Shown here: positions 1 to 64,000 of the stretch, piece after piece
How positions within the stretch are numbered: position 1 is the first letter of the stretch
Layout: each line of letters opens with the position of its first letter
NCBI GenBank assembly: GCA_965230935.1
Contig: OZ246400.1
Coordinates: forward strand, 374,359-438,358
Length of the DNA: 64,000 nt
DNA from: an uncultured Gammaproteobacteria bacterium
GTDB lineage: Bacteria; Patescibacteriota; Patescibacteriia; Magasanikbacterales; JBBTQS01
Reading direction: 5' to 3'
The notes under the pieces: model-generated
Told to the model about the DNA's origin: nothing
The model's database searches: none
Seen by the model: the letters and a program-made list of their open reading frames with translations, nothing else
Program-made: the position numbers and the translations under genes

Positions 1-287
1 CTTGCCATATTGGAAGTGAAACCCAATACCGTATGCCAAAAACGTACTTGCAAGCAGAATCACGGATTTGAGCAACGAGGACATCTGATCCCAATTGGAG
101 GACACAAACAAAATAGCGCCAATTCCCAAAAGAACAGCACCGATAGTTGAAATAGTAACCACTAGCTTACCTGATGTCCGTTCCTTTTTTTGCTGCGCCA
201 CATCCAGCAGCATTTTGTCTGCCTGTGCTTGGGTAATAGTTCCCTCACTTACCCATTTGGTAATTTGTTGTTGATCAATCATAATGT
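1..287 (-). CDS. membrane protein, N-terminal part; gene continues beyond window start
   Basis: Minus-strand ATG at 285-287. Frame stays open to position 1. Translation MIDQQQITKWVSEG...VVTISTIGAVLLGIGAILFV shows a hydrophobic helix. Not in the ORF track because it is truncated. Confidence 0.4.
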
Positions 288-372
288 TGTCACACAATAG
301 TCTTGCACAAAGTATACCAAACAAAAACCCGCTATGCACGCAGTGAGCGGAATTCTGGTTGTGTTGTGTTGG

Positions 373-825
373 TTACTTCCCCATTGGATCTTGCAACATC
401 TGTGCGATGAGTCGACCGTCAATGATCGCCTCGGCGATCTCCCGAATAAGCTGTTGCGCCCACATAAGCTGCGCCGGTCGAGCATGTCCTAGACGTGAAA
501 ATCCAAAGGTGGCGATGCGAATCCACGAATAGATCGGCTCCTCAAGAGCGTGGTTCGCTGGGTCAGCGTTGAGCCGCAAAACTCTCGCGTGCAATCGCTC
601 AACAATTTCTTCGTTATACACCCACCCCCAAACACTTTGCAGATATTCGGGATAATCACCATTTCGCACCACGATACGCAATGCCCGCTGCACTTGCTCA
701 CGCGTGAACCGACGGGGGTTAGTTTGATCGTCAAGAGCATACCCCTTTTCGGAGTACCTCATGAATCGCAACACATCAAGCAGGAGCAAGAGGTGCTGCA
801 AGTTGATATCGGTATGCCGATACAC
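373..825 (-). CDS. hypothetical protein (150 aa)
   Basis: Intact ORF with host-like composition. No motif I can name with confidence. Confidence 0.4.
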   Translation of the reverse strand: MYRHTDINLQHLLLLLDVLRFMRYSEKGYALDDQTNPRRFTREQVQRALRIVVRNGDYPEYLQSVWGWVYNEEIVERLHARVLRLNADPANHALEEPIYSWIRIATFGFSRLGHARPAQLMWAQQLIREIAEAIIDGRLIAQMLQDPMGK

Positions 826-904
826 GTAGAACCTCGCTCAACTGGTTAATGGGATTACAAAGAACGATAGCCTAGGCTATCACGAACAAACTACTACGTC
901 AACA

Positions 905-2293
905 CTATGGCGAAAAACCTACCTGATAGGTATTTTGTTCAAAATCCCAATAGAGGAGCGCTTGATTGTCAGCTAAACTGACATCGATGTCTTTTTGTAA
1001 AAATGTAATTTGTTTTTCGTGAATTGGAGAAAGTGTGGCAAATGCAGCGACCACGTGTGCGTTATTTGCTGCAAACGGACGATCAGATGCAACAAATATA
1101 TGCGAACTTCTCTGCTTCGCAATCTGTTCAACACTCGATCGCAGCGTACTACCACTTGTATAGATCAATGGATATTCTTGCGCAACACGCACACCCCAAA
1201 ACACAACTTGCCAAATCACTATTACAGAGATGAATATTGCGCTTGCACGCCGCATACGTGGCGCAAGCCGTGTGACAATTACAACAAGGACGATCACCAT
1301 TCCAATACGTGGCAAATACGTATAGCGGGATGCAAGAGGACTCCACCAGTGTTCTGTTACAAAAAAGAGAGTTGGCAAACTTGCTAATACTGCCCATGCA
1401 ACACCGAACCAAACAAGTTTGTATTTGCGCCAAGCAACCAAACTTGCCGCCAAAACCACCCCCGCACCAACAGACCACATCAAGGCGGTACTCTCCTGTA
1501 CCCATAACCCAATTGGTATTACCAAATCAAACAGCACGAGTGGCAACTTTGCCAATGCTCCAAAACTGAGTTCCCACAACCCACTTTGCAATGCAACCGA
1601 AGAACCCTGCCATGCAACTTGCGCAAACAGATACCACAGCGTGGTCGCAGCGACGAGAAACCCTAATCCATAATGCAATAAAGACTTTGGAATCTGTTTT
1701 TTCCGAATACCTTGAACCAGCAACAATAGTACTAACAACGGGCCAACCATGACACCGGTCTCTTTCGTCAGCAACGCCAATAACACGAATACAAAACTCA
1801 GCAACGCCCAAGGCCATGTTGCACGATATAAAAATCGCTGATAACTCACCAATGACGCCATTACCCACAACGTCACGATGCTATGCATTTGTGATGCCAC
1901 CCACACCAGCGGCTCATACGCAGTCCCGGCCACCAATACCAACACCAAGGTCAATACCGCAGCAACTCGCCGACCACTGAGTTGCATCATAAGCACACCA
2001 CTCAACCAACTCACCAGCACATGCACTATCAATCCCACAAAAAAATACACCCAGACAAGATATCCAGCCCAGCTTGCAAATACCGCAAAATACAAATTCA
2101 TTACCGGCGAGAAAAAGCTGGCCATGCGCGCGCTGAACAAATTCCCCCATTGCTGCGCAACACGCTCACCATGCCACATCCACGTAAAATCATCGGAGAA
2201 AAATTCACCAAACCACAAGGTCCAGCCAAATAATGCGGCTGTAAGCATGCTGGAACCCAATAATAATCTTATGTAAAATCGACTTGTGCTCAT
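905..2293 (-). CDS. polytopic membrane protein, GT-C/PMT-like glycosyltransferase candidate
   Basis: 462 aa with more than 10 predicted TM helices and W/F-rich loops. The family assignment is inference from topology only. Confidence 0.45.
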   Translation of the reverse strand: MSTSRFYIRLLLGSSMLTAALFGWTLWFGEFFSDDFTWMWHGERVAQQWGNLFSARMASFFSPVMNLYFAVFASWAGYLVWVYFFVGLIVHVLVSWLSGVLMMQLSGRRVAAVLTLVLVLVAGTAYEPLVWVASQMHSIVTLWVMASLVSYQRFLYRATWPWALLSFVFVLLALLTKETGVMVGPLLVLLLLVQGIRKKQIPKSLLHYGLGFLVAATTLWYLFAQVAWQGSSVALQSGLWELSFGALAKLPLVLFDLVIPIGLWVQESTALMWSVGAGVVLAASLVAWRKYKLVWFGVAWAVLASLPTLFFVTEHWWSPLASRYTYLPRIGMVIVLVVIVTRLAPRMRRASAIFISVIVIWQVVFWGVRVAQEYPLIYTSGSTLRSSVEQIAKQRSSHIFVASDRPFAANNAHVVAAFATLSPIHEKQITFLQKDIDVSLADNQALLYWDFEQNTYQVGFSP

Positions 2294-2343
2294 AAAAATC
2301 TATCCAAATTGTACGGCATTTTGAGATATCTTTAAACTCATTA

Positions 2344-2371
2344 TTGACAATTCCCCTATAATTGCTATACT
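2344..2371 (+). promoter_or_regulatory. sigma70-like promoter for infC-rpmI-rplT
   Basis: TTGACA at 2344-2349, 16-nt spacer, TATACT at 2366-2371, 30 nt upstream of the infC start. Confidence 0.35.
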
Positions 2372-2400
2372 CTTGCCGTATCTTTTCATGACTAAATCCA

Positions 2401-2994
2401 ATGCGAATCTCACGAAAAAAACGCCCTAAGCACGAGCAAAAAGTCCGCTATCGGTTCAACCAACAGATCCGTGTTCCTGTAATACGTCTTATTGGCCTTG
2501 ATGGCGAGCATGTTGGTGAAATGGCAACCGAACAAGCAATGACAATGGCCAAAGAGCAAGGATTGGATTTGGTGGAGATTAATCCAAAGTCTCGCCCACC
2601 AATTTGTAAGATTGTTGAATACGGCCAATTTAAATATCAAATCGAAAAAGAAGAACGCCAAAAACGTGCCAACCAAAAAGCGGTTGAAGTCAAAGGTATT
2701 CGTATTTCCGCTCGAATTGGTGAAGGAGACAAAGAGATTCGACGCAAACAAGCGCTTAAATTCTTTAAACAAGGCAACAAGGTTAAAATCGAACTTATCC
2801 TTCGTGGGCGAGAAAATGCGCAAAGAGATCGTGCTGCAGAAATCGTGCGCTCATTTATTGAAAGTCTGCGAGAACTAGCTGATGTCAATGTTGAACAAGA
2901 CGTCAAGCGCCAAGGAAACAAGTTTACTGCACTTTTGGCTGGTAAAATAAAGGAAAACCCAGAAGATCATGCTGGTGATAACTCCGAGGTCTAG
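2401..2994 (+). CDS. infC: translation initiation factor IF-3
   Basis: Strong family resemblance: LIGLDGEHVGEM...GLDLVEINPKSRPPICKIVEYGQFKYQ...KVKIELILRGRE. Confidence 0.9.
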   Translation: MRISRKKRPKHEQKVRYRFNQQIRVPVIRLIGLDGEHVGEMATEQAMTMAKEQGLDLVEINPKSRPPICKIVEYGQFKYQIEKEERQKRANQKAVEVKGIRISARIGEGDKEIRRKQALKFFKQGNKVKIELILRGRENAQRDRAAEIVRSFIESLRELADVNVEQDVKRQGNKFTALLAGKIKENPEDHAGDNSEV

Positions 2995-3044
2995 CCCTTG
3001 CATAAAACCCGAGATTACGATATAGTAGTGCCACTTTAAAAAGT

Positions 3045-3245
3045 ATGCCAAAGCTCAAAACACATAAAGCGTCAAAAAAGCGCATTAAAAAGACCAAAAC
3101 CGGCAAAATTATCACTCGAACTGCTGGTCAAGGCCACTTTAATGCACGCGAAGCAGGCAAAACCACACGAAAGAAGCGACGCAATAAAAATTTGAGCAAG
3201 GCTAATAAAAGAGTGACTAAAACATCCATGCCGTACGCTGGATAA
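3045..3245 (+). CDS. rpmI: 50S ribosomal protein L35
   Basis: MPKLKTHKASKKRIKKTKTGKI... is a typical L35. It sits in the conserved infC-rpmI-rplT order. Confidence 0.9.
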   Translation: MPKLKTHKASKKRIKKTKTGKIITRTAGQGHFNAREAGKTTRKKRRNKNLSKANKRVTKTSMPYAG

Positions 3246-3253
3246 GCAATAGT

Positions 3254-3598
3254 ATGCCACGAGTTAAACGCGGAACTGTCCGACAAAAAAAGCGCGCTGC
3301 CATTTTAAAGCAAGCCAAAGGATATAAATGGGGTCGCAAAAAATTAATCAAACTTGCCAAGACAGCTATTATTAAGGCTGGCGCTCATGCGTATCGCGAT
3401 CGACGACTCAAAAAACGCACTAACCGCCGCCTATGGAATATTCGTATCAACGCGGCCGCGCGAGCCAATGATATGACCTACAGCACATTTATTGATGCGC
3501 TCAAGAAAAAAGAGGTTAAGCTGGATCGCAAAGTGCTTTCCCAAATCGCAGCAGAGCATCCAGAAGTATTTACCAAAATTGTAGAAACAGTAAAATAA
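3254..3598 (+). CDS. rplT: 50S ribosomal protein L20
   Basis: MPRVKRGTVRQKKRAAILKQAKGYKWGRKKL... and AHAYRDRRLKKRTNRRLWNIRINAAAR are canonical L20. Confidence 0.9.
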   Translation: MPRVKRGTVRQKKRAAILKQAKGYKWGRKKLIKLAKTAIIKAGAHAYRDRRLKKRTNRRLWNIRINAAARANDMTYSTFIDALKKKEVKLDRKVLSQIAAEHPEVFTKIVETVK

Positions 3599-3610
3599 AT
3601 CGAAATCTCA

Positions 3611-3640
3611 ACCCCCGCCTTGTCGGCGGGGTTTTTGTTT
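3611..3640. terminator. bidirectional rho-independent terminator
   Basis: acccccgcc-ttgtc-ggcggggt followed by ttttgttt. It lies between convergent rplT and the transporter gene. Confidence 0.6.
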
Positions 3641-4937
3641 ATCCGGCTTTTTTAATTTTTCCCAACAAAGCGACATCAGGTAAAGATGGTGTTTTGGAAA
3701 ACTTCACCAAGAAGAAATAATTGACAACCAAAAGCGCAAATAAACTTACCACTGCAGTAATAAAACTCACCTCAAACACTGCCAAGACAAGTGCGAGCGC
3801 ACCATACAAAACAGCTTTAACCACCATACTGGTGGCGTTACGATACATTGATCCACTGAGTGGATCGACTTTTTTTGCACGTTCAAATAAATCACTATCA
3901 AGTGGAATACTCACTAATACACTAAACAGACCAATCAAAAATACGGTCACCATGTAAAACATTGGCTCATCAATACTGAGTCGCAAAATCCACGTTATGG
4001 CAATAAGTCCAGCCCCTAAGGCAATGGTCTTTCCTCGATCAGAACTGTGTACTTTACCGGCAAAATAACTAAAGACAGCAAAGGTGATGGAGATAATCAC
4101 GGGCAGATAGGCCACCGACTCAATTGATCCAAATACGGCGTAAATAAACAGCGGCCAAAGTACATTCTCTGCAGCTCCATGCAGTGCATATAATCCCATG
4201 GAAAGATAGTTTCTCTTTTCCCGCCATCCTTTAAAAAAGGCTTTAAATGTTTTTTGTGGACGAACTGGTATGTCATGTAAATGATCCAATTTGAACAACG
4301 GAACCAATGAAAGGAGCAAAATTACCATGCTGATCGCAACAAGTAACTTTTGTGAAACAAATACCAAAATAAATGCGCCAACCAGTGGTGCGGCAATTCC
4401 GGCAATAGTACGGACAATATAAAAAATACTTGTTCCTTTCCCTGCTCCCCGTTTTTTATTATTGCTTTGGATAAATAGATATAAGTGAGCAACCCAATAA
4501 AACGCATCATATAAGGCCCACAAGGTAGCCAAAAGCACCAAGTTTGGCCAAGAAAAATCCATTTGATAGAACACAAAAAAGAATCCTGCGCTCATGAGCG
4601 TGGCAAAAATAATCACCCACCGCGCACCGATGCGACGAACGAGATCTCGAGAAAAAAAGTTAATAGGAACATTAATGGCATGGATCAAAAAATAAAAAAT
4701 CATTACATCAGTAAGTGATCGACCATTAATCAGGAGCAACACCGGAATAAACACGGCAATGAGTGCGCGTGAAAACACATGCAACCACACTGAAAGTTCA
4801 AATAGCCAAAAATCAGAGTGCATCAGCTTGTACATCTGATTATTGTGGTAGCTATGGAAAAGGTGCATAACTTTTTTGGAGAAATCTGCATGGTAGTATA
4901 CCATGGAAATAGTGTGTTTTTGCACAGTCCATGACAC
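3639..4937 (-). CDS. MFS-type transporter
   Basis: About 12 TM helices with a central loop. True start is probably an internal Met (MHLFHSY... near 4868). The ORF-track N-terminus overlaps the next gene. Confidence 0.6.
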   Translation of the reverse strand: MSWTVQKHTISMVYYHADFSKKVMHLFHSYHNNQMYKLMHSDFWLFELSVWLHVFSRALIAVFIPVLLLINGRSLTDVMIFYFLIHAINVPINFFSRDLVRRIGARWVIIFATLMSAGFFFVFYQMDFSWPNLVLLATLWALYDAFYWVAHLYLFIQSNNKKRGAGKGTSIFYIVRTIAGIAAPLVGAFILVFVSQKLLVAISMVILLLSLVPLFKLDHLHDIPVRPQKTFKAFFKGWREKRNYLSMGLYALHGAAENVLWPLFIYAVFGSIESVAYLPVIISITFAVFSYFAGKVHSSDRGKTIALGAGLIAITWILRLSIDEPMFYMVTVFLIGLFSVLVSIPLDSDLFERAKKVDPLSGSMYRNATSMVVKAVLYGALALVLAVFEVSFITAVVSLFALLVVNYFFLVKFSKTPSLPDVALLGKIKKAG

Positions 4938-5293
4938 AGTGGAGGGAAGACCCGATGAATCGGAAGACGCTTCTTGCGCTTCTGGGCGCTGTGGTCCTCT
5001 TCGCCGCTCCTGCCGTCACCGACACCAACGACCCGGTGATCGACGACACGCAGGGCGACGAGAGTTCGCAAGCCCAGGCCACTCCGGCCAACCCGACCGC
5101 GCCGATGGATGCCGCCCAGGCGACCTGCGACGAGACCGTCGCGAACACCTTCAAGCAGCGGACTACGCGAGACGTGGACCGTGCGGCGACCTCGAGCGAG
5201 GCGATGGCAAGTTGGGCCTGGTGGGCGAACACGCGTGGCGGAGGTCACGCCTCGGCGAGTGCGGCGCTGACCGACACCGGAGGCTGCTGCTGA
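4931..5293 (+). CDS. small secreted protein, GC-rich
   Basis: Signal peptide MNRKTLLALLGAVVLFAAPAV, Ala/Thr/Asp-rich body, ends ...GGCC. Local GC is about 65%, much higher than the flanks. Confidence 0.4.
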   Translation: MTQWREDPMNRKTLLALLGAVVLFAAPAVTDTNDPVIDDTQGDESSQAQATPANPTAPMDAAQATCDETVANTFKQRTTRDVDRAATSSEAMASWAWWANTRGGGHASASAALTDTGGCC

Positions 5294-5527
5294 TCTGACC
5301 CGGCCGCCCTCGGCGTCAGAGCACACACAACACACATACAACAACGGAAGCTACCCTACCGGGACGGCTTTTGTTTTTATATTGAATACTTTGGCGAGCT
5401 GTGCTACACTCGCTCCATCATCGTGTACTCAGACCCAGGAAGGAATACTGAGGCGCATTACCGCAAATGCGTACGATAGCTTGAGAGGTGTTCAGCCCAA
5501 GCAATAAGAGGAGGTTACCGTACTTAC

Positions 5528-6154
5528 ATGACACCCACCTTTGCGGACTTCAGTTGGCTCGTGCTCGCCGCGAAAGAAGAGGTTGTGCACAAGGCCCGTG
5601 CTGACCTTGAGGAGCAATTAAACGAGCTCATGCGGGACTTCATAATGGCCTCGTTGTGTGATCGGGGGATTAGCGAAGATGCCCCGAAAGAAGAGCGCAC
5701 CTTCGAGGTTGATGATCCGAACAACACGCCACTTGGACACGAGGCGCAACAAGCGTTTGCGCCGCTCCAGGCGTTTGTGGACGAACACGATCTCAAGGCG
5801 ACTTATGACGCCGAGCTCAAATTCGTCCCCAATGTGCTCACAACATCGCCTACCACAATAGCGCAGCTCACCATCTGGCGAAATGGCAAGGTCCTGAGAA
5901 AAAAATGCTTCAGGTTACTGGAACAAGTCGGCGCCTTGTACGAGGCATCGACCGGGTGGCTCACGGAGCTGCGTATCCCCAGCCGGGTCGCGGAAGAGCT
6001 GTACGAGAAAATCATCACCCAGCTTTGTGAACTGGCCGGCCTGACACTCGAGGATGGCAAGCTGTTAAACAAGGCGATCGATACGGACGACATGTCCATG
6101 ATACTCTTGCTCATGAGCAAAAGTCTCGGCGGCATGAGCGGTCCGCCACAATAA
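5528..6154 (+). CDS. hypothetical protein (208 aa), moderately GC-rich
   Basis: Intact ORF with no recognised motif. Confidence 0.4.
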   Translation: MTPTFADFSWLVLAAKEEVVHKARADLEEQLNELMRDFIMASLCDRGISEDAPKEERTFEVDDPNNTPLGHEAQQAFAPLQAFVDEHDLKATYDAELKFVPNVLTTSPTTIAQLTIWRNGKVLRKKCFRLLEQVGALYEASTGWLTELRIPSRVAEELYEKIITQLCELAGLTLEDGKLLNKAIDTDDMSMILLLMSKSLGGMSGPPQ

Positions 6155-6225
6155 CACCAAACCAACACACAACCACTACCCCACCCAAGCACGAACGCGA
6201 GGGTGGGGTTGGTGTTTTGGAAAGT

Positions 6226-6278
6226 AAAAACCACCTCTCGGTGGCTTTTCATAATTGTATAGTTATACAAGTTTTGCG
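6226..6278. repeat. direct repeat copy A (terminator hairpin + palindrome + degenerate tRNA-Asp 3' end)
   Basis: aaaaaccacctctcggtggctttt then ttgtatagttatacaagttttgcgg. About 90% identical to 8187-8238. What follows (gagcgatgggacg) weakly resembles the tRNA-Asp 3' end. Confidence 0.6.
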
Positions 6279-6307
6279 GGAGCGATGGGACGTGGTTAGA
6301 ACTTCTT

Positions 6308-6832
6308 TTAGTCTAAATCTCTCTCAACTAACTCTTCTAAGTCTGAGCCACTAAACACACAATGATATTCTTTTGGCTTACCTTTTTTCATCATTCTTGG
6401 TAGAAATGCTGGGATATTGGAAACCACCTCTTTGTTCTTGGAATCACATACCCACTCAAGCGACTTCCATTCTAAGACACCCTCTTCTATTTCCTTCTTT
6501 TTCCAATCTATAAACTCATCTGGAAATTCTGCTATATACGTCGCCATGCCCTTATCTGAATTCCAAGCATCTTCTACTTCAGACCAGGTTACTATTCCAG
6601 CATAATGGATTTCTATTGCAGCTTGGAGACTAAACCCCGCCTCCTCCATCACTTCTCGTCGTACCGCCTCATCTGGCGTCTCTTGCTCTTCAATTTTTCC
6701 ACCAATACCATTCCATTTATACTGATTTGGCGCTCTTTTTCTATAGAGCATTAGGACCTTACCCCTGCTGATGCAAAAACAGATTGTATACGAAGTAGGG
6801 ATAGTCATACTACTTCTTGCACACACAAACAA
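6308..6832 (-). CDS. NUDIX hydrolase
   Basis: Nudix box GGKIEEQETPDEAVRREVMEEAGF (GX5EX7REUXEEXGU). Confidence 0.8.
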   Translation of the reverse strand: MFVCARSSMTIPTSYTICFCISRGKVLMLYRKRAPNQYKWNGIGGKIEEQETPDEAVRREVMEEAGFSLQAAIEIHYAGIVTWSEVEDAWNSDKGMATYIAEFPDEFIDWKKKEIEEGVLEWKSLEWVCDSKNKEVVSNIPAFLPRMMKKGKPKEYHCVFSGSDLEELVERDLD

Positions 6833-7460
6833 TTACCTTAAACTCCTTAATGTCTTTGATATATTGATACTCTGGAACTACAACCGCCTTCTCATTTTCC
6901 TCTAGTCGGTACTGCTCGATCTGCAAGCCTGCATTACTCATTGCACTCTTAAAATCTTCATCTGTTTTAAATAAATCATGGACTATCACATAATCTTTTG
7001 AACCTAATCGCAGGGGCACCTCTGTATTGTGGAGCTCTGAATTTTCAGTGACAAAAGTGTTAAAACTACAAACCAAATAACCACCTTTTCGTAAAACCCT
7101 AAAAATTTCATTGAACGGTTTTTGCAAATCCTTACAATGTTGTATTACAAAGTTGGAAAAAACCAGATCGAAACTATTATCTTCATAAGGCATGTTTGCT
7201 ATATCACCAAGCACAAACCCTGCCCCACAATTCCTCTCTTGAGCACGATTAATCATCGGTTGACTAATATCAATCCCCTTTGCAGAACTCGCACCCTTTT
7301 CTAAAAACTTGCATGCATATCTACCATCACCACAACCAAGATCTAAAACATCTTTATTTTTTACGCCAATATCTCCTAAGAGCTCAAAAATCTTAACATC
7401 GGTGACGTTGTAATCATCACGTGATTCGAGATATTTATCTGTGAGTTCTTTGGAATACAT
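6810..7460 (-). CDS. class I SAM-dependent methyltransferase
   Basis: Motif I VLDLGCGDGRY, with a post-I acidic residue and the overall fold pattern. Confidence 0.75.
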   Translation of the reverse strand: MYSKELTDKYLESRDDYNVTDVKIFELLGDIGVKNKDVLDLGCGDGRYACKFLEKGASSAKGIDISQPMINRAQERNCGAGFVLGDIANMPYEDNSFDLVFSNFVIQHCKDLQKPFNEIFRVLRKGGYLVCSFNTFVTENSELHNTEVPLRLGSKDYVIVHDLFKTDEDFKSAMSNAGLQIEQYRLEENEKAVVVPEYQYIKDIKEFKVIVCVCKK

Positions 7461-7464
7461 GACA

Positions 7465-8157
7465 TCACTTGCTTACTACAACTAATTTTTGCCCTATAGT
7501 AAACTCCGGTTTATCTAACCGTTCTGACAAGAACTTTTCCATCTCTAGCATCTTCGCGTCATACACATTATCAGGAGCGATTATGAGCACACGGACAAAA
7601 TCTGCGAGCTCCTTAAAACTATTAGCGTGTATTGGAACAGAAAATGTAGAGACTGCATACTCCAAACCTTTTAATAAAGACTCATCAAAAACATCATACT
7701 GAATATCACCGATAGACTCTTTTGAAAAATTGATCAACTCTCCAACAAAATCATCATTAGAATTATAACAAAGCAAAACCCTTCCACCGTCTTTTGTGTT
7801 AGATAATGCCTTATTAAAAGCCTGTTTAGTTGTATTGGTATAAGCAAAATGACCCCAAACATGAGAAAGGAGCACTACGTCATACTGATCATCGATTGTA
7901 ACATCCTCCCACTTACCTTGAATAAATGTCAGACTGCCATCTGATTCGGTTTCATCAAAATCAACAAGTGTTATATGAAAATAATTCGGTTGAATTGCTT
8001 TGGTGATTACCCCCTTTGCGCAACCGATATCGAGTACCATGGTATCTGATGTTATATTTACTGTCTTCTTGATCTGTTCGACAATAGCGGACTCTTCTTT
8101 TGTTATATCTTTAAAGACTTCGAACTGTTGGAAGAATTTTTTGTAATCTTTATTCAT
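7465..8157 (-). CDS. class I SAM-dependent methyltransferase (second copy)
   Basis: Motif VLDIGCAKG. Start trimmed to MNKDYKK (ATG near 8157). The ORF-track extension would run through the att repeat. Confidence 0.65.
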   Translation of the reverse strand: MNKDYKKFFQQFEVFKDITKEESAIVEQIKKTVNITSDTMVLDIGCAKGVITKAIQPNYFHITLVDFDETESDGSLTFIQGKWEDVTIDDQYDVVLLSHVWGHFAYTNTTKQAFNKALSNTKDGGRVLLCYNSNDDFVGELINFSKESIGDIQYDVFDESLLKGLEYAVSTFSVPIHANSFKELADFVRVLIIAPDNVYDAKMLEMEKFLSERLDKPEFTIGQKLVVVSK

Positions 8158-8186
8158 ACAAAGATAGGTTATCAAAACAACAGTAG

Positions 8187-8260
8187 AAAAACCACCTCTC
8201 GGTGGCTTTCTCTCTTGTATAACTATACAAGTTTTGCGGACCGGACGGGACTCGAACCCG
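8187..8260. repeat. direct repeat copy B plus 27-bp duplicate of tRNA-Asp 3' end (att site of integrative element)
   Basis: 8187-8238 matches 6226-6278. 8234-8260 (ttgcggaccggacgggactcgaacccg) is identical to 21211-21237, the 3' end of the intact tRNA-Asp. Confidence 0.75.
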
Positions 8261-8465
8261 ACCACGTAGAAATATATATTCATCAGTAAATGCAGCCTAA
8301 AGCTGTAAATACCTAGTGAATACAGTGTTTTCTGCAATTCCCATTTGTCTCGCTTGGTCTTATCTTACCCCTCCTTTTCCCATCTCGTGGGCAGTATATG
8401 GGCAGTGCGTCTGGGGAGGGGTATCAATTGCAAGCTAGATTAAACACGCCCCCTACACCTGCTCA

Positions 8466-9464
8466 CTATTTCCCAATCCAATACCTTCCAAACACCTCAC
8501 CTCTAATCTTCCTCCCATTCCCATGCCGTAACATCCCAAGATAGGATTGCAAGGTTTCATTTTTTGGATGCTCAATGATACGTCGCAATGCTCTGCGTTT
8601 TGTCACCGTGCGCAGTGTACGGTGATCTGCAAACAATTTCCAACCAAGAAAATCCACACCAGATGATAAATTTTGAAGATGTATTTTGTTTGGATGCAAG
8701 CAGAGCTGTAGCTTGTCTTGGAGAAATGACTTAACTTTTAGTAGTTGTTCTTCAAGCTGTACTTTGCTGTGAGATAACAATACAAAATCGTCTGCATAGC
8801 GAATATAATACTTTGCCCTGAGTTTATGTTTTACCCACTGGTCAAACTGGTTCATGTAGATATTAGAAAAGAGTTGTGATGTTAGATTACCAAGTGGCAT
8901 ACCCTTTTGACTATTTTCGACTGAGAAACTTGAAATAACATTGTTAAGTAACCAAAGAATATCTGTGTCTGAAATGTATTGCTTAAAGACATTGAGGAGA
9001 ATATCATGATCCACGCTTGCAAAAAACTTACGAATATCGCACTTTAGCACCCAACAGTGTCTGGTATTGTTCTGGCTTACTGTGTACATCATGGCACGGA
9101 ATCTATCTCGTGCTTTTTGGGTTCCTTTGCCAATACGGCAAGAGTACGAGTCTGCGATGAACGTCCTGTCAAAGAATGGATAGAGCATGCGTACAATGGC
9201 ATGGTGTACTAGCCTATCTTGCACACTTGCTTTGTGGATGTGGCGTACTTTTGGATCAGTGATGATAAAGCTATGATAGCCACCATGTCTGTACGTCTTG
9301 TTTACAAGATAGTCATGAAGCGTTAGGATATGATCCATTAGGTTACGTTCAAAGTGTTGGACATCCTTTCTTTTGGATTTACCTACTCTAAACTCACGCC
9401 ATGCAGATAACAGGTTCTCTATGGCAATAATATCTTCAAATGTATGAGTCAATTGAATTTTCAT
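8466..9464 (-). CDS. diversity-generating retroelement reverse transcriptase
   Basis: RT domains including YADD (IRYADDFVLL). The DGR-specific motif-4 variant LGNLTSQ replaces the group II QG motif. It is short (~330 aa) with no maturase or endonuclease domain. Start is probably MKIQL at 9464. Confidence 0.85.
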   Translation of the reverse strand: MKIQLTHTFEDIIAIENLLSAWREFRVGKSKRKDVQHFERNLMDHILTLHDYLVNKTYRHGGYHSFIITDPKVRHIHKASVQDRLVHHAIVRMLYPFFDRTFIADSYSCRIGKGTQKARDRFRAMMYTVSQNNTRHCWVLKCDIRKFFASVDHDILLNVFKQYISDTDILWLLNNVISSFSVENSQKGMPLGNLTSQLFSNIYMNQFDQWVKHKLRAKYYIRYADDFVLLSHSKVQLEEQLLKVKSFLQDKLQLCLHPNKIHLQNLSSGVDFLGWKLFADHRTLRTVTKRRALRRIIEHPKNETLQSYLGMLRHGNGRKIRGEVFGRYWIGK

Positions 9465-9513
9465 AATACACACAAGTCTCCCCCCCCCCAACGCTCTTGA
9501 TGATCTACCAATA

Positions 9514-9834
9514 GTGGTTAAGCTCCAGACAAGCTATAAACACTGGCATGGGTTCTTGGTTCACCTTCCAAGACTCACGAGATACACACTTGGCGTGAAG
9601 ATAGATTCACTCTATACCGATTGCCTTGAGCTAGCACTAAGCGCGGGATATGCGCCAAAAGCAGAGAAGCTGCGCATTATTATGAAGCTAAATACCAAGG
9701 TGGACGCGTTAAAGTTTTTCTTAAGGGTGCTTTGGGATCTAAAAGGACTGGATAATAATAAGTATGTAGTGCTTTCCACACATCTGGCTGAAATAGGCAA
9801 AATGGTTGGCGGATGGATGAAATACCTCAAATAG
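9514..9834 (+). CDS. Avd-like four-helix-bundle accessory protein (23S IVS-protein family)
   Basis: 106 aa. The C-terminus LSTHLAEIGKMVGGWMKYL fits the four-helix-bundle/Avd pattern. Transcribed divergently from the RT. Confidence 0.55.
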   Translation: MVKLQTSYKHWHGFLVHLPRLTRYTLGVKIDSLYTDCLELALSAGYAPKAEKLRIIMKLNTKVDALKFFLRVLWDLKGLDNNKYVVLSTHLAEIGKMVGGWMKYLK

Positions 9835-9882
9835 CTAAACTCCTCCTAATTGCAGGAGTTTATGCATAAATAGACTTGCAGC

Positions 9883-9995
9883 GCGAGGAAGCGGTAGTTG
9901 CGATTCCAGTCGTTGTCGAAGTAGTTGACGTTCAGATCGCGGTTGTCACCGTTCCTGTTGAGCACCAGCACGTGGTGATTGCCGTTGAACACGGG
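9883..9995 (-). repeat. DGR template repeat (TR)
   Basis: 113 bp. Minus-sense translation PVFNGNHHVLVLNRNGDNRDLNVNYFDNDWNRNYRFLA is rich in AAC/AAT codons. All 22 mismatches to the VR fall at TR adenines. Confidence 0.85.
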
Positions 9996-10367
9996 TCACG
10001 CAGTCATGTTATGTATAGTGCCACCTGTGCCACCACCCATTGAATACTCTCTGGGTTGAATCGTATACGAAAGCAAATCTTTCACAGCACTATACACCAA
10101 GTATATTCATGGAAGCATGATGTCAACTCACGAGAGAACACCGTGGTCTTCTCTATTCTGGCGTACACACCGTGCTTAGTCTATAACCGCCCAGAGCCGT
10201 AGCCATGAACTGTTTCATTACAAACCAAGAAAATTGTAGCATAAAAAAACGAAACCCCACATGACGCTTCTTCCGTGTGGAAGTGAATCATGCAGGGTTT
10301 GTCGTGTTGTCCGCCAAGGAAACAAGGGCAAAATCCAAGTGGAAAGTGCCCAAGTGTCCAAGTGCCG

Positions 10368-11039
10368 CTACTTGCAGGCGAGGAAGCGGAAGTCGCGACT
10401 CCAGTCGTAGACGAAGTAGTCGACGCCCAGATCGCGGTCGCCACCGTCCCCGAGGAGCACCAGCACGCGGCGACAGCCGCTGAACACGGGCATCTGCTCG
10501 CTGAGGATGACGATCGGGAACTGACGCTGCAGCTCACCGTGCTGTGCGCCAAACGCCAGACCGTCCGCGATGGTGGGGCGCTTGAGCCCATGCTGGCGCA
10601 TGTACGCGAGCGCGTCCTTGCTGCTGGCGCGGCGGTCGAGGTGCACCAACACCAGCTCGCGCTCCTGACGGTCGGTCTTCTGGATCGGCCAGTGGTGCGC
10701 CTGCTTGTCCTTGACCAGATCGCTCGTCCAGTCGTAGTTACCCGCGTCGCGCAACATCTTGAAACGCTCCACGGGGTCGTCGGACACGGTGCAGTCCACG
10801 ATCGTACGGTAAACCTGTAGACCGAGGGGCTGAGGCGTGATGATCGTCTGCCCCGCCGTGGGCTGCTCACCACCGATGATGCTGCGCTGAGCCGCACGAA
10901 CGGCGTCGCCGAGCGCACTCTTGTCGGAGAGCAGGAGCTGTGCCTGCTCATAGGTGAGATCGGTGAGAGCGAACCCACCAAGGGTGAGAGCCAAATCCTT
11001 GGCCTGACCAGCTGTCATCTGTCGGACTGTCCCACTCAT
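10368..11039 (-). CDS. DGR target (variable) protein, C-terminal CLec-like VR region
   Basis: 223 aa, GC-rich, VR covers the last ~38 codons before the TAG stop at 10368-10370. No obvious signal peptide. Confidence 0.75.
   Translation of the reverse strand: MSGTVRQMTAGQAKDLALTLGGFALTDLTYEQAQLLLSDKSALGDAVRAAQRSIIGGEQPTAGQTIITPQPLGLQVYRTIVDCTVSDDPVERFKMLRDAGNYDWTSDLVKDKQAHHWPIQKTDRQERELVLVHLDRRASSKDALAYMRQHGLKRPTIADGLAFGAQHGELQRQFPIVILSEQMPVFSGCRRVLVLLGDGGDRDLGVDYFVYDWSRDFRFLACK
10378..10490 (-). repeat. DGR variable repeat (VR) at 3' end of target gene
   Basis: 113 bp aligning gap-free with the TR at 91/113 identity, every difference at a TR adenine. Encodes the target C-terminus ...PVFSGCRRVLVLLGDGGDRDLGVDYFVYDWSRDFRFLA. 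Confidence 0.85.
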
Positions 11040-11204
11040 GGGCTATTCCTCCAAAGGTAATAATTGGCTTTTCTATTTGTGCTTACCTAACCGTTAGGCG
11101 CACGAGACAATGCCAGTAAAGAACTTGTGAGAAAGCATAGCATAAATTAGCCATTTTGTCAATGGTTTTGCTAAAATAAAGTAATTTTTGTAAGCCCCCC
11201 ACTC

Positions 11205-11978
11205 TTACTCACTATTTGTATCTATAAGCTGAAGCCTGCAATCTGGGGTTTTAGTATCGCATTCATAACCTATACTTACTTCCAAGATTTCGCCACCTCT
11301 TCTTTGTGTTGATAGAAATGTTTCAAATTGAAACGTTTCTGCGTTTTGTAGGAGTTTGAGCCAATTTTTGTAGGTCGGCTTATTGCTTTCCGAGTAAGGT
11401 ATTGATACAAAAGGTATGTCTGACAAACTGTACAACAATGCCGTCGTACTAGTTGGTGGCACTGCTAAACTTTCGCTTCGCAACAAGTGACCATCTAAAG
11501 GTTGATATGAATAACCATTTACTTCTTTACTTAAAGAAATATAGATACTGTCCCATATTTTAAGTGGCTCTCCATAGTCAACTGAACTATTAACAAATAG
11601 GTATGCATTAGATATTTCCCCTTCGGTCTTGATGAATTTTTTAAACTCCCGACCATAAACTTGACCGTCATCATCCACCCAACTAGGAGTAGTTGTTACA
11701 AGCTCAAGTTTGGTTAGCTTTTTGAAAAAGTTAAAGTCTGGATACTTAGTTATAGACTCTTCGCTTGCTTTGTGGTCAATTTGCTTCTTTACCACCTCTT
11801 CAATTTCTGTTTCTGAAACTTGATTCAACCCTAAATCTTTCCTGAGCCAATCAATACCTAAGTCTACTAATTGAATTATGGTTACAGTTAGTGTCACGAC
11901 CACAATAAAAATTACTATTGGGTATATAATCTTTTTTAACTCGTTAGCCATCTTCTTCTCTTTATTTTTTTCAGACAT
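11205..11978 (-). CDS. hypothetical protein with N-terminal TM anchor
   Basis: 257 aa with one N-terminal hydrophobic helix, then a soluble domain. Confidence 0.45.
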   Translation of the reverse strand: MSEKNKEKKMANELKKIIYPIVIFIVVVTLTVTIIQLVDLGIDWLRKDLGLNQVSETEIEEVVKKQIDHKASEESITKYPDFNFFKKLTKLELVTTTPSWVDDDGQVYGREFKKFIKTEGEISNAYLFVNSSVDYGEPLKIWDSIYISLSKEVNGYSYQPLDGHLLRSESLAVPPTSTTALLYSLSDIPFVSIPYSESNKPTYKNWLKLLQNAETFQFETFLSTQRRGGEILEVSIGYECDTKTPDCRLQLIDTNSE

Positions 11979-11980
11979 AT

Positions 11981-12391
11981 CTACTTTTCATTTCGAAATT
12001 GTTTGTCTCCATACAACAGCAAATTCACAGACATCAATAACCAAAAACATTGTTTAGTTAATTTGTGGTTTAATTCAAATAGAGTTTGCCAACGTAATAC
12101 TTTGTTTGCTTTGATGGCGGAGAGTGAACCTACTACCATTATTAATAATAGAATTTTAAGCCCAACTGAATCGTCTTCGGTGATACGGGTGATCACTCTA
12201 TCTAAAAAACCACCCAAAAACAAGTTGAGTAGCACGAAGACGAGAACTAGATTTATGATTTGAAGTACAAAAGTCTTCTTTTTTATGAGAAAACTGTTAA
12301 AGAATGGTTTAAAATAAGACAAAAAAGAGGACATCATCTCCGTCCACAGTTCACCATGATTACTATATTTGTACCTGTTTTTAGGGTTCAT
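11981..12391 (-). CDS. small membrane protein
   Basis: 136 aa with 3 predicted TM helices. Tightly coupled to the downstream gene. Confidence 0.4.
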   Translation of the reverse strand: MNPKNRYKYSNHGELWTEMMSSFLSYFKPFFNSFLIKKKTFVLQIINLVLVFVLLNLFLGGFLDRVITRITEDDSVGLKILLLIMVVGSLSAIKANKVLRWQTLFELNHKLTKQCFWLLMSVNLLLYGDKQFRNEK

Positions 12392-12580
12392 TTTTCTTCC
12401 ACATCCTTTTTACCACATTTTTAATCTGATTTCCATAACATGAAGAATGGCTTAATTGAATTTTTAGATTTATATTCTATGTTTTTACACGCTTTCACTG
12501 ACGTATATTTTTAAGCCAGTAATCGAAAAGGATTGCTGATATTTTCTCAGCAATCTCGTTTTGTGTATCATCATCCATAC

Positions 12581-13714
12581 TTAATGGTTTGTACTCTTAA
12601 ATACTTCAAAAGAATCTAGCTTAGTAAAATCAATCTCAAAAGTACTGTCTTCATTCTTGTAAAGCACAACACTATCAAGTCCAATTTCTTGCAATTTATC
12701 ATAAGTAACGAGTTCCCCCTCTTTTAATCTCAAAATATCACGGAGTATCCACGTACCAAGTTTAATGTTCGGATTGCTCATAAGGGCTTTTGACCCATCC
12801 TGACAAACCTTCGCGCTAATGGTCTCACCATTTGGCAATTTAAGATCAAATGGTTCATCCCTTGGAGGGAAAAATTTAGGGAACTTCTTGTGAATCCATT
12901 TAGGTATTGGAATATACACTTCGTTTGCGTGGCGAGCACGTCCGCCAGCATTCCACTGATTAAGTCCGCTCTTAGTAGGTACTTCGCCCTGTGTTCGCGT
13001 AGAGTAAAGAGGGAGGAAGACGTGCGTCTGTTTTTTGATTGGAGCAAAATGCAGTGTTTCTCTAACTTCTAGAAACATTTTTTCTAATTCATCAAATGGG
13101 TCATCAAGTATTCTCGTGCTTAGTTCTAGTATATGTGGTGGTGTGATAAATCTCTTAAAGAGAGTACTCTTAGTCAGGTTAAGTGTGTATTCGTTTTTGG
13201 CGTCTCTAAAGTAGATTGTGTTCCCATTTTTGCTTGGTGAAATTCCACCAATCTTATCAATGTTGATCGTATCCATTTCAGTTTCATACACAAAAATCCT
13301 TCTAGGAGCTCGCGTCACGCAGTGGTAGATCATTGAGTCTAGCCCATGGATCGTTTTTGTAGCTTCAATTCGTCTGTTTCTCATCTCTGCCACTCGTAAC
13401 ACCTTGCTTTCAATATCTAGATCTCGAAATGTCTTCGCTTCCTTGTTGAACTCAGCAACTTTTTGTAGTGAGGCGCTATTTTTCTCTAGAAATGTTTTTA
13501 TACCAATACCAACGTTGTCTTTTGAGGCATCGGCAGAAACATCTGAACGGGAAAGGTTCTTGGCATCAAACGATCTACAGAAAAGATTTTCAGCAATTCG
13601 ATATTGGATGTACGGCTCCTCACCATCAGAGAATAGACGAGAAAGAGAACCGATGGTTGTCAGCATCGTCTGGTAGTACTGGAGTGACTTTTTTGTTTGG
13701 CTTTCAAGGAACAT
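12581..13714 (-). CDS. type II restriction endonuclease candidate
   Basis: Start ATG at 13712-13714, directly 3' of the MTase TAG (tagtATG). Size and position fit the cognate REase of the adjacent m5C MTase. No named motif recognised. Confidence 0.5.
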   Translation of the reverse strand: MFLESQTKKSLQYYQTMLTTIGSLSRLFSDGEEPYIQYRIAENLFCRSFDAKNLSRSDVSADASKDNVGIGIKTFLEKNSASLQKVAEFNKEAKTFRDLDIESKVLRVAEMRNRRIEATKTIHGLDSMIYHCVTRAPRRIFVYETEMDTINIDKIGGISPSKNGNTIYFRDAKNEYTLNLTKSTLFKRFITPPHILELSTRILDDPFDELEKMFLEVRETLHFAPIKKQTHVFLPLYSTRTQGEVPTKSGLNQWNAGGRARHANEVYIPIPKWIHKKFPKFFPPRDEPFDLKLPNGETISAKVCQDGSKALMSNPNIKLGTWILRDILRLKEGELVTYDKLQEIGLDSVVLYKNEDSTFEIDFTKLDSFEVFKSTNH

Positions 13715-13715
13715 A

Positions 13716-14681
13716 CTATGCCTGTAAAGCCTTAAAGATATTTTTCGCGATTCTTCTAATGACTGGAACAGAGACAGAGTTACCGAACTGCTTGTACAAG
13801 GCAGAGTCAGGAAGGTCATCTGGTAGCTTGATGTTGAAGAAGCCCTGTATTCTTGCACATTCAAGAGGGGTTAGTTTTCGTATACCCTTCTTGTCTTTGA
13901 CAATCGGTACATTATGACCACCCATTCCCATGTTTGCAGTAAGTGTTGGGCAGACACTTTTTTTGTTTTCTCTCACATATTTGCGCCTCCATTGATAGAC
14001 CGTGTCAGTGGAAGTAACATGATTTTTTAATTTTTTGAACAATGGTTTGCCATTGTAGTAGTACTTTTCATCAACCTCTTTTTCGAGTAGTTGTTTGAAA
14101 TTCTTTGATAGTGGGATCTTTCTTGGGAATACAAAATGTTCGAATGCTTTTTTATTTTTAAAGCCTACTATATATATGCGTTCCCTGTTTTGTGGAAGGT
14201 TTCCATGTAGCATGGTGTTGAGTACCGCTTCTGTGACGTGATATCCCTCACCTTCTAGAGATTGCTTTATGGTTTTGTAAGTCCTGCCACCATCATGCCC
14301 TTTGAGATTTTTAACATTTTCAAGAAATACAAAGTTTGGTTTTTTCTCTGAAACTATATCCATAATTCTGAAGAAAAGATTTCCTCTGCCTTTCTTGTCC
14401 TTGAATCCCTTTCTATACCCGGCAACTGAAAATGGCTGACATGGGAAGCCACCCAACAAGCCGTCAAATTTTTTTGGTAATTGTGTTAACTCAACTTCAT
14501 TAATGTCTTTGATCACTAATTTAGGGTCGGAAAAATTGAGATCATAAGTAGTTTTGCAGTGACGTTCATAATCATTAGCAAAAAGTGTGGTGAAACCCTC
14601 TTGCTCAAAACCCAGTCGTATTCCACCAACACCAGCAAAAAGATCAATAGTGGTGTAGCCTCTATTTTTAGATTTGTACAT
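13716..14681 (-). CDS. DNA (cytosine-5)-methyltransferase
   Basis: Motif I DLFAGVGG, motif IV GFPCQPFS, motif VI ENVKNL, motif X QFGNSVSVPV. Confidence 0.9.
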   Translation of the reverse strand: MYKSKNRGYTTIDLFAGVGGIRLGFEQEGFTTLFANDYERHCKTTYDLNFSDPKLVIKDINEVELTQLPKKFDGLLGGFPCQPFSVAGYRKGFKDKKGRGNLFFRIMDIVSEKKPNFVFLENVKNLKGHDGGRTYKTIKQSLEGEGYHVTEAVLNTMLHGNLPQNRERIYIVGFKNKKAFEHFVFPRKIPLSKNFKQLLEKEVDEKYYYNGKPLFKKLKNHVTSTDTVYQWRRKYVRENKKSVCPTLTANMGMGGHNVPIVKDKKGIRKLTPLECARIQGFFNIKLPDDLPDSALYKQFGNSVSVPVIRRIAKNIFKALQA

Positions 14682-14944
14682 AAAAAGACGACTTATCTTT
14701 TGATAAGCCGCCGAGAAGCCTCTCTAGAGTGGACGACCCGACGGGTCTACACACTCACAGAACGCAAAGCGCCTGATCGTGTACCGCGAGTCGCCCGCTG
14801 TAATTCACGATCAGGAACCAGTGCATTCTGGCTCTTAACGTTTCTGTAAGTGTGTAGACAAAGCCATCTTAGCAAATGTATTAAGTAATGGGAATAGGGG
14901 TTGATTTTTCTTTGATTTTTAGTAATCTTTAGGAAAGAATAAAT

Positions 14945-16132
14945 ATGAACATAAATAAACTAGGCTCAGAAGAGTTATTTCTCTACAAATTTTTTATATT
15001 GCAAGATCCAGAATTCTTTGAGCAAGAATTCACTCTTGTGGATTTGGCAAAAAATTCCAACCTGAGTTTCAAAATTGTTTTCCGTACTCTATTGAAGATG
15101 GTTAAATCTGGTCATGTCAGTTTTCTGAAGTGTTATTTGCAGGAAAGTTACATAGACAAGCATCTCAAGAAGAAGGAAGCACTTATAGAAAAAGAAAATC
15201 GAAAATCTGTGGCGAGCATGTCTGGTGGTTTTCTTGTGCAAGAGACAAAACAAAGAACATCAAAAGAAGATAAGTATTGTGGTTTGCCAAAAGACCATTA
15301 TGATAAGCTTCAGAAAGATGGAGTGCTCCATTTGGGTCTAAGTGACGACGAGGTTATGAGTAATTTGGAGGGAGTTTCAGAAGATCTGGTCCTCCAGAGT
15401 CTTATTTTTAAGATTAAGATTAATGAAGGATTGCTTGATTTTATGAAGAGGTATTCCTTTGCAATCATCAACGATGAATTCGCGGATGGACGGAAACTCA
15501 GTTATCTCGCTCAAAAGAAAGGTCTTGCTACCGAGATAGGCACCCAAATACACATGGGATTCCCGTTGAAGGGGGTACGACTTAATTCAACGGATGTGCT
15601 ATTTGGAAAAAAGAATAATCCTTTACAATCCCCGCCATTTTTTAGTTTTTTGCATACGTTGGTAGGTATGGAGGCTGAGGGGTTGATAACTATTCGAAGG
15701 ATAGAATATCCTCAACCACTCAGGGTCCCAGTTGTTATCACATCTGAATTAAAAGATTGGCACCCATTGCATGTTTTACTATCTGCAGACCCTAAGAAAT
15801 TTGTAAAATATTACAATGAGGAGGTTGTCCAGAAAGATGATGTCTCAACCCCGCTTTTTAGATTCGTGGATGGTGTTTTCTTTAGGGATGGTGAATCTTG
15901 TGTTCTAAAATTTAATGAAAAAACTCTTGAATACAATGTGCTTGCCGTGGCGTTTAATAAGGAGTTTGGTGAGAAAATAGACATGGCGGTACGGGGCATA
16001 GATGCCTCCAGCTGGAAGCAGTTGCGTGATACTGTAGATAGACTAAATAAAAAGATCGCGCCAAGCTTTGGTATTGGAGATTTCTTTGAGATTATACACT
16101 CAGATAAACATTTTTACAGAAGAGTACACTGA
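14945..16132 (+). CDS. hypothetical protein (395 aa), element cargo
   Basis: Intact ORF with N-terminal HTH-like segment. Function unknown; could be a replication or regulatory protein. Confidence 0.45.
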   Translation: MNINKLGSEELFLYKFFILQDPEFFEQEFTLVDLAKNSNLSFKIVFRTLLKMVKSGHVSFLKCYLQESYIDKHLKKKEALIEKENRKSVASMSGGFLVQETKQRTSKEDKYCGLPKDHYDKLQKDGVLHLGLSDDEVMSNLEGVSEDLVLQSLIFKIKINEGLLDFMKRYSFAIINDEFADGRKLSYLAQKKGLATEIGTQIHMGFPLKGVRLNSTDVLFGKKNNPLQSPPFFSFLHTLVGMEAEGLITIRRIEYPQPLRVPVVITSELKDWHPLHVLLSADPKKFVKYYNEEVVQKDDVSTPLFRFVDGVFFRDGESCVLKFNEKTLEYNVLAVAFNKEFGEKIDMAVRGIDASSWKQLRDTVDRLNKKIAPSFGIGDFFEIIHSDKHFYRRVH

Positions 16133-16224
16133 TGAGTGATTTCACTCACCGGTGACTCACGCTAAATAGGTTAAGCTCACGCTGTGGGCTTTTTTGATTT
16201 AAAAAACAATTAACAAATCTAATT

Positions 16225-16497
16225 ATGAAACGAAATATCAATTACAAATATTTGGAAGATAGAGAAAATTACTTTTCGACCTATGATCTGGGATGTGTGT
16301 CTTCCCTAGTTAGTGTTGGGCACAGGATTTTTCACACAGAGAAAGTTGGGGGGACCAGTCGTGTTTTGTTTGTCTTTGAAATGACTGATGAGATTCTGAT
16401 GGATTCACAAAAATATTGGTCGGGAGAGCTTGAGGTGGATGCTCAGACGTACTTTAACACCCTAAAGAATTTAAAGAGCAGAATCTATTCCACATAA
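16225..16497 (+). CDS. hypothetical protein (90 aa)
   Basis: Co-directional small ORF in the element. Confidence 0.3.
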   Translation: MKRNINYKYLEDRENYFSTYDLGCVSSLVSVGHRIFHTEKVGGTSRVLFVFEMTDEILMDSQKYWSGELEVDAQTYFNTLKNLKSRIYST

Positions 16498-16600
16498 ATA
16501 ATGCTCACTGACGAAATGGTCGAGGAGTACCGCGAGCTGTACCGCAAACAATACATAGACCGATCCTAAAAAGGGAAATAACTAACCAATAAAAATTATT

Positions 16601-16825
16601 ATGAAATCACTTGAACGACGATTCCAACGAATCCTAAAAAAACAAACTGGCTGGAGTACCTACCTTTGCTTTGCTAATGCCGTAAAGGGACAGTGCTTCC
16701 GCAAACGCACAATACAGTACTGGTTCAGCAAACTTGTCGAACCAAAAGACTACAGCCTCGGTGACAAAAAACAGATTGTTAACTTCTTGCACCACATCTC
16801 AAATGAGCGTGAGGACGGCACATAA
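16601..16825 (+). CDS. hypothetical protein (74 aa)
   Basis: Co-directional small ORF in the element. Confidence 0.3.
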   Translation: MKSLERRFQRILKKQTGWSTYLCFANAVKGQCFRKRTIQYWFSKLVEPKDYSLGDKKQIVNFLHHISNEREDGT

Positions 16826-16906
16826 TGAGGGCTATTTTGCCCGCTCCGTTCTTGTTTAAGCCGCAGGTACACCAAGTGCCATAAACCTAAAAATTACTTA
16901 ATTAGT

Positions 16907-19099
16907 ATGAGTTCCAGAACAATGAACATTACCCAATATCTCACTGAAAAAGACATTGAATTCACAACAGCGAATGGTGAGCTAGTCACAAAATGCCTAT
17001 TCAATGGCTGTGATGATGACAGCAGACCAAATGAGCGCCATCTTTATTTTGATGCTGAAACCAGCCAATACGACTGCAAAAAGTGTGGACAGCAAGGCAA
17101 CCTAATTACTCTTGCTAGACACTTTGGAGACACACTCAGCAACAAACAACCATCACAAAAAAAGACCGTTAAAAAACGGAGAAAAAACGCTAGTATCACC
17201 ATTGAACAGGTGGAGCAGTGCTATGACGCATTACCTGAGAATATCAGACAATATCTACACAATCGTGGGATCAATGACGACCTTATCAATCACTTCAAAA
17301 TTGGCTGGGGTGAATTCTACAATAAGTACTGGATAACCATCCCCATCAAGAACAAGGATGGAGATTTTGTATTCTTCAAATTACGTCGTGACCCCCAATC
17401 AGAGCAGGGCAATAAATACCAATTTTACCCCACAGGTAGCGAGTCAACACTTTTTGGATGGGATATGTTCAAGGGCAACCAAGATATGGTAATGATCTGC
17501 GAGGGAGAATTTGATGCAATGCTACTGCAAAGCATCGGTATCCCTGCAATCACGTCTACAGCAGGTGTGGGAACGTTCAAACAAGATTGGATTACCAGCC
17601 TCAAAAAATTAAGAAAGATATATATTTGCTTTGATACTGACGATGCAGGAATAAAAGGAGCAGAAACCCTAATCAAAAAACTCGACCAAGAACTGGGCAA
17701 TAGAACAACAATCTACAAAACCTCCCTGCCAGAACGCATGAAAAAAGGTAAGGACGTAACTGATTACATCACAAAGTACAATGGCAACCCAGACGAACTT
17801 ACAAAAGAATGTTCTACCTATGCTGGCGGACGTAAGCCCATTGATACCAGTAAATTCAAACCACTTACATCTGATGATGTCGTGCGTGTACTTGGTCTTA
17901 CTATTAAAAAAGACGAGGAAAATAAATTGATCACGTTCCTTTGCGCTCTCTCTGCGTATACAGAACAATCCCAATTTAACCTTAGCTTCAACGCACCATC
18001 ATCGACTGGAAAAAGTTTTATTCCAATGGAAGTATCTACTCTTTTTCCCGCTGAGGACGTTATGAAACTTGGTGACTGCTCACCTAAAGCTTTTTTTCAT
18101 GAGCAAGGTGAATATGACAAAGAGACCAATACCATGCTTGTTGACCTATCAAGAAAGATACTTATTTTCCTTGACCAACCACACAACAGCCTCCTTGAAC
18201 GTCTCCGTTCCCTATTGTCACACGACCAAAAGGAAATGATCTCCAAGATCACTGATAAGAATCAGCGAGGCGGTAACAGAACCAAGACTGTTATCCTACG
18301 CGGCTATCCAGCCGTCATCTTCTGTAGTGCAGGTCTTAAAATTGACGAGCAAGAAAGCACACGTTTTATCCTGCTCTCACCACAAACCAACCAAGAAAAA
18401 CTGCGTTTTGCAATACAAGAAAAGATTAAGAAAGAATCAGATTATGACGCATATAGAGATAGCCTAAACGCAAATCCAGAACGTGCCTTACTGAAGGAAC
18501 AAATTGAAGCAATTAGAGACGAAAACATTGATGAAATACGCATTGAAAATCCAGAGATCATTGAGCAAGAATTCTTCTCCAAAAGGGATAAGCTCAAGCC
18601 ACGTCATCAACGTGATATTGGCAGACTTATGGGGCTAACCAAGATTTTTGCACTGCTCAATGTGTGGTTTCGTGAACGAGATGGATCAACCATTGTGGCA
18701 ACTCAAAAAGATTTTGAAGAAGCACTTAAGCTCTGGAATAAAATCTCTGAAAGCCAAGAATACAACCTACCCCCTTACGTTTATGAACTGTACAAGGATG
18801 TAATCATACCCGCTTTTGATGAAAAGAATGCAGACCGCCTACCTGCTGCTGAGCCTATTGGAGTCACAAGAAAGGAAATACTACAAAAGCACTACGAGGT
18901 GTACGGAAGAATGGTACAAGACTGGCAACTACGACAGCAGATCATCCCCATGCTTGAAACCGCAGGGCTGTTGTCACAAGACCCCGACCCAGATGATAAG
19001 CGAAGAATACTCATTACTCCTACAGATAAACTCGCAAAAATAGATATGGTGAGTGACACTGGGGAGCTAGAGTTTCCACCAGAAATAACAGGTGATTAA
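16907..19099 (+). CDS. DNA primase / P-loop NTPase (primase-helicase) of mobile element
   Basis: N-terminal Cys4 zinc finger (CLFNGC...CKKCG). Toprim motifs (MICEGEFDAM...ICFDTDDAG). Downstream Walker A NAPSSTGKSF. Confidence 0.75.
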   Translation: MSSRTMNITQYLTEKDIEFTTANGELVTKCLFNGCDDDSRPNERHLYFDAETSQYDCKKCGQQGNLITLARHFGDTLSNKQPSQKKTVKKRRKNASITIEQVEQCYDALPENIRQYLHNRGINDDLINHFKIGWGEFYNKYWITIPIKNKDGDFVFFKLRRDPQSEQGNKYQFYPTGSESTLFGWDMFKGNQDMVMICEGEFDAMLLQSIGIPAITSTAGVGTFKQDWITSLKKLRKIYICFDTDDAGIKGAETLIKKLDQELGNRTTIYKTSLPERMKKGKDVTDYITKYNGNPDELTKECSTYAGGRKPIDTSKFKPLTSDDVVRVLGLTIKKDEENKLITFLCALSAYTEQSQFNLSFNAPSSTGKSFIPMEVSTLFPAEDVMKLGDCSPKAFFHEQGEYDKETNTMLVDLSRKILIFLDQPHNSLLERLRSLLSHDQKEMISKITDKNQRGGNRTKTVILRGYPAVIFCSAGLKIDEQESTRFILLSPQTNQEKLRFAIQEKIKKESDYDAYRDSLNANPERALLKEQIEAIRDENIDEIRIENPEIIEQEFFSKRDKLKPRHQRDIGRLMGLTKIFALLNVWFRERDGSTIVATQKDFEEALKLWNKISESQEYNLPPYVYELYKDVIIPAFDEKNADRLPAAEPIGVTRKEILQKHYEVYGRMVQDWQLRQQIIPMLETAGLLSQDPDPDDKRRILITPTDKLAKIDMVSDTGELEFPPEITGD

Positions 19100-19122
19100 C
19101 TGGAGCATACTAAAAAATCATC

Positions 19123-19794
19123 TTGATAAAAAATCAAAATTCTCTAATGATTTCGGCATCCAGAAATATGGCACGCTATTACTACAACAAAAAAGAAGAG
19201 GCTGACGACCTGAGAAAAATTGAGATATGGACGCTCAAAAAATGGGGGTATTTAGGAACATCTCGATCTGGAACCATCACATGGACTCACGGTTTTAGCG
19301 GCAAGAAGAATAGTGTAGGCATACAAACGATATTCTGGAGTAGCAACCCACAACTACGCATACACTACACACAAACTGATTGGCAGACAGATGAGAAAAA
19401 AGACTTTGACTATCAAATTCCGTTAGTCACTACACCTTGCAACTTGGGCGGAAAACGATACTGGTTTCAATGTCCTTGGTATAAAAATGGTGTGTACTGT
19501 GGAAAGCGTGTTGGTGTGATCTACAAAGGTGGAGACTATTTCGCCTGTAGACATTGCTACGACCTGAGTTATGCAAGCAAGAATGTAAACAGACACTACA
19601 GATTATTTGCGTATGGTCAGATGCTTGATCTGGAAGAGAAAATCAGAAAACTAGAGGACGAAGTAACAACTCAATACTACAACGGACGTCCTACCCGTAA
19701 GTACAGACGACTATTGGAGCTAAAGAGAAGATATTACGGCTTTGATATTGATGCTGTTCTTGAAAATATGGAAAAACTACTTAAAAACACGTAA
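19123..19794 (+). CDS. hypothetical protein with Cys-rich zinc-ribbon-like segment
   Basis: CPWYKNGVYCGKR...CRHCYDLSY. Confidence 0.45.
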   Translation: MIKNQNSLMISASRNMARYYYNKKEEADDLRKIEIWTLKKWGYLGTSRSGTITWTHGFSGKKNSVGIQTIFWSSNPQLRIHYTQTDWQTDEKKDFDYQIPLVTTPCNLGGKRYWFQCPWYKNGVYCGKRVGVIYKGGDYFACRHCYDLSYASKNVNRHYRLFAYGQMLDLEEKIRKLEDEVTTQYYNGRPTRKYRRLLELKRRYYGFDIDAVLENMEKLLKNT

Positions 19795-19853
19795 AATGAG
19801 TAGTGCCTACGAGATTATATCTCACAGACGCACTGCTCTATACAACTAAATCA

Positions 19854-20078
19854 ATGTCAAAAGAGTCGACACAATTGATGACCGTAAAAGACGTCTGTGA
19901 ATTCCTAAGAATTTCCAAATCAGCAGTCTACAGACTAACTGATCGCCGTGAAGTTCCCTTCTATAGGATTCGCAGTGGCTTGAGATTCAAGAAGTCAGAT
20001 CTACTTTCCTACTTGGAAAATTGTCGACTTGAGGCAATAAATGAACATGAATATGGCAGTGCGAATAATAGATCGTAA
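19854..20078 (+). CDS. excisionase/AlpA-like HTH DNA-binding protein
   Basis: MTVKDVCEFLRISKSAVYRLTDRREVPFYRIRSGLRFKKSDLLSYLE is the MerR-type excisionase helix-turn-helix. Sits immediately upstream of the integrase. Confidence 0.6.
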   Translation: MSKESTQLMTVKDVCEFLRISKSAVYRLTDRREVPFYRIRSGLRFKKSDLLSYLENCRLEAINEHEYGSANNRS

Positions 20079-21177
20079 ATGGTACGTGGACATAAGAGAT
20101 AACATCGGCAAACGCCATCGTCTTAAAAGCCCTGAGAATAGCAAGAAAGGAGCATTGGCGTACGAGAGACTACTCTTGGGTCGGATCAGTCGTAATGAAC
20201 CACTCAGAGGCGTAGAGGATCAAAAATCTCCCTTGTTCAAGGATTTTGCACAGCAATGGCTTAAGAGCTACGTAGCATCAAACAATAAGCCTAGTGTGCA
20301 AACCACCAAACGAGAGATTATCGGAAACCACCTCACACCTTTCTTCGGGGCAAGGCACATAGACCAGATAACAGGTTGGATGATCGAGCAGTTCAAGACT
20401 AAAAAGCAGTCAGAAGGACTCGCACCAAAAACAGTGAACAATATACTCACTGTATTGCGAACATGCTTAAATCACGCACATGAATGGGAGCTGATTGAGA
20501 AACCAATAAAGATCAAACCAGTAAAGTGCCCAGAACCTAAGACAAAATACCTTAGTCGAGATGAGCTTTCATTACTCCTCTCAGACACAGAAGCTGGTAT
20601 GTGGAATGACATGATCCTGATTGCCACTCATACAGGAATGCGTTTTGGCGAACTCTGTGGTCTTCATTGGGAAGATGTGGAGCTAGACACCAAAACGATA
20701 TATGTAAGGCGTGCGCTAGTTAGAAAACTCCTCACGACACCCAAGAGTGGTAAGAAAAGAGCGATCCCAATGAGTGATGCCGTGGTGAAACGACTCAAGC
20801 AGATGCGGCGACAAGGAAAGTTTGTCTTTATGCGAGAAGATGGACGGGAGATCACCAAAGGAATGGGATTGCCAGAACTGCATAAAATCTGCGATAGGGT
20901 CGGTATTCAGCGAGTTGGCTGGCATACACTCAGACACACCTTCGCTACAATGCTAGTAGAGGGCGGAGAAAGCCTCAGAGTGATTCAAAAGCTTCTAGGT
21001 CACTCTACAATCCGCATGACAGAGCGATACTCTCACGTGCCAGATTCTTCACTTACCAAGGCTGTTCAGAAACTTGATTCAATCCAATTTGGAGAAAGTT
21101 TGGGCAGTATATGGGCAGTGGATTTTCTGCGAGAAACAGAAACAAAAATACCAGTAGGCACAAAAGCCTATAAATAA
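20041..21177 (+). CDS. tyrosine site-specific integrase
   Basis: C-terminal catalytic signature HTLRHTFATMLVEGGESLRVIQKLLGHSTIRMTERYSHV. Adjacent to a tRNA. Confidence 0.9.
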   Translation: MNMNMAVRIIDRKWYVDIRDNIGKRHRLKSPENSKKGALAYERLLLGRISRNEPLRGVEDQKSPLFKDFAQQWLKSYVASNNKPSVQTTKREIIGNHLTPFFGARHIDQITGWMIEQFKTKKQSEGLAPKTVNNILTVLRTCLNHAHEWELIEKPIKIKPVKCPEPKTKYLSRDELSLLLSDTEAGMWNDMILIATHTGMRFGELCGLHWEDVELDTKTIYVRRALVRKLLTTPKSGKKRAIPMSDAVVKRLKQMRRQGKFVFMREDGREITKGMGLPELHKICDRVGIQRVGWHTLRHTFATMLVEGGESLRVIQKLLGHSTIRMTERYSHVPDSSLTKAVQKLDSIQFGESLGSIWAVDFLRETETKIPVGTKAYK

Positions 21178-21213
21178 AAGAAAAAACTCCTCTCGGAGTT
21201 AAATCTTTCCTTG

Positions 21214-21287
21214 CGGACCGGACGGGACTCGAACCCGCGACCTCCGCCGTGACAGGGCGGCATTCTAACCAGCTGAACTACCGGTCC
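21214..21287 (-). tRNA. tRNA-Asp (anticodon GTC)
   Basis: Manual fold: acceptor GGACCGG/CCGGTCC, D-arm, anticodon stem CCGCC/GGCGG with loop CTGTCAC, T-arm GCGGG-TTCGAGT-CCCGT. CCA is not encoded. Confidence 0.9.
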
Positions 21288-21298
21288 GTGGAGTGAGT

Positions 21299-21326
21299 GA
21301 CAAGGAAATACTTGTATTTCCTTGTC
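21299..21326. repeat. perfect 12-bp-stem palindrome
   Basis: gacaaggaaata-cttg-tatttccttgtc immediately 5' of the tRNA-Asp gene. Confidence 0.4.
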
Positions 21327-21588
21327 CGAACGGAGCGGGCCGGTCTCCTGAATCCAGCTTTGTTGGATGAAGGTAGACAGGTCCGAATGATCATACTATC
21401 TCACTAGCGTCAATACTATATACTAAACCCTTTTTCTTGTCTAGACATGTATATCCCCAAAATCAAAAGAGTCCGTATCTGCTTGATCACCGTTCGGTGA
21501 GCTGATACGAACTCTAATGGTTGTTGTGTTGTTATGTTTGTGCGATCGGCCAGCTTACGCTAGCCGCTGAGGTCGTCGCCCGCGACGA

Positions 21589-22761
21589 TCAGTCGCAGAC
21601 GTCCCCGGCGCCGTCGCCGTCCGCGTCCGCCTGGTTGGGGTTGGGGACGCTCGGGCAGTTGTCCAACGCGTCGGGAACCCCATCGGCATCGGCATCCGCC
21701 TCGCACATGTCCCACACCTGGCAGCTGAAGCCGGCGGCGCACGTGCCGCAGCTCCCGCCGCAGCCATCGCCGCCGCACTCGAAGCCATCGCAGTCCGGAG
21801 TGCAGTCCTCGACGCAGGCGCCCGAAGCGCAGACGCTCTCGGCACCGGCCGAGTCCAGGCACGGGCTCCCATCGAGCGCGTCGGTGTTCACGCACTCGTC
21901 CGCGTCCTCGTCGCACTTGTCGATCGTGGTGCACGCCTCGCCGTCGTCACAGGTCTTCACCGTGCCCGAGCAGGCGCCGTTGCTGCACGCGTCGCCGCTG
22001 GTGCAGAACAGGCCGTCGTCACACGGGTCGCTGTTGTTGACGGTGAGGCAGTCGCCGTTGGCGCTGGTGCCGTCGCAACTGTTCGTGGTGCACAGGTTCC
22101 CGTCGTCGCAGTCCTTGTCCGTGCTCACGCACTCGCCGCTCACGCACGCGTCCACGGTGCACACGTTCCCGTCGTCGCAGTTGTTCTCGTCGAACGGCGC
22201 GTTGACGCACCCGACGGCCGGGTCGCAGCTGTCGTTGGTACACGGGTTCCCATCGTCGCAGTCCGGCGCCGCGCCGCCCACGCACACGCCATCGGCGCAC
22301 GCGTCGGCCGTGGTACAGGCATCTCCGTCGCTACACGCGTCGCCGGTCTCCAGGATGTGCCCACAGGTCAGGGAGTTGCCGCAGAAGTCGGACGTGCAGG
22401 AATTCCCGTCGTCGCAGGCCTCGTTGGTCTGGCACGTGACGTCGCCGGAGCTGCAGTCGCTGAACTTGACGTACGCGCAGTTACCGGTCCCATCCCCGCT
22501 CGGGTTCATGACGCACTTGGCGCCCACGGCCTCGCCGGCGGGCACGCAGCTGTCGTTCTCCGCGAGCGACACGCACTCGGTGTCCGCGACGCAGGCGTCG
22601 AGGCCGGCGTGCAGCGTGCTGAAGCCCGAAGGCGCCTTCGGTCGCGGCGCTTCGACGCTGATGAGCGACTCCTCGCTCTCGCCGTTGGCGCAGCCAGTGA
22701 TGAAACAACAGAGGAGAAGATAGGCCAGGGTGGCCACGGTCATCGAGATCTTCGTACGCAT
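21589..22761 (-). CDS. Cys-rich secreted lipoprotein with CDDGNxCTxDxC repeats and C-terminal thrombospondin-type-3 Ca-binding repeat, GC-rich
   Basis: Lipobox [10 protein letters not shown]. More than 10 repeats of CDDGN.CT.D.C. C-terminus [33 protein letters not shown]. About 65% GC. Start taken at MRTKISM. Confidence 0.6.
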
Positions 22762-23013
22762 GGAAAAGAGCTCCTTCTTGCGCTCGAGCCCCCCAACTAT
22801 GTGTCGAGAGGGTGTCTTCAAGGGAAACGTATGGCCACCCCGCGGCAGCCCACGAGGTAGTGGTCCTCAACATCATGTCAAAGAACACCCGCTGCCAGAC
22901 CAGAAGCCTGCAAGCGAGCGGAACCGTAGTAATAACCCAAACCAGGCCTACTACGAGAACATCATACCCTAGCATTTTGGTAAAATTATGTCAAGTTTAG
23001 ATTAAAAAATAAA

Positions 23014-23087
23014 CCACCAGTGTATTTTGAGACTTACTTCACAATTGCTCGAAGCAATTGTGCGTAAATCGAAGAATACACTGGTGG
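23014..23087. terminator. nested long hairpin downstream of dinB
   Basis: Outer 13-bp stem ccaccagtgtatt/aatacactggtgg enclosing inner palindrome caattgc-tcgaa-gcaattg. Confidence 0.4.
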
Positions 23088-23106
23088 CAAAATTTTTAAC
23101 CTAAAT

Positions 23107-24303
23107 TTAGCTAATTTTTCGAAATCCTACTTGCTCTTGGGCATATGACTGAGTAGAAGCCATAGCCCCATAAAATACTGAATATTCCCCATATTTGTTA
23201 TTGATTTTATCCATAGCTGATGTTACCTTCTGCGCTCTCTCATCAATAAACAGACGCTGTTGCCCACCAGCAAACCCCAATTTTGAAACCCCAACACCAA
23301 TAAGGCGGTACGGACTTATCACCTTCTGAGCACTAAACATACGGGTAGCAGCACCAAAAATCGCATATGACTCGCTACAATGAGGCAACACATCCTCATG
23401 AGCCGACTGTCCACTTCCGTCTCGACATCGCCAAAAACAAAATACTCGACCAGCATGCTTGTTTTGTCGTCGCATACGCCTCCCAACACGTTCGCACATT
23501 TTCATCAATACTCCACGCAACGCATCTGAGGAAGTGGTACGAAACGGTAATGAGTATTGTGCACTGATGGATTTTTGATCAGTTACCCGATCAGTTTGTA
23601 ACTCCTCAACTTCAACTCCATGAAGCTTGGACCAAAGTACATGACCAGTTTTGCCAAATAACCGAAATAGGGTAATGGAATCGGTACCGTACAAATCATA
23701 TAATGTGTATACACCAATACGTCGTAACTTACGCGCAACGCCTGGGCCAATCCCCCAGGCGCTTTGAATGTCCCGATTGCGATACCATTGCGGAATATCT
23801 TTTGCACCTAGCATCACTAATCCATCCGGCTTCATTGAGTCTCCTGCAAGTTTGGCCAAGAATCGAGTTGGCGCAATCCCAATTGATGCTTTGATCCAAT
23901 CACCAATCTCTTTTGAGATACGATGTTTGATCTCATGCGCAAGTGCCAGTGCTTGCTCTGGGGTTCGCGCTACCCAGTCGATGTTGAGAAACGCCTCATC
24001 AATACTATATTGCTCAACTTGTGGGGAGTACTGTCGACATAATTGCATAAACGCTGCAGAGTACAGTCGATACTTACCTGGAGTACTGGTCATAGCAACA
24101 ACCTGCGCACATCGTGCTCGCGCATCGGCCAAAATCATACCAGTTCTAATCCCATATTCACGCTTCGCCTCGATAGAGGAGGCAAGTACCACACCACGCT
24201 TACCCATATATGCTAAAACCACCACAGGTTTACCGCGCAAACTCGGGTTGATCTGCTGCTCTACAGAAGCGAAAAATGAATTCATATCAATGTGCATGAT
24301 CAT
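23107..24303 (-). CDS. dinB: DNA polymerase IV (Y-family)
   Basis: N-terminus MIMHIDMNSFFASVEQQINPSLRGKPVVV, and Y-family palm/finger motifs. Start trimmed to 24303. Confidence 0.85.
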   Translation of the reverse strand: MIMHIDMNSFFASVEQQINPSLRGKPVVVLAYMGKRGVVLASSIEAKREYGIRTGMILADARARCAQVVAMTSTPGKYRLYSAAFMQLCRQYSPQVEQYSIDEAFLNIDWVARTPEQALALAHEIKHRISKEIGDWIKASIGIAPTRFLAKLAGDSMKPDGLVMLGAKDIPQWYRNRDIQSAWGIGPGVARKLRRIGVYTLYDLYGTDSITLFRLFGKTGHVLWSKLHGVEVEELQTDRVTDQKSISAQYSLPFRTTSSDALRGVLMKMCERVGRRMRRQNKHAGRVFCFWRCRDGSGQSAHEDVLPHCSESYAIFGAATRMFSAQKVISPYRLIGVGVSKLGFAGGQQRLFIDERAQKVTSAMDKINNKYGEYSVFYGAMASTQSYAQEQVGFRKIS

Positions 24304-24498
24304 AGACAATGTTATCCACAAAATGTTTCTTGACGTGTTTTTTCCATTCGTTATAATTTTGTTCAGTCTCGTTTTCGAGACAGAAAAACGCCGGGGCGGC
24401 ACTCCATCGCACGGCGTTTTTCGTTTGGACTTGCGTCCGTAATGTTGTACAACGCTATCCAAAGCGTATATGCGATTATTACATTTTATTTTTGTTTT

Positions 24499-25110
24499 TT
24501 AGACCCTACTAAATTGTCGGATGACTGCGCGTACTATGCCTTGGATATTGGGATCACGAGCGTATATTGGATCCATGGTTGAATTCGCCGGCTGCAATCG
24601 GATCCTCGCCTTTTCTCGATAAAACTTTTTCAGTGTTGCATACGCATTATCAAGTAATGCCACAACAATATCACCATTACTTGGTGATGGATTTCTCTCT
24701 ACAACAACATAATCACCATCAAAAATACCTTCTTCAATCATGGACTCACCTTTAACCTGCAATACATACGAGTTAAAACTATCTACGACAAAGTTGGCTG
24801 GCACTGCGACCGTCTCATTTTGATCTTCAAGCGCCTCAATTGGCTCACCGGCAGTAATCAAACCTACTAATGGCAGTAAAATGGCCCGTCCGGTGCGAAC
24901 TGCTTTGCGCGTAGGGGTTAATGATCGTGCCTGACCCTCTGTTGCCTCTAAATATCCTTTTGCAATCAAATTCTGGACATGCTCATGTACCGTAGCAACT
25001 GACGAGACACCAACTTCTTGTGCAATTTCCTCAAGAGAAGGAGCATAACCATAATGCATGGTGTAATTGACGATAAACTCCAGAACGATTTTTTGCTTTG
25101 GTGTTAACAT
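24499..25110 (-). CDS. lexA: LexA repressor
   Basis: N-terminal wHTH, then an S24 peptidase domain (VKGESMIEEGIFDGDYVVV, catalytic Ser/Lys spacing). Confidence 0.85.
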   Translation of the reverse strand: MLTPKQKIVLEFIVNYTMHYGYAPSLEEIAQEVGVSSVATVHEHVQNLIAKGYLEATEGQARSLTPTRKAVRTGRAILLPLVGLITAGEPIEALEDQNETVAVPANFVVDSFNSYVLQVKGESMIEEGIFDGDYVVVERNPSPSNGDIVVALLDNAYATLKKFYREKARIRLQPANSTMDPIYARDPNIQGIVRAVIRQFSRV

Positions 25111-25117
25111 AAAAAGC

Positions 25118-25139
25118 AGTATGAATACAATTTCATACT
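25118..25139. promoter_or_regulatory. candidate LexA (SOS) operator upstream of lexA
   Basis: Perfect inverted repeat agtatgaa-tacaat-ttcatact. The core GAATACAATTTC resembles the Gram-positive CGAACN4GTTCG box. Confidence 0.35.
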
Positions 25140-25182
25140 ACCCGAATAAAAACCGAAAGTCAAGTCAACCTCTGTGGATAAC

Positions 25183-26574
25183 CTACAGCTCAACTTCTTT
25201 CATTTCAATTTGATCTTTATGCAAAGAAAACACCACAGCAACACTCCCCTTTTTCGCCAACTTCTTTGCGCGAATAAAACGCCGCATCGCTGCAATTTGA
25301 GTACGTAATGCAAATACTCTTGGGAACACTCCCCACAACAAATTGAGGCGCTGTGCATGCGCCGAGTCATGCGCATTCACCACAATTGGCAACTCCGGAC
25401 GAAACCGTCGAATGTGTGAGCTTAAATGCGCAGCACTTCGATCAACTAACAGTGCACTGACATCACTACTACGCGCCAACAATGACGCCAAACCAGCTAA
25501 TTCATCGTGATGCAAAAAATCCTGCATCCGAGTTACTGCCGGCAAATAGTCGTCAAATACTGATTGCTCTGTTTGGATGATTATCTCGGCCATGGTTCGT
25601 ACTGCTTCTACAGGATATTTCCCAGTGGCAGACTCTCCGGAGAGCATCGTGGCGTCAGTATGATCAATCACTGCATTGGCAACATCAGATATCTCGGCAC
25701 GTGTTGGACGTGGTTTGCTCACCATACTCCCGAGCATCTCCGTTGCCACAATCACCGCACGATTGGCAGCAATGGCTTTTTGCGCAATCTTCTTTTGCAC
25801 CACCGGCACAGCAGCGCCTTTGGTCTCGAGTGCCAAATCCCCACGAGCAATCATCACTGCATCAACCTGTTGCAAAATCGCATCAATATCATCGACCGCG
25901 CCCTTCATTTCAATTTTCCCAACAATAAGCGGCCACGGCTTTCCTTTAGGTAACCGCCGCTTAATCAGCGCACGTAATTGCACCACATCTTTTGCACTGC
26001 GAATAAACGAAAGAGAAACAATATCAACACCTTGCTGGAGTCCAAAACGTAAATCCTCTTTATCCTTTTGTGTGATGGTACGAACTGACAATGTAGCGCC
26101 GGGCACATTCACCCCTTTGTGACTTTTCAGCAGTCCGCCAACGACCACCTTGGTGACAATATCTTTACGATCAACCCGTTGAACCACCAACTCAAGCAAT
26201 CCATCATCAAGTAAAATATGATCGCCTTTACGAACATCTTTGTATAAAGTTTTTACTTGAAGCGGCACCGTACCTTTGCTTGGCTTAGCTGAACAAGAAA
26301 GCACCAGACTTGCGCCTTTACGAAGCGATATTCCATCATCTGGCACCTCACCAATGCGCATCTTTGGCCCTGACAAATCCTGTAGAATGGCGATAGGCTC
26401 ACCGGTTTTTTTTGCAACCCCTCGAATCGTACGCATCAACGCGCGATGTTGCGCATGCGTGCCATGAGAAAAATTGAGCCGAGCCACATTCATACCAGCA
26501 CGAACCATTCGAGTTATGGTATTTGCTTTTGTGCTAGCCGGACCAATAGTGCACACGATTTTAGTACGTTTCAT
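25183..26574 (-). CDS. pyk: pyruvate kinase
   Basis: MKRTKIVCTIGPASTKANTITRMVRAGMNVARLNFSHGTHAQH is canonical. Confidence 0.9.
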   Translation of the reverse strand: MKRTKIVCTIGPASTKANTITRMVRAGMNVARLNFSHGTHAQHRALMRTIRGVAKKTGEPIAILQDLSGPKMRIGEVPDDGISLRKGASLVLSCSAKPSKGTVPLQVKTLYKDVRKGDHILLDDGLLELVVQRVDRKDIVTKVVVGGLLKSHKGVNVPGATLSVRTITQKDKEDLRFGLQQGVDIVSLSFIRSAKDVVQLRALIKRRLPKGKPWPLIVGKIEMKGAVDDIDAILQQVDAVMIARGDLALETKGAAVPVVQKKIAQKAIAANRAVIVATEMLGSMVSKPRPTRAEISDVANAVIDHTDATMLSGESATGKYPVEAVRTMAEIIIQTEQSVFDDYLPAVTRMQDFLHHDELAGLASLLARSSDVSALLVDRSAAHLSSHIRRFRPELPIVVNAHDSAHAQRLNLLWGVFPRVFALRTQIAAMRRFIRAKKLAKKGSVAVVFSLHKDQIEMKEVEL

Positions 26575-26575
26575 A

Positions 26576-27829
26576 TTATTGCGTTTGGCCAAATTCACCG
26601 AGAATTACGCTAAGGTCAAGTTCTTGCGCATCGCGCAATATACCAAGGGTCACTTGATCCTCTGGAGCAAATTCAGCAATAACTTTTGCAAGCGGATTAT
26701 CTTGGGTGATGAGCTTATCATTAATACGAACAATCACATCACCCTCCTGTACACCGGCAAGCGCTGCAGGTGATCCTGGAATAACTCCGGGAGTGTTTGG
26801 GCCTTCGGCTGGGACAATATATGCTCCTTCATGTACTGAGAGACCAAGCGCATTAGCAGTTATCTGATCTAACAAACTATACCGTACCCCAAGCCATGGG
26901 CGCACAATACGACCAAATTTTTGTACCGAGTCAATCGCCCGCTTAGCAACATTAATTGGTGTGGCAAACCCCACAGACTGTCCTTGGCGGGATACTGCCG
27001 TGTTTACGCCAATAACCACACCGTCAAGCGAGATCAGTGGTCCACCTGAATTTCCAGGGTTGATTGCGGCGTCAGTTTGAATCGCCTCTTCAATGACTTC
27101 ATTAGAACCGCGTCCATTTCCCGCCACGACCCGACGATTAATGCCAGAGATAATTCCGCGCGTAACGGTGTTATCAAATTCTGATAACGCATTTCCAATC
27201 GCAATAACCGTCTGGCCAATGGTAATGCCATCTGAATCTCCTAACTGCGCAAATGGGAGATCGTTGGCTTCGATCTGAATAACGGCAATGTCATGAATGG
27301 GATCACGAGCCAACACCTGCGCAACAAATTCGCGGTCATTTGCTAAGGTGACGCGATACTCAGCATCTTCATCTTCAACCACATGACGATTCGTGAGAAT
27401 CATGCCATCTGCAGCAATCACAAATCCCGTCCCGCCCCCAACCTGTACCTTCTCACGCGGAATAGCTTCGGCAGATCCATCTGGCGATAATCCAAATGGT
27501 TCACCAAAGAAAAACTCATCAAAGAAAAAAGGGCCGGTCTGATTACTAATGGTGCGTCTTTCTTTAAAAATTCCAACACTTACTACCGCCGGACTTAATG
27601 CCTGCACCACACCGATCGTTGCCGCTTCTTCATCACGTAATTCAGCCAACCCATCTTTGATTTGATCAGGATCAACCTGAATCACCCCACCGACACTTGG
27701 GACACTCACTGCGTCACCGCGAGACAAACCACCAGCTGATAAAATCAAAAATGCAGAAATTGCACCCACTACAGCTGCAACAATAATCGAAAAATAGACA
27801 TTCCCTTGGTTTGGCTTATTCATTGGCAT
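26576..27829 (-). CDS. htrA: HtrA/DegP-family serine protease with PDZ domain
   Basis: Catalytic triad context with NPGNSGGPL. N-terminal TM anchor, C-terminal PDZ. Confidence 0.85.
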   Translation of the reverse strand: MPMNKPNQGNVYFSIIVAAVVGAISAFLILSAGGLSRGDAVSVPSVGGVIQVDPDQIKDGLAELRDEEAATIGVVQALSPAVVSVGIFKERRTISNQTGPFFFDEFFFGEPFGLSPDGSAEAIPREKVQVGGGTGFVIAADGMILTNRHVVEDEDAEYRVTLANDREFVAQVLARDPIHDIAVIQIEANDLPFAQLGDSDGITIGQTVIAIGNALSEFDNTVTRGIISGINRRVVAGNGRGSNEVIEEAIQTDAAINPGNSGGPLISLDGVVIGVNTAVSRQGQSVGFATPINVAKRAIDSVQKFGRIVRPWLGVRYSLLDQITANALGLSVHEGAYIVPAEGPNTPGVIPGSPAALAGVQEGDVIVRINDKLITQDNPLAKVIAEFAPEDQVTLGILRDAQELDLSVILGEFGQTQ

Positions 27830-28151
27830 TGTCTGATTCTGGCTTTACTCTATTTTGAAACGACTTGATCACTTCTTCCGGTGCAAACTTGCCGAGTCCT
27901 TTAAGCACCTGTTCCGGACCACTATTCACTATCGTCTCTTGCAATACACTAATCTTCCCCTGAATCCAACGCGGCAACAGTACCGTGCTGGCGATAATCG
28001 CCGCCGCTAAAATCAATAACTTAACCCACCCCCATACACTGCCAAGAATTTGTACTAATCGCACACGCTTAGTGGTGTGTAAGTTTTGCTCTGCCAACTC
28101 AATATTACGCTTGAGTAATTTGACGAGCTGCTTGTATTGTTCATCAGTCAT
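27816..28151 (-). CDS. hypothetical small membrane protein
   Basis: 111 aa with one TM helix. Confidence 0.35.
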   Translation of the reverse strand: MTDEQYKQLVKLLKRNIELAEQNLHTTKRVRLVQILGSVWGWVKLLILAAAIIASTVLLPRWIQGKISVLQETIVNSGPEQVLKGLGKFAPEEVIKSFQNRVKPESDNANE

Positions 28152-28156
28152 ACCTC

Positions 28157-28642
28157 CTATGTGCGACGCGACACGCGTGTGCCAGCTTTACGCTTGCGCG
28201 TTAATTTGTTAAGTTCGCGCTGAAAACTTTTGACATCTTCAAACTGACGGTACACACTGGCAAATCGAATGTACGCAATCTTATCAAAGCGCTTAAGATG
28301 TTTCATGACAATCTCACCAATTTGTAAACTTGGTATCTCGCGCTTTTTCTTTTTCTGAATATCTTGCTCGATTCGGTTTACTAGATTTTTAAACGCCTCA
28401 GCGGTGTACGATCGTTTTTCAAGTGATTTGTACAACCCGCGCGAAAGTTTGTCTCGAGTATAGGCTTCGCGTTTTCCATCACTTTTGACAACCACAATAT
28501 CAAGAATTTCTGCTTCTTCAATTGTAGAAAATCGAAATTGGCACTTTTCACACTCACGACGACGGCGAATTCCCATACCGTCGGAGGAGACTCGCGTATC
28601 AACTACTTTTGTTTCTTGATGTTTGCAGACCGGACAGTGCAT
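28157..28642 (-). CDS. nrdR: transcriptional repressor NrdR
   Basis: MHCPVCKHQETKVVDTRVSSDGMGIRRRRECEKC zinc ribbon plus ATP-cone. Confidence 0.85.
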   Translation of the reverse strand: MHCPVCKHQETKVVDTRVSSDGMGIRRRRECEKCQFRFSTIEEAEILDIVVVKSDGKREAYTRDKLSRGLYKSLEKRSYTAEAFKNLVNRIEQDIQKKKKREIPSLQIGEIVMKHLKRFDKIAYIRFASVYRQFEDVKSFQRELNKLTRKRKAGTRVSRRT

Positions 28643-28662
28643 AGCCCATCCAGTATACCACA

Positions 28663-29940
28663 CTAACCGCCCATTTTGCGACGAATAAACGCCGGGATCT
28701 CAAGCTCCTCATCAGCACCGGTATCCACCTCATCGACTGACTTGCGCTTGGGTTTTTTACTACTTTTTTTACTGCTTGGTGCAGGAGCTGGTGCTTCCTG
28801 CTCAGTATCAGAAAATGATTTGCGTTGAAATGTTGGTTGCGCAGTTTCTTGTTGCACAGCCGGAGTAGTAGTCGGGCGAGCCCCAAACCCATTGGTAGGT
28901 GCTGCTACGCCGCCTTGCGCAAAAAGATTTTTGCTAGGGGAAAACATACTGCGATCAATCTGTGGCTGCTCCACACGTGCCGGACGACGATCATCAAACC
29001 CAGTTGCCACCACCGTGATCTTAATCTCATCTTTGAGTCGATCATCAATAATTGCACCAAAGATTACCTTTGCATCCTCATCAGTATTTTCGGTAATGAC
29101 TTTAGCGGCTTCATTGACCTCTTGCATAGACAAATCAGGACTTCCGGCAACCGTGAAGAGGATACCACGAGCACCATCTACTGATACTTCGAGCAGCGGA
29201 CTTGCAATCGCTTCTTTGGCAGCAGTCACCGCACGATTTTCACCTGATCCACGACCAATCCCCATGAGCGCCGTACCACGATCAAACATGATTGATTTAA
29301 CATCGGCAAAGTCAACGTTGATAAGTCCAGGTGTGGTAATGATCTCAGAGATCCCTTGAACACCTTGACGCAACACATCATCAACAATTTTGAATGCATC
29401 AATCAGTGATGTTTTCTTATCAATGATTTGCAACACGCGATCATTTGGGATGCTAATAATAGTATCAACATTTGCCGCTAACTCTTCATAGCCATCATCA
29501 GCAATGTTGCGACGTTGTGCACCTTCGAACGTGAATGGTCTTGTGACTACACCCACGGTTAACGCGCCGGACTCTCGCGCAATCTTCGCGATTTCGGGAG
29601 CCGCACCTGTTCCGGTTCCACCACCAAGACCACAAGTAACAAACACCATGTCCGTTGCTTTAAACATGTCACGGATTTCATTTTGAGATTCTTCAGCTGA
29701 CGCACGACCGAGATTTGGATCCATACCAGCACCAAGACCACGAGTAACGGTACGGCCAATCTGTAACTTTTGAGGGGCCAAAGAATGATGCAATGCTTGA
29801 ATATCCGTATTGATGGCAACAAAGTCAACGCCCTTGATGCGTGCTGAGATCATGCGGTTAATTGCTGAGTTTCCAGAACCGCCAACACCAACGACTTTTA
29901 TTTTTGCGAATGTTTCAATTTCAGGTTTCACTTGAGGCAT
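28663..29940 (-). CDS. ftsZ: cell division protein FtsZ
   Basis: [16 protein letters not shown] tubulin signature. Start trimmed to MPQVKPEI.... Confidence 0.9.
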
Positions 29941-30053
29941 AGATTCATCAATAGGTATGTGAACACTTTTTGTGCTCAAATACAATCTAAATACAAAATG
30001 TGGGCGTACCCACATCCGTAGTGTAACCTAGATATCTTTTTCTGACAATAGCA

Positions 30054-31319
30054 CTATGGGATAAGTGATTTGAACCACTTTTGTACCTGTTTATTCACTT
30101 TATCCACGGTCTTAAATTTAGAAATCACACTCCCCCATCCACGACTCTCGCCAGTACGCATATGCAAGCCCCACTGTACCAATCCAATCACCGTTGCAAA
30201 TGACAAATCATTTACTTTGTCCGTGACACTTGATACTTCAAACGGATGACCAAGCGATGCCGGAAGTGCCAGCGCCTCTTTACTAACTTCAACAATTCCC
30301 GGAAGCTTTGCTCCTCCGCCGGTAAACACAACGCCGGCCGGCAAAATACGACTGCGACCAATACGCGCAAGTTCATCATCTACTTTTTCTAAAATCTCTT
30401 CAACGCGTGCTTGAATAATTTGGGCAACATATTTTTTGGAGACCTCTTCAGTTTCATCAGCACCAAGATCAGCCAGATCAATTGTCTCGCGCTTGTGAAT
30501 CCCTTTCGTAACCGCATTACCATATTCAATCTTCACACGCTCAGCAACATCAATTGACGTACGCAATCCAATCGCGATGTCATTAGTAATATGCTCTGAA
30601 CCAATAGGCAATACTGCTGTATGAATCACATCTCCCTCTTCATACACTGCCATACTGGTGGTTGAACCACCCAAGTTAATTACCGCAACACCAAGTTCTT
30701 TTTGTCGACGGGTAACTACTGCTTCAGCCGTTGCTAAAATCCCAAGTACTAAATCATCGATATCGACTCCGGTGCGATATACCGATCGAGTAAGATTTTT
30801 GATCTGCGAAGAAACCCCTTGAATAATTTGCGCATCAACTTCGAGGCGCACACCGGTCATACCAACCGGATCTTTAATCCCTACTTGTCCGTCGACCGTA
30901 AAACTTTTTGGCAGCACATGAAGAATCTCGTAGTTAATTGGTGTAGCCACTGTTCGTGAAGCCTCGACCGCACGCGACACATCATCCTCAGTAATCTCGC
31001 CGTCAGAACGTGAAACCGCAATTACTCCTTTACTCTCTTGGGACAAAATGTGACTCCCGGAAATTCCAACCCAGACATGCTCGATTGGTGCGCCGATCAT
31101 ACGTTCGGCACGCTCAAGACAGGCGCTGATGGAAGAAACCGTCTCTTCAATACTGGTCACAATTCCTTTATGTACGCCTTCTGAAGGTACTTCTGCAGCA
31201 CCAACAATATGCAAAGTCTCACCTTCTGCACGAACCATCGGTTGCCCAACCGCAATACGCACGGCTGTTGAGCCGATATCAAGTCCAGCAATAAGTTCTT
31301 CTCGAATCTTTGCTCTCAT
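30054..31319 (-). CDS. ftsA: cell division protein FtsA
   Basis: Actin-like ATPase with LDIGSTAVRIAVG at the N-terminus. Lies upstream of ftsZ. Confidence 0.9.
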   Translation of the reverse strand: MRAKIREELIAGLDIGSTAVRIAVGQPMVRAEGETLHIVGAAEVPSEGVHKGIVTSIEETVSSISACLERAERMIGAPIEHVWVGISGSHILSQESKGVIAVSRSDGEITEDDVSRAVEASRTVATPINYEILHVLPKSFTVDGQVGIKDPVGMTGVRLEVDAQIIQGVSSQIKNLTRSVYRTGVDIDDLVLGILATAEAVVTRRQKELGVAVINLGGSTTSMAVYEEGDVIHTAVLPIGSEHITNDIAIGLRTSIDVAERVKIEYGNAVTKGIHKRETIDLADLGADETEEVSKKYVAQIIQARVEEILEKVDDELARIGRSRILPAGVVFTGGGAKLPGIVEVSKEALALPASLGHPFEVSSVTDKVNDLSFATVIGLVQWGLHMRTGESRGWGSVISKFKTVDKVNKQVQKWFKSLIP

Positions 31320-31332
31320 GGGATGAACACAA

Positions 31333-31782
31333 TTATTGATCTATAGTATACACCAGTTTCTCTTGAAGCGCATACATGGTCTTAGCTTCGTTTGCCTCTG
31401 CATGATCGTGACCAAGCAGATGCAGCATTCCATGCGCAAGCATTCGGGCAAATTCAACACGGTAACTCACCTGATTTGTTTTTGCCTGTCGAATAATCTG
31501 CGGTACACATACGACAATCTCTCCAAGCTCGTGCTGATCCTCAACTCCAGCCCAATGCACGTCATAGGACTCATGTGCTGGAAATGACAACACGTCTGTC
31601 ACAGTTGCTTCACCTGAGTACAACGCATGAAGTGTTTTCATGCGTGCATCACCAACACAGATCACACTTACTGATGTCTTCGCTGGGAGTTTGAGCCTTC
31701 GGGCAATCTGATCCAGCGCCTGCGTAATCCACTGACGCGATACTCCGATGCGCCGTAGTCGAGTTGAAATCGTACTGTGCAT
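31333..31782 (-). CDS. ybeY: rRNA maturation endoribonuclease YbeY
   Basis: HGMLHLLGHDH metal-binding motif. Confidence 0.85.
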   Translation of the reverse strand: MHSTISTRLRRIGVSRQWITQALDQIARRLKLPAKTSVSVICVGDARMKTLHALYSGEATVTDVLSFPAHESYDVHWAGVEDQHELGEIVVCVPQIIRQAKTNQVSYRVEFARMLAHGMLHLLGHDHAEANEAKTMYALQEKLVYTIDQ

Positions 31783-31787
31783 AGCGA

Positions 31788-33032
31788 TTACTCTTCTGCA
31801 TCAGCAACCGTCGGTGTAGTAGTAGGTGTTGCAGTGGATGTACTTACCGTAACATTTCCGGTGTCAATATCAGCGGCTGGAGTGTTGATAACCGTACTTG
31901 TGGCTGTTGCTGACGGACTACTTGGCGTTGATGTGCTTACTCCACTTGGTGTGGAAGTACTTACCCCATCAACAGTGGACGTTACCACACCATCTTGTTC
32001 TCCTGGCAAGACTACTCCTTCAGCTAACGTAGTTTCATACAGACTTTCCGCCATCATCCGCATAGTGGTTTTAAAATTAATCGCACTGCGCACACCAGGC
32101 TGATACTGCATAACCAGTACGGCATCAGACCAAGCAAAATAATATCGTTGACGATTGGCTTCAAACCAACCGCTAGTCCCCACGCGATTTTGCCATGGAA
32201 TCAAGCTGGAAAATACTACTTCTGGATTGTTTTTCGCAAACCACGCTACAAATGATTCATTATTTTCAAGTACATAATGGGTCAACGACACATATTCACC
32301 AGTGAGTGATGTGAAGAACACCTCGTCTTTTGTAGACTCATCAACTGCGGCAGCAAGCCAATCAGTTGGATAAAGCAATGCATAATCGTGTACTGGATTG
32401 GTATATTTTGCAATATTGTTTGAATCCTCAATAGTATCCGGTGCTTCACGCATCGGATCATAAAGATTGATCACCTCAAGACCATCAAGATATCCGTCAC
32501 CGTCACTATCGCCATCAGCGACATCAGCAGCAAACAATTCTTCTTCAATATCAGTAAGTCCATCACTGTCAAAATCAATCGTGCTAGCAAGTTGTACCAA
32601 TGGACTCAACAACGTTGGCGTACTTGTTGCCACTATTTCCGGTGGGTCTTCTTGAGTATCCGGTGGTATCTCATTAATCGGTGTTATCTGTACCGGTGGT
32701 GTAGTTACCGGAATCTGTCGAGTTGGTTCTGGCAAATCACGGGTGTAATACCATGTTGCCCCACCGATGACTGCCAATAGTACGACAACTCCCATACCAA
32801 TAGTCATCCACTTTTTCTTATGCCCATGTGGTGTACCATACCGCGGGACTGCTGTCGTTGGCTTTGGCTTGGCCGGTGCCGTTGGTGTAACCACTGGTGC
32901 CGGAGGTTTTGGTGCCGGAGTAATATTCTTCGCGCCATAATACGTCTTCGGAATACTATGAATCCGAATTTCTTCGTCTGGCACCACCGGCTCTGTAACC
33001 GCGGCTTTCTTTTTTTTGCCAAAACCTAACAT
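31788..33032 (-). CDS. membrane-anchored surface protein with Pro/Thr-rich linker and acidic Ca-binding-type repeats
   Basis: DSDGLTDIEEELFAADVADGDSDGDGYLDGLEV. One TM helix. Confidence 0.5.
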   Translation of the reverse strand: MLGFGKKKKAAVTEPVVPDEEIRIHSIPKTYYGAKNITPAPKPPAPVVTPTAPAKPKPTTAVPRYGTPHGHKKKWMTIGMGVVVLLAVIGGATWYYTRDLPEPTRQIPVTTPPVQITPINEIPPDTQEDPPEIVATSTPTLLSPLVQLASTIDFDSDGLTDIEEELFAADVADGDSDGDGYLDGLEVINLYDPMREAPDTIEDSNNIAKYTNPVHDYALLYPTDWLAAAVDESTKDEVFFTSLTGEYVSLTHYVLENNESFVAWFAKNNPEVVFSSLIPWQNRVGTSGWFEANRQRYYFAWSDAVLVMQYQPGVRSAINFKTTMRMMAESLYETTLAEGVVLPGEQDGVVTSTVDGVSTSTPSGVSTSTPSSPSATATSTVINTPAADIDTGNVTVSTSTATPTTTPTVADAEE

Positions 33033-33035
33033 GTA

Positions 33036-33896
33036 TTATTGTGCTCCGGGAACAGCAAACAATCGTCCTGCCCCTTTTGGATTAAATCCATTGTCAATCT
33101 CCGTACCATCACCATAACTATCGCCATCGGTATCCTCATTAAGCGGATCAGTGCCCCATGCCTCAATCTCTTCTTGATCAGTCAAACCATCGCCATCTGT
33201 ATCAGGATCTTGCGGATCAGTACCATACCCCACTTCTTCTTGATCAGTAAGCCCATCATTGTCAGAGTCAGTAATTGTCGGTTGAGTTGGCGATGGAACA
33301 GTACTCGTGGTCGCAGTTGAATCCGTGGGAGTGGTATCACCTATCGAACTGGTATCAGTAATGGAAGAATCGGTATCTGGAGTGGTTGTTGCACTACTAC
33401 TGTTTGTTGGATCAACAGCTGGAGTATCAAAAGTAAACCCACTTGGTCCGGCTGAAGATTCCTCATCTGAGTTATCCGAAGTGGCAGCTGGGGTCGGTGT
33501 AGTGGTCACAGTATCAGACGACGTGTCCAGAAATGCTCCATACGCCCACCAACCAATCCCACCAAGAATAGCAAGGATCACAATAATACCAATGATCATA
33601 AACCACTTACTTTGCGTCATTGGAGCCTTCAATTCATAAATACTCACTCCTTCGCCTGGAATACCAGTGTCTTTGGGTGAATCTGCATTCATTGGCTTAA
33701 GCTTGCCGCTTTCGAGTGCTGAAGGGCCAATGTCGACCGCTTCATATTGCGGTGGCGCACTTGGTGCTTCTGGAGCCCCTGCACCATCTGCCGGAGGTGC
33801 TTCTGGAGTTGTAGGTCCAGCACTAGGCAAATCAGAGGTTCCGGAAAACATATCATCCGGTGCATTGTTAGGAGGTTGTTGTGGCTTATCAAACAT
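33036..33896 (-). CDS. membrane-anchored surface protein with thrombospondin-type-3-like repeats
   Basis: DSDNDGLTDQEEVGYGTDPQDPDTDGDGLTDQEEIEAWGTDPLNEDTDGDSYGDG. One TM helix. Confidence 0.5.
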   Translation of the reverse strand: MFDKPQQPPNNAPDDMFSGTSDLPSAGPTTPEAPPADGAGAPEAPSAPPQYEAVDIGPSALESGKLKPMNADSPKDTGIPGEGVSIYELKAPMTQSKWFMIIGIIVILAILGGIGWWAYGAFLDTSSDTVTTTPTPAATSDNSDEESSAGPSGFTFDTPAVDPTNSSSATTTPDTDSSITDTSSIGDTTPTDSTATTSTVPSPTQPTITDSDNDGLTDQEEVGYGTDPQDPDTDGDGLTDQEEIEAWGTDPLNEDTDGDSYGDGTEIDNGFNPKGAGRLFAVPGAQ

Positions 33897-33926
33897 ATTC
33901 TTTAATTAAAAGTAGTGGATTGATTA

Positions 33927-36900
33927 TTAAATAACTTCATGGCATTCGCTATCATCTATCGTACAACTATTTGTACAGTATAACTCTTTATCACCATCTC
34001 CGAAAAAGCCACCACCAAATGTGAAATCACCACAATCTAATCCTCCAAAATCAAACCCCTCACATTCCTCAGTAGCTTGTCGTATTCCATCTCCACAAAC
34101 ACTTCCACATTGTGACAAATCAATCTTACAACTTGAATCACATAGTGGACCACCTTCACTACAGAGCACGTCACTTGGGAAGGTGTCACCGTCACACTCC
34201 TCAGCTCCACCAAGAATTCCGTCGCCACAATACACATAGGTACACGCATCATAGTTTAAGGTGCAGTCCACATTACACTGTACGATTCCTGCAGGGAACT
34301 CAGTTGAGTTGGCACAGGTCTTTGTGCCCACGTCATTCGTGTCACACTGTTCTTGGAGTTGCTTAATCCCATCTCCACATGTTCCACCGGTTAGAGTAAC
34401 CTTTTTACAAATATTACTACAATAAGTACAACTCTCGCCATACTGCGCCGCACAAACCGAACCATTGCTTGCGCCATTGTCACACTCCTCTCCACCATTT
34501 GGCTCATGGACTCCATTACCACATACCGCAGGACTTGCACCAAGCGGTTCACTCGATTGATTTACCAAACACTTCTCTGGCAAAAGCGTACATTCATTGC
34601 TACATAATTGTACAAACTGCCCCGGAATACCATCTTTAGTACAGGCATCTCCAGTATAAATTACCCCGTCACCGCCGTCACACTCTTCTTGCGGTGACTG
34701 CTTCACTGAATCACCACAATACGGACCATACTCTTGACAGTCCCAGTTGCAAGAATTTTCTTGATCATGTGCATATATGGTTTGAGCACCGGTCGGCTTG
34801 TAGATGGTAAGCACATGACACCCACTCACACAGGGCAATCCACTCAATGGACAGGTTCCATCGGGCAGACATTGGAACTGCGTCCAACACGTATCCCCTG
34901 ATTGATCTAAACACCATTGATACGTCTTTGGTGTTCCACCGCCAACTGTTGGGAGGGTATCCATGGCAGACTGCACCTCCTCAACAGGGACAGAAGTGTA
35001 ATGCTGTGACCCATCCGTAAGGTGTGCCTTGACCTGAATGACAATACCAGGATCACACACCTCACCAAACTGGCTTTGAATTTGCCCGTCAGCACATCCA
35101 CCAAACTCGCCATAATCTGTCTGACAATCTGCCGAACAGGCATTGTAACTGCCGTTCAGTGGCCCGTCATCACATACCTCAGTTCCGGCAAGGACAATAC
35201 CATCTCCACAAAAACCAAGCGGCTGACATTGTATTTCATAATCTTCTACAAACGACGGGCTTGCCACTTGTACTGCTGAATAAAATTGACAATTTGCCGG
35301 ACATTCATAGACATACTTACCTTGGAAGCTCACCCCATTTTCATCAACCACAGAACAGCTCTTTGGATCCTGAATTCCTGAAGCACCAATTCCTCCTTCA
35401 AGGACGGTAGCACCAACGATCGTGCCAAACTCACAATCCTCATCAACATTTAATACCCCATCACCACAAATCCCACCCGGCGCTTCTGGTTGACCAGTAC
35501 AGACTGGGTTCATCATGTATTGTGCACCACTCAGGCTATTACTTGGTTTCCAACTCCATGGTGATCGCAACTCACCCTCAGCATATAGTCGATAGCCATA
35601 CACTGCGGGAGCCCCCACTTGATGTCGACGATAAGTATACACCTTTGATCCAGCCAGACATTGATAGGTCTGCGCTTGCTCATCCCAACACGTTTGATCA
35701 TCAGTTCCTTCGGCACCACAACCGGTACGATAGGCATTGAGCGGGTCCACCGGAAGCGCTTCGCCAAGTTCCTTACCTAGCACATCCTGCCATGAAGCCC
35801 ATGTGCTGACCGTTTGACCGCCAATAAAGCTCCCTTCTGTAAGCTGTGGTGGTTGACCATGTTGAATTTTGTACGCTTCAACCAACTGACCGACGTGAGC
35901 AAGATCTGCCATACGAATCACATCACGTTGTAATTGCTCATTGATCGAGCGACAGGTGAGACTATTTTCGTTGAAACCACCAGCCATCAAAGCAGTATCA
36001 TTCAAACAATCAAGTGGTGAGTTACAAATCTTGTTTTCAAAATATGATCCACTTGGTACTCCCCAAGGATTCATGTACCCACAACGGTCGATGTTGTATC
36101 CAATGGCAATATTCGTATTAAACAACATGTTTTGCAACATTTGGTTGGCAATACTCTTGGTCGATGCTGACGCGTCCTCACTGTGGGATACCACATACAT
36201 GTTGGTATACCGCTGATTAAAGCCGCTGTACGATGCGCCGGTCAGGTTTGCCGCAGCAATATACGTAGACTTCCCTTCAGTAATTGCTTGATACCCGCCG
36301 ACCTCAGTTGCCGTAGGTGAACCGGTAAAGCCTTGTTTGCTATACCAATCTTGAGCTGAGAGATGTTCCGGATTACTTAGCACCCGAACACCAATTACCT
36401 CATTGTTTTGCGGATTGCGGAAGAATACTGACTTAATCACATTCGGATCTGGGTCAGCAACATCATGAACCGTTACTGATGGCAACAGGACATGTTGTGC
36501 TTGAAGTGCTGCAATCTCTTGTGGTGTAGCACCTTCTGGTGGCGTTGGGGCGTTGTTTCCTCGACAATACCAGGTTGAAAAGTGCGTATCACTCTCTTCA
36601 TATGGGAAACTCACACCACCCAATGCCGGATCAGGTATTGGCCATGGATTTTCACACGCGGTATTTATCAATGATGCAAAACCATTGTACACCTCGCCAG
36701 TAGTACTCACTTCAGAAAGTGTATCAACCGTAATGGTGGCATTTGCCATCAAAATATCAGTTCCTTTCTCCGACTCTGGCTGTACACTAACCGAATCCCC
36801 AACCGCATCACCCACAATATGGGCAACCACATCATTTTTGAGCTCCCATGACCAATCCCAGGCATAATCATTGGTGGTGGTAATTGCAGTTGCTTGTCCA

Positions 36901-39900
36901 CCCAACATGGTCTGTGCTACCGCCACAAAATTTGCCTGACCAAGTAATCCTGATGTGGTAAACACATAGGATCCCGGCTCAACCACCACTTTGTCAATCT
37001 GACAAATCGATTCATCAGTATCAAACTGCCAATCGTAATCTGCTGCCAATCCAACGCCAATACTATTCTCTACATCAGTGGTGATTGTAGGATAATAGGT
37101 AACACCAGGCGAGAGAAGTTCTTTTGGTATTAAGAATAGCTTTGTTACTGTAGTAATATTTCCTCCCTCTGACGTTTGAATGTCAGCCAATTGAATATCA
37201 AAATCAACGGTATCAGCACATGTTACCTGTGCATAAATTGGCTCGATACTAAACCATCCACGAACAGTATTGACTACTGCAAACCAAGCACGTCGATACC
37301 ATGGATCATTTGGATTAGTTGTTGAAAGCGCAACAATACTTCCATTAAGATCAGTACACGCCTCCGGACTATCAACATCAATGTTCAACTGAATTGCTCC
37401 AGGCGCCAATACTGAATCAGGATTAATTTGATCAGTAAACTCAACACTTAACATCACATTACGACACAAATTGCTTCCGATTGGCTGCTCAGAACCTGGC
37501 ACCACTTCCGGGCGGAGGTGACAACAGGTATCAGTACCAACCCCCCAATCAGTTGCATCAGGACACTGAGCATCATGGGTAAATCCACATTGGATTGCAT
37601 AACTCCCTACCGCCTCAACGGTTCCATAATCTGCGGTGACTGAGGTGCTCCGTTTGTTGTCTTGCACCAACCCATCACAACCAGGACCAATACAATCAAC
37701 ACCGTAGACATATTGGACCGGATCAACCTTACTGTCGCCTTCAATACTCATTATTGCCGTACTATCACAACTCGTTAGCTCTCCAACTTCGACAACACCA
37801 TTTCCACAAAACGATCCATTAAGTAGTGAAGCCCCTTCGAGCAGACAATTTGCACTACACCCATCACCATCTTGGCTATTAGCATCGTCACATTGCTCCC
37901 CGTTTGAGCCGGTTACCAGCCCATCTCCACAATAAAGTCCTCCATCGCTATTCTCTGTAAGTGTATTCCCCACTAAGGTACATTGATCAGTACACACCGT
38001 AGCAAATGACTCTTGCAATATTGCACTACTTGAAGCAGCAGCAGTCTCACAAAATTCATCCTCTCCAGGCTCGATCTCACCGTTTCCACACACCGTCACC
38101 CCAACACAAGAGAAAGTCGGATCAATAAGCTTAGCTGATTCACACGCATCATACCCCGGTGCGCTTCCTGTAAGGAGGCATTGCTCACAACTCACACCAC
38201 CATCACATTCCTCACCAACCCCAATATCACCATTTCCACATTCGGAAAATGGTGATGCGGCACCAAGCCACAGACATAAAACATTGTTACATCCTTCCTC
38301 GCCATCACATGCCTCACCATAGGTGGTGTTTCCATCACCACACACACTCCCAATACCTTCAGTGTTTCCTTCCCACAAACACGAGGAGCTACACCCATCA
38401 CCATCAAAAATATTACCATCATCACAACTTTCAACCCCCTCTACGAGCAGTCCGTCCCCACACACCGGTGTACCAACCGGTTGTGACCCTTTGCCAAGAC
38501 AGCTTGGCGTACAATAAAGCGAGTTATCTACTACCGCCAGGTCAAACAAGGTCCCGTCTTGATCTTTCAATAATTCGGCGACTTTGGTATTCCCGATTGA
38601 CCAGTTCCAATTGTATGAACTTGCTTGCAGCTCTTGACCAGTGCTTGGACTACAGTCATCCGGGCTCCCAAAGGCATGTGCAGTGTATTTTTTAACAATG
38701 CCAACATGTGGGACTAATACTGACTCCGGCTCAAGTGTTGCATTCACAATATCACAGCTTGCACCACTGGTTTTGGTTCTAAACTTCCAACTGAAGTACT
38801 GCGCATTAGCAGCTCCTGATGGATACAGCTGATCTTGATTTAAACTGGTCACGGGGATTCCCACACCGCTTTGCCCTTGAATACCCAACTCGCCAACGCG
38901 CAACAACACGCGATACCATGTTGCCGGAGCCAACACGCCGGCATGTTGCAGCTTGAGCCGATTACCAAAAATAGCATCATCTTGTTCGCTCAAATCAACT
39001 GATACCGGCTCAGCATTAAGCAGCGTACCAGGAGTGGCCAATCCATCTGCGCCGACTTCAATCAAACATGACTCGTTTGCACACGGCACTACCAATACAT
39101 GCGCACCAATAGTTGAGTCTGTGGTGATGTCTTTCAAATTAACGTTAGTGGAGAAATCCATGGTGATCGCCACATTTGAACATGCCGTACTACAAGTTGG
39201 GCCAACTGTACTGATTGCCGGAGGAGCGACAGTAATATGCAATGCCCCGCTGCCAGTGCGCTCTTCTGTAGTTGCGCTGATCTCAGCCGGTGTTTCCGGA
39301 TCTGTTTGATTATTTGCTACTACGTTCTGTGTTGCACCAACGCTGATCAACTCACCTGCAGTACCACCATCAGGGTGTGCCAACAATGCCTTATCAACAT
39401 CACTGACCTCCCAATCCCAACTGTATTGATTGCCATCAAGTACAATACACACATCAGCAGCAAGTGGATTTGCTTTCCAATCCACCGGCGCAGTGTCACC
39501 ATCGTCATTAATTACTTTTTCAACCAAACCAAATTCATCAGCCGTATAATCAGTTGGTGTGACATTTACATCATTAACGGCACACGCCTGATCACTTACT
39601 CGTGTTTTAAATGTGAAACAATATGATTCATTGTCGCCCAAAGTACAGCTTGCCAATGGCTCCATTGCAACACCGGAAAGACTTTCAAGATCAGTGGTAA
39701 CGGCCACACGATACCACGAGTCGGTATCCCAGCCATCATGCACTTCACCTACTCCAGCGGCATTAAGACGAAGCTGTACACCATCGTGATCTTCGTCTTG
39801 TGAGAAAAATGTATATACACTTGGCAAATGCGGACCAACCTCACTACACGGATCATCGCCTCCTGCAGTACATTTTTGCACGTACACTGCATCATTATGG

Positions 39901-42900
39901 AAGGTGGCCGGGTTCATGAGTTGAGAAAACACCATGTTTACCACACTGTTTACACACACATCATTCCCACCACCATTACCAACCCATGGAGTTGGACTTT
40001 GGATATTGTCACTACATTGCTGCAACACTTGCGGCGCACCGTAATGAACCATGATCTCACTTACATCATCGTAACTACTGTCGAGCTCAACCACACTCAA
40101 TTGATTTGGCACGACCACAAGCTGTCCGGCGGTGTTCAGTTCTTTTTGACTCTCGCCAGTAACCTCAACATATTGCTTACAGGCGATTGGATTTGGTAAA
40201 TCATGCGGAAGTATCACTTGCGGATCATCACTTTGCCACTGCCAAGTAAATTGATCTGAACACGAGTTAAGAATGAAACATTCTGATTCTTTTGCTAATG
40301 CATATGCATTCCAGCTCAACGGCTCCTCAACATCCACTTCTAGACCGTCAGCATCAAGTACGGTTTGCACATTCGGATTGAGAATCAACCCTGTGCCACT
40401 TTGCAGCTGATCAGTGTTGCTGATCTCATATGCAGCGGGCTCAACTTGGACAGAACCGATGGTACATGAGTTGCCACTCTCACTGGTCTTAAATGCATAA
40501 CAATACACACTATCTTCGTCTAGTGCCGTTCCTGCACAGCTCCCATTTCCAACAAGACTTAAGCCTTTACTCAAGCTACTAATTCCACTGCTTAATCCAA
40601 CCATGTACCACGTATCGCTCTTGAAGTTTGCCAGTGGATACACTCGCAAATAACTCTGCAATCCATCAGGACCAATCTCCGAATCATAGTCAAACTGGTT
40701 CTGCAATGCGACCTGTCCATGTTCAACTGTCTCACACGCAACGGTCGAATCCTCACTAGCACCTAAACATTCATACACTTGCACTGACCCCAGTTTTCCT
40801 TGATTAATCGAAATAGTACTTTCATCAATGGCAATCGAAAACTTCACCCCAATTGATGCGGTTGAACACACTGACGTGCCACCAGGATGATTTTCCCATG
40901 GTGTTGGTGATGGCAATGCTCCACCGCCACATTCTTCAATCACTACCGGTGGGAAATCCTCGGTATCCGGTGTCTTATTACCGGTATAGAATGTGTAGGC
41001 ATAGGCAGCTTCTTCAACATTAAAATTGTCACACGTCTGCGGTACCTGTTTCCCCTCAACAAACGTAAAGTTATTAATACATGAACCCGTATTACAACAA
41101 GTTTGCTGATCAGTACAAATATCAGCATCATTATTACAATTTTGTACAGTAAACAAGGCAGTATTGCTGTCTGCGTCAGATGCATTAGTCATCTTAACCG
41201 GACCAGTAGCCGCGCCTGTTGGCACAGGAGTATACAGTTTTTCTTCCTGCCAATTATCATCAACTATCGGCGCATCAACATCTTTCCAATAAGTAATCGT
41301 TCCGGTTTGATCACCAAAGCCCTCCCCATGAATAAACACATCAGTGCCCTCTGGACCATTATTCGGTACTAATGCACATACCCCTGGAGTTGGAAGACCA
41401 TCAACCACTTCAAACGGCACACTATTACTGACGTCATTGTCTGGGTCATTGTCTGCATCATTGCGCACTACGGCGATATGATAGTTGCCCAAATCTGTTT
41501 CAGGCACTTTGACCACAATTGACTTTTCAGACCATACTCCTGCAGCTGTACACATTGGTGGGAAATCAAAATTACCGAGCACCTCAATATCAGTTGGTGC
41601 ACCACCTGCATCAAGTTTGATAAACTTCACCACATTCTGGAAGTACCCAAAATTGTTTCCGGAAATAGTAATGTATTGGTCTTTTGGTCCTTGTCCACGA
41701 CTAAGCGAAGCAATGGTTGGCGCCGGAGAATCCCCTTCACCAAGTACGGTAAACGGCAACGGATTACTTTGTTTCTCTTGAACGAGTACATCAGCAAGAA
41801 AATTCCCAACTGAGATTGCCGGCACCGTAGCGCTTACTTGGGATAACGCCGGACCATCACCAATGATGGCTGATTGTCCACTAAAGCGAACATCAAGTTC
41901 TGATTTGGTAACACTAAGGTTTTTGCCGTAAAACGTCACTAATGCACCAGGAAGTTCGGCATTTGGCATAACACTACACAATCCTGGTATTGCCGGATCC
42001 GGTTCAGTAATGGTGAGTGCATTTGGCAGATACGCACCACGATCATCAGTTGTACTATCAGCACCATGAACATTCTTGACTACCACAGGATAGACCTGAT
42101 CAACGGTCAAACCACCTGGGACTTCGATAATAATCGCTGTTTCAGTCCAGCTACTGGTTCCGGCAAAACATTGCGCTTGTGAAACCGGAATCTCTACTAC
42201 TGTCTCCCCACTTTGATCAAGTAACTCCACACTTCCCTCACTACCAAAATAATCACCCAAAATCGTCACCCACTGGCTTTGACCCGCAGATTCAGGAGTC
42301 ACTGAATTAATGATTGGCAAATTCACACATTGCCCGCCCTCTGGAATTGGGTCAGCCGCTGCGGTCCACTTGAGTGTGGCACCATAGATTGCAAAGAGAT
42401 CTTCAAATTCACACTGATTACAGCCAATATATGCGCGCACCTTATCTGATTCATTTTCAAACGCATGGGTTACGGTATATTTAGTCCAAGTATCCGTTAA
42501 GGAAATGGTATTCGCTTTAAACTCATAATTTTGTCCGGGAGCAGTGCTGAGCAATAAGGTGATCGCATTTGGCGAGTCAAGACCGGGGTCTTTCTTTGCC
42601 CATAAACTGAGCTCAAAGGTGTTGCCTTGGGTCTTTTGTTCAAATTGACGATCCATGAATTTGCTATCAGCATCACCGGATTGCATAAGAACGGCATTGC
42701 CCTCACCTGCCGGACTTGAATAGTCATTTTGTCGGATGAATAACCCTAAAGCGATATTCCATGCATCAAACGCAACAGAATCCTCCATAAACGTCTTTGG
42801 CGGCTTTGGCAAATTCAAACATACTCCGGAAGCGCATTGGCTATTATCTTCACACGAACTTCCTGAACATTGCCCACAACTTCCTCCCGGTGGGCTACAG

Positions 42901-44099
42901 TCTTTCCCGGTCTCATCAGTATTCGGTGTCTGTTGATCGTCAAAACAATGCGCAGGGGCAACTTTCACATTTACAGCATCAGACGTAGTTTGATGATCGT
43001 CAACGTCATAGGCCACTGCGGTCACATCAACAAACGCACCAAGACTCAAACCTGTGGTATTCCAACTATTGGTACTCACCACCTGCGGGAACGGAAGATT
43101 AAAATCAACACTCACCGTATCGATAAGATCAGCGCCAGCATAAAATTCAACCAAACTAACACCAAGGTCATCATTTACTAGTGCATCAACTTGTACACTT
43201 GCCCCCTGAGGAATCTGTCCACCATCATCTGGTTGAGTAATACTTACTGTTGGCGCCTCAAGGTCAAGCTGGTCACCGGTCGTAAATGTGCCGGTACACG
43301 CGCTTCCCAACCCACAAGAAACCAGCTTATCACCAACTGACCGCACCCCCTTCGTTTGCGAACTATTCACTTCAACCGTGTACTTTTGATTCTTATCTAA
43401 ACATCCGGTCGTTGGTTCAGGTGCATCAACACAATCGGCAGTTGGTTTGAGTGTTACCATGCTTCCATTGGTCTCATAATCCACATCTACCAGCGCATGC
43501 TCCCCGGTTTTACGCAAGGTAATACCTCCATCCTCAGCCGTATTTTCTTCAACGTCATCATTAAACACAATATGAACACTCACATTATAGTTTGGCAAGG
43601 CCCCACTTGGTACAATATCTTCCACAATAAAGTTGACAACTGTCCCGTTACCACAATTAGTGATACATCCATTGCTATCACCATCACCATCTAAATCAAA
43701 AATGGTCCCGGTCGCTTCACCAAATTCCTTCAACACAAAATGCGTAATGGAAAACGCGGTCATCACAATCAAAAGTCCGATCCCAGCCTGTAATAAAATC
43801 CTTTTTGCAAGATTAATCCGATCTTCGTTTCCGCCCGCAGTCATCCACATGAAGCCGGCATAAAGCACAATAACCACTCCAATGATCCCCAAAAATCCTA
43901 ATACCACACGTACAATCTTGGCAATCGTCACTTTAAGATCTTGATTCCCCAATCCTGTCTCTTGCTGAAAATCAGCAAGGTCAGTATCGATCTGCGCAAA
44001 TGTAGAAGTTTCGATCCCGAAAAGCGCAAACACCACGACCAAGACTGCTCCGAGAATGAGCATGCGCTTCCACACAATTGTTGAATGCGTTGTGGTCAT
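33927..44099 (-). CDS. giant surface protein (3390 aa): VirB2/TrbC-pilin-like N-terminal domain, Ig-like region, C-terminal Cys-rich repeat region
   Basis: Uninterrupted 10.2 kb ORF. N-terminus has a signal peptide then two hydrophobic helices. About 15 C-terminal repeats of CG[DN]G..E.CDDGN...DGCS..C. Confidence 0.8.
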   Translation of the reverse strand: MTTTHSTIVWKRMLILGAVLVVVFALFGIETSTFAQIDTDLADFQQETGLGNQDLKVTIAKIVRVVLGFLGIIGVVIVLYAGFMWMTAGGNEDRINLAKRILLQAGIGLLIVMTAFSITHFVLKEFGEATGTIFDLDGDGDSNGCITNCGNGTVVNFIVEDIVPSGALPNYNVSVHIVFNDDVEENTAEDGGITLRKTGEHALVDVDYETNGSMVTLKPTADCVDAPEPTTGCLDKNQKYTVEVNSSQTKGVRSVGDKLVSCGLGSACTGTFTTGDQLDLEAPTVSITQPDDGGQIPQGASVQVDALVNDDLGVSLVEFYAGADLIDTVSVDFNLPFPQVVSTNSWNTTGLSLGAFVDVTAVAYDVDDHQTTSDAVNVKVAPAHCFDDQQTPNTDETGKDCSPPGGSCGQCSGSSCEDNSQCASGVCLNLPKPPKTFMEDSVAFDAWNIALGLFIRQNDYSSPAGEGNAVLMQSGDADSKFMDRQFEQKTQGNTFELSLWAKKDPGLDSPNAITLLLSTAPGQNYEFKANTISLTDTWTKYTVTHAFENESDKVRAYIGCNQCEFEDLFAIYGATLKWTAAADPIPEGGQCVNLPIINSVTPESAGQSQWVTILGDYFGSEGSVELLDQSGETVVEIPVSQAQCFAGTSSWTETAIIIEVPGGLTVDQVYPVVVKNVHGADSTTDDRGAYLPNALTITEPDPAIPGLCSVMPNAELPGALVTFYGKNLSVTKSELDVRFSGQSAIIGDGPALSQVSATVPAISVGNFLADVLVQEKQSNPLPFTVLGEGDSPAPTIASLSRGQGPKDQYITISGNNFGYFQNVVKFIKLDAGGAPTDIEVLGNFDFPPMCTAAGVWSEKSIVVKVPETDLGNYHIAVVRNDADNDPDNDVSNSVPFEVVDGLPTPGVCALVPNNGPEGTDVFIHGEGFGDQTGTITYWKDVDAPIVDDNWQEEKLYTPVPTGAATGPVKMTNASDADSNTALFTVQNCNNDADICTDQQTCCNTGSCINNFTFVEGKQVPQTCDNFNVEEAAYAYTFYTGNKTPDTEDFPPVVIEECGGGALPSPTPWENHPGGTSVCSTASIGVKFSIAIDESTISINQGKLGSVQVYECLGASEDSTVACETVEHGQVALQNQFDYDSEIGPDGLQSYLRVYPLANFKSDTWYMVGLSSGISSLSKGLSLVGNGSCAGTALDEDSVYCYAFKTSESGNSCTIGSVQVEPAAYEISNTDQLQSGTGLILNPNVQTVLDADGLEVDVEEPLSWNAYALAKESECFILNSCSDQFTWQWQSDDPQVILPHDLPNPIACKQYVEVTGESQKELNTAGQLVVVPNQLSVVELDSSYDDVSEIMVHYGAPQVLQQCSDNIQSPTPWVGNGGGNDVCVNSVVNMVFSQLMNPATFHNDAVYVQKCTAGGDDPCSEVGPHLPSVYTFFSQDEDHDGVQLRLNAAGVGEVHDGWDTDSWYRVAVTTDLESLSGVAMEPLASCTLGDNESYCFTFKTRVSDQACAVNDVNVTPTDYTADEFGLVEKVINDDGDTAPVDWKANPLAADVCIVLDGNQYSWDWEVSDVDKALLAHPDGGTAGELISVGATQNVVANNQTDPETPAEISATTEERTGSGALHITVAPPAISTVGPTCSTACSNVAITMDFSTNVNLKDITTDSTIGAHVLVVPCANESCLIEVGADGLATPGTLLNAEPVSVDLSEQDDAIFGNRLKLQHAGVLAPATWYRVLLRVGELGIQGQSGVGIPVTSLNQDQLYPSGAANAQYFSWKFRTKTSGASCDIVNATLEPESVLVPHVGIVKKYTAHAFGSPDDCSPSTGQELQASSYNWNWSIGNTKVAELLKDQDGTLFDLAVVDNSLYCTPSCLGKGSQPVGTPVCGDGLLVEGVESCDDGNIFDGDGCSSSCLWEGNTEGIGSVCGDGNTTYGEACDGEEGCNNVLCLWLGAASPFSECGNGDIGVGEECDGGVSCEQCLLTGSAPGYDACESAKLIDPTFSCVGVTVCGNGEIEPGEDEFCETAAASSSAILQESFATVCTDQCTLVGNTLTENSDGGLYCGDGLVTGSNGEQCDDANSQDGDGCSANCLLEGASLLNGSFCGNGVVEVGELTSCDSTAIMSIEGDSKVDPVQYVYGVDCIGPGCDGLVQDNKRSTSVTADYGTVEAVGSYAIQCGFTHDAQCPDATDWGVGTDTCCHLRPEVVPGSEQPIGSNLCRNVMLSVEFTDQINPDSVLAPGAIQLNIDVDSPEACTDLNGSIVALSTTNPNDPWYRRAWFAVVNTVRGWFSIEPIYAQVTCADTVDFDIQLADIQTSEGGNITTVTKLFLIPKELLSPGVTYYPTITTDVENSIGVGLAADYDWQFDTDESICQIDKVVVEPGSYVFTTSGLLGQANFVAVAQTMLGGQATAITTTNDYAWDWSWELKNDVVAHIVGDAVGDSVSVQPESEKGTDILMANATITVDTLSEVSTTGEVYNGFASLINTACENPWPIPDPALGGVSFPYEESDTHFSTWYCRGNNAPTPPEGATPQEIAALQAQHVLLPSVTVHDVADPDPNVIKSVFFRNPQNNEVIGVRVLSNPEHLSAQDWYSKQGFTGSPTATEVGGYQAITEGKSTYIAAANLTGASYSGFNQRYTNMYVVSHSEDASASTKSIANQMLQNMLFNTNIAIGYNIDRCGYMNPWGVPSGSYFENKICNSPLDCLNDTALMAGGFNENSLTCRSINEQLQRDVIRMADLAHVGQLVEAYKIQHGQPPQLTEGSFIGGQTVSTWASWQDVLGKELGEALPVDPLNAYRTGCGAEGTDDQTCWDEQAQTYQCLAGSKVYTYRRHQVGAPAVYGYRLYAEGELRSPWSWKPSNSLSGAQYMMNPVCTGQPEAPGGICGDGVLNVDEDCEFGTIVGATVLEGGIGASGIQDPKSCSVVDENGVSFQGKYVYECPANCQFYSAVQVASPSFVEDYEIQCQPLGFCGDGIVLAGTEVCDDGPLNGSYNACSADCQTDYGEFGGCADGQIQSQFGEVCDPGIVIQVKAHLTDGSQHYTSVPVEEVQSAMDTLPTVGGGTPKTYQWCLDQSGDTCWTQFQCLPDGTCPLSGLPCVSGCHVLTIYKPTGAQTIYAHDQENSCNWDCQEYGPYCGDSVKQSPQEECDGGDGVIYTGDACTKDGIPGQFVQLCSNECTLLPEKCLVNQSSEPLGASPAVCGNGVHEPNGGEECDNGASNGSVCAAQYGESCTYCSNICKKVTLTGGTCGDGIKQLQEQCDTNDVGTKTCANSTEFPAGIVQCNVDCTLNYDACTYVYCGDGILGGAEECDGDTFPSDVLCSEGGPLCDSSCKIDLSQCGSVCGDGIRQATEECEGFDFGGLDCGDFTFGGGFFGDGDKELYCTNSCTIDDSECHEVI

Positions 44100-44100
44100 A

Positions 44101-46002
44101 TTATGGTGTTAACTCACATGCCGTACCTTGCGGATTCCCATTACAACAATACGGTCCACCATTTCCATTACACGCTGACAAGTTATCATCAGCTGCTGGC
44201 AAGAAACAGTTATATGCTGCATCCATAATGGTTGATGGCAAATATGGTGCATAGACTGCATTTTCGGCCATTGGAGTACCATGATGCAGGTAAAAATCAG
44301 ACCGCGTGTCGTAAAAATCAAACACTGGACTCCCCGCTTCAAGTGCCACATCAACGAATAATTTAGAAAATCCAACACCAAAATCAGCCGGATCAGCCCC
44401 CAACATCACATCTGAAAAACTACTGGTCATCATTGGTTTACTAAAGCCAATCACTGGATCGAGTGTAAGATCAACTTTGGTCTGCTGAATGCTTGGCGCC
44501 AATGATACTACTTGTGGCGGGAGTAAATCTTTATCTCCTGAAGTTAAGAAAGTAAATGAAAAATCGTCAGCTGGCGGGCCTGACGCCACACCATCAACTT
44601 CGCCAGCATTAACCCCTCCACCATCCATTGAGTTACCAACCACATCAACCACACCATGATAGCCTAGTGGTTCAACCAATGGATGATATTTTCCGGTTGG
44701 ATCATCACTTCCGGGATTTTTTAAATCTGCTGCTTTGGTATATACCTGAATCGTGGATTCACCCGGCAAACAGTAGACATCCTTGCCACAGCTATTGGTT
44801 CCGCAGAAATTCTCTGGATCGTCTGCTTGAAATTCGACAGTTCGGTAGCCATTGGTAATACGATACGTTCCTTTGACTGGTGTCACACTCAGCGCATCAG
44901 GATCACCAGTTACCGCGCCAATCACAATATTGTTGAACCCATCAACAACTTTTCCGCTTACTGCGGTTGGATAAATCGCTTCGTTAAACGTAATACTTAC
45001 CGCGATATTCTTAGGCAGCTCTTTCTCTGTAGTCATGTTAGGAAATGTGCTCTCCACAACCGGAGGCGTTACATCAACCACAGTATTAACCATAAACTCC
45101 CAATCATAATCCGGCTCAGTTAAGGTGAAGAGCGATTTGCCATTGGTGTTTTTGATCTCACTGGTCAACGTGACTTGGTAATGCGTATCAACCAAGGATG
45201 AGCCAAGCAGATCAACCGGGGTAAAGATAAAGGTTTTCTTATCTGCCCCCATAACCACATTCACTGCCGTGACCTTGTATTTATCCGGGTCAATCGGATC
45301 TCCGCCTGCGGCCGCTGCGACGTCAGCAGCAATCTCATCATCACTTGGCAAACGCTCAATATCAACTGCTTCGATGCGAAGCTCATCATAGATCATACTA
45401 TCGCCACTTTCCTGAGGGGTGCCGAGTGGTGTGGTCTTACCAGCCGGTGCTTGCATCACTGATGCCGGTTCTACTGGAATCTTGAAGGTCACCATAATTG
45501 GTGTGTTTCGTGGGATATCAACTGCATTACGATCTGGATAATGCGACTCAATAATTGTTCCTAGTGCTGAGCTGTTTCCAAATGAGATACCACCGCTTGC
45601 AGATCCTGAACCTGAATTTCCTTTTCCGATGTCGTTAAAACTCGTAATGACAAATTGCACAATGGTAAATGCGCTCATGATAATGAGTAAGCCAACGCCC
45701 GCATTAATCAAAATCCGCTTTGCTTTGGCTATTTTATCTTCATTTCCATTTGCCGTCATCCAAATAAACCCACCCCACATCACAATAACCGCTGCAATAA
45801 TACCCAAAAATCCGAGCAGAACTCGGACGATTTTTGCGATCGTTACTTTAATATCTTGATTACCTAATCCGGTCTGCTGCTGAAAATCCTGCAAGTCAGT
45901 ATCAATTTGTGCGTGTGCGATTTCCGGTACAACCACCAAAAAACTTGCCACTACTGCAGCACCCAGAGCTCCATACATGATCTGTTGTAATCGTTTAGGC
46001 AT
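44101..46002 (-). CDS. surface protein (633 aa) with paralogous VirB2/TrbC-pilin-like N-terminal domain
   Basis: The first ~110 residues are about 70% identical to the giant protein N-terminus (AQIDTDL.DFQQ.TGLGNQD.KVTIAKIVRV.LGFLGII...). Confidence 0.7.
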   Translation of the reverse strand: MPKRLQQIMYGALGAAVVASFLVVVPEIAHAQIDTDLQDFQQQTGLGNQDIKVTIAKIVRVLLGFLGIIAAVIVMWGGFIWMTANGNEDKIAKAKRILINAGVGLLIIMSAFTIVQFVITSFNDIGKGNSGSGSASGGISFGNSSALGTIIESHYPDRNAVDIPRNTPIMVTFKIPVEPASVMQAPAGKTTPLGTPQESGDSMIYDELRIEAVDIERLPSDDEIAADVAAAAGGDPIDPDKYKVTAVNVVMGADKKTFIFTPVDLLGSSLVDTHYQVTLTSEIKNTNGKSLFTLTEPDYDWEFMVNTVVDVTPPVVESTFPNMTTEKELPKNIAVSITFNEAIYPTAVSGKVVDGFNNIVIGAVTGDPDALSVTPVKGTYRITNGYRTVEFQADDPENFCGTNSCGKDVYCLPGESTIQVYTKAADLKNPGSDDPTGKYHPLVEPLGYHGVVDVVGNSMDGGGVNAGEVDGVASGPPADDFSFTFLTSGDKDLLPPQVVSLAPSIQQTKVDLTLDPVIGFSKPMMTSSFSDVMLGADPADFGVGFSKLFVDVALEAGSPVFDFYDTRSDFYLHHGTPMAENAVYAPYLPSTIMDAAYNCFLPAADDNLSACNGNGGPYCCNGNPQGTACELTP

Positions 46003-46037
46003 GAAACATCCTCAACACAACAGCACTTGAGTGACGG

Positions 46038-46484
46038 TTACGTTCCCAAGGCTTCTTGCAATAATTGACGTACCCGAGAACCATCAGCTTGGCCAGCGAT
46101 CTTTTGCATCACTGAACCCATACAGGTATTGATTGCTGGCGCCTCAGTTTGGTCAATTACTTCTTGTATTATAGCACGAATTTGCTCATCTGACAGCTCC
46201 TCAGGAAGAAAGCTGCTAAGCACTTGCACCTCCGCTCGTGTTTTGGCAACTAGATCCTCTCGCCCGCCTTTTTCAAATTCAACCAGTGCGTCTTTAAGTT
46301 GCTTGGCTTGACTCTTTACTACTTTTTGCACTGCTACTTCGTCCAGCTCCTTGTCCTGCTTGCGCAATTCAATTTCTTGATTTGCAATCGCGGTTTTTAA
46401 CAAACGAAGCACGGATAGATCCGGCTCTTTTTTTTCTCGCATGGCGCTCACCATGGCTGATGTTATAGTGTCTTGAAGTCCCAT
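46038..46484 (-). CDS. GatB/YqeY domain protein
   Basis: Typical GatB/YqeY family pattern (LKTAIANQEIE...LSSFLPEELSDEQIRAII). Confidence 0.75.
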   Translation of the reverse strand: MGLQDTITSAMVSAMREKKEPDLSVLRLLKTAIANQEIELRKQDKELDEVAVQKVVKSQAKQLKDALVEFEKGGREDLVAKTRAEVQVLSSFLPEELSDEQIRAIIQEVIDQTEAPAINTCMGSVMQKIAGQADGSRVRQLLQEALGT

Positions 46485-46568
46485 ATACTCCTCTTAATTT
46501 ACGTATTCAGTATACGCGAGATGCAAAACAAAAACAACCTCTCATGAGGTTGTTTTTGCGCCAAGTAA

Positions 46569-46820
46569 CTATCTGCGTCGGCCGCCACGGCGTTTGCGCA
46601 GATCTTCTTCTTTGATCTTACCGGTTTTAATGCCGTATTCAATCTTACTCGTCTTGTCCAAGCGCAATAACTTTGATGCTTTCAACTTGTTTTTGTTTGG
46701 ATCACGCTTATAAAACTGCTTCTTTTTGACTTGCAACAGCTTACCGCTCATTTTCATGGTGTTGCGAAATCGACGCAAAAGCGCTTCAAAACTTTCATTC
46801 TTTTTTCGTTTGACTTCTAT
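46569..46820 (-). CDS. rpsU: 30S ribosomal protein S21
   Basis: MIEVKRKKNESFEALLRRFRNTMKMSGKLLQVKKKQFYKRD... Confidence 0.8.
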   Translation of the reverse strand: MEVKRKKNESFEALLRRFRNTMKMSGKLLQVKKKQFYKRDPNKNKLKASKLLRLDKTSKIEYGIKTGKIKEEDLRKRRGGRRR

Positions 46821-46850
46821 CATATCAGTCACCTCACTTCCCAAAGATTA

Positions 46851-48206
46851 CTATTTATTTTTTGTTACCTTTTGTTTTTTGACAATCTTCTTGAACTCCT
46901 CAACCACATTGTCATACGGTACCACCTCTTGATTGCCTGATTCCATATCACGTACAATAACTGTATTATCTTGAACCTCTTTTTGTCCAACTAACAATAC
47001 ATGCGAAATACCAAGCTCATTTGCAATTTCAAGCTGCGCTTTAAGTGATCCTTTTCCAAATGCCTCAGCAAGTGTGAACTTTGCCTCGCGCAAGGTATTG
47101 TATAGCGCCAATGCACGACGACGTCCAGATTCACCAAGTTGCGCCACAAAAATCTGCGGTGCACGTGGGCTTTTCATCTTCACTTTCTGCTCTTTCATGG
47201 CAAGGATTGTACGATCAATTCCTGGCGCGACTCCAACACCTGGCGTTGGCTTGCCGCCAATGGTCTCGATTAAAGGATCATACCGCCCACCACCACATAA
47301 CGCGATTTGCGCTTTATCCTCTGCATCAGTAGCGACAAACTCAAATACGGTATTGTTGTAATAATCAAGCCCACGGACAATAAATGGATCTAAGAAATAT
47401 GGAATCTCGAGCTCATCAAGATATTCCAACACTGCCATAAAGTGGTCTTTGGACTCTTTACTCAGCCAATCTAAGATCTGTGGCGCTTCACTGCGCACTT
47501 CGCGACACTGCTCTTCTTTACAATCAAGTAGGCGAAGTGGATTACGCACCAAACGCTTTTGACAATGCTCACACAACTCTTTTTTGCGAGGACGATACCA
47601 TTGCACCAATTCCATCTTATATCGTGTGCGATCCTCAGCCGAACCAATACTATTGATATGCACACGCGTTGAAAGACCAAGTTCTTTAAAGAACAAATAC
47701 GTAATCAAAATAATTTGTGCATCCATGATTGGCGCGTCGCTCCCGATAATTTCGAAGTCTGTTTGCCAAAACTGACGATATCGCCCTGCTTGTGGACGAT
47801 CGTGACGAAATGCTGGCCCCCAAACCCACAACTTTTGTGGTTGTGGACGGTTAAACATGCCGTTGTTAACATACGCACGACAAATCGATGCGGTCCATTC
47901 TGGGCGAAGCGCCAACTTGGTCTTCTCATCCTTATCAAGAAAATTGTACATTTCCTTCTCAACAATATCAGTTGCCTTACCAACGGTACGCACAAAAAGT
48001 TCTTCATGCTCAACAACCGGTGTTTCAATTCGAGAAAAACCAAACTGATCCATGAGCTTTTGCGCCACTTCAAAACACTTTCGCCAATACCGTTCATCTT
48101 CCGGCAAAATATCACGCATACCCCGAACAGTCTTCGGGGTTCTGATTTTCTTTTTCTTTGGCACATCAGCTTTAGCTGATGCCTTTTTGTCAGCTGCTTT
48201 TGGCAT
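46851..48206 (-). CDS. hisS: histidyl-tRNA synthetase
   Basis: VRGMRDILPED...FSRIETPVVE is the class II HisRS signature. Confidence 0.9.
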   Translation of the reverse strand: MPKAADKKASAKADVPKKKKIRTPKTVRGMRDILPEDERYWRKCFEVAQKLMDQFGFSRIETPVVEHEELFVRTVGKATDIVEKEMYNFLDKDEKTKLALRPEWTASICRAYVNNGMFNRPQPQKLWVWGPAFRHDRPQAGRYRQFWQTDFEIIGSDAPIMDAQIILITYLFFKELGLSTRVHINSIGSAEDRTRYKMELVQWYRPRKKELCEHCQKRLVRNPLRLLDCKEEQCREVRSEAPQILDWLSKESKDHFMAVLEYLDELEIPYFLDPFIVRGLDYYNNTVFEFVATDAEDKAQIALCGGGRYDPLIETIGGKPTPGVGVAPGIDRTILAMKEQKVKMKSPRAPQIFVAQLGESGRRRALALYNTLREAKFTLAEAFGKGSLKAQLEIANELGISHVLLVGQKEVQDNTVIVRDMESGNQEVVPYDNVVEEFKKIVKKQKVTKNK

Positions 48207-48208
48207 GA

Positions 48209-48847
48209 TTATAGATTATCGTAGATCGGACGCTCAGGTCGTCCAAATTTATCAATTGGCCAGCCGCGTAACCAGACGCGACCAACAATATCTTTTCGTT
48301 TGATTGAGCCAAACTTTCGTGAGTCAAAACTCACCCCACGGTTATCACCCATCACAAAGTATTCATCTTCACCCATGGTATGTACCAACTCACCTTGGGT
48401 ATAGGTCATGTCAGACAAGTAATCCTCATCAATCACAACTCCCTGCGGATGTTCGGTGTTGTACACAACAACTTTTCCGCCTTGGATTTTTACTTTCTCC
48501 CCTGGCAAACCAATAATGCGTTTCAGGAAAAAGTCGCGAGCATCGCCATTATGGCGAAACACCACCACATCCCCACGCTTCGGTTCACCAAGTCTATAGG
48601 TAATCTCGTCAATGATCAAGTACTCTGATTCTGAAAAACTTGGTTCCATGCTCTGTCCTTTTACGTCAAATGGACGAAACAAGAAATATCGCACCACCAG
48701 GATGATCACTACCACCAAAACAATTATCTTCGCTAATTCAAGAAAGACTACTTTGGCGGCAAAGAGCTTGGATTCAGACTCGTGTTTAGGGTCGTAAAGA
48801 CCGGGATCTTCCATCATAATGGACCAATCTACGCAAAAGTATAGCAC
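48209..48847 (-). CDS. lepB: signal peptidase I
   Basis: Catalytic Ser box GQSMEPS and the GDNRGVSFDSR box. Confidence 0.85.
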   Translation of the reverse strand: MLYFCVDWSIMMEDPGLYDPKHESESKLFAAKVVFLELAKIIVLVVVIILVVRYFLFRPFDVKGQSMEPSFSESEYLIIDEITYRLGEPKRGDVVVFRHNGDARDFFLKRIIGLPGEKVKIQGGKVVVYNTEHPQGVVIDEDYLSDMTYTQGELVHTMGEDEYFVMGDNRGVSFDSRKFGSIKRKDIVGRVWLRGWPIDKFGRPERPIYDNL

Positions 48848-49020
48848 GCGAACCGATAATTGGCAAGAATCAAAGGAAATACGCTAAAAATACATTGACC
48901 GCTCCATTTCTGGGCGGTCAGCGTGTTGTATTTAATTGATTGTTGGCCTCCTTGGCCCTCTTCTCCTTCCTTGGTCTTCTATTTGGTTTTGACCACCGCC
49001 TTCGCAGCGGGCGGCGTGTC

Positions 49021-49389
49021 TCAGCGAATCCGGTCGATGTGCCGTGGCGTCCCACGCCAGTGCATGTCACCACGTCGGCGACGCATGGCGAGGTGACTGG
49101 ACTGCCCCACCTCGAACCCCGTCTGCGCTTGCAGCGACGGCGGTTGGTAGAAATCCACGAGCAGACCGTTATCGTTCACACGAACGCGACGACGGGGAGT
49201 CCGCTGCAGATAATGCAGATGCCGCACGCCCTGGACGGTCTCGCTCGAATCGGCAGCCTCACGTGAGCGACGGCCCCAGACCTGATCTACCAGGACCATC
49301 AGCAGGACCATCGCCAGCATGGCCCAGCGAATCGCCACTCCCATGTTCTCGATCCAGTTGCTTGCCAACGAATAATCGTCGATACCCAT
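49021..49389 (-). CDS. hypothetical small membrane-anchored protein in GC-rich patch
   Basis: 122 aa with one TM helix. The region 48940-49450 is GC-rich with overlapping ORFs on both strands, so the coding strand is uncertain. Confidence 0.25.
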   Translation of the reverse strand: MGIDDYSLASNWIENMGVAIRWAMLAMVLLMVLVDQVWGRRSREAADSSETVQGVRHLHYLQRTPRRRVRVNDNGLLVDFYQPPSLQAQTGFEVGQSSHLAMRRRRGDMHWRGTPRHIDRIR

Positions 49390-49460
49390 GGCACCTCCAA
49401 AGCCTACACCAGCTGCGATCCCTCATCGCTGCGTTGGTAAACCAGACTCCTTTATTACCA

Positions 49461-49490
49461 AAAAAGCCGCTTTTTGTCAAGCGGCTTTCC
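49461..49490 (-). terminator. rho-independent terminator
   Basis: aaagccgctt-tttgtc-aagcggcttt flanked by T/A runs, downstream of the 49505-50428 gene. Confidence 0.55.
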
Positions 49491-49504
49491 TAGATTAAGC
49501 AATT

Positions 49505-50428
49505 TTATGCTACCAAATCAGCAGCAGAGACTTGATCTTTCTGTGGCCCTGGGGCTGTCTTATCTACCTGTCCTGAGAGCTGCAAGTACATATGTGCAGA
49601 AGCGACTACGGTAAGCGGGAACGTGACAAACAACCCTAAGAAAAACGGAATCATGCTTACTAGCATCAATACTTGGGTGAGCATCTGAAAGCTAAACATA
49701 TCAAGCTTAGCTCCTTTGGTTGCTTGCCCACTTGCTTTAAGCGCTTCGATTGGCCCCATCTTTTTATCAACAATGTAAAAGTAAAACAACTGGTACTTGT
49801 ACATCCAAATGATTCCTGGGATCAATACCAGTATAAATCCAACCAAAATGATAAGGGTATACAAGATCATTCCTGCAATCATCTTCAATATCAACGATGC
49901 CCCAGAAAACAAGGTGCCAAATGATACATCTTGACCACGCGCATGTGCGAGTCCAACAGTAAACAAACCGATCATGATCAAAAAGTAGAGGAAAAACAAG
50001 ACAATCGCTACCACGCTTCCTACTGCCATGCCAAGCTGTTGCGTGACCACTGATGCTACGATTTCAAGCGCCACGAAAAATACCAAGATACCAACCCACA
50101 TCCAGAAATGACGTTTTGTTGCCGCCCATCCATTGCGCAACGCTGCTGGAATGGAAAATCCAACGCTGTACCGTGAACTGAGATATAGGCCAAATGGCAA
50201 AAGGATAATACTGATTACCGCCAAGATGCCAAGAAATGCTAATCCCTGACCAACAACCCCACCGATAAGCATAGCAAGTTCACCACCACTTGCAGTACCT
50301 TCTGCCACCACAGTCCCTTGAGAAGCAAGCTGTGTGAAAAAAGTAGTAAGCGCGTACAATGGGAGGATAAATAACATAGCAAATGGCAATGCCATGAACA
50401 CTATCCCAAGATTACGTTTTCCTTTCAT
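49505..50428 (-). CDS. polytopic membrane protein
   Basis: 307 aa with about 7 TM helices. Confidence 0.5.
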   Translation of the reverse strand: MKGKRNLGIVFMALPFAMLFILPLYALTTFFTQLASQGTVVAEGTASGGELAMLIGGVVGQGLAFLGILAVISIILLPFGLYLSSRYSVGFSIPAALRNGWAATKRHFWMWVGILVFFVALEIVASVVTQQLGMAVGSVVAIVLFFLYFLIMIGLFTVGLAHARGQDVSFGTLFSGASLILKMIAGMILYTLIILVGFILVLIPGIIWMYKYQLFYFYIVDKKMGPIEALKASGQATKGAKLDMFSFQMLTQVLMLVSMIPFFLGLFVTFPLTVVASAHMYLQLSGQVDKTAPGPQKDQVSAADLVA

Positions 50429-50641
50429 AAGGATTGATTAAGAATTATGGAGAAATGTACGGAGAGAGTATAGCATAAAAAAGCTCTTTGATTCCAAAGA
50501 TGACAGCAATAAAAACAGAAAACCGCGACGCGTAGCGAAGCGGGTCTCTGGTTGTTGTTGATTGTGAATCAGTGGATTTCCTTAAATCTAGCCCGTAGAT
50601 CCAGTCTCAAAGAAATTCATCGATTGGTTGAGGTGAAACCC

Positions 50642-51217
50642 TTAAGCACCACTCCCGCTGGACTGAGTCGAACTGTCTACTGCCGTCATGCGACAAACTC
50701 GATAGACCTGAACGACTGCTGAAGGATCCGTTCTTGGAGATTGCCAATAAGGCAAGTACACCAGTCTCAACCCCTCAGGCAAGGCCAGATTGACGATGTC
50801 CCGGAGCGCGCCAATCAGATCCCGTGCGTGCCCTTCACTCATACCAAAAGGGCACAATGTCGAGACGAGCAGGTTATCGGTACCTCTCCAAAGCTGACGA
50901 GCTCCAAAGGGCCGGTCATGCCCGTGTGCATCAGCCTCCCAAGCCTCAGGTCGGTATCCATTGTCATTGACCTCCTCCCCCTCACCCAGGAGCAGTCGAA
51001 TTCGCTCGACTGGGACCTGCGGGAGAGCCCAGAACTGCTTATGGGGCTCGATGAGGGTCTCGGTGTAAGTTGCTGAAAACATTATACTTCCTGCTGCGCC
51101 GATCGTCCACAGCACGTCGGCCAGCTCTACAAGAAGCTGCTCGCGGCGAGTTGCGGAGTCGAGACCGTAGAACCTCTTATTGAGATTCACATTGACGACG
51201 CCATTCGCGAGCATCAC
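50642..51217 (-). CDS. hypothetical protein, GC-rich
   Basis: Start trimmed to MLANGV. The longer ORF overlaps the recombinase gene. Confidence 0.3.
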   Translation of the reverse strand: MMLANGVVNVNLNKRFYGLDSATRREQLLVELADVLWTIGAAGSIMFSATYTETLIEPHKQFWALPQVPVERIRLLLGEGEEVNDNGYRPEAWEADAHGHDRPFGARQLWRGTDNLLVSTLCPFGMSEGHARDLIGALRDIVNLALPEGLRLVYLPYWQSPRTDPSAVVQVYRVCRMTAVDSSTQSSGSGA

Positions 51218-51229
51218 AGCGCTTTCGCC

Positions 51230-52651
51230 GTGAACGAGATGCAACTCACGGACCGCGGCACGCTGGTCTATGCCCCTGCGCGGCCGAAGTTTCAGCAACT
51301 TATTCTCTGGTTGCGTGAGGGTGCGCTCCGCGGCGTGGTGTTCATGTGCTGGGACCGCGCCAGCAGGAACGATCAGGACAAGCTCATGCTGCGAGAACTC
51401 ATCGACCGCGGAGTCGACGTTCGCTTTGCCCATGCCGCGTACGCACGCAACAGCTCCGGTGAATTGCACATGGACATCGATAGCATGGTCTCGGCGTACC
51501 ACTCAAGGAAGCTGAGCGAGCAGATCACGGCTGTGCACGACAAGCTTATGCGTGAGGGCAAGTACCCGTTCCAGGCTCCTACTGGGTACCTGGACACAGG
51601 GAGCATCAAGGAAGTCGATCCGCACTATCGCGGAACGCTCCGCATGATTTTTGAGCTGTTCGTTACGGGCTCTTGGAGTTACGAGGCGCTGGCGAGGTGG
51701 GCAAATGCGCAGGGCCTGAGACAGCGACCTCGACGCGCAGCCCGTTCTGCAGACCAACTCGCCAACGCGATGCCGAACCTCAATCCTAGGATTGCTCGCC
51801 CCCTAACGCACAAGACTATCGAGGCCATGTTGAAGAATCCGTTCTATGCAGGCAAGACGGTGTGGCACGGGGAGATGTTCGACGCGGTTCACGAACCGGT
51901 GATAACGCTGGACACCTTTCACGCCGTTCAAGAGGTCCTCGCTGGACGCGGCCGAACACGGCTCGCGCCGATGGATGAGGGTGCCGAACCGTATGTCTAC
52001 CGCCGCATGATTCGGTGTGCGTGCGGTCGCGCCTTCTCACCGTATACCAAGAAGGGGCATCGGTACTACACGGTTAGCTGTCGACGTTCCTGTGATAATA
52101 CGGTTCGAAACCTGTCCGAGCGGCGTGTCGACTCGCTCGTGGCCTCGCTCATGGAACGGCTGTCGTTGACAGGCGCCGAGCTGACCGCGCTCGTCGAGAG
52201 AACACATGAGGGGCTAGATGCCCTGCGGGCAAAGGCCGAACAACGGAGGGTCAAGATTCGCAATGCTCTCCAGGAGGCTGCACGTGACCTCAAGTACTTG
52301 GACGAAAACAAGGTGCTCCTCCTGCGCGGTGGCACCATGACGCCCGACGAGCACCTTTCTCGAGTTGGAAGGCTCCGCGCGAAGGAAGCGAAGCTGCAGG
52401 CGGAATTGGACGTACCCGACCCCGAACTGGAGGAAATCGCCGATGGAGTCGGAGAGTTTCTTGAACTCCTAAATTGCGCTAAATCAACCTACAAAACGGC
52501 TCCCGCGACCATCAGGCGGCAGCTTGTCGAGGAGGTACTTCTTGAACTCCGCTTGGAGCACGGAAGTGTCGCTGAAATTAGAGCCAAACCCGGGTTCGAT
52601 GTACTGCTGAAAAGGGGGTGGCTCCACGGTGGTGGGCGATCCAGGAATTGA
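51230..52651 (+). CDS. large serine recombinase family protein, catalytic domain apparently degenerate
   Basis: DRASRN, recombinase domain, zinc ribbon (CACGRAFSPY...SCRRSCD) and a coiled coil are all present. Where Y.RVS..Q is expected the sequence reads VYAPARPKFQQ, so the catalytic Ser is lost. GC-rich. The 3' end overlaps tRNA-Ile. Confidence 0.55.
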   Translation: MNEMQLTDRGTLVYAPARPKFQQLILWLREGALRGVVFMCWDRASRNDQDKLMLRELIDRGVDVRFAHAAYARNSSGELHMDIDSMVSAYHSRKLSEQITAVHDKLMREGKYPFQAPTGYLDTGSIKEVDPHYRGTLRMIFELFVTGSWSYEALARWANAQGLRQRPRRAARSADQLANAMPNLNPRIARPLTHKTIEAMLKNPFYAGKTVWHGEMFDAVHEPVITLDTFHAVQEVLAGRGRTRLAPMDEGAEPYVYRRMIRCACGRAFSPYTKKGHRYYTVSCRRSCDNTVRNLSERRVDSLVASLMERLSLTGAELTALVERTHEGLDALRAKAEQRRVKIRNALQEAARDLKYLDENKVLLLRGGTMTPDEHLSRVGRLRAKEAKLQAELDVPDPELEEIADGVGEFLELLNCAKSTYKTAPATIRRQLVEEVLLELRLEHGSVAEIRAKPGFDVLLKRGWLHGGGRSRN

Positions 52652-52706
52652 ACCTGGGACCTCTACATTATCAGTGTAGCGCTCTAACCAACTGAGCTAA
52701 TCGCCC
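52630..52706 (-). tRNA. tRNA-Ile (anticodon GAT)
   Basis: GGGCGATTAGCTCAGTTGGTTAGAGCGCTACACTGATAATGTAGAGGTCCCAGGTTCAATTCCTGGATCGCCCACCA. Lies downstream of the 16S. Confidence 0.9.
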
Positions 52707-53098
52707 GTAGTGAGGGAGAAAAATGTTTACATTTTTTCTTCCGAACGAAGGGCGATTAGCTATGGAGCATCACAACGTGATGCAAAATAGCTTAACGACT
52801 CATTGACGCTAACGCCCTAAATTGTAATTTCTAAACAAAAACCCCTCCAATCCACGTGCTTCAGTCTACTACACTTAACTCTTGCGAGCAAGGGATTCAG
52901 ACTGCAACGCATAGACTGCAGGGGAAATAGCGTAACACCGCTACCGACGACAGAGAAACATTACCTAACTTTCTTTTTTGTTTTATGTTTTTTGTTCATT
53001 TCACTAACGAAATGCCGACTGAAGTACGTACTCTTACGAGTACGCCAACTCCCTAGAAAGGAGGTGATCCACGAACAGCTTCCGCTACCCGTGCCTTG

Positions 53099-53933
53099 TT
53101 CATGTTATTCACTATGTCGCCATAATGCATGGACTATATCACATTCCTCTGATTGAATCGTCTTCGTTTTTCTGGATGCCATGAGCCAATGTGCTCAACG
53201 AAGGACATGAGTGATTCTGCACGAACAAATACACGCCAGTAATCAGGATCTACCCGTTTACTAGGATTGTGTAACTTGCCACACATGATTCCCATATCTG
53301 CTAACATATTTTTCAGCATTTGTACTTTCTGCTGATTTTTTTGTGTTAACTGAATGTAGAATCGTGCGTGTATATCGTGCGGAATACCACCTTCGGCATC
53401 GAAGAATCCGCGGAGATAGGCTTGCTGCTCTATTTTTGATCCCAATTCTAATGGATTGAGTTCAAAATTCAGAAATTCAGCAAGTGTCTCCAACACATAC
53501 ACATTGCGCGTTTTTCCTTCCTGATAAATCCAGGAAGAATATCCGATATGTGCTAGTAGTACTTTCATGATTTGCAACCACGCAACACATTTCTGTGATA
53601 TGCGGAAGCGATGATTACTACTATACGTACCATCATGTAACGCGCCATTCATGTATGCACGAATGACTTTTCCGTCAGTAGGATCTCGGCGTGTAGTCTC
53701 TGAGGGGTCACGCGTCTGCCTGTGGCAGTGCCGCGGACTTCCCTGCTGATTGACTGCTATCACAGGTTTTCTCAGAACTTCTGACAAAATCTGTGAAACA
53801 CTTGAAGCATTTTCACTCATAAGACAATAGAGTAATTAGAATACTCTATCATGAGTAGCTCAAGATTCCCAGTGTTTCCAGCATATAGCCAAGTTTTTCC
53901 TAAGCGATTACTCGCGAAGGGTCGCAACAAATT
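53099..53933 (-). mobile_element. group-I-type intron in 16S rRNA (between GTCGTAA and CAAGG, about E. coli position 1506)
   Basis: 16S continuity breaks after GTCGTAA and resumes at CAAGGCACGGGTAGCGGAAGCTG...GGATCACCTCCTTTCT. The inserted segment carries a LAGLIDADG ORF. Confidence 0.7.
53134..53820 (-). CDS. LAGLIDADG homing endonuclease (intron-encoded)
   Basis: LRGFFDAEGGI motif. 228 aa, entirely inside the 16S insertion. Confidence 0.85.
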   Translation of the reverse strand: MSENASSVSQILSEVLRKPVIAVNQQGSPRHCHRQTRDPSETTRRDPTDGKVIRAYMNGALHDGTYSSNHRFRISQKCVAWLQIMKVLLAHIGYSSWIYQEGKTRNVYVLETLAEFLNFELNPLELGSKIEQQAYLRGFFDAEGGIPHDIHARFYIQLTQKNQQKVQMLKNMLADMGIMCGKLHNPSKRVDPDYWRVFVRAESLMSFVEHIGSWHPEKRRRFNQRNVI

Positions 53934-54085
53934 TACGACTTCACCCTGATCACTGACCCCAGCTTGGCCCCACGAACGTGGTACTTAAGCCGTTGCCAAC
54001 TTTCCTGGTGTGACGGGCGGTGAGTACAAGACCCGAGAACGTATTCAACGCGCCGTGGCTGATGCGCGTTTACTAGCGATTCCGA

Positions 54086-54129
<44 letters not shown>

Positions 54130-54157
54130 GGTTATGGGATTAGCTCCACCTCGCGGT

Positions 54158-54188
<31 letters not shown>

Positions 54189-54427
54189 TGTGTGTCGCCC
54201 TGGACGTAAGAGACATGCTGATTTGACGTCATCCTCACCTTCCTCCTGCTTGCGCAGGCAGTCTCGTATGATATGTAACATACGACGAGGGTTGCGCTCG
54301 TTACCCCACTAAAGGGTACACCTCACGGCACGAGCTGACGGCAACCATGCATCACCTCTCAAACACCCTCGAAGGAGTCTTCTTTTCAGAAGATGTGCAG
54401 TTTAAGTTTAAGCCCAGGTAAGGTTCC

Positions 54428-54480
<53 letters not shown>

Positions 54481-55361
54481 TATTCCTTTGAGTTTTAATC
54501 TTGCGACCGTACTCCCCAGGCGGGATACTTAACGCGTTAGCTTTTTTCGACGGCACTGACAGGGTCGATACTGCCAATACCTAGTATCCATCGTTTAGGG
54601 CGTGGACTACTCGGGTATCTAATCCGATTCGCTCCCCACGCTTTCGTCCATGAGTGTCAGGCATGTTCCAGTGAGCTGCCTTCGCCTTTGGTGTTCTTGC
54701 TGATATCAACGCTTATTACGACTACACCAGCAATTCCGCTCACCTCTCCCAGCCTCTAGTCTAGCAGTTTCACGCGCGATTTCTGAGTTAAGCCCAGAGC
54801 TTTAACGTGTGACTTACTTGACCACCTGCGGACCCTTTACGCCCAATAAATCCGGATAACGCTTGAGGTCTCTGTATTACCGCTGCTGCTGGCACAGAGT
54901 TTGCAACCTCTTATTCCTGTGGTACCGTCATAGGTTCTTCCCACAGAAAAGCAGTTTACACCCCGAAAGGCGTCTTCCTGCACGCGGCGTCGCTCCATCA
55001 GGCTTTCGCCCATTGTGGAAGATTCTTGACTGCAGCCTCCCGTAGGAGTCTGGGCAGTGTCTCAGTCCCAGTGAGTGGGGTCATGCTCTCACACCCCATA
55101 CCCGTCGTAGCCTTGGTAAGCCGTTACCTTACCAACAAGCTGATAGGCCGCAGGTTTCTCGTGCACCGATAAATCTTTACATGGGAATGACTTATGTCCC
55201 CCCATGTCCATCGTGTATTAGCCCATTTTTCAATGGGTTGTCCACGAGTGCACGGTAAATTACCTACGTGTTACTCTCCCGTTTGCCACTTACCATCTTC
55301 GGCGTAATCCACCGAAGCTTCATACAATTGAAAATGGTTCGTTCGACTTGCATGCCTTAGA

Positions 55362-55401
<40 letters not shown>

Positions 55402-55710
55402 ATTAAAGTTTTTGATCTTTGGATCTTTAAGGAATAGTTAGAAATAATGATGTCTCTGTCTGCGGCAATGGTTTTGACGCAGAATTTGTAAAAATCATCC
55501 TCTTCAACAGCTTTGAGAAGAAAAAACAGAGACTCAAATGCATTGCAGTCGCTGTTTTTTCGTCTCCACGGTTTCTGATCAATCAGACCTATGGTACTGT
55601 CGGTTGTGAAGTTATCCACCGGTAGTTTAGCGATAGTTGCACATATTGTCAAGAGCTTTGGGGGTATAATCTGTGTATAGAATTTTTGGCGCAAAAAATG
55701 CGGTTTTACC

Positions 55711-55739
55711 TTGACAAAACGTCTTTTTTGTGCTATAGT
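55711..55739 (+). promoter_or_regulatory. consensus sigma70 promoter
   Basis: TTGACA at 55711-55716, 17-nt spacer, TATAGT at 55734-55739. About 175-nt leader before the 55920 gene. Confidence 0.45.
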
Positions 55740-55919
55740 GTATTGTTATCGTAGCTCATTTTGCTTGGCCAAAATTAGCCAAAAATGAATCGTAAGGAGG
55801 GTGTTTTATGTAAATACTCTTATTACGGGGCGCTTTTGGGCGAACCGGACAATCGTACTGTAAGGCGGCACGAAGCCGTCCGTTATCCGCTTTTTGACAA
55901 CTGAATTTGAGAGGGAGAA

Positions 55920-56312
55920 ATGGCCGAGAAATTCAACTGGAGCAAGTTCGTGCAGATGAGCGTGGTGTACGCGATCATCGGCGTGGTGTGCATCACCCTG
56001 CTGGGGGTGGCCAAGGACTCGACCACCGACCTGGCCATCGCCATGATCATCTTCCTGGTCGGCGGCGCGATCAACTACCTGGCCATCGGCTTCGTGCCGG
56101 CGCAGCAGTTGGCCGCCTGGCTCAACCACGACGGCGAGATGGTCGATTTCGGCCTGGTGTTCTGGACGGTCGTGATCGGCATGCCGGTGGCATGCCTGGT
56201 GGGCTTGTTCTGGATCTACATCAGACACCGGCTCGACCAGGCAATCCGGAGCGCCAAGGCGGCCATCCGCATGGGCGGCCCGTCGACGAGGCGCAAGGAC
56301 GACCCGAATTGA
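55920..56312 (+). CDS. small 4-TM membrane protein, GC-rich
   Basis: RBS GAGGGAG. 130 aa with 4 hydrophobic helices. About 65% GC. Confidence 0.5.
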   Translation: MAEKFNWSKFVQMSVVYAIIGVVCITLLGVAKDSTTDLAIAMIIFLVGGAINYLAIGFVPAQQLAAWLNHDGEMVDFGLVFWTVVIGMPVACLVGLFWIYIRHRLDQAIRSAKAAIRMGGPSTRRKDDPN

Positions 56313-56422
56313 CCCTTTCAACCGCGCTCGCCAGATCCTACGGGTTATGGCTCGAGCGAAGCCGCGTCCATCCTTCGGGCGCGACGGCCACGTGTTGCGG
56401 CTCAAAGCAACATCACAACCAC

Positions 56423-56460
56423 AAGCCCGCCTGGCGAATACACGTCGGCGGGCTTTGTGA
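56423..56460 (+). terminator. rho-independent terminator
   Basis: aagcccgcc ... ggcgggctttgtgattc. Confidence 0.5.
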
Positions 56461-56478
56461 TTCTATATACTATTTGCA

Positions 56479-57129
56479 TTATGATGAATGTTCCTGACGC
56501 CACTTCTCAATCTTTGCATGATCTCCGCTTAACAACACCTCTGGCACTTTCCATCCATTAAACTCTTCTGGGCGCGTATACTGTGGGTACTCTGCTCCTG
56601 CTGATTCCCCTTTGCCAAACGTTTCTTGCGTGAGCGATTCTTCATTGCCAAGTACACCTGGCACTAGTCGCGCCACTGCTTCAGTGACGGTAAGCGCTGG
56701 AAGCTCTCCACCAGCTAATACATATTTTCCAACTGAGATTTCTTCATCAGCCAGATGATCAATCACTCGCTGATCAATCCCCTCGTACCGACCACAAATC
56801 ATCACCAGTCGATCGTACTGTTGTGCAAACTCTTCTGCTACGCGCTGAGTAAACTCGCGACCGCGAGGCGACATCACTATCACGCGTGTTTTTACATCAC
56901 GTTTTGGCAAACTCTCAAGCGCAGCAACAATCGGCTGCACCTTCATCACCATACCAGCGCCCCCGCCATATGGCGTATCATCGACCGTGTTATGTTTATC
57001 GTCTGAAAACGTACGAATATCAACCGGATGTACGGTAATATGCCCAGCCTCTTGCCCACGCCCAAGAATACTCGCGTTAGCGTAGTGTTCAACGAGTTCT
57101 GGAAAAATGGTGAGAATGTCGAATTGCAT
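56479..57129 (-). CDS. trmD: tRNA (guanine37-N1)-methyltransferase
   Basis: MQFDILTIFPE...TPYGGGAGMVMK is canonical TrmD. Confidence 0.9.
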   Translation of the reverse strand: MQFDILTIFPELVEHYANASILGRGQEAGHITVHPVDIRTFSDDKHNTVDDTPYGGGAGMVMKVQPIVAALESLPKRDVKTRVIVMSPRGREFTQRVAEEFAQQYDRLVMICGRYEGIDQRVIDHLADEEISVGKYVLAGGELPALTVTEAVARLVPGVLGNEESLTQETFGKGESAGAEYPQYTRPEEFNGWKVPEVLLSGDHAKIEKWRQEHSS

Positions 57130-58603
57130 AAACAAACAAGAAAATTACAAAGCCAATACCAAGTGGATGGTTCATAAACGGACTAATCGCATGGGTAGCC
57201 ATAATGGCAAAGATTCCAGCAATGAGGCCGAAGTCTAAATATACCCGATCTGATTGCTTTGGCAAGTTTTGCCACATCATCACGACGATATATCCCAACC
57301 ACACCAAGAACAACACCACACCAAGCAGTCCGATCTCCACAGCCATATCAAGCCATCCAAATTCAAGTGCCGTGGTACTAATTATTCCTTGATTTCGAAC
57401 ATCTGTACTTTCATAAGTGATAGCTGTACCAAAACCAGAACCAAGTATTGGTTGTTGCTGTATTTGCGTCAACAATGGCATAAATTGATTAATGCGATTT
57501 TGCACTCCTGGCTCACCGGTTGTGAACAGCTCCTTTTGGACTGCCGGACGTTCACCAGAAAGAGCGCTTAGACTACTACCAATACCCTGGATTGCATACA
57601 CACTTATTACCGAACTGATGATCACCCACAATACCACCACTTGGGCTCCTCGCCATTTAAACTTTATCTTAGATTGTCCAATAACCATCAACAAAAGCCA
57701 CACACAAATGCCGGCCAATGCTCCCACCCAAAAACTTCTAAAAAGCGTCAGGATAATCCCAAATACCACGACCCCCATGAGCGTTACGGTTTGGGAGGTC
57801 TTTTTGATTGGTCCATTAAGTCGCGCATACACATATCCCATAAGAATCAGAAGCGCGGGGAGCAAAAACAACTCAGACCAAAAATAAATCCGCCACATAC
57901 CGCTTGCTGCTGGTGCAATCTGCCCCCCACCGGTTTGGCGCTCAAAATGATAAAGCAATGAAGTAAGTCCTGGAATTGCCAATGAAAAAACAATAAAGAA
58001 TAGAGCAGCCTTGGTTATCAGAAAAGCAATCGCTGCTTTAACAATAGTAAAAACACGTTTGAAAAATGTTTTTGAGTGAACAACATCAAATAGTGGGAAC
58101 ACCAACGCAATATAAAACCAGTTGTTTGCATCAGCAATCACCCGACCAATAGGATACCCCTTGATCCATATCCCATTACCCACTGCAAACAGGAGTACCA
58201 CAAAAAACGGCAATACATATCGAAATGATGAATGACTTATCAAGCCTGGCCATTGTTTTTTGCGTATACGATCAATACCCCATGCCAACATCACTGCAAC
58301 AAAGAGCGCCATGCGAATAGACACTCTTCCCCAACTCAGATCATAGGCAATGTCATACCAAAACAAGTGCCCCTTAGATCCGATAAGTAACTCGGCTGCC
58401 AAAAGCAACACCCCCCATTCCAATCGATACAATGCAACAACAAACGTAACCAATGTGATTACCAAAAAAAGACTGGTATGCAGCCAATCAATACGAAAGG
58501 AGATAGCAGAAAGAATGGTGATCCCAACAAATCCCCAAAACCATTGCCACATTGGATTACACGAATGAAACCGTTGCATAAACAAAAACAAACACCGCGG
58601 CAA
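57089..58603 (-). CDS. polytopic membrane protein, O-antigen ligase/polymerase-like
   Basis: About 12 TM helices with a large periplasmic loop. The true start is probably an internal Met. Family assignment is from topology only. Confidence 0.45.
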   Translation of the reverse strand: MPRCLFLFMQRFHSCNPMWQWFWGFVGITILSAISFRIDWLHTSLFLVITLVTFVVALYRLEWGVLLLAAELLIGSKGHLFWYDIAYDLSWGRVSIRMALFVAVMLAWGIDRIRKKQWPGLISHSSFRYVLPFFVVLLFAVGNGIWIKGYPIGRVIADANNWFYIALVFPLFDVVHSKTFFKRVFTIVKAAIAFLITKAALFFIVFSLAIPGLTSLLYHFERQTGGGQIAPAASGMWRIYFWSELFLLPALLILMGYVYARLNGPIKKTSQTVTLMGVVVFGIILTLFRSFWVGALAGICVWLLLMVIGQSKIKFKWRGAQVVVLWVIISSVISVYAIQGIGSSLSALSGERPAVQKELFTTGEPGVQNRINQFMPLLTQIQQQPILGSGFGTAITYESTDVRNQGIISTTALEFGWLDMAVEIGLLGVVLFLVWLGYIVVMMWQNLPKQSDRVYLDFGLIAGIFAIMATHAISPFMNHPLGIGFVIFLFVYAIRHSHHFSRTR

Positions 58604-58638
58604 CTATACCACGGTGTCTGCTTTATCTTCAATTGATT

Positions 58639-58974
58639 TTAGAGGTTAAGATCCTCGACTGCTGAAGTATCAACATCGTCCATATCAGAACCACCATTGT
58701 TACGTGGTGGGCGTCCGCTTCCCTCTGGCTCAAAGATGCGCAAGTTTACTCGAGCATCCATTTTTGCACCAACGGTACGGACAAGACGACGAATTGCCTC
58801 TGCAGTTTGACCTTTACGACCAATGATGTAGCCCATGTCAGATGGATTGACGTGAAGCGTAATCAATACGCCGCGTTCGTCCACCTTACGCTCGGTTTTT
58901 ACATCCTCAGGATGATTAACCAGCGCTTTGACAAGGTCTTCTACAAACTGCTGATCCTGTTCCATATTCGTCAC
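58639..58974 (-). CDS. KH-domain RNA-binding protein (YlqC/UPF0109-like)
   Basis: GYIIGRKGQTAEAIRRLVR KH GXXG loop. Conserved neighbourhood with rpsP and trmD. Confidence 0.8.
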   Translation of the reverse strand: MTNMEQDQQFVEDLVKALVNHPEDVKTERKVDERGVLITLHVNPSDMGYIIGRKGQTAEAIRRLVRTVGAKMDARVNLRIFEPEGSGRPPRNNGGSDMDDVDTSAVEDLNL

Positions 58975-59079
58975 AGAAATAAATTATGTGCACTCATCGC
59001 ATTACTGTCGACCTGAATCATTGAGATTCACCAGCATGATGATTGGCGAAAATACTATAGCAAAAAAATGGTCGCTTGT

Positions 59080-59995
59080 CAAGTTGGATTATATAAAAAT
59101 GTGAAGAGGGGCCCCGGCCACGATTGCTCGTGTGTTGTCGCCAGGACCCCTCAAGGGGTTGCGGGCCCGAAGACCCACGGTTGCGGACGTTGCGACCAGG
59201 TCGCCAACGCCCTGTACGATTGGGAGCGCCGTGGGCACCCCCGACGAAGACAAGCGGGGAGAAGGCCCCCCCCACCTGGTGTCGGCTAGGCCGACGCGAC
59301 CCTGCGGTTTGCGCTGTGCCGTCAACCGGTTCAGACGACAAGTGCGGTGGTTGCAAGGCCAAGGGGCCGTGACGATCAGTGACCAGGCCCGGTGGGCGTG
59401 CGTCCTGAGATTTCGCCGCGGCACTCCTGCACATCTGCTACCCGAAGGCGTGCAGCCCAGGAGTCGGTGGTGCCTGACACCGTTGCCAGGCTTTATCAGG
59501 ATACAGCACCTGAACGGCGCTGTCAAGATTTTTGCCGTTTTGAAACGCGCACAAATTTCAAGAGCCGGCTGGGTTGCAGCTGGCTCTGAAGGTGCCGTTG
59601 TGGCAGCGTGTTTATTTTCTCGGACATTTAGAGGAGGCAAGGAACCATCTCGCAGAGACAATCCGTCCATCCACTGGCGAACGGGGCTCCCTCGGAGATA
59701 TTGCACGGAGTAAATCCGAACTCACTCGCAAGACGAAACCCGCCTCCCCTAAACATCGTCGCAAGTGTCACCCTACGTATCGTAACCTATCGAACCTCGG
59801 CGTATGACTGCTCCGTTTCCTGCCACCCGAAGGACGACTTTGTATCTAGCAGCGTAGCGTCGAGAGACGCTCAGCTCTTAAGCCCCCTTGCGGGGAGTAG
59901 GAATCCACCAGGCCCCGTCAGTCCATGGTCTGCATTGCGCCCCAGGGTAGGGCCAACACTCGCCGCGATCGTCAGGAACATAGCCATTGGCTGGG
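59080..59995. ncRNA. GC-rich ~0.9 kb apparently non-coding insert; candidate structured RNA or foreign remnant
   Basis: About 65% GC. Only mutually overlapping Arg/Pro-rich ORFs on both strands. Lies between rpsP and the KH gene. A tmRNA-like tag-frame GCC...TATCTAGCAGCGTAG (..YLAA*) is on the + strand and a GGGGAGGCGGGTTTCG start on the - strand. No T-arm or CCA end was found. Confidence 0.2.
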
Positions 59996-60035
59996 TACGA
60001 TAGTATATTGGCTGCATATATTTGTCAAGACATAC

Positions 60036-60078
60036 AAAAACAGCACTGGTTTCCCAGTGCTGTTACGCTTTATTTTTA
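60036..60078. terminator. bidirectional terminator downstream of rpsP
   Basis: cagcactgg-tttc-ccagtgctg with T-runs on both sides. Confidence 0.55.
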
Positions 60079-60083
60079 GCAAT

Positions 60084-60521
60084 TTATTCGTTTGCTGCCT
60101 CTGTTTCTTTTGGTGCTTCCGCTGTCGGCTCTGCAGGCTCTTCTGTAGGAGTTTCTTCTGGTGAATCTTGTGCTTCTTTCGGTGCTTCTTCAGTTGCTTT
60201 TGCTTCTTTAGCAGCTTCTGCTTTTTCATCTAACTTTGCTTGGCGTTTCTTGCTGATGCTGACCACAGCCCGTTTATCCCCTTTAATTAACCCTTCAGCC
60301 ACAAACAAATTATGAACCGTATCTGTTGGTTGCGCACCAACAGACAGCCAGTACTCCACGCGTTCTTTTTTCAACGTCAATGTGCTTGGATTGGTTCGTG
60401 GATTGTAGTTCCCAAGAATTTCCTTATGATTTCCATACGGATCTTTGGTATGCTCAGTAACCACAATTCGATATTCTGGCTGTTTCTTTTTACCAACGAG
60501 GGCAAGTTTAATCTTTAACAT
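60084..60521 (-). CDS. rpsP: 30S ribosomal protein S16 with acidic/Ala-rich C-terminal extension
   Basis: MLKIKLALVGKKKQPEYRIVV... Confidence 0.85.
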   Translation of the reverse strand: MLKIKLALVGKKKQPEYRIVVTEHTKDPYGNHKEILGNYNPRTNPSTLTLKKERVEYWLSVGAQPTDTVHNLFVAEGLIKGDKRAVVSISKKRQAKLDEKAEAAKEAKATEEAPKEAQDSPEETPTEEPAEPTAEAPKETEAANE

Positions 60522-60590
60522 AATCAATTTGCTCAAATGCAATACGGCAGTAGTGTACCGATCAACGTCAAATTCGTCAAGACCTCCTCC

Positions 60591-62876
60591 CTACCGAGCT
60601 GCTTGAGCCTGCGCCTGTTCTAATTTAACCGAAAGCATGCGAGAAACGCCATCGTCTCCCATGGTGATCCCATAGAGTACGTCTGCAGCCTCCATAGTGG
60701 CACGATTGTGAGAGATCACAATAAATTGTGTCTTGCTTGCGAGCTCCTCGAGAATCTTTGAAAACCGAAGCGAGTTACTTTCATCTAGCGCAGCGTCCAC
60801 CTCATCAAGCACTACAAATGGAGATGGATTAATCGACAAAATTGCACACAGCAATGCCACCGATGCCATCGCTCGTTCTCCACCGGAGAGCACGCTCACG
60901 TCTGCAATGCGCTTTCCTGGCGGCGTAGCGTGAATATCAATACCAGCAAGCTCCTCTGCAGCAGCTTCATCCAACTCATGCTCCAACGCATCAACGTCAT
61001 GCACGTGTTGCTCATCATTAGTCTCTGCCACAGGTCGTGGCCGTGGTTCTTGTTTAATTTGCACAATGCCTGCCTTTCCACCATCAAAGAGTAATTTGAA
61101 ATACCGATCAAATTCTTTGTTAATTGCAGCAAATGCTGACTTGCGTTTAGTACGCATAACATCATCCAGGGATGCAATCACTTTTTGCAACCCATGCATG
61201 GCACCATCAAGATCCTCAACTTGTTCTGTTAAGAAGCTATAGCGCTCTTGGGTTTGCGCATATTCTTCGATGATCTCTTCATCAATACTCCCAATTAACT
61301 CAAGTTGTCGGCGTAGACGATACACATCGTGCTGCACATCAGACACCACCACACTGCGGAGTGCACTTGGCTTTTGTGCGATGATTTCATCTTTAAGCTC
61401 AAGCACTTCGCGGTCAATTTCTTCAGAAAGTGCTTGTTGTCGAGTTTCCACGCGAGCAAGTTGTACAGCAGCATCACTTAATTTTCGCTGCGCCTCGTGC
61501 AACGCGCTTTGATGAGTTTGTAACTCACGCTGCAATTCAAAAAAGCTACTCTTCTTTTTCTGTTCATCTTTGCTAAATGCTTGCATGCGTGCCTGACGCT
61601 CTGCCACCTCTTCTTCAAGCAACACTAATGTCTTTTCGAGTTCGAGAATCTGCGCTTTGATCTTGGTATCAATAAATGGTTTGCGCTTTTCCGGTGCCGG
61701 TTTTTGTAATCGATCAATTAACCCGGAAACGCGCTTACTAATCTTGCCAAGCAACCGTGTAAGGACAGACTGATCTTTTTGCGCAGCATGTCCTTTGAGT
61801 TCAGCCTGAACCGTTTCAAGCTCCATAATAATTTTGGAAAGCGGAAGTGGCGTCCACTTTGCCTCATTTTGCGCGCGCATTTTGGCAACCTCCATTGCAT
61901 TGGTCAATCGCAACAATTCCTCCTTGGTTGAGGACCGCTTCGCATAGACTTGCTCGTATTCTTTTTGCAATTGCGTATAGGTGTCACTATCAGTTTCAGC
62001 TACTTCCATTTCTCGCATTTTTTCAAACGCGACGTCATATTGTTTTTGAATACTTTGGGACGCCTCCTGTGCTGCTCCATGCTTGCGCAGTGCCTCTTTA
62101 TATTGGCTAGCGCTTTCCACCCACTGCGCACCATAATACTGAAGGTATTTTTCTTTCAGTTGCTGCTCTACACTTTCACGTTTCTCAAGACGCTTTACTT
62201 GGCGCGTCAGGCTCGACAATCGTGGTGCAATCTCTTGCAACAACATTTTGGTCTCGTGCAAATTCTCTTTTGTGGCATGTAACTTGAGTGTTGAACGATG
62301 TCGCTTAATTTGAAACTCTTTAATCCCGGCTGCTTCGTCAAAAAATTGCTTGCGCTCTGCTGCACTTGCCATCAACATATGATCAATCATTCCCTGGCCA
62401 ATTACAGTGTATGTTTTTTGCGCAAAATGGGCACGCGCCAACAAAAGCTGAATATCTGCCAATCGAACCGTCTGATTATTGATCAGATATTCTGACTCAC
62501 CTGATCGATACACCCGTCGTGTAATAGCAATCTCACTATAATCAAACACACTATCTTCCTCTTCTGGTCCTGGGGTTATGGTTCCGTCTTCATTGTTGAG
62601 CGTTAGGGTAACTTGCGCAAATCCAAGTCGTGATTTATTGGCAGAACCGGAAAAAATCACATCCTGACTTTTCTTTCCACGAATGGTCTTGAGTGATTGC
62701 TCGCCCAACACCCACCGAATAGCATCAGCAACATTACTTTTTCCACTCCCATTTGGGCCCACGATACCGGTAATCCCTTTATGTTTGGATTGTGGTGGGA
62801 TAAATTCAAAAACAGTCTTTTTGGCAAAAGACTTAAAGCCTTGGATTTCCATCTGCTGCAAATGCATAGTACCCAC
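60591..62876 (-). CDS. smc: SMC-like chromosome segregation ATPase (short form, 761 aa)
   Basis: Walker A GPNGSGKSN. Long coiled-coil. ABC signature LSGGERAMASVALL. Walker B/D-loop VLDEVDAALD. Confidence 0.8.
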   Translation of the reverse strand: MGTMHLQQMEIQGFKSFAKKTVFEFIPPQSKHKGITGIVGPNGSGKSNVADAIRWVLGEQSLKTIRGKKSQDVIFSGSANKSRLGFAQVTLTLNNEDGTITPGPEEEDSVFDYSEIAITRRVYRSGESEYLINNQTVRLADIQLLLARAHFAQKTYTVIGQGMIDHMLMASAAERKQFFDEAAGIKEFQIKRHRSTLKLHATKENLHETKMLLQEIAPRLSSLTRQVKRLEKRESVEQQLKEKYLQYYGAQWVESASQYKEALRKHGAAQEASQSIQKQYDVAFEKMREMEVAETDSDTYTQLQKEYEQVYAKRSSTKEELLRLTNAMEVAKMRAQNEAKWTPLPLSKIIMELETVQAELKGHAAQKDQSVLTRLLGKISKRVSGLIDRLQKPAPEKRKPFIDTKIKAQILELEKTLVLLEEEVAERQARMQAFSKDEQKKKSSFFELQRELQTHQSALHEAQRKLSDAAVQLARVETRQQALSEEIDREVLELKDEIIAQKPSALRSVVVSDVQHDVYRLRRQLELIGSIDEEIIEEYAQTQERYSFLTEQVEDLDGAMHGLQKVIASLDDVMRTKRKSAFAAINKEFDRYFKLLFDGGKAGIVQIKQEPRPRPVAETNDEQHVHDVDALEHELDEAAAEELAGIDIHATPPGKRIADVSVLSGGERAMASVALLCAILSINPSPFVVLDEVDAALDESNSLRFSKILEELASKTQFIVISHNRATMEAADVLYGITMGDDGVSRMLSVKLEQAQAQAAR

Positions 62877-63004
62877 CTATTGTACTATGGGTACTATCCT
62901 CAAGCAATCGTCCTTATAATTTGACGGTCTAAATTACTAACCCCGCAGACTGTTAGGCCGCGGGGAAGTGGTTGTTTGAATTGTGTTTTTGCTTCTGCTC
63001 GACG

Positions 63005-63988
63005 TCAGGATGCACTGGTCGTCAAGCCAAGCTTGGTGATGGTGTTCAAGAACATCTTGGTGTCGAACACCTTCTGCAGCTCCTCAGGAGGGTTGATCCG
63101 AAGGTTTCCGTAGTAGCTGAGCATGCACCCGATACAGAAGTTGGACCACTCGTTCCAGTGAACGTCCTCCACAGCCGGAGCATCACCCACGATTTGATCT
63201 CGTACCACGGTCAGGAACGCGCCGCATTGGAGCATCCCAGCGCGGGACAAAACCTCGTCGGGGTCGCTGAACTGATCGGTGACGACTGGTTGCGTAGCAA
63301 AGGAGATGGATGTTGAGCCCACCTGCGACTCCGGTGCTTCAACAGCCTGCAGCAGCCCTTGGACAATCTCTTTGACTCCCCCTGGAGAAAGAAGGTTCTC
63401 AGCAACACGCAACTGCGCGCACAACCGATCGACCTCTGCCACCAGTCCGGTGAACAGCTCGTCCGGAGTCTCCGGGGTGAACGGTTCGGCCGCATCCTCG
63501 TTGGCCAGGGTGTGCAATCCCGAAGGATGCAACAACCGAAGCGCGTTTTCCACGCTTAGATCAACGCTCGAGCGCGTCGCGCCCCAACCACGAAATACCG
63601 GCGCACCGGATCTGCGGTTGGTTTGGGCACGAAAACGCCAGTCAACCGCACCGATCCCCTGGTACACCGTAGTGCCAAGGAACCAATGCATGGTCCACTG
63701 CCAACGCCAGAAGCACAGCAGTGTCGCGCCCCACTCGATGATCAGATCCTTGGCCATCCAGAGCAGCTCGATCCAACCGTCGGTTTGCACCGCTTTAACC
63801 GCGGCGCTCCAACAGCGGAGCACCCACTGGGGGAACATCTTGTGCCAAGTGGCCCAGCGCCAGGACGGAAACCACCCTCCCAACGCGTGCACCAGGTGAT
63901 GCGGCATGTCGAAGACTTCCACGTCACCAAAGAGCAGGCGCTTGGTCTGCTCGAACTCGCGCGAGCGCGACTTGATGCAGACCTGCAA
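63005..63988 (-). CDS. hypothetical protein, GC-rich; may extend beyond window end
   Basis: 327-aa ORF, W/H-rich (HHLVH). The reading frame is still open at the window edge. Confidence 0.3.
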   Translation of the reverse strand: MQVCIKSRSREFEQTKRLLFGDVEVFDMPHHLVHALGGWFPSWRWATWHKMFPQWVLRCWSAAVKAVQTDGWIELLWMAKDLIIEWGATLLCFWRWQWTMHWFLGTTVYQGIGAVDWRFRAQTNRRSGAPVFRGWGATRSSVDLSVENALRLLHPSGLHTLANEDAAEPFTPETPDELFTGLVAEVDRLCAQLRVAENLLSPGGVKEIVQGLLQAVEAPESQVGSTSISFATQPVVTDQFSDPDEVLSRAGMLQCGAFLTVVRDQIVGDAPAVEDVHWNEWSNFCIGCMLSYYGNLRINPPEELQKVFDTKMFLNTITKLGLTTSAS

Positions 63989-64000
63989 CTCGCCGTCCTT

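What the first reader, a model, noticed from the sequence alone, without database searches (positions are those of the whole stretch)
4900..64000. Mosaic base composition: at least eight discrete 60-67% GC patches in a ~42% GC chromosome
The patches are 4900-6160, 9870-11040, 21520-22900, 48940-49450, 50640-52660, 55900-56460, 59050-59995 and 62970-64000. They are sharply bounded and carry Arg/Ala/Pro-rich ORFs, each with overlapping spurious ORFs on the opposite strand. Several are next to mobility signatures (DGR TR/target, tRNA-Asp, the serine recombinase at tRNA-Ile). The DGR target being GC-rich with a matching local TR argues these are genuine, not all assembly chimeras. They may mark repeated acquisition from high-GC donors or a distinct class of imported secreted or membrane proteins. 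In a metagenome-derived sequence, chimeric joins must still be excluded for the other patches.
Basis: seen in the sequence. Interest (0 to 1): 0.55.

Follow-up and report, generated by a model that had tools for sequence, protein, structure and literature searches.

The report
Persistent GC-rich genes in CPR bacterium
Eight short GC-rich stretches in the otherwise AT-rich chromosome of an ultra-small (CPR/Patescibacteria) bacterium are real, and most are single accessory genes; the two that could be traced in relatives have stayed GC-rich over very long evolutionary times instead of being recent imports, which the usual explanation for such islands does not predict.

Summary
Eight sharply bounded 58-68% GC segments (12.4% of the window) sit in a ~44% GC background. 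They are not assembly chimeras: all eight are 100% identical in assemblies from a second sequencing run. They are a mixed set. Seven are coding, with GC3 of 0.60-0.95 against 0.31-0.58 for host-like genes. Five of those seven encode envelope proteins, and two are ORFans. Patch 7 is non-coding and looks like an ~870-nt structured RNA gene with its own promoter and terminator. Patch 5 is a decayed tRNA-Ile-integrated element. "Repeated recent import from high-GC donors" fails where it could be tested. Patch 3 has a positional orthologue in a relative. Four-fold sites between the two are saturated, yet both keep GC3 at 0.90 among flanking genes at ~0.4. Patch 2 is the DGR target. In 44 of 44 related CPR cassettes the target is more GC-rich than its own RT, and eight phage DGRs show no such contrast. 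A gene-local GC-ward force, either biased gene conversion or selection, therefore seems to act in this lineage. Its mechanism is unresolved.

The parts
4941..6208 (+). Patch 1 (58% GC). It holds two same-frame ORFs, 4931-5293 (120 aa, N-terminal signal/TM segment, GC3 0.80) and 5528-6154 (208 aa, GC3 0.68), separated by a non-periodic spacer at 5294-5527.
   Evidence: no Pfam, NCBIfam or PHROG family
8466..9491 (-). DGR reverse transcriptase with host-like composition (GC3 0.40)
   Evidence: Pfam RVT_1 6e-27; GC3
9514..9834 (+). bAvd accessory protein of the DGR (GC3 0.50)
   Evidence: Pfam bAvd 2.9e-11
9883..9995 (-). DGR template repeat (TR)
   Evidence: 83% identical to the VR, and all mismatches fall at TR adenines
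10348..11043 (-). Patch 2 (64% GC). This is the DGR target gene, ORF 10368-11039 (223 aa, GC3 0.83), with the VR at 10378-10490 at its 3' end.
   Evidence: model pLDDT 72 with C-type-lectin-like top fold hits, all weak
21542..22926 (-). Patch 3 (67.5% GC). ORF 21589-22821 encodes a 410-aa lipoprotein with Cys-rich CxDGNxCT repeats and a TSP3 repeat (GC3 0.90).
   Evidence: Pfam Dicty_CTDC and TSP_3; positional orthologue in L180
48993..49433 (-). Patch 4 (63% GC). The probable ORF is 49021-49389 (122 aa, one TM-like segment, GC3 0.72). The strand assignment is tentative.
   Evidence: codon periodicity; the ORF limits fit the patch limits and neighbour orientation; no gene was called in public assemblies
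50771..52645 (.). Patch 5 (59% GC). It is a decayed integrative element: an N-terminally truncated large serine recombinase at 51230-52651 (+) and a divergent ORF at 50642-51217/51502 (-). It abuts and overlaps the 3' end of tRNA-Ile (52633-52706, -).
   Evidence: Pfam Resolvase (profile positions 47-145 only) and Recombinase, PHROG 95 (positions 142-553 of 651); no catalytic Ser motif in any frame, and the last 19 nt are the complement of the tRNA 3' end
55949..56453 (+). Patch 6 (65% GC). ORF 55920-56312 encodes a 130-aa protein with 3-4 TM segments and GC3 of 0.95. It is an ORFan and has a GC-rich 3' flank.
   Evidence: only a self-hit among 1.84 billion representatives
59108..59976 (-). 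Patch 7 (61% GC). This is a non-coding candidate structured RNA gene of ~870 nt, possibly two units. The promoter-like site is at 60028-60000, an internal one at 59526-59498, and the terminal hairpin plus U-tract at ~59190-59100. It lies between the rpsP terminator (60064-60039) and the KH-gene promoter (59082-59054).
   Evidence: no codon periodicity anywhere; fold z -6.5/-5.5 on the minus strand against -2.8 on the plus strand; promoter and terminator scan; no Rfam family; no DNA homologue
63076..64000 (-). Patch 8 (60% GC). It is the 3' two-thirds of a 470-aa ORFan with 3 N-terminal TM segments (GC3 0.73). The gene runs from 63005 to ~64417, beyond the window end.
   Evidence: it sits between DHH/DHHA1 and SMC, which are 87 nt apart in Uhrbacteria L081

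Best explanation
The eight patches are genuine parts of one Uhrbacteria-like CPR chromosome and are a mixed set of gene-sized units. Shown: seven are single genes or gene pairs with strongly GC-biased codon usage, mostly fast-evolving accessory or envelope proteins of unknown function, and one (patch 7) is a non-coding, highly structured RNA candidate. Shown for the two patches that could be traced in relatives (patch 2, the DGR target, and patch 3, the Cys-rich lipoprotein): the GC-rich state is old. It has persisted through complete turnover of synonymous sites while neighbouring genes sit at the host's AT-rich equilibrium. It is therefore a maintained equilibrium and not an un-ameliorated recent import. 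Inferred: a gene-local GC-ward fixation bias operates in this lineage. The most likely form is GC-biased gene conversion at conversion- or recombination-prone, diversifying loci such as repeat-rich surface genes and DGR targets. The alternative is selection on the coding sequence. Patch 5 is a different case: a decayed integrative element at tRNA-Ile, which is ordinary horizontal transfer. For patches 1, 4, 6 and 8 the origin (lineage-specific gain or an old, fast-diverging GC-rich gene) is undetermined.
For: Real and not chimeric: assemblies from run ERR2281800 (a 185-kb contig, fetched as L087 covering window 4945-26132 and L086 covering 39505-60428) are 100% identical to the window across patches 1-7. 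ENA and Logan assemblies of run ERR2281801 add L083 (53005-64000, 99.99%), L085 and L088, and L084 from ERR2281800 covers 61381-64000. Coding: GC3 is 0.60-0.95 in patch ORFs against 0.31-0.58 in 42 host-like genes, and periodicity is consistent in frame. Patch 3 is old. L180 shares the synteny PK-LexA-DinB-CysRich-tRNA-Asp. Its flanking proteins are 63-76% identical and the orthologue 47-51%. GC3 is 0.90 in both genomes against 0.40-0.43 in the flanks. Excess identity at four-fold sites is only 0.03 for patch 3 and 0.05-0.19 for the flanks, yet the four-fold composition stays at A .04, C .49, G .40, T .07. The unique N-terminal domain is shared only with this orthologue among 120 homologues. 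Patch 2 is old. The same target/RT contrast appears in L089/L090 (RT 88% identical) and in L091 (RT 58%). In 44 of 44 cassettes whose RT is 55-65% identical, the target upstream of the VR has higher GC3 than its RT (0.65 against 0.43, p=8e-9). The frame-independent comparison gives 0.554 against 0.400 (43/44). RT GC3 tracks host GC (r=0.77) while target GC3 does not (r=0.27). Eight phage DGRs show no contrast. Independent third case: a 337-aa GC-rich gene in six CPR loci has diverged as much as TrmD but keeps GC3 at 0.73-0.85. No donors: patches 6 and 8 have only self-hits. The short non-coding flanks of patches 3 and 6 are also GC-rich, which fits a DNA-tract-level force.
Against: The mechanism is not shown. 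No population data were available to test for a GC-ward fixation bias or for elevated recombination. Reported gBGC effects in bacteria are a few percent of GC3 (Lassalle et al. 2015, PMC4450053), far below the 40-50 points seen here. The 44 DGR cassettes are phylogenetically related and so are not independent observations. Orthology of patch 3 rests on one relative, and independent insertion of homologues next to tRNA-Asp cannot be formally excluded. The patch 3 family is abundant and native in 70% GC genomes, so an ancient transfer is still likely as the ultimate origin. Patches 1, 4, 6 and 8 have no traceable relatives and could be recent imports from unsampled donors. Patch 5 carries mobility hallmarks.
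Confidence: 0.55

Rival explanations
1. All patches are recent, independent horizontal acquisitions from high-GC donors that have not yet ameliorated.
For: The patches have atypical composition with sharp edges. They are not homologous to each other and have different GC3 levels. Patch 5 carries an integrase remnant at the tRNA-Ile 3' end. Patch 8 sits at a DHH-SMC junction that is 87 nt long in L081. The patch 3 family is native in a 70% GC genome, and CPR homologues show graded GC3. Patescibacteria are reported to carry many genomic islands, up to 13% of genome length (PMC12455944).
Against: The patch 3 orthologue at the same locus in a relative has saturated synonymous sites and an unchanged GC3 of 0.90. 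The patch 2 contrast is conserved in 44/44 cassettes and is decoupled from host GC. No donor-like homologues exist for patches 6 and 8 in 5.8-15 billion proteins, a set that includes assemblies of the same samples. No flanking direct repeats of 10 nt or more were found at any patch.
Confidence: 0.2
2. The patches are assembly chimeras, that is, foreign high-GC reads mis-joined into a low-GC contig.
For: The source is a metagenome. Public gene callers behave erratically inside the patches.
Against: Sixteen boundaries are reproduced at 100% identity in assemblies from two runs and two pipelines. Host genes lie on both sides of every patch. The patch 2 VR matches a TR that lies in host-composition DNA. 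Patch 3 and patch 2 equivalents exist in other samples.
Confidence: 0.01
3. GC-rich codon usage is maintained by selection at the level of translation or mRNA. Examples would be a codon-biased regulon read by a subset of tRNAs, or mRNA stability for a class of envelope and diversified proteins.
For: The GC-rich tract coincides with the ORF in DGR targets; a metagene profile shows edges at the start and stop. The same holds for patches 2-4. Target GC3 has a set-point that is independent of host GC. The functional class is enriched for envelope proteins.
Against: The one ribosomal-protein gene and the other housekeeping genes in the window are not GC3-enriched (S16 0.33, KH 0.41). GC1, GC2 and short non-coding flanks are also raised. 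Per-site selection strong enough to hold ~90% GC at four-fold sites in accessory genes would be unusual.
Confidence: 0.15
4. The patches are structured RNA genes, as GC-rich islands often are in AT-rich genomes.
For: Patch 7 has no periodicity, z = -5.5 to -6.5 on one strand, and a promoter plus a terminator.
Against: The other seven patches show strong in-frame codon periodicity. For patches 2 and 3, fold z-scores are close to zero. Rfam finds only 16S rRNA and two tRNAs in the window.
Confidence: 0.05
5. The genes are repeatedly replaced from a high-GC reservoir. For example, the episymbiont recurrently captures alleles of its high-GC host's surface proteins at the same loci.
For: Cys-rich repeat proteins are abundant in Myxococcota, Binatia and Thermoanaerobaculia. 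The window protein is about as similar to those (46-52%) as to its positional orthologue (47%).
Against: The full architecture, including the unique N-terminal domain, is shared only with the CPR orthologue. This cannot explain DGR targets, whose TR must co-evolve with the VR. No donors were found for patches 6 and 8.
Confidence: 0.07

Closest known systems
Compositional genomic islands and horizontally transferred genes in Patescibacteria (mSystems 2025, PMC12455944)
   Same: Atypical-composition segments make up ~12% of the sequence. They carry accessory genes of unknown function, and some lie next to tRNAs and recombinases (patch 5).
   Different: At least patches 2 and 3 are not recent arrivals. 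They keep a foreign-looking composition through saturating synonymous divergence, which the amelioration model (Lawrence and Ochman 1997, cited from my own knowledge) does not predict. Most patches are single genes without mobility genes or flanking repeats.
Diversity-generating retroelements, Patescibacteria-restricted clade (Roux et al. 2021, PMC8144416; Wu et al. 2018, PMC5758913)
   Same: The cassette has an RT, bAvd, a TR and a target with a C-terminal VR, with adenine-specific TR/VR mismatches and cellular, CPR-type relatives.
   Different: The whole target gene is 15-40 GC points richer than its own RT and Avd, across the clade. The surveys I could search mention only short GC-rich IMH-flanking segments and whole-cassette GC deviation as a sign of HGT. 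Eight phage DGRs lack the contrast.
GC-biased gene conversion at recombination hotspots (well known in eukaryotes; proposed for bacteria by Lassalle et al. 2015, PMC4450053)
   Same: The GC enrichment is local and persistent. It is strongest at third positions, also affects first and second positions and short flanks, and occurs at loci likely to recombine or convert often.
   Different: The magnitude is far larger than reported for bacteria, and the tracts are gene-sized. No recombination or polymorphism evidence was available here.
GC-rich non-coding RNA genes in AT-rich genomes (Klein, Misulovin and Eddy 2002, cited from my own knowledge) and large orphan bacterial ncRNAs such as GOLLD, ROOL and OLE
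   Same: Patch 7 is a large (~870 nt) GC-rich intergenic element without coding signal. It folds strongly on one strand and has its own promoter and terminator.
   Different: It matches no Rfam family. No homologues were found, so no covariation support is possible. It could be two adjacent RNAs.

Membership tests
Diversity-generating retroelement (patch 2 and neighbours) | DGR-type reverse transcriptase next to the repeat pair | tested here: met
   Pfam RVT_1 6e-27 at 8466-9491. It is 55-88% identical to RTs of 46 other cassettes that have TR/VR pairs, and 23-37% identical (where most of the RT aligns) to phage RTs that include DGR RTs such as BPP-1 Brt.
Diversity-generating retroelement (patch 2 and neighbours) | TR/VR pair whose differences are confined to adenines of the TR | tested here: met
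   TR 9883-9995 against VR 10378-10490: 19 mismatches, all at TR adenines.
Diversity-generating retroelement (patch 2 and neighbours) | VR at the 3' end of a target ORF | tested here: met
   The VR ends about 10 nt before the stop of ORF 10368-11039.
Diversity-generating retroelement (patch 2 and neighbours) | Accessory variability determinant (Avd) | tested here: met
   Pfam bAvd 2.9e-11 at 9514-9834.
Diversity-generating retroelement (patch 2 and neighbours) | Variable protein with a C-type lectin (CLec) fold | tested here: inconclusive
Diversity-generating retroelement (patch 2 and neighbours) | Ongoing mutagenic retrohoming (VR polymorphism in the population) | not testable with these tools
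   No read-level data. Two runs gave identical consensus sequences.
Recently acquired genomic island (horizontal transfer) | Atypical base composition and codon usage | tested here: met
   All patches.
Recently acquired genomic island (horizontal transfer) | Mobility genes, tRNA insertion site or flanking direct repeats | tested here: not met
   Only patch 5 has a truncated serine recombinase overlapping the tRNA-Ile 3' end. No direct repeat of 10 nt or more was found at any patch boundary. The Tyr integrase at tRNA-Asp belongs to the AT-rich side.
Recently acquired genomic island (horizontal transfer) | Absence from the orthologous site in relatives | tested here: inconclusive
   Met for patch 8 (DHH-SMC 87 nt apart in L081) and for patch 7 (the S16-KH gap is short in most CPR relatives). 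Not met for patch 3 (orthologue present in L180) or patch 2 (conserved in related cassettes). Patches 1, 4, 5 and 6 were not traceable.
Recently acquired genomic island (horizontal transfer) | Identifiable close homologues in a donor lineage of matching composition | tested here: not met
   Patch 3 best hit is 46% identical. Patch 2 has only DGR relatives. Patches 6 and 8 have only self-hits. The patch 5 integrase is at most 31% identical to anything in the phage and plasmid collections.
Structured non-coding RNA gene (patch 7) | No protein-coding signal | tested here: met
   The GC range across codon phases is 0.096 against a random expectation of 0.106, and no local periodicity appears in any 180-nt window.
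Structured non-coding RNA gene (patch 7) | Folding energy beyond composition-matched controls, with strand asymmetry | tested here: met
   z = -6.5. z = -5.5 on the minus strand against -2.8 on the plus strand, which exceeds the 16S halves at -4.1 and -2.6.
Structured non-coding RNA gene (patch 7) | Own transcription signals | tested here: met
   A promoter-like site at 60028-60000 follows the rpsP terminator. There is a terminal hairpin plus U-tract at ~59190-59100. Five promoter-like sites were found against 0.9 expected. These are consensus matches only.
Structured non-coding RNA gene (patch 7) | Conserved structure with covariation in homologues, or membership of a known family | tested here: not met
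   No Rfam hit. No homologue in the fetched loci, plasmids or phages.
GC-biased gene conversion tract | GC enrichment persisting at equilibrium despite synonymous turnover | tested here: met
   Patch 3 orthologue pair; DGR targets; the 337-aa module.
GC-biased gene conversion tract | Enrichment also in non-coding parts of the tract | tested here: inconclusive
   Patch 3 flanks are 0.62-0.70 GC and the patch 6 3' flank is 0.65. In DGR targets, however, GC falls to host level within ~30-90 nt of the start and stop.
GC-biased gene conversion tract | Elevated recombination and AT->GC fixation bias in polymorphism data | not testable with these tools
   This needs read mapping or multiple strains.

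The most novel reading that the evidence does not exclude
Uhrbacteria-like CPR bacteria harbour a gene-local GC-ward fixation process, such as unusually strong biased gene conversion or a targeted repair or conversion pathway. It holds a specific set of fast-evolving accessory genes at 60-70% GC (GC3 up to 0.9) inside ~44% GC chromosomes for evolutionary times long enough to saturate synonymous sites. That set includes essentially all target genes of the CPR-restricted DGR clade and some surface lipoproteins. If so, 'foreign-looking' islands in these genomes are often native.
Probability: 0.4. Interest if true: 0.8.

Novelty: new variant of a known kind. Interest (0 to 1): 0.6.

Why it matters
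Atypical GC content is the standard signal used to call horizontally transferred islands and to flag contamination in metagenome-assembled genomes. If some CPR genes remain GC-rich indefinitely, those calls will be systematically wrong for this huge and poorly understood radiation. Public gene callers already pick wrong-strand ORFs in these patches. A clade-wide compositional contrast between DGR targets and their own reverse transcriptases is a new and easily testable handle on how DGR targets evolve. It would also be one of the strongest candidate cases of local GC-biased fixation in bacteria, where the existence and strength of gBGC are still debated. In addition, patch 7 adds a candidate large orphan RNA in a conserved ribosomal-protein operon.

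Tried and rejected
- rRNA or another known RNA as the cause: Rfam finds only 16S rRNA and two tRNAs, and patch 7 matches no family.
- Patches as copies of one mobile element: no patch-to-patch similarity by blastn or tblastx.
- Homology between the window's patches and GC-rich patches in 79 CPR rpsP loci: none.
- Close relatives of the host in metagenome contigs, using a poorly conserved membrane protein: none.
- Exact-protein look-ups with maximal ORFs failed for KH, TrmD and the integrase because the public gene calls use different start codons.
- Patch 7 as a frameshifted pseudogene: rejected, since there is no local periodicity.
- Adenine avoidance or RT-driven A depletion as the cause of GC-rich DGR targets: rejected, because A3 and T3 are depleted to a similar extent.
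- The target/RT contrast as a general DGR property: rejected by eight phage controls.
- Relatives of this RT in IMG/VR: none.
- Additional VRs in other patches: none.
- Target-site duplications at patch edges: none of 10 nt or more.
- Donor hints for the patch 5 integrase in phages and plasmids: hits of at most 31% identity, uninformative.
- DNA homologues of patch 7 in plasmids and phages: none.
- PRJEB17505 was not found in the paper library.
- Two long folding scripts timed out (in part).

Full report
OBSERVATION. A sliding GC profile and an unsupervised two-state segmentation recover exactly eight high-GC segments: 4941-6208, 10348-11043, 21542-22926, 48993-49433, 50771-52645, 55949-56453, 59108-59976 and 63076-64000. 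They have 58-68% GC and together make up 12.4% of the window. Host 500-nt windows average 43.8% GC (sd 3.7, max 51.8), so the patches lie 4.0-6.5 sd above the background. Edges are sharp, with GC changing by 20-45 points within one 60-nt bin. Patch 2 starts at ~10348, because 9870-10347 is host-like and holds the TR. Patch 8 runs ~417 nt past the window end.

SOURCE AND THE CHIMERA QUESTION. rpsP synteny places the organism among Uhrbacteria- and Magasanikbacteria-like Patescibacteria. The patch 8 protein led to the source: metagenome project PRJEB17505, runs ERR2281800 and ERR2281801, plus a 931-kb NCBI contig. A 185-kb contig from ERR2281800 was fetched in two pieces covering window 4945-26132 and 39505-60428, and it is 100% identical to the window. 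Further pieces from ENA and Logan cover 53005-64000 (99.99%), 59848-64000, 61381-64000 and 10002-18987. Every patch therefore has host DNA on both sides in assemblies from two runs, so chimeric joins are effectively excluded. Public gene callers do stumble in the patches. They call antisense ORFs in patches 2, 3 and 6, an ORF in the non-coding patch 7, and nothing in patch 4.

WHAT THE PATCHES CONTAIN. The patches are not related to each other. Codon-position analysis shows that seven are coding. GC3 is 0.60-0.95 in patch ORFs against 0.31-0.58 in 42 host-like genes, and periodicity is in frame along each patch.
- Patch 1 has a 120-aa protein with a signal-like segment and a 208-aa protein.
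- Patch 2 is the DGR target. The RT is at 8466-9491, bAvd at 9514-9834, the TR at 9883-9995 and the VR at 10378-10490, and all 19 mismatches fall at TR adenines.
- Patch 3 is a 410-aa lipoprotein with Cys-rich CxDGNxCT repeats and a TSP3 repeat.
- Patch 4 is probably a 122-aa protein with one TM segment on the minus strand.
- Patch 5 holds a large serine recombinase that lacks its catalytic N-terminus in every frame. Its last 19 nt are the complement of the tRNA-Ile 3' end, and a divergent ORF lies beside it. This is a decayed integrated element.
- Patch 6 is a 130-aa protein with 3-4 TM segments and GC3 of 0.95.
- Patch 8 is a 470-aa protein with three N-terminal TM segments.
Five of the seven coding patches thus encode envelope proteins. 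Patches 6 and 8 are ORFans, with only self-hits among 1.84 billion representatives and 5.8 billion clusters. The real ORFs are not especially Arg/Ala/Pro-rich; the off-frame ORFs are.

PATCH 7 IS NON-CODING. It shows no codon periodicity globally or in any 180-nt window (phase range 0.096 against 0.106 for random sequence). On the minus strand it folds far better than dinucleotide shuffles (z -6.5; z -5.5 against -2.8 on the plus strand, stronger than the 16S halves). It has several UUCG-capped stems. It is bracketed by the rpsP terminator (60064-60039), a promoter-like site (60028-60000), a terminal hairpin plus U-tract (~59190-59100) and the promoter of the KH gene (59082-59054). It matches no Rfam family and no homologue was found. 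It is best read as an orphan structured RNA gene of ~870 nt. It may be two units, because an internal promoter-like site lies at 59526-59498. The S16-KH junction it occupies varies in length across CPR relatives.

IS THE GC-RICHNESS RECENT IMPORT? The classical reading is un-ameliorated horizontal transfer, and it could be tested for two patches.
(a) Patch 3. Homologues are abundant in high-GC phyla. The best hit lies among paralogues in a uniformly 70% GC genome, and two Uhrbacteria carry homologues with intermediate GC3. At first this looked like an amelioration series. However, the only near-full-length homologue, P0007, lies in contig L180 at the same position: pyruvate kinase, LexA, DinB/IMS, Cys-rich gene, tRNA-Asp. 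The flanking proteins are 63-76% identical (~67% at the nucleotide level) and the Cys-rich proteins 47-51%. Of 120 homologues, only this one shares the unique N-terminal domain. In both genomes the gene is a sharply bounded island with GC3 of 0.90 among neighbours at 0.40-0.43. Four-fold sites are saturated: excess identity over chance is 0.03 for the gene and 0.05-0.19 for the flanks. Yet the gene's four-fold composition remains A .04, C .49, G .40, T .07. That is a compositional equilibrium and not a relic of recent transfer.
(b) Patch 2. The target has GC3 of 0.83 next to its own Avd (0.50) and RT (0.40). The same contrast is seen in cassettes with 88% and 58% RT identity. A metagenome scan with an RT alignment gave 80 loci. 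In the 44 complete cassettes that have an adenine-specific TR/VR pair, the target upstream of the VR always has higher GC3 than the RT (0.65 against 0.43; 44/44; p=8e-9). A frame-independent measure agrees: the 400 nt upstream of the VR are 55.4% GC, against 40.0% for the RT and ~45% for both the spacer and the DNA beyond the target. RT GC3 tracks the host's GC (r=0.77, slope 1.3) whereas target GC3 does not (r=0.27). A3 and T3 are depleted to a similar extent, so this is not adenine avoidance. The GC-rich tract coincides with the ORF. Eight phage DGRs show no contrast (differences -0.04 to +0.08), and this RT clade has no IMG/VR relatives. That is consistent with the Patescibacteria-restricted DGR clade of Roux et al. 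2021.
(c) A third, independent case turned up in relatives. A 337-aa GC-rich gene sits at a syntenic position in six CPR loci. It has diverged as much as TrmD (81% against 79% amino-acid identity, with extensive four-fold turnover) but keeps GC3 at 0.73-0.85.
GC-rich patches are common in the CPR loci sampled, and nine of ten of their genes have no Pfam family.

INTERPRETATION. Shown: the patches are genuine. They are a mixed set (seven coding, one RNA-like). Patch 5 is a decayed integrative element. Patches 2 and 3 are old and compositionally maintained. Inferred: a gene-local GC-ward fixation bias exists in this lineage. GC-biased gene conversion at conversion- or recombination-prone, diversifying loci is the candidate I consider most likely. 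It acts on DNA tracts, and the non-coding flanks of patches 3 and 6 are GC-rich. It also raises GC1 and GC2, and it can persist at equilibrium. It has been proposed for bacteria, though with much smaller effects (Lassalle et al. 2015, PMC4450053). Selection on the coding sequence is the main alternative. It fits the ORF-coincident edges in DGR targets but not the lack of GC3 enrichment in the ribosomal-protein and housekeeping genes of the window. For patches 1, 4, 6 and 8, recent gain from unsampled donors and old, fast-diverging native genes cannot be told apart with the data available. The junctions occupied by patches 7 and 8 are variable hotspots in relatives.

COMPARISON WITH WHAT IS KNOWN. 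Compositional islands and HGT in Patescibacteria are documented, at up to 13% of genome length (PMC12455944), and DGRs are well known in CPR. What I did not find in the searchable literature is a within-cassette contrast between target and RT, or long-term maintenance of GC-rich genes in these genomes. I therefore rate the finding as a new variant of a known kind, with moderate-to-high interest. The main caveats are that the mechanism is unproven, the DGR cassettes are not phylogenetically independent, and the orthology of patch 3 rests on one relative.

Noticed in passing
window 11044-21200: An AT-rich stretch (33-42% GC, below the ~45% of the rest) carries an NgoFVII-like restriction enzyme and a DNA methylase, a DUF5659 protein, a Toprim primase-like protein and a tyrosine integrase (20041-21177) abutting tRNA-Asp (21214-21287).
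   Followed up: partly
window 53134-53820 (-), between 16S rRNA (53900-55407) and tRNA-Ile (52633-52706): A LAGLIDADG-type homing-endonuclease-like ORF sits in the 16S-tRNA-Ile spacer. No 23S rRNA follows within the ~52 kb of window downstream of tRNA-Ile, so the rRNA operon appears to be unlinked.
   Followed up: partly
L003 15476-16540, L004 14547-15560, L007 15451-16467, L008 8040-9059, L009 5802-6812, L024 11343-12356 (and downstream ORFs): A conserved GC-rich module (a 337-aa protein with a DHH-like motif, a ~250-aa protein, then a ~700-aa DEAD-box helicase-like protein) lies ~4-5 kb downstream of rpsP in six CPR genomes. It has co-diverged with TrmD but keeps GC3 at 0.73-0.85. The first two proteins have no Pfam family.
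   Followed up: partly
window patches 2, 3, 4, 6, 7 (public calls seen in L083, L086, L087): Public gene predictions are wrong or missing inside the GC-rich patches. An antisense 176-aa ORF is called instead of the DGR target, and a 167-aa off-frame ORF instead of the 410-aa lipoprotein. A 171-aa antisense ORF is called in patch 6, a 193-aa ORF in the non-coding patch 7, and nothing in patch 4. As a result, the real patch 3 protein is absent from the 5.8-billion-protein collection.
   Followed up: yes
window 8300-11300 vs L089/L090; window 23107-26598 vs L180: The DGR cassette is 85.6% identical at the nucleotide level to one in sample ERZ23496502 (four-fold sites not saturated). The housekeeping block PK-LexA-DinB of a contig from that same sample is only ~67% identical (saturated). 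If both contigs belong to one organism, the DGR cassette moved between lineages more recently than they split.
   Followed up: partly
window 23107-25110 (-) next to patch 3; L180 1560-3582: lexA and an error-prone polymerase gene (dinB/IMS family) lie immediately upstream of the fast-evolving GC-rich lipoprotein gene in both genomes. It was not examined whether this adjacency means anything for the gene's evolution.
   Followed up: no
window 33927-46002 (-): A 3390-aa ORF with faint or weak Big/TIG-type Ig-like domain hits is followed upstream by a 633-aa protein with a T4SS-pilin-like domain. Both have host composition and may form a surface or attachment apparatus.
   Followed up: no
rpsP loci L001-L079: Two junctions behave as insertion hotspots across CPR genomes. 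The S16-KH gap ranges from ~200 nt to ~4 kb (L016, L019, L027, L030). The DHH-SMC gap ranges from 87 nt (L081) to ~1.9 kb (L023). The inserted content in those relatives was not flagged as GC-rich.
   Followed up: partly
L123 1777-3729: This is the one clear exception among the DGR cassettes. Its 650-aa target has GC3 of 0.36-0.38, essentially equal to that of its RT (0.35). The GC-rich state therefore goes with the short (~175-280 aa) target type and not with every target of this RT clade.
   Followed up: no

Follow-up and report, generated by a model that had tools for sequence, protein, structure and literature searches.

We describe a 12,950-bp integrative element, probably replicative, whose target in its small-genome, Patescibacteria-type host is a tRNA-Asp gene; it likely entered the 3′ end of that gene through a lambda-type tyrosine integrase. 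Three lines of evidence favor integrase-mediated insertion: a survey of the integrase family, arm-type repeats, and base composition. As a 13-kb element at tRNA-Asp it is of an ordinary kind, but its recombination sites are unusually readable: matched candidate arm-type sites, missed by the first-pass annotation, are found in the sequence on both sides. The most fitting description is an integrative element that is replicative but neither conjugative nor viral, and more than a mere island.

Boundaries and target of the element

The element (8261–21210) is enclosed by an exact 27-bp direct repeat, TTGCGGACCGGACGGGACTCGAACCCG. The window, that is, the whole 64-kb stretch of DNA analyzed, holds two exact copies of this 27-mer, both on the + strand; 100 shuffles give a chance expectation of zero. 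The first-pass annotation had reported an identical repeat at both ends, with the second copy as the 3′ end of a complete tRNA-Asp(GTC), and both claims hold: ARAGORN and Rfam agree on the tRNA. Since ARAGORN places it at 21213–21287, the repeat comprises the last 25 nt of the tRNA and 2 nt downstream.

8234–8260, + strand: distal att core, 27 bp that duplicate part of the tRNA-Asp gene at its 3′ end (exact repeat of 21211–21237)
21185–21200, no strand: terminator-like hairpin that separates the att core from the int stop (terminator scan)
21211–21237, + strand: proximal att core, the right 27-bp repeat copy, at the tRNA-Asp 3′ end (exact repeat)
21213–21287, − strand: intact tRNA-Asp(GTC), the integration target (ARAGORN; Rfam RF00005, 68.6 bits, full-length match)

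The geometry recurs across the integrase family. In 44 of 80 relatives (35–68% identity), int converges with a tRNA or tmRNA that lies at most about 300 bp past its stop, and more than 12 different tRNAs serve as neighbors across these loci. In 8 of the 44, tRNA-end repeats of 23–46 bp delimit elements of 7.3–10.4 kb. Most of the 80 also carry a Xis homologue directly upstream of int. The layout of a hairpin followed by an att core, as at 21185–21200, is found again in L001 and in two older att-like modules.

Base composition sets the element apart from its host. Its GC content (41.4%) lies under that of every 13-kb host window (45.2–49.9%), and its tetranucleotide distance is 0.27, against 0.07–0.17 for host windows. 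The earlier reading of a tRNA-integrated attL/attR element is thus borne out by the partial-tRNA repeat, the convergent integrase beside the tRNA, the Xis, the foreign composition, and a geometry shared family-wide.

Integrase, excisionase, and candidate arm-type sites

The recombination genes lie at one end of the element and candidate integrase-binding sites at both:

8366–8423, + strand: putative distal (P′-type) arm module, an inverted repeat of about 10 bp (ACCCCTCC... / ...GGGGAGGGGT) around the GGGCAGTATATGGGCAGTG pair at 8389–8407 (19-mer match to 21102–21120)
19803–20078, + strand: predicted excisionase or recombination directionality factor of the AlpA/Xis type, HTH_17 (PF12728, E=4.5e-15; PHROG excisionase)
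20041–21177, + strand: heterobivalent tyrosine integrase, likely start 20053 (Phage_integrase, E=4e-33, plus a SAM-like domain)
21102–21120, + strand: putative proximal (P-type) arm-type repeat pair GGGCAGTATATGGGCAGTG, within the int reading frame, where it encodes LGSIWAV

The tyrosine integrase with catalytic motifs that had been proposed is upheld by its profile match and by residues R201, K235, H295, R298, H321, and Y330, which are invariant in the family alignment. Full-length lambda Int can be aligned with it over 356 columns. In the AF2 model, the N-terminus forms a three-strand sheet plus helix (pLDDT 84–89) and the C-tail is disordered across the GGGCA motif; as modeled, the N-domain is of the arm-binding type. 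An AlpA-type excisionase had been placed beside the tRNA. Its identity as an excisionase (HTH_17) stands, but it adjoins the integrase instead: the 3′ end of xis overlaps the start of int.

The proposed arm-type sites rest on a 19-mer, GGGCAGTATATGGGCAGTG, that is identical at 8389–8407 and 21102–21120. The pattern GGGCA-N6-GGGCA within it has just two occurrences across the 64 kb: one lies in the 3′ end of int, the other 128 bp inward of the distal att. Of 81 loci, 29 have this motif at the 3′ end of int, with counts of 21, 5, 3, and 1 for codon phases 0, 2, and 1 and for positions past the stop, respectively. Conservation is at the DNA level and spans all three codon phases, which is the pattern that arm-type sites should show. 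In all nine delimited elements, a hairpin-bracketed repeat pair lies 115–138 bp inside the distal att, and these distal pairs match the proximal ones (83–131 bp from the core) above null; the motif type of the paired repeats varies between elements. The inverted repeat at the window's distal arm site has no significance on its own (z = −1.3).

Replication and backbone genes

The backbone operon runs toward int from a divergent intergenic region:

14682–14944, no strand: intergenic region from which the cargo arm (−) and the backbone arm (+) diverge; contains an 18-nt inverted repeat (14745–14762 / 14842–14859, 94% complementary)
14945–16132, + strand: 395-aa protein, first gene of the backbone operon (ORF)
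16225–16497, + strand: DUF5659 gene (PF18903, E=6e-8)
16601–16825, + strand: 74-aa backbone ORF (recurs in relatives)
16907–19099, + strand: predicted replication protein with zinc finger, DnaG-type Toprim primase, and C-terminal Walker A domain (Toprim_2, E=4.5e-12; PHROG DNA primase, E=3e-31)
19123–19794, + strand: 223-aa Cys-rich backbone protein (ORF; homologues at the same position in L027 and L020)

The intergenic region at 14682–14944 may serve as an operator or origin. For the replication protein, the earlier description as a toprim/zinc-finger primase with a P-loop proved sound: in addition to the Toprim_2 match, the sequence shows both the CxxxC...CxxC of a zinc finger and a Walker A motif, APSSTGKS. 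Its C-terminal half has no profile match. In L027 and L022, the corresponding place is taken by homologues that are 54% identical. The backbone is shared more widely: L027, at a tRNA-Val, has the DUF5659 gene, 74-aa ORF, primase, 223-aa ORF, Xis, and Int in common with the element, and L022, at a tRNA-Met, the primase, Xis, and Int. The DUF5659 gene and the 74-aa ORF lie beside Xis-Int in L017, L027, L032, L037, L038, L051, L078, and L082. The 395-aa protein has no family match in four libraries, nor has the Cys-rich protein in profile searches; in all, five ORFs of the element are without any family match.

Cargo

The cargo combines a restriction-modification pair, two membrane proteins, and a DGR:

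8466–9491, − strand: DGR reverse transcriptase, likely start 9464, 332 aa (RVT_1, E=6e-27)
9514–9834, + strand: DGR accessory protein bAvd, on the strand opposite to the RT (PF22296, E=3e-11)
9883–9995, − strand: DGR template repeat (TR), 113 nt (83% identity to the VR)
10368–11039, − strand: DGR target gene, 223 aa, about 55–58% GC, with a C-terminal VR at 10378–10490 (VR repeat)
11205–12391, − strand: two ORFs, one of 257 aa with an N-terminal TM anchor and one of 136 aa with multiple TM segments
12581–13714, − strand: type II restriction endonuclease of 377 aa whose C-terminal B3-like DNA-binding domain is of the NgoFVII type (PF20731, E=1.5e-13)
13716–14681, − strand: m5C DNA methyltransferase, Dcm type (PF00145, E=1e-82; TIGR00675, E=1e-89; PADLOC MTase_II, E=1e-113)

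The pairing of a Dcm-type methyltransferase with a putative endonuclease is corroborated by Pfam, NCBIfam, and PADLOC for the former and by Pfam and PADLOC for the latter, which matches REase_II (PDLC03479) over its full length (E=4.8e-105). The overlap of the two genes that had been described is not there: the junction reads TAG-T-ATG, and the genes are adjacent. The 257-aa and 136-aa ORFs have no match in Pfam, PHROGs, NCBIfam, or PADLOC; they lie outside the DGR module that the element has in common with L095.

The DGR noted earlier is complete, with RT, bAvd, TR, and VR. All substitutions between TR and VR fall at TR adenines, and two homologous cassettes each track their own TR at non-A differences; the DGR has been active in the past. 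The RT protein shares 88% identity with its L095 counterpart (tblastx) and 56% with the one in L001 (tblastn), and the TR is nearly identical to the L095 TR. At 85.6% nucleotide identity, the cassette is also present in an unrelated context; it is a transferable 2.7-kb module of the CPR-typical B3 type. The target has no signal peptide. Its AF2 model (pLDDT 72) has a C-terminal domain weakly like C-type lectin folds, and its family is very small, with 9 homologues among 5.8 billion proteins.

Insertion history and mobility

The left flank looks like more than plain chromosome:

6226–6291, + strand: older att-end-like module outside the element, with terminator hairpin, 17-bp palindrome, and tRNA-3′-like fragment TTGCGGGAGCGATGGGAC (repeats 8187–8251)
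8187–8233, + strand: terminator hairpin and palindrome directly left of the distal att (repeat of the 6226–6291 module)

The hairpins of the modules at 6226–6291 and 8187–8251 are identical at 23 of 23 positions, and fragments of the TTGCGGGAGCGATGGGAC type number only three in the window. Segment 6292–8233 encodes a NUDIX protein and two SAM methyltransferases at 37% GC. The stretch at 8187–8233 resembles the end next to int in an element that arrived earlier and has since decayed, and the att-like remnants at 6226–6291 and 8187–8233 suggest repeated insertions at the site.

The first-pass annotation had suggested a search for an empty tRNA-Asp site or an attP junction, and neither was found. 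The other contigs of PRJEB17505 are all 100% identical pieces of the integrated state, with no attB, attP, or circle; JGI metagenomes scanned for the attB pattern returned 0 matches; and among 120 loci with the same tRNA-Asp 3′ end, none is syntenic and no empty site appears. Current mobility, meaning present-day excision, replication, and transfer, is thus an inference.

An old integration, vertically inherited and immobile, with Int and Xis kept by chance or for another role, would agree with the integrated state being alone in all assemblies of three runs and with the neighboring segments Y and Z as in-place decay of elements at the site. We consider it unlikely: the two ends agree fully in their 27-bp cores and likewise in their 19-bp arm pairs (100% identity each), the ORFs for Int, Xis, and primase run full length and keep conserved catalytic residues, and composition shows no drift toward the host's.

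Distinctly improbable is a P4-like or PICI-like phage satellite, dormant at the tRNA until induced by a helper, with its own primase but helper capsids, and with RM and DGR as accessories. The integrase, AlpA-type Xis, primase/NTPase module, 13-kb size, tRNA site, and lack of structural genes would all suit it, and related integrases occur in 22–40-kb proviruses (IMG/VR). PICI-like tycheposons, moreover, have backbones in common with cargo-carrying ones (bioRxiv 10.1101/2020.12.28.424599). Against this, searches with Pfam, PHROGs, and NCBIfam turn up neither terS nor capsid, sid/psu/delta-like, or interference genes, IMG/VR contains no relatives of the primase, and no helper phage is known; the five ORFs of no family leave the satellite some room. 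An integrative mobilizable element or integrated plasmid, moved by a conjugative helper, is highly improbable: integration, replication, and cargo modules are also typical of IMEs and actinomycete AICEs (background: PMC2440964), but ORFs of at least 70 aa include no relaxase, coupling protein, FtsK/Tra-like translocase, or T4SS component. Scarcely credible is a chimera misjoined at a repeated tRNA fragment, or a chance repeat: short-read contigs of other runs do end near the att sites and the TR/VR repeat, but contigs of three sequencing runs are consistent with the window, independent assemblies from different runs and assemblers cross the distal junction (L008, L009) and, in another sample, int, att, and the whole tRNA (L003) at 100% identity, the L298 gene layout matches the distal junction, and a 27-bp repeat has a chance expectation of zero.

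Proposed mechanism

For a replicative integrative element, the attP of the circular form would begin with the int 3′ end and its two GGGCAGT arm-type repeats, followed by the core and then a second repeat pair. From the int-end repeats it would be about 110 bp to the 27-bp tRNA-identical core, and from the core about 130 bp to the second, identical pair, which the two halves of an inverted repeat enclose. The integrase would engage the core through its catalytic and core-binding domains and reach across to the arm sites with its N-terminal three-stranded domain. By recombining with the tRNA gene, the circle would regenerate a complete tRNA, and a partial copy of 27 bp would remain at the opposite end. 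Excision would be steered by the HTH_17 Xis, whose translation is coupled to that of int, and the primase/Walker-A protein and small backbone genes would then replicate the circle. The divergently transcribed half would be cargo: a type II m5C RM pair, two membrane proteins, and a self-contained B3 DGR, which would rewrite the C-terminal 37 codons of its 223-aa target. Profile searches of the element's ORFs reveal no virion or conjugation genes, so cell-to-cell transfer would have to take another route: helper phage, vesicles, or DNA uptake, for example.

Comparison with known systems

By analogy, the element may work like a cargo-carrying tycheposon or a P4/PICI-like island. P4-like satellites and PICIs have an int, an AlpA/Xis-type HTH, and a primase-NTPase backbone in 10–15 kb at a tRNA att site, and carry defense genes. 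The element shares this backbone, size, att site, and defense-gene carriage, but has no detected packaging or capsid-remodeling genes, and its primase is absent from IMG/VR. PICI features are summarized in the tycheposon paper (bioRxiv 10.1101/2020.12.28.424599).

Prochlorococcus tycheposons combine a site-specific tyrosine recombinase and an excisionase with a primase/helicase module of 2–4 kb, and their cargo amounts to several kb (Hackl et al., bioRxiv 10.1101/2020.12.28.424599). The element is alike in its recombinase with excisionase, replication module, and several kb of cargo, and in insertion at a tRNA/tmRNA 3′ end, partial-tRNA flanks, and the lack of capsid or conjugation genes. Tycheposons also form tandem arrays with degenerate remnants displaced from the tRNA (bioRxiv 10.1101/2020.12.28.424599), and the window's three att-like modules suggest similar arrays. 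The likeness is one of architecture: the element resides in another host phylum, carries DGR and RM instead of nutrient-acquisition genes, and gives no sign of vesicle or capsid transport.

With lambda and KplE1 IntS, the integrase shares core-binding and catalytic domains and, as modeled, an arm-binding-type N-domain. All have an RDF, an att that overlaps int, and a short core flanked on either side by direct-repeat arm-type sites, which are putative in the element; in KplE1, the att region overlaps the int promoter (PMC2951348). In contrast to both, the element's putative P-side pair lies inside the coding 3′ end of int, kept in any frame, and its putative P′-side pair sits between an inverted repeat of variable sequence; IHF and Fis sites were not identified.

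The cargo has parallels of its own. Like NgoFVII-like type II RM systems, the element has an m5C methyltransferase beside an endonuclease with an NgoFVII C-terminal B3-like domain. The B3 architecture, with the order TR-(avd)-RT, reportedly characterizes 90% of CPR DGRs (Wu et al. 2018, PMC5758913). The element's DGR conforms in its target-TR-(avd reverse strand)-RT order, adenine-specific TR/VR changes, and C-terminal VR, but it is cargo of an integrative element, and its target lacks a signal peptide and belongs to a tiny family. DGR-bearing integrative conjugative elements of Legionella and Bacteroides likewise carry a DGR on site-specifically integrating, horizontally spread DNA; those elements are large and conjugative, whereas this one achieves the same arrangement in 13 kb without transfer genes.

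An integrated element at tRNA-Asp(GTC)

A stretch of 12,950 bp beside tRNA-Asp(GTC) is bounded by two copies of a 27-bp repeat, TTGCGGACCGGACGGGACTCGAACCCG. The repeat proved exact on re-inspection, as the first-pass annotation had stated: the 64-kb window has two copies and no more, at 8234-8260 and 21211-21237, each on the forward strand, with a chance expectation of none; allowing three mismatches adds no further copy. We refer to these as the distal and proximal cores, respectively. The tRNA gene lies at 21213-21287 on the reverse strand (ARAGORN; Rfam 68.6 bits across the full model). Because repeat and tRNA coordinates overlap, the proximal core corresponds to the last 25 nt of an intact tRNA-Asp plus 2 nt downstream, which bears out the earlier identification of this copy as the tRNA 3' end. 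Sequence identity between the two copies stops abruptly on either side. The integrase gene (int) and the tRNA are convergent, and the int stop codon is 36 bp from the tRNA 3' end.

Predicted junctions after excision
attB: ...CTTGTATAACTATACAAGTTTTGCGGACCGGACGGGACTCGAACCCGCGACCTCCGCCGTGACAGG
attP: ...CTCCTCTCGGAGTTAAATCTTTCCTTGCGGACCGGACGGGACTCGAACCCGACCACGTAGAAATATATATTC

The composition of the element sets it apart from the host. Its GC content is 41.4% (39.9% without the DGR target), below all 13-kb host windows (45.2-49.9%), and its tetranucleotide distance to the host is 0.27 versus 0.07-0.17 for host windows. This foreign-like base composition agrees with integrase-mediated insertion. The reading of the locus as a tRNA-integrated element with attL and attR ends is supported by repeats, integrase, excisionase (Xis), and the geometry of the integrase family.

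Two divergent arms

Between the repeats, the genes form two arms transcribed away from an intergenic region of 263 bp (14682-14944).

Gene content of the element (window coordinates)
Backbone arm, forward strand: unknown 395-aa protein; DUF5659; 74-aa ORF; 730-aa primase; Cys-rich 223-aa ORF; HTH_17 excisionase; tyrosine integrase
Primase, 730 aa, forward arm: zinc finger, DnaG-type Toprim and Walker A (Toprim_2, E=4.5e-12; PHROG DNA primase, E=3e-31)
Excisionase, forward arm: HTH_17, E=4.5e-15; recombination directionality factor; overlaps the int start
Tyrosine integrase, forward arm: PF00589, E=4e-33
Cargo arm, reverse strand: Dcm methyltransferase; 377-aa type II REase; two membrane proteins without relatives; complete DGR
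Dcm methyltransferase, reverse arm: E=1e-82
Type II REase, 377 aa, reverse arm: NgoFVII-type C-terminal domain; full-length PADLOC REase_II model, E=5e-105
8466-9491, reverse strand: DGR RT (RVT_1)
9514-9834, forward strand: DGR bAvd (E=3e-11), on the opposite strand to the RT
9883-9995: DGR template repeat (TR)
10378-10490: DGR variable repeat (VR), at the C-terminus of the 223-aa target

The integrase, the AlpA-type excisionase, and the Toprim/zinc-finger primase with its P-loop, all read initially from sequence alone, were recovered by these family and motif matches. In a 16-sequence alignment, the catalytic set of the integrase (R-K-H-R-H-Y: R201, K235, H295, R298, H321, and Y330) is invariant. 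The first-pass annotation had also described a methyltransferase whose stop overlaps the start of a putative endonuclease. The pair stands; the overlap does not, as the junction reads TAG-T-ATG with a 1-nt gap. Judged from gene adjacency and family matches, the two would form a type II restriction-modification system. Within the divergent promoter region, between the restriction/cargo arm and the replication/integration arm, there is an 18-nt inverted repeat (14745-14762 and 14842-14859, 94% complementary, 79 nt between its arms), a candidate operator or origin.

Predicted arm-type sites on both sides of the integrated element

Besides the cores, the sequence GGGCAGTATATGGGCAGTG is repeated exactly, at 8389-8407 and 21102-21120. 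One copy lies inward of the distal core by 128 bp; the other precedes the proximal core by 109 bp and is part of the int reading frame. The motif GGGCA-N6-GGGCA occurs nowhere else in the 64-kb window on either strand, and it recurs at the int 3' end in 29 of 81 relatives. In these genes it falls in codon phase 0 in 21 cases (FGQxxGN), phase 2 in 5 (LGSIWAV), and phase 1 in 3 (FWAxxGQ), and once it follows the stop codon; the conserved entity is therefore the DNA and not the peptide. Retention of the motif for its encoded peptide is ruled out by this use of all three phases and of a position past the stop, by an AlphaFold model of the integrase in which the tail over the motif is disordered (residues 349-378, pLDDT below 50), and by the non-coding twin at the other arm. 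Duplication of the int 3' end into the distal arm was also rejected: the weak tblastn match (E=0.28) is confined at the DNA level to the 20-bp motif.

The arrangement extends to the nine elements with both ends known. The distal pair of motifs is 115-138 bp from the core and the proximal pair 83-131 bp, and the match between distal and proximal pairs exceeds every control window in all nine. The motif itself varies between elements: GGGCA, GGGAAC, GGCCACA, or TGGAnACA. The modeled integrase has an N-terminal three-stranded sheet and helix (pLDDT 84-89), and full-length lambda integrase aligns over 356 columns, versus about 280 for a lambda construct without the arm-binding domain. In silico, these features correspond to a heterobivalent integrase with predicted arm-type sites on both arms, a layout known from earlier work (PMC2951348).

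The distal pair is further enclosed by an inverted repeat of 8-14 bp in all nine elements (8366-8423 in the window; L015, L017, L018, L020, L025, L032, L048, and L055), with a different sequence each time. Its z-scores range from -0.7 to -4.0, the window itself scoring -1.3. Candidate roles for this structure are an Xis site, a cruciform, or an RNA.

An integrase family with changing targets and cargo

With each GTDB species represented by a single genome, a scan found 80 relatives of the integrase (35-68% identity), to which Patescibacteria and Myxococcota each contribute many. At 44 of these 80 loci, the int stop has a tRNA or tmRNA gene within about 300 bp on the opposite strand, and more than twelve different tRNAs serve as neighbors among the 44. 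Among the first 30 of the 44, 8 carry an exact 23-46-bp copy of the tRNA 3' end 7.3-10.4 kb upstream; in the remaining tested loci the element probably extends beyond the 10-kb flank or the contig ends first. An Xis homologue is found upstream of int in most relatives. A locus at tRNA-Val (L027) has the same DUF5659, 74-aa ORF, primase, 223-aa ORF, Xis, and Int as the window, and one at tRNA-Met (L022) has primase, Xis, and Int in common with it; the primase is 54% identical in these backbone relatives. This shared backbone at other tRNAs places the element in a family in which integration and replication functions are conserved while tRNA targets and cargo change. The Myxococcota relatives (about 38-41% identity; L061, L065, L069, L076, L081, L083, L084, and L088) are found consistently beside a tmRNA gene and not a tRNA gene.

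The closest integrase relative, at 68% identity, is on metagenomic contig L001 (JGI 3300009481, 9739-12608), which also encodes an RT 56% identical to that of the window. The order there is Xis, Int, terminator, a degenerate tRNA-like fragment TGGCGGTGTAGATGGGTC, RT on the reverse strand, and Avd on the forward strand, downstream of infC-rpmI-rplT as in the window. By gene order, L001 is a circular permutation of the window's element, which could mean either a tandem array or a locked-in (fossil) attP.

The DGR cassette as cargo

The presence of a DGR among the cargo, proposed from the sequence, is upheld: RT, bAvd, TR, and VR are all in place, and every substitution between TR and VR (about 113 nt) falls at a TR adenine. 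The order of target, TR, reversed avd, and RT is architecture B3, which accounts for 90% of CPR DGRs and is almost absent elsewhere (Wu et al., PMC5758913). Compared with CPR DGRs, that of the window is of the standard CPR type. The target has only nine homologues among 5.8 billion proteins and no signal peptide, and its C-terminal domain, which contains the VR, gives weak matches to C-type-lectin-like folds.

Positions 8468-11200 share 85.6% nucleotide identity with two sponge-metagenome contigs, L095 (79-2802) and L096 (16-2739). A blast-type comparison detected no homology between the window and these contigs outside the cassette limits, and neither att nor Int can be seen on the short contigs. 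One of the two is binned as Zetaproteobacteria (GCA_028817975.1). A 59-bp similarity between L095 and window positions 6159-6217 (E=5e-4) involves a GC-rich hairpin and was set aside as too weak for interpretation. The cassette is a module in its own right, and this nucleotide evidence points to its being transferable. The TRs of the window and of the homologous cassette are nearly identical. Where the TRs differ outside adenines, each VR agrees with its own TR; at adenine positions, the substitutions in one VR are not those in the other. Since the VRs differ at adenines while tracking their own TRs, mutagenic homing has acted after the divergence of the two copies. In Legionella and Bacteroides, DGRs carried by integrative elements were already known.

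Mobility

The window belongs to ENA contig k127_33187 (PRJEB17505), and a 931-kb NCBI contig carries the same proteins. Public assemblies were searched with the exact integrase, IF-3, two methyltransferases, LexA, RT, and the DGR target. Contigs L002-L010 from PRJEB17505 are 100% identical pieces of the integrated state (blastn), and the gene layouts of L012, L013, L094, and L298 match the integrated window. Contigs from two runs (L008 and L009) cross the distal junction at 100% identity, and a third run supplies a contig with a matching gene layout (L298); the proximal junction is crossed by a separate contig (L003). Junctions spanned by contigs of other runs exclude an assembly chimera, but reveal no polymorphism. 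The contigs end at GC-rich genes, close to att, or at the TR/VR repeat, and their break points are not informative.

Neither an empty attB nor the attP junction of an excised circle was present in the recovered contigs. Comparison with relatives at tRNA-Asp was extended to JGI metagenomes, where the exact attB junction pattern had 0 matches. The tRNA-Asp 3' 36-mer had at least 120 matches, none syntenic with DinB, LexA, RplT, or the methyltransferases. Present-day mobility is suggested by perfect cores, perfect arm pairs, and intact genes.

A possible recurrent landing pad

To the left of 8234 the DNA differs from ordinary chromosome and contains two older att-like modules. The sequence at 8187-8251, which comprises a terminator hairpin, a 17-bp palindrome, and the first part of the tRNA fragment, has an imperfect second copy at 6226-6291; in this 65-bp direct repeat the hairpin is identical at 23 of 23 positions. 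Both modules have the same plan as the int-proximal ends of the element and of L001, namely an A-run followed by a hairpin, a spacer, and T(T/G)GCGG-N5-RYGGGWC. Only three such tRNA-like fragments occur in the window, all on the forward strand, and they delimit three compositionally distinct segments: the 13-kb element and the two segments listed below.

Segments to the left of the element
4938-6225: segment Z; 58% GC (genome 47%); ends at the first att-like module
6292-8233: segment Y; 37% GC; NUDIX and two SAM methyltransferases; 1.96 kb between repeats

Segment Y looks like a decayed earlier element, and no Int or Xis pseudogene was found in segments Y and Z. Two ORFs of segment Z are without relatives, one of 120 aa with a signal-peptide-like N-terminus and one of 208 aa. 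With three att-like remnants nested here, tRNA-Asp may well be a landing site used again and again, where an additive island builds up as in Prochlorococcus. The pattern resembles the additive-island model for tycheposons: elements arrive one after another at a single tRNA, and older ones decay and are pushed away (bioRxiv 10.1101/2020.12.28.424599). One point does not fit: the acceptor of the fragment at 6274-6291, GGGAGCG, cannot pair with the GGACCGG of tRNA-Asp, though the adjoining hairpin is perfectly conserved.

On the 5' side of tRNA-Asp lies a gene of 64% GC (region 21300-22900; ORF 21589-22821, reverse strand). It encodes a Cys-rich repeat lipoprotein with DCDDGNxC units and matches to Dicty_CTDC and TSP_3. 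Long ORFs are found on both strands here owing to the GC content, and other short-read assemblies break at this place. The sequence resembles that of Myxococcota, a group in which integrase relatives are also numerous. An inverted repeat with 56-nt arms (22982-23037 and 23064-23119, 73% complementary) lies between this gene and dinB; dinB and lexA (23107-25110) adjoin the tRNA-Asp locus.

Significance and comparison with known systems

The genomes of Patescibacteria are tiny, and to our knowledge only a few ways for these bacteria to exchange genes have been recognized. The compact element integrates, probably replicates, and combines a complete DGR with a restriction system; it shows how cassettes for hypervariable proteins and defense genes can move in this group. 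What is new here is the family-wide att architecture, the DGR as an apparent transferable module, and signs that elements have inserted more than once at tRNA-Asp; these findings overturn nothing in current understanding. Core and arm sites, now defined across the family, provide testable parts (Int, Xis, and attP) for integration vectors.

Tentatively, the element might represent a large family, not yet described, of small integrative elements that replicate themselves and occur in Patescibacteria and certain other phyla: tycheposon-like shuttles at tRNA and tmRNA genes that move DGR cassettes and defense systems between ultra-small symbiotic bacteria, possibly as phage satellites. A distinctive attP, with one arm-site pair in the int reading frame and the other in a conserved hairpin, would mark the family. 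We consider this broad reading rather doubtful; if true, the att and Int parts would be usable as an integration tool for genetically intractable hosts.

Several established classes were weighed. No ORF matches capsid, terminase, portal, relaxase, or T4SS families (Pfam, PHROGs, and NCBIfam). A phage satellite (P4-like, PICI, cfPICI, or PLE) is unlikely, as the same databases reveal no terS, capsid, or head-size or packaging redirection genes in any ORF; five ORFs are without a family. A viral origin is disfavored because the primase has no relatives in IMG/VR and the integrase has relatives there of only 35-41% identity, which reside in larger proviruses. An ICE or IME is dismissed by the lack of a relaxase or conjugative apparatus among ORFs of at least 70 aa, and a prophage by the lack of PHROG structural matches and by a size, 13 kb, too small for a tailed phage.

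Compared with the published description of tycheposons, the element shares the tRNA/tmRNA target, partial-tRNA flanks, a replication module, cargo, and the lack of capsid and conjugation genes. In functional terms, it lies nearest to cargo-carrying tycheposons and to the P4/PICI-type backbone, a closeness that does not establish membership of either.

Follow-up and report, generated by a model that had tools for sequence, protein, structure and literature searches.

The locus at positions 8466 to 11039 of the window, as we call the whole stretch of 64,000 nucleotides analyzed here, raises the question of whether its reverse transcriptase (RT) gene, its small neighboring gene, and its pair of repeats make up a complete diversity-generating retroelement (DGR), as an earlier note on this DNA had proposed, and, if so, of which kind. 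In our analysis, every defining DGR part testable in silico was found in the cassette, and we estimate the probability that it is an intact, complete DGR of the CPR/Patescibacteria type, carried on a ~13-kb tRNA-Asp island, at about 90%. The features on which this reading is built are as follows.

8234..8260, no strand: distal island boundary, a 27-nt direct repeat (TTGCGGACCGGACGGGACTCGAACCCG) identical to the 3' end of tRNA-Asp, with an exact match at 21211-21237
8466..9464, minus: DGR reverse transcriptase, 332 aa from the ATG at 9464; the ORF extends to a TTG at 9491
9480..9489, no strand: C10/G10 homopolymer within the 49 bp that separate the divergent avd and RT genes
9514..9834, plus: Avd accessory protein (106 aa); RT, TR, VR, and target are all on the other strand
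9837..9861, minus: stem-loop AAACUCCU-GCAAUU-AGGAGGAGUUU, 12 nt past the TR end
9874..9995, minus: template repeat (TR), core 9883-9995; homology reaches 9874 past a 1-nt insertion
9989..10105, minus: three-helix RNA domain, the TR-RNA leader, directly 5' of TR; sole match of the R1 covariance model in the window (101 bits)
10100..10126, minus: possible TR RNA promoter, TTGACA-N15-TATACT
10243..10303, minus: long terminator-like hairpin with a U7 run past the target gene, the inverted repeat 3' of VR
10305..10367, minus: array of YCTTGG units with a period of ~8 nt, directly 3' of the target stop codon
10368..11039, minus: target gene, 223 aa, 64% GC, with a predicted C-type-lectin/FGE-like C-terminal domain
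10370..10490, minus: variable repeat (VR), core 10378-10490, ending at the target stop codon
11134..11162, minus: putative sigma-70-like promoter 5' of the target gene, TTGACA-17-TATGCT with TG, by consensus match (10/12)
20041-21177, plus: island integrase (Phage_integrase, 4e-33), proximal boundary
21213-21287, minus: tRNA-Asp (ARAGORN and Rfam), proximal island boundary

The core of the argument is the relationship between the two repeats. Pairwise alignment reproduced the proposed coordinates (TR 9883-9995 and VR 10378-10490, 113 nt each, ungapped, both on the minus strand), with an identity of 94/113 in place of the 91/113 previously given. The claim of 22/22 adenine-specific substitutions was accordingly right as to adenine and wrong as to number: there are 19 mismatches, and all 19 lie at positions that are T on the plus strand of the TR, namely at TR adenines, as had been stated. 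The chance of all 19 falling on the 29 adenines among 113 positions is 1.2e-14 (hypergeometric). From TR to VR the changes comprised 13 A>G, five A>T, and one A>C. The TR was indeed found to be rich in AAC and AAT (8 and 2 codons, respectively), its 29 adenines being spread across 19 codons, 10 of them AAY; all 19 changed adenines occupy codon position 1 or 2, and across the class the corresponding counts are 752 at positions 1-2 vs 57 at position 3. As proposed, the VR forms the C-terminus, the last 38 residues, of the 223-aa product of ORF 10368-11039(-). The homology was likewise said to run up to the stop codon; it does, but past the 113-nt core it extends by another 8 nt in the 3' direction, crossing a 1-nt indel and taking in the T of the stop codon. 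The repeats thus end in CTCGC-CTGCAAGT followed by AG in the VR and in CTCGCgCTGCAAGT followed by CT in the TR, and class-wide in CGCAAG before TAG (VR) and CG(C/A)AAC before TCT (TR). The putative IMH at the VR end therefore differs from the IMH* at the TR end, and the hairpin and the array are located 3' of the VR only, as is the inverted repeat downstream of VR in DGRs.

The RT was examined by motif and profile searches, in which the two motifs named earlier, LGNLTSQ and YADD, were both recovered and the protein fell into the DGR clade, not among group II intron or retron RTs, with the SQ motif kept. Matches were obtained to Pfam RVT_1 (6e-27) and PHROG 1423 (4e-105), and tblastn matched phage DGR RTs, BPP-1 brt among them. 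The best PDB match was BPP-1 bRT (8ub7_A, 2e-38, residues 9-310), vs only ~1e-22 for group II and retron RTs. In this alignment, LGNLTSQ was paired with IGSLTSQ of bRT, and an arginine with its R74. Replacement of QGxxxSP by [I/V/L]GxxxSQ defines the DGR RT motif, and R74 and I181 are functionally important in bRT (PMC7826257). Overall, the two enzymes are homologous over their full length (30% identity) and have [I/V/L]GxxxSQ, YxDD, and R74 in common.

The accessory ORF described as Avd-like and lying between RT and TR was confirmed as such by Pfam (bAvd PF22296, 44.3 bits, above the gathering cut-off of 40) and PHROG (3206, 'Avd protein of DGR', 8e-17) profile searches; NCBIfam DivGenRetAVD scored 70.2 bits, under its cut-off of 80, and no sequence-level match was found in the PDB. 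The earlier note did not mention that avd lies on the plus strand, inverted, which is the known B3 architecture of CPR bacteria. The cassette reads target-VR, spacer, TR, inverted avd, RT; B3 is defined by a TR-(avd)-RT core in which avd is reversed (Wu et al., 2018), as it is in this cassette, and accounts for 90% of CPR DGRs (PMC5758913). CPR/DPANN-type DGRs have been assigned to architecture B3 (Wu et al., 2018, PMC5758913) and to DGR clade 2 (Roux et al., 2021, PMC8144416). With them the window cassette shares gene order, inverted avd, a patescibacterial host, a C-terminal VR, adenine-specific TR/VR differences, and a small cellular target lacking a transmembrane segment or recognized domain. 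No essential difference from them was seen; the window copy is carried by an integrative island at tRNA-Asp that also encodes an integrase, a primase, and an R-M system. The cassette is thus ordinary for its class, DGRs of the same layout being well documented in CPR bacteria. The prototype, the DGR of Bordetella phage BPP-1 (mtd-avd-TR-brt), likewise has an Avd partner and adenine mutagenesis; its VR, too, forms the C-terminus of a target with a C-type-lectin fold, the 3' boundary is GC-rich and IMH-like, and an inverted repeat lies 3' of VR with none 3' of TR. In contrast, the BPP-1 avd is upstream of TR whereas the window avd is inverted between TR and RT, and BPP-1 is a phage tail-fibre system whereas the window element is cellular.

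As for the target, its variable domain confidently models as a C-type-lectin/FGE fold, as the earlier note had anticipated for the C-terminus: the high-confidence structure model matched only C-type-lectin/FGE folds, including the DGR variable proteins TvpA and Mtd. A Foldseek search with the first target model returned nothing significant, and no match to the target was found in Pfam, NCBIfam, or PHROGs. The sequence has no detectable similarity to TvpA (Treponema denticola) or other FGE/C-type-lectin variable proteins; unlike TvpA-type proteins, the window target has no Pfam FGE-sulfatase or DUF1566 match, has a much smaller domain (~150 aa), and, by eye, lacks a lipoprotein or secretion signal. 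A full profile search retrieved 6574 representatives of the family, which had looked rare in a word-indexed homologue search yielding only nine target proteins. Target loci were searched for with the nine-sequence alignment, the 49-sequence alignment being too diverse, and were mostly found in CPR MAGs. Three relatives show 68-77% best-segment identity (57-77% global); all others in the databases searched are below ~40%.

The earlier note also placed the cassette inside a tRNA-integrated mobile element, and this held: it lies at the far end of a ~13-kb island at tRNA-Asp. ARAGORN found no complete tRNA at ~8240, where there is only the att-like 27-nt repeat. The named relatives of the FtsZ encoded in the window all belong to Patescibacteria, Magasanikbacteria, or Parcubacteria, and on sequence grounds the host is a patescibacterium (CPR).

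Three related loci, L001, L004, and L005, have the same architecture as the window cassette, and the inverted position of avd recurs in all three and in 53/60 metagenome loci. Adenine-specific TR/VR mismatches made up 21/21 in L004 and 23/26 in L005, and 49 independent metagenome cassettes together gave 598 adenine-site vs 13 other mismatches. The sister cassette L001 is 85.6% identical to the window cassette at the nucleotide level. Their VRs differ at 19/27 shared TR-adenine sites vs 9/86 others (Fisher 4e-9), and six of those nine non-adenine differences follow each lineage's own TR. Comparison across the two lineages thus showed TR-to-VR information flow in a related lineage. In L001, G7AG3 stands at the place of the window's C10/G10 homopolymer.

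Two other readings of the cassette as a whole were weighed against these data. That it is no DGR, and that a group II intron or retron RT lies by chance beside a duplicated gene fragment, could draw on the top NCBIfam match of the RT, a group II intron RT/maturase model (TIGR04416). Its score of 152.8 bits, however, is far under the cut-off of 300, retron_St85_RT reached 62 against a cut-off of 235, and the motif is LGNLTSQ, not QGxxxSP. The BPP-1 bRT match was 16 orders of magnitude better than that of any group II or retron RT, and at gathering thresholds Rfam reported only tRNA and rRNA in the window, with no intron RNA and no retron RNA family. A decaying duplicate would not yield adenine-only divergence at P = 1e-14, and we consider such a coincidence vanishingly improbable. 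It is also conceivable that the cassette is a relic with all parts recognizable, in which mutagenic retrohoming has ceased and past events are preserved unchanged in the VR. In line with this, the only other assembly carrying the exact window target (L003) encodes an identical protein, and L001 has five non-adenine TR/VR mismatches, as expected if TR and VR drift apart. Against such a relic, the ORFs of RT, Avd, and target are each full-length and the catalytic motifs intact, the window TR and VR have no non-adenine mismatch over 113 nt, the 101-bit score of the 5' RNA domain falls among those of other cassettes, and the VRs of both sister lineages carry their own TR-specific bases. A defunct element is thus improbable, and the reading of an intact DGR is retained.

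The RNA surrounding the TR was next considered. Directly 5' of it lies a strongly covarying three-helix domain (~115 nt) present in at least 120 metagenome contigs, where it was followed by an opposite-strand avd in 53/60 loci and then by RT in 44/51. RNAalifold assigned it 25 pairs, 20 of them with compensatory changes; 96.8% of alignment cells were paired vs 35-53% when the partner was slid, a level reached by 0/500 shuffles, and 76 distinct sequences gave 96.9%. No Rfam match at E<=1 was obtained in the region 9400-11200, and Rfam 15 holds no family for this domain. The promoter scan was silent on the possible TR RNA promoter because its spacer is 15 nt. Past the TR, the stem-loop at 9837..9861 is likely the Avd-binding stem-loop and/or the 3' end of the TR RNA. 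In per-sequence folds, a hairpin was found at this position in 14-15/16 genome loci and 48/48 metagenome loci. Its sequence differs locus by locus, and no consensus emerged from MAFFT and RNAalifold because the stems vary in sequence and length. Avd-binding stem-loops have been predicted just 3' of the TR in 207/278 DGRs by Handa et al., who examined 40 nt, so that the 5' domain falls outside. When the predicted TR RNA was folded in full, the MFE structure paired the 5' ACUUG with CAAGU at the TR 3' end, but this ACUUG:CAAGU pairing was rejected as a conserved feature: in most relatives the TR end reads CAAC, yet ACUUGG is kept.

This layout departs from that of BPP-1, in which a ~140-nt structured spacer 3' of TR combines primer, RT-binding, and Avd-binding elements. 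The window cassette has no room for such a spacer, because only ~48 nt with one stem-loop separate the TR from the avd stop codon; it has instead the ~115-nt structured domain 5' of the TR. Retron msr-msd RNA, in which a structured element 5' of the template is recognized by the RT and also supplies the 2'-OH for priming, offers an analogy only; there is no homology to the window TR RNA, and the retron RT models score far under their cut-offs.

On the target side, the spacer folded with an MFE z of -3.96, and related loci have a comparable hairpin and T-run. The period of the adjoining array was recovered by TRF (period 8 at 10344-10366) and by autocorrelation (z = 13 at lag 8 and 5.6 at lag 16). 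Among 5-mers other than homopolymers, CTTGG ranked first within 90 nt past the stop codon across 64 loci, and the YCTTGG motif was not enriched elsewhere in the window.

With regard to composition, the earlier note put the target and TR at ~62% GC in a ~42% GC host. The corrected figures are 64% for the target, 56% for the TR, 68% for the VR, 46% for the window, and 38-41% for the island; the contrast does not extend to the cassette as a whole, in which only the target gene is GC-rich and RT and avd are AT-rich. Class-wide, the target gene lies 11-23 GC points above the host. Target GC exceeded RT GC in 38/38 cassettes selected by the RNA motif and flank GC in 32/32, and the contrast held in 46/49 loci of the genome set. 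An assembly chimera was rejected as its source because it recurs in more than 80 independent contigs. It is no general DGR property either, five phage DGRs having targets at their neighbors' GC. Sense-strand adenine is depleted well past the VR in the target. At 4-fold degenerate sites it is mainly A on the sense strand that is lost, graded by distance from the VR, and the lost A was replaced mainly by C, not G, so that simple A>G erosion is not supported as the cause of the GC excess.

For this GC contrast alone, one might suppose that target and TR were recently acquired from a high-GC donor and joined to an AT-rich RT-avd core. High-GC MAGs of Actinomycetota, Rokubacteria, and Planctomycetota do contain family members, which there match host GC and come without TR and array, and the target codon usage resembles that of a high-GC organism. 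Yet the contrast is universal, as counted above, and a separate recent transfer would be needed for each target because the targets are mutually 25-30% identical. No close high-GC-host relative of the target was found in the databases searched, and neither the halt of the high GC at the ORF boundaries nor the graded loss of sense-strand A fits this origin. We therefore regard a foreign donor as unlikely.

Taken together with the intact-DGR reading, these features suggest the following course. A non-coding RNA of ~270 nt would be transcribed from the minus strand, from ~10105 to 9835, comprising the three-helix 5' domain, the 122-nt TR, and the 3' stem-loop. The RT-Avd complex, if currently active and suitably primed, would reverse-transcribe the TR and misincorporate opposite its 29 adenines. 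The cDNA would then replace the VR, i.e., the last 38 codons of the 223-aa target with its modeled C-type-lectin fold and presumed ligand, the 3' limit of replacement probably being the GC-rich CGCTTCCTCGC...CTGCAAGT boundary at the stop codon. Up to 19 codons could be recoded, which by arithmetic on the codon table would give ~1e17 protein variants.

More tentatively, and as a possibility to which we lend less than even odds, CPR-type (B3) DGRs may have a template RNA layout unlike that of Bordetella. The ~100-nt 5' domain would serve RT binding and possibly priming, the RNA would end at a stem-loop and U-tract ~45 nt past the TR, and target sites would be marked by the YCTTGG array beside a CGCAAGT IMH core. 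Throughout its length the target ORF would be kept GC-rich and sense-adenine-poor, either by selection against collateral adenine mutagenesis or by spill-over of such mutagenesis. No description of the 5' RNA domain, the YCTTGG array, or the target GC excess was found in the literature, although some of them may be mentioned in Paul et al., 2017 (Nat Microbiol).

The window cassette is in itself one further example of a DGR class whose abundance in CPR bacteria is already known, and its added value is modest: it provides a complete and clean reference copy, and the 931-kb contig that carries it is closed. Essentially nothing is known of the association of CPR DGRs with mobile elements (Wu et al., 2018, PMC5758913), and a cassette in a defined tRNA-Asp integrative island bears on how they move. 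The GC and adenine composition of the target could allow DGR targets in CPR genomes to be recognized cheaply, and could also record mutagenesis outside the VR. To our knowledge, the mechanism of cDNA priming and target-site recognition is known for one phage DGR only; the 5' RNA domain, the motif beside the IMH, and the short 3' end provide concrete elements testable in the largest natural group of DGRs.

The retroelement of the window belongs to a well-described class. An earlier note had proposed a complete diversity-generating retroelement (DGR) at 8466-11039, and both this interpretation and the underlying observation were essentially right, except that the mismatches were miscounted and the strand of avd was omitted. 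The features concerned are as follows.

8234-21287: integrative island at tRNA-Asp, ~13 kb
8466-9464, minus: reverse transcriptase (RT), 332 aa counted from ATG, Pfam RVT_1 match
9480-9489: homopolymer C10/G10 in the 49 bp between the divergent avd and RT genes; overlaps the likely ribosome-binding site of RT
9514-9834, plus: avd; Pfam bAvd 44.3 bits (cut-off 40), PHROG 'Avd protein of DGR'
9837-9882, minus: motif and stem-loop downstream of the template repeat (TR); equivalent place in 48/48 metagenome loci
9883-9995, minus: TR
9989-10105, minus: conserved three-helix RNA domain immediately 5' of TR; also in the sister cassette L001 (1163-1275), the related cassettes L004 (1073-1196) and L005 (5167-5277), and the metagenome loci L076-L155
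10305-10367, minus: YCTTGG array of 8-nt period directly past the target stop codon, detected by TRF
10368-11039, minus: target gene, 223 aa
10378-10490, minus: variable repeat (VR)
10368-11039 versus 8466-9834 and flanks: GC contrast; also in L001, L004, L005, the genome loci L009-L070 and L076-L155
21213-21287, minus: tRNA-Asp with a tyrosine integrase alongside

Pairwise alignment on the minus strand reproduced the gapless TR/VR pair at an identity of 94/113 instead of the 91/113 given earlier. The mismatches numbered 19 rather than 22, while their confinement to adenines held, all 19 being located at TR adenines (A>G 13, A>T 5, A>C 1). As adenines occupy 29 of the 113 TR positions, the probability of this occurring by chance was 1.2e-14. 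Every changed adenine was at codon position 1 or 2, and the TR was indeed rich in AAC/AAT as claimed, with 8 AAC and 2 AAT codons; by arithmetic on the codon table, ~1e17 protein variants would be possible from the 19 codons that contain adenine (15^10 x 4^8 x 3). The homology extended 8 nt past the previously assigned 3' limit, up to and including the T of the stop codon, across a 1-nt TR insertion (TR CTCGCgCTGCAAGT versus VR CTCGC-CTGCAAGT). Class-wide, the VR ended in CGCAAG followed by TAG, and the TR in CG(C/A)AAC followed by TCT.

The solved structure closest to the RT was that of bRT from the Bordetella phage BPP-1 (8ub7_A; 2e-38, residues 9-310), whereas group II intron and retron RTs reached only about 1e-22 in the same PDB comparison. 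LGNLTSQ in the RT was aligned with IGSLTSQ in bRT, and an arginine with R74 of bRT; [I/V/L]GxxxSQ is a signature motif, and adenine mutagenesis has been shown to be promoted by two residues, of which R74 is one (PMC7826257). The profile search, with bRT as the best match, the LGNLTSQ motif and the weaker group II and retron matches, thus supported the DGR-type RT previously claimed. The matches of this RT in phage genomes were DGR RTs including BPP-1 brt. Identity as a group II or retron RT was rejected, the NCBIfam models for both scoring far under their cut-offs. The proposed Avd-like ORF was recovered by Pfam bAvd and PHROG, on the plus strand, opposite to the rest of the cassette; its NCBIfam score (70.2) was below the cut-off of 80. 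The C10/G10 tract between the two genes, in place of which L001 has G7AG3, could be a switch prone to slippage or a tract sensitive to assembly.

Architecture B3, in which avd is reversed within the order TR-(avd)-RT, represents 90% of the DGRs of CPR and is hardly seen outside CPR (Wu et al. 2018, PMC5758913), and a CPR-restricted, cell-encoded DGR clade has targets without transmembrane or other recognisable domains (Roux et al. 2021, PMC8144416); the window element matched both descriptions. The same order of parts was found in L001/L002, L004 and L005, in ~15 of 62 genome loci and in most of the 80 metagenome loci. In L005 (3667-7381), a DGR of this target family, its RT broken into two ORFs, lies inside an operon of ribosomal protein genes, with S8 on one side and L6 on the other; interleaving with such genes has been described for five CPR DGRs (Wu et al., PMC5758913). 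A full RT-avd cassette was also present under a proteobacterial MAG name (L001/L009, Zetaproteobacteria), and nine loci of 'uncultured Gammaproteobacteria' MAGs (L010-L013, L037, L038, L044, L059, L063) carried members of the mostly CPR target family. Mis-binning or mislabelling seems likely for such contigs.

Although ARAGORN detected no tRNA adjoining the cassette, 8234-8260 was an exact 27-nt duplicate of the 3' end of tRNA-Asp; together with the tyrosine integrase beside that tRNA, this repeat corroborated the suggested tRNA-integrated element. The GC content of the island was 38-41%, versus 45-54% in the remaining window. Besides the DGR, it carries the integrase, a Toprim primase, an NgoFVII-like restriction enzyme with a C5 methylase, and two unknown membrane ORFs; none of the scanned ORFs was recognisable as a capsid or other virion gene. 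The window is part of a 931-kb contig, and the named relatives of its FtsZ were exclusively Patescibacteria/CPR, indicating that the host is a CPR bacterium. A 3390-aa ORF and, after it, a 633-aa protein containing T4SS-pilin and Ig-like domains (33927-46002, minus) form a giant surface-protein locus typical of CPR bacteria, with no relation to the DGR.

The relatives also gave evidence of activity. Mismatches were adenine-specific in 21/21 cases in L004 and 23/26 in L005, and 49 pooled metagenome cassettes gave 598 adenine-site versus 13 other mismatches; the class-wide spectrum was A>G 59%, A>T 25% and A>C 16%. L001 and the window cassette were 85.6% identical across 2.7 kb, and their VRs differed at 19/27 sites adenine-templated in both TRs versus 9/86 other sites (Fisher 4e-9). 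In six of these nine non-adenine differences, each VR matched its own TR, and this requires TR-to-VR transfer since the two lineages split.

Immediately 5' of the TR, RNAalifold on 16 genome loci identified three helices comprising 25 pairs, 20 of them with compensatory double changes. Paired cells amounted to 96.8%, versus 35-53% with slid partners, and the observed scores were reached in 0/500 shuffles. At least 120 metagenome contigs matched a sequence pattern derived from the domain, and covariance-model matches were full-length in all 80 contigs examined (58-115 bits). Among 76 distinct sequences, 96.9% of cells were paired and 425 showed double changes, in an alignment that was model-fitted and for which the search pattern had already set part of one helix. 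In loci with room, the domain was followed by inverted avd in 53/60 and by RT in 44/51. It was found neither in five phage DGR loci nor in target loci without linked RT, and Rfam 15 gave no match at E ≤ 1. One metagenome contig (L081) carries it twice (4159-4279 and 6526-6641), ~2.4 kb apart.

About 10 nt past the TR, a conserved UC(G/U)CUU(C/U)AUU(C/U) is followed by a GC-rich hairpin, whose sequence varies from locus to locus, and often by a U-tract. Since an Avd-binding stem-loop directly follows the TR in BPP-1, and the same was predicted in 207/278 DGRs including those of CPR (Handa et al., bioRxiv 10.1101/2023.10.23.563531), this hairpin by analogy probably binds Avd, forms the RNA 3' end, or both. 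A 140-nt spacer downstream of the TR in BPP-1 accommodates the primer, the 'cPRT stop' and also the RT-binding stem-loop, and the sequence examined 5' of the TR in other DGRs was limited to 40 nt (same preprint). In the window, by contrast with BPP-1, just ~48 nt lie between the TR and the stop codon of avd, leaving no room for such a spacer before the antisense avd. We therefore hypothesize that the 5' RNA domain would supply the functions that BPP-1 keeps in its 3' spacer.

The target matched no family in Pfam, NCBIfam or PHROG, and none of 49 family members scanned gave a meaningful Pfam match. While a word-indexed search retrieved only nine relatives, a profile search of 1.84 billion cluster representatives yielded 6574 at E ≤ 1e-3 (953 at E ≤ 1e-30), demonstrating that the family is large. 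Some members of 320-640 aa (P0010-P0018, P0020, P0023, P0042) contain two or three matched stretches each and so carry the target domain in tandem.

In most CPR target loci (e.g., L013, L021, L030, L036, L042), a YCTTGG array occurred within 64 nt past the stop codon, followed by a hairpin with a T-run. CTTGG was the most frequent non-homopolymer 5-mer after the stop across 64 loci, and the lag-8 autocorrelation reached z = 13. The array was observed after VRs, not after TRs, and also downstream of many targets without linked RT, possibly trans targets. High-GC non-CPR homologues lacked it. Homologues in high-GC MAGs (L006, L041, L049, L053 and L066; Gaiellales, Actinomycetota and others) were at host GC, with no TR repeat, RT or array within the fetched flanks.

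In the window cassette, only the target is GC-rich (0.641, GC3 0.826), RT (0.395) and avd (0.436) being AT-rich; across the loci compared, the target lay 11-23 GC points over its flanks. Target GC exceeded that of RT in 38/38 cassettes chosen by the RNA motif (means 0.557 versus 0.395) and that of the flanks in 32/32 (0.556 versus 0.444); in the genome set, the excess was positive in 46/49 loci and bigger in RT-linked copies. Five phage DGRs showed no such contrast. At 4-fold sites outside the VR, sense-strand A was 0.137 versus 0.225 in control ORFs, some of which may be spurious, while T hardly changed (0.283 versus 0.329); AT skew was lower in the target in 24/29 loci (p = 3e-5). Moving away from the stop codon, A climbed (0.041, 0.099, 0.149, 0.119, 0.205), while T was flat and C compensated.

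This composition could reflect selection against mutable adenines outside the present VR, or a VR boundary that shifted in the past. Spill-over mutagenesis is also a candidate, weakened because the lost A is replaced by C, not G; repeated transfer from high-GC donors is likewise weakened, the contrast being so universal.

No description of the RNA domain, the array or the composition gradient was found in Rfam or in the literature consulted, coverage of which was incomplete. It is these class-wide features, rather than the DGR itself, that would be of interest to specialists.
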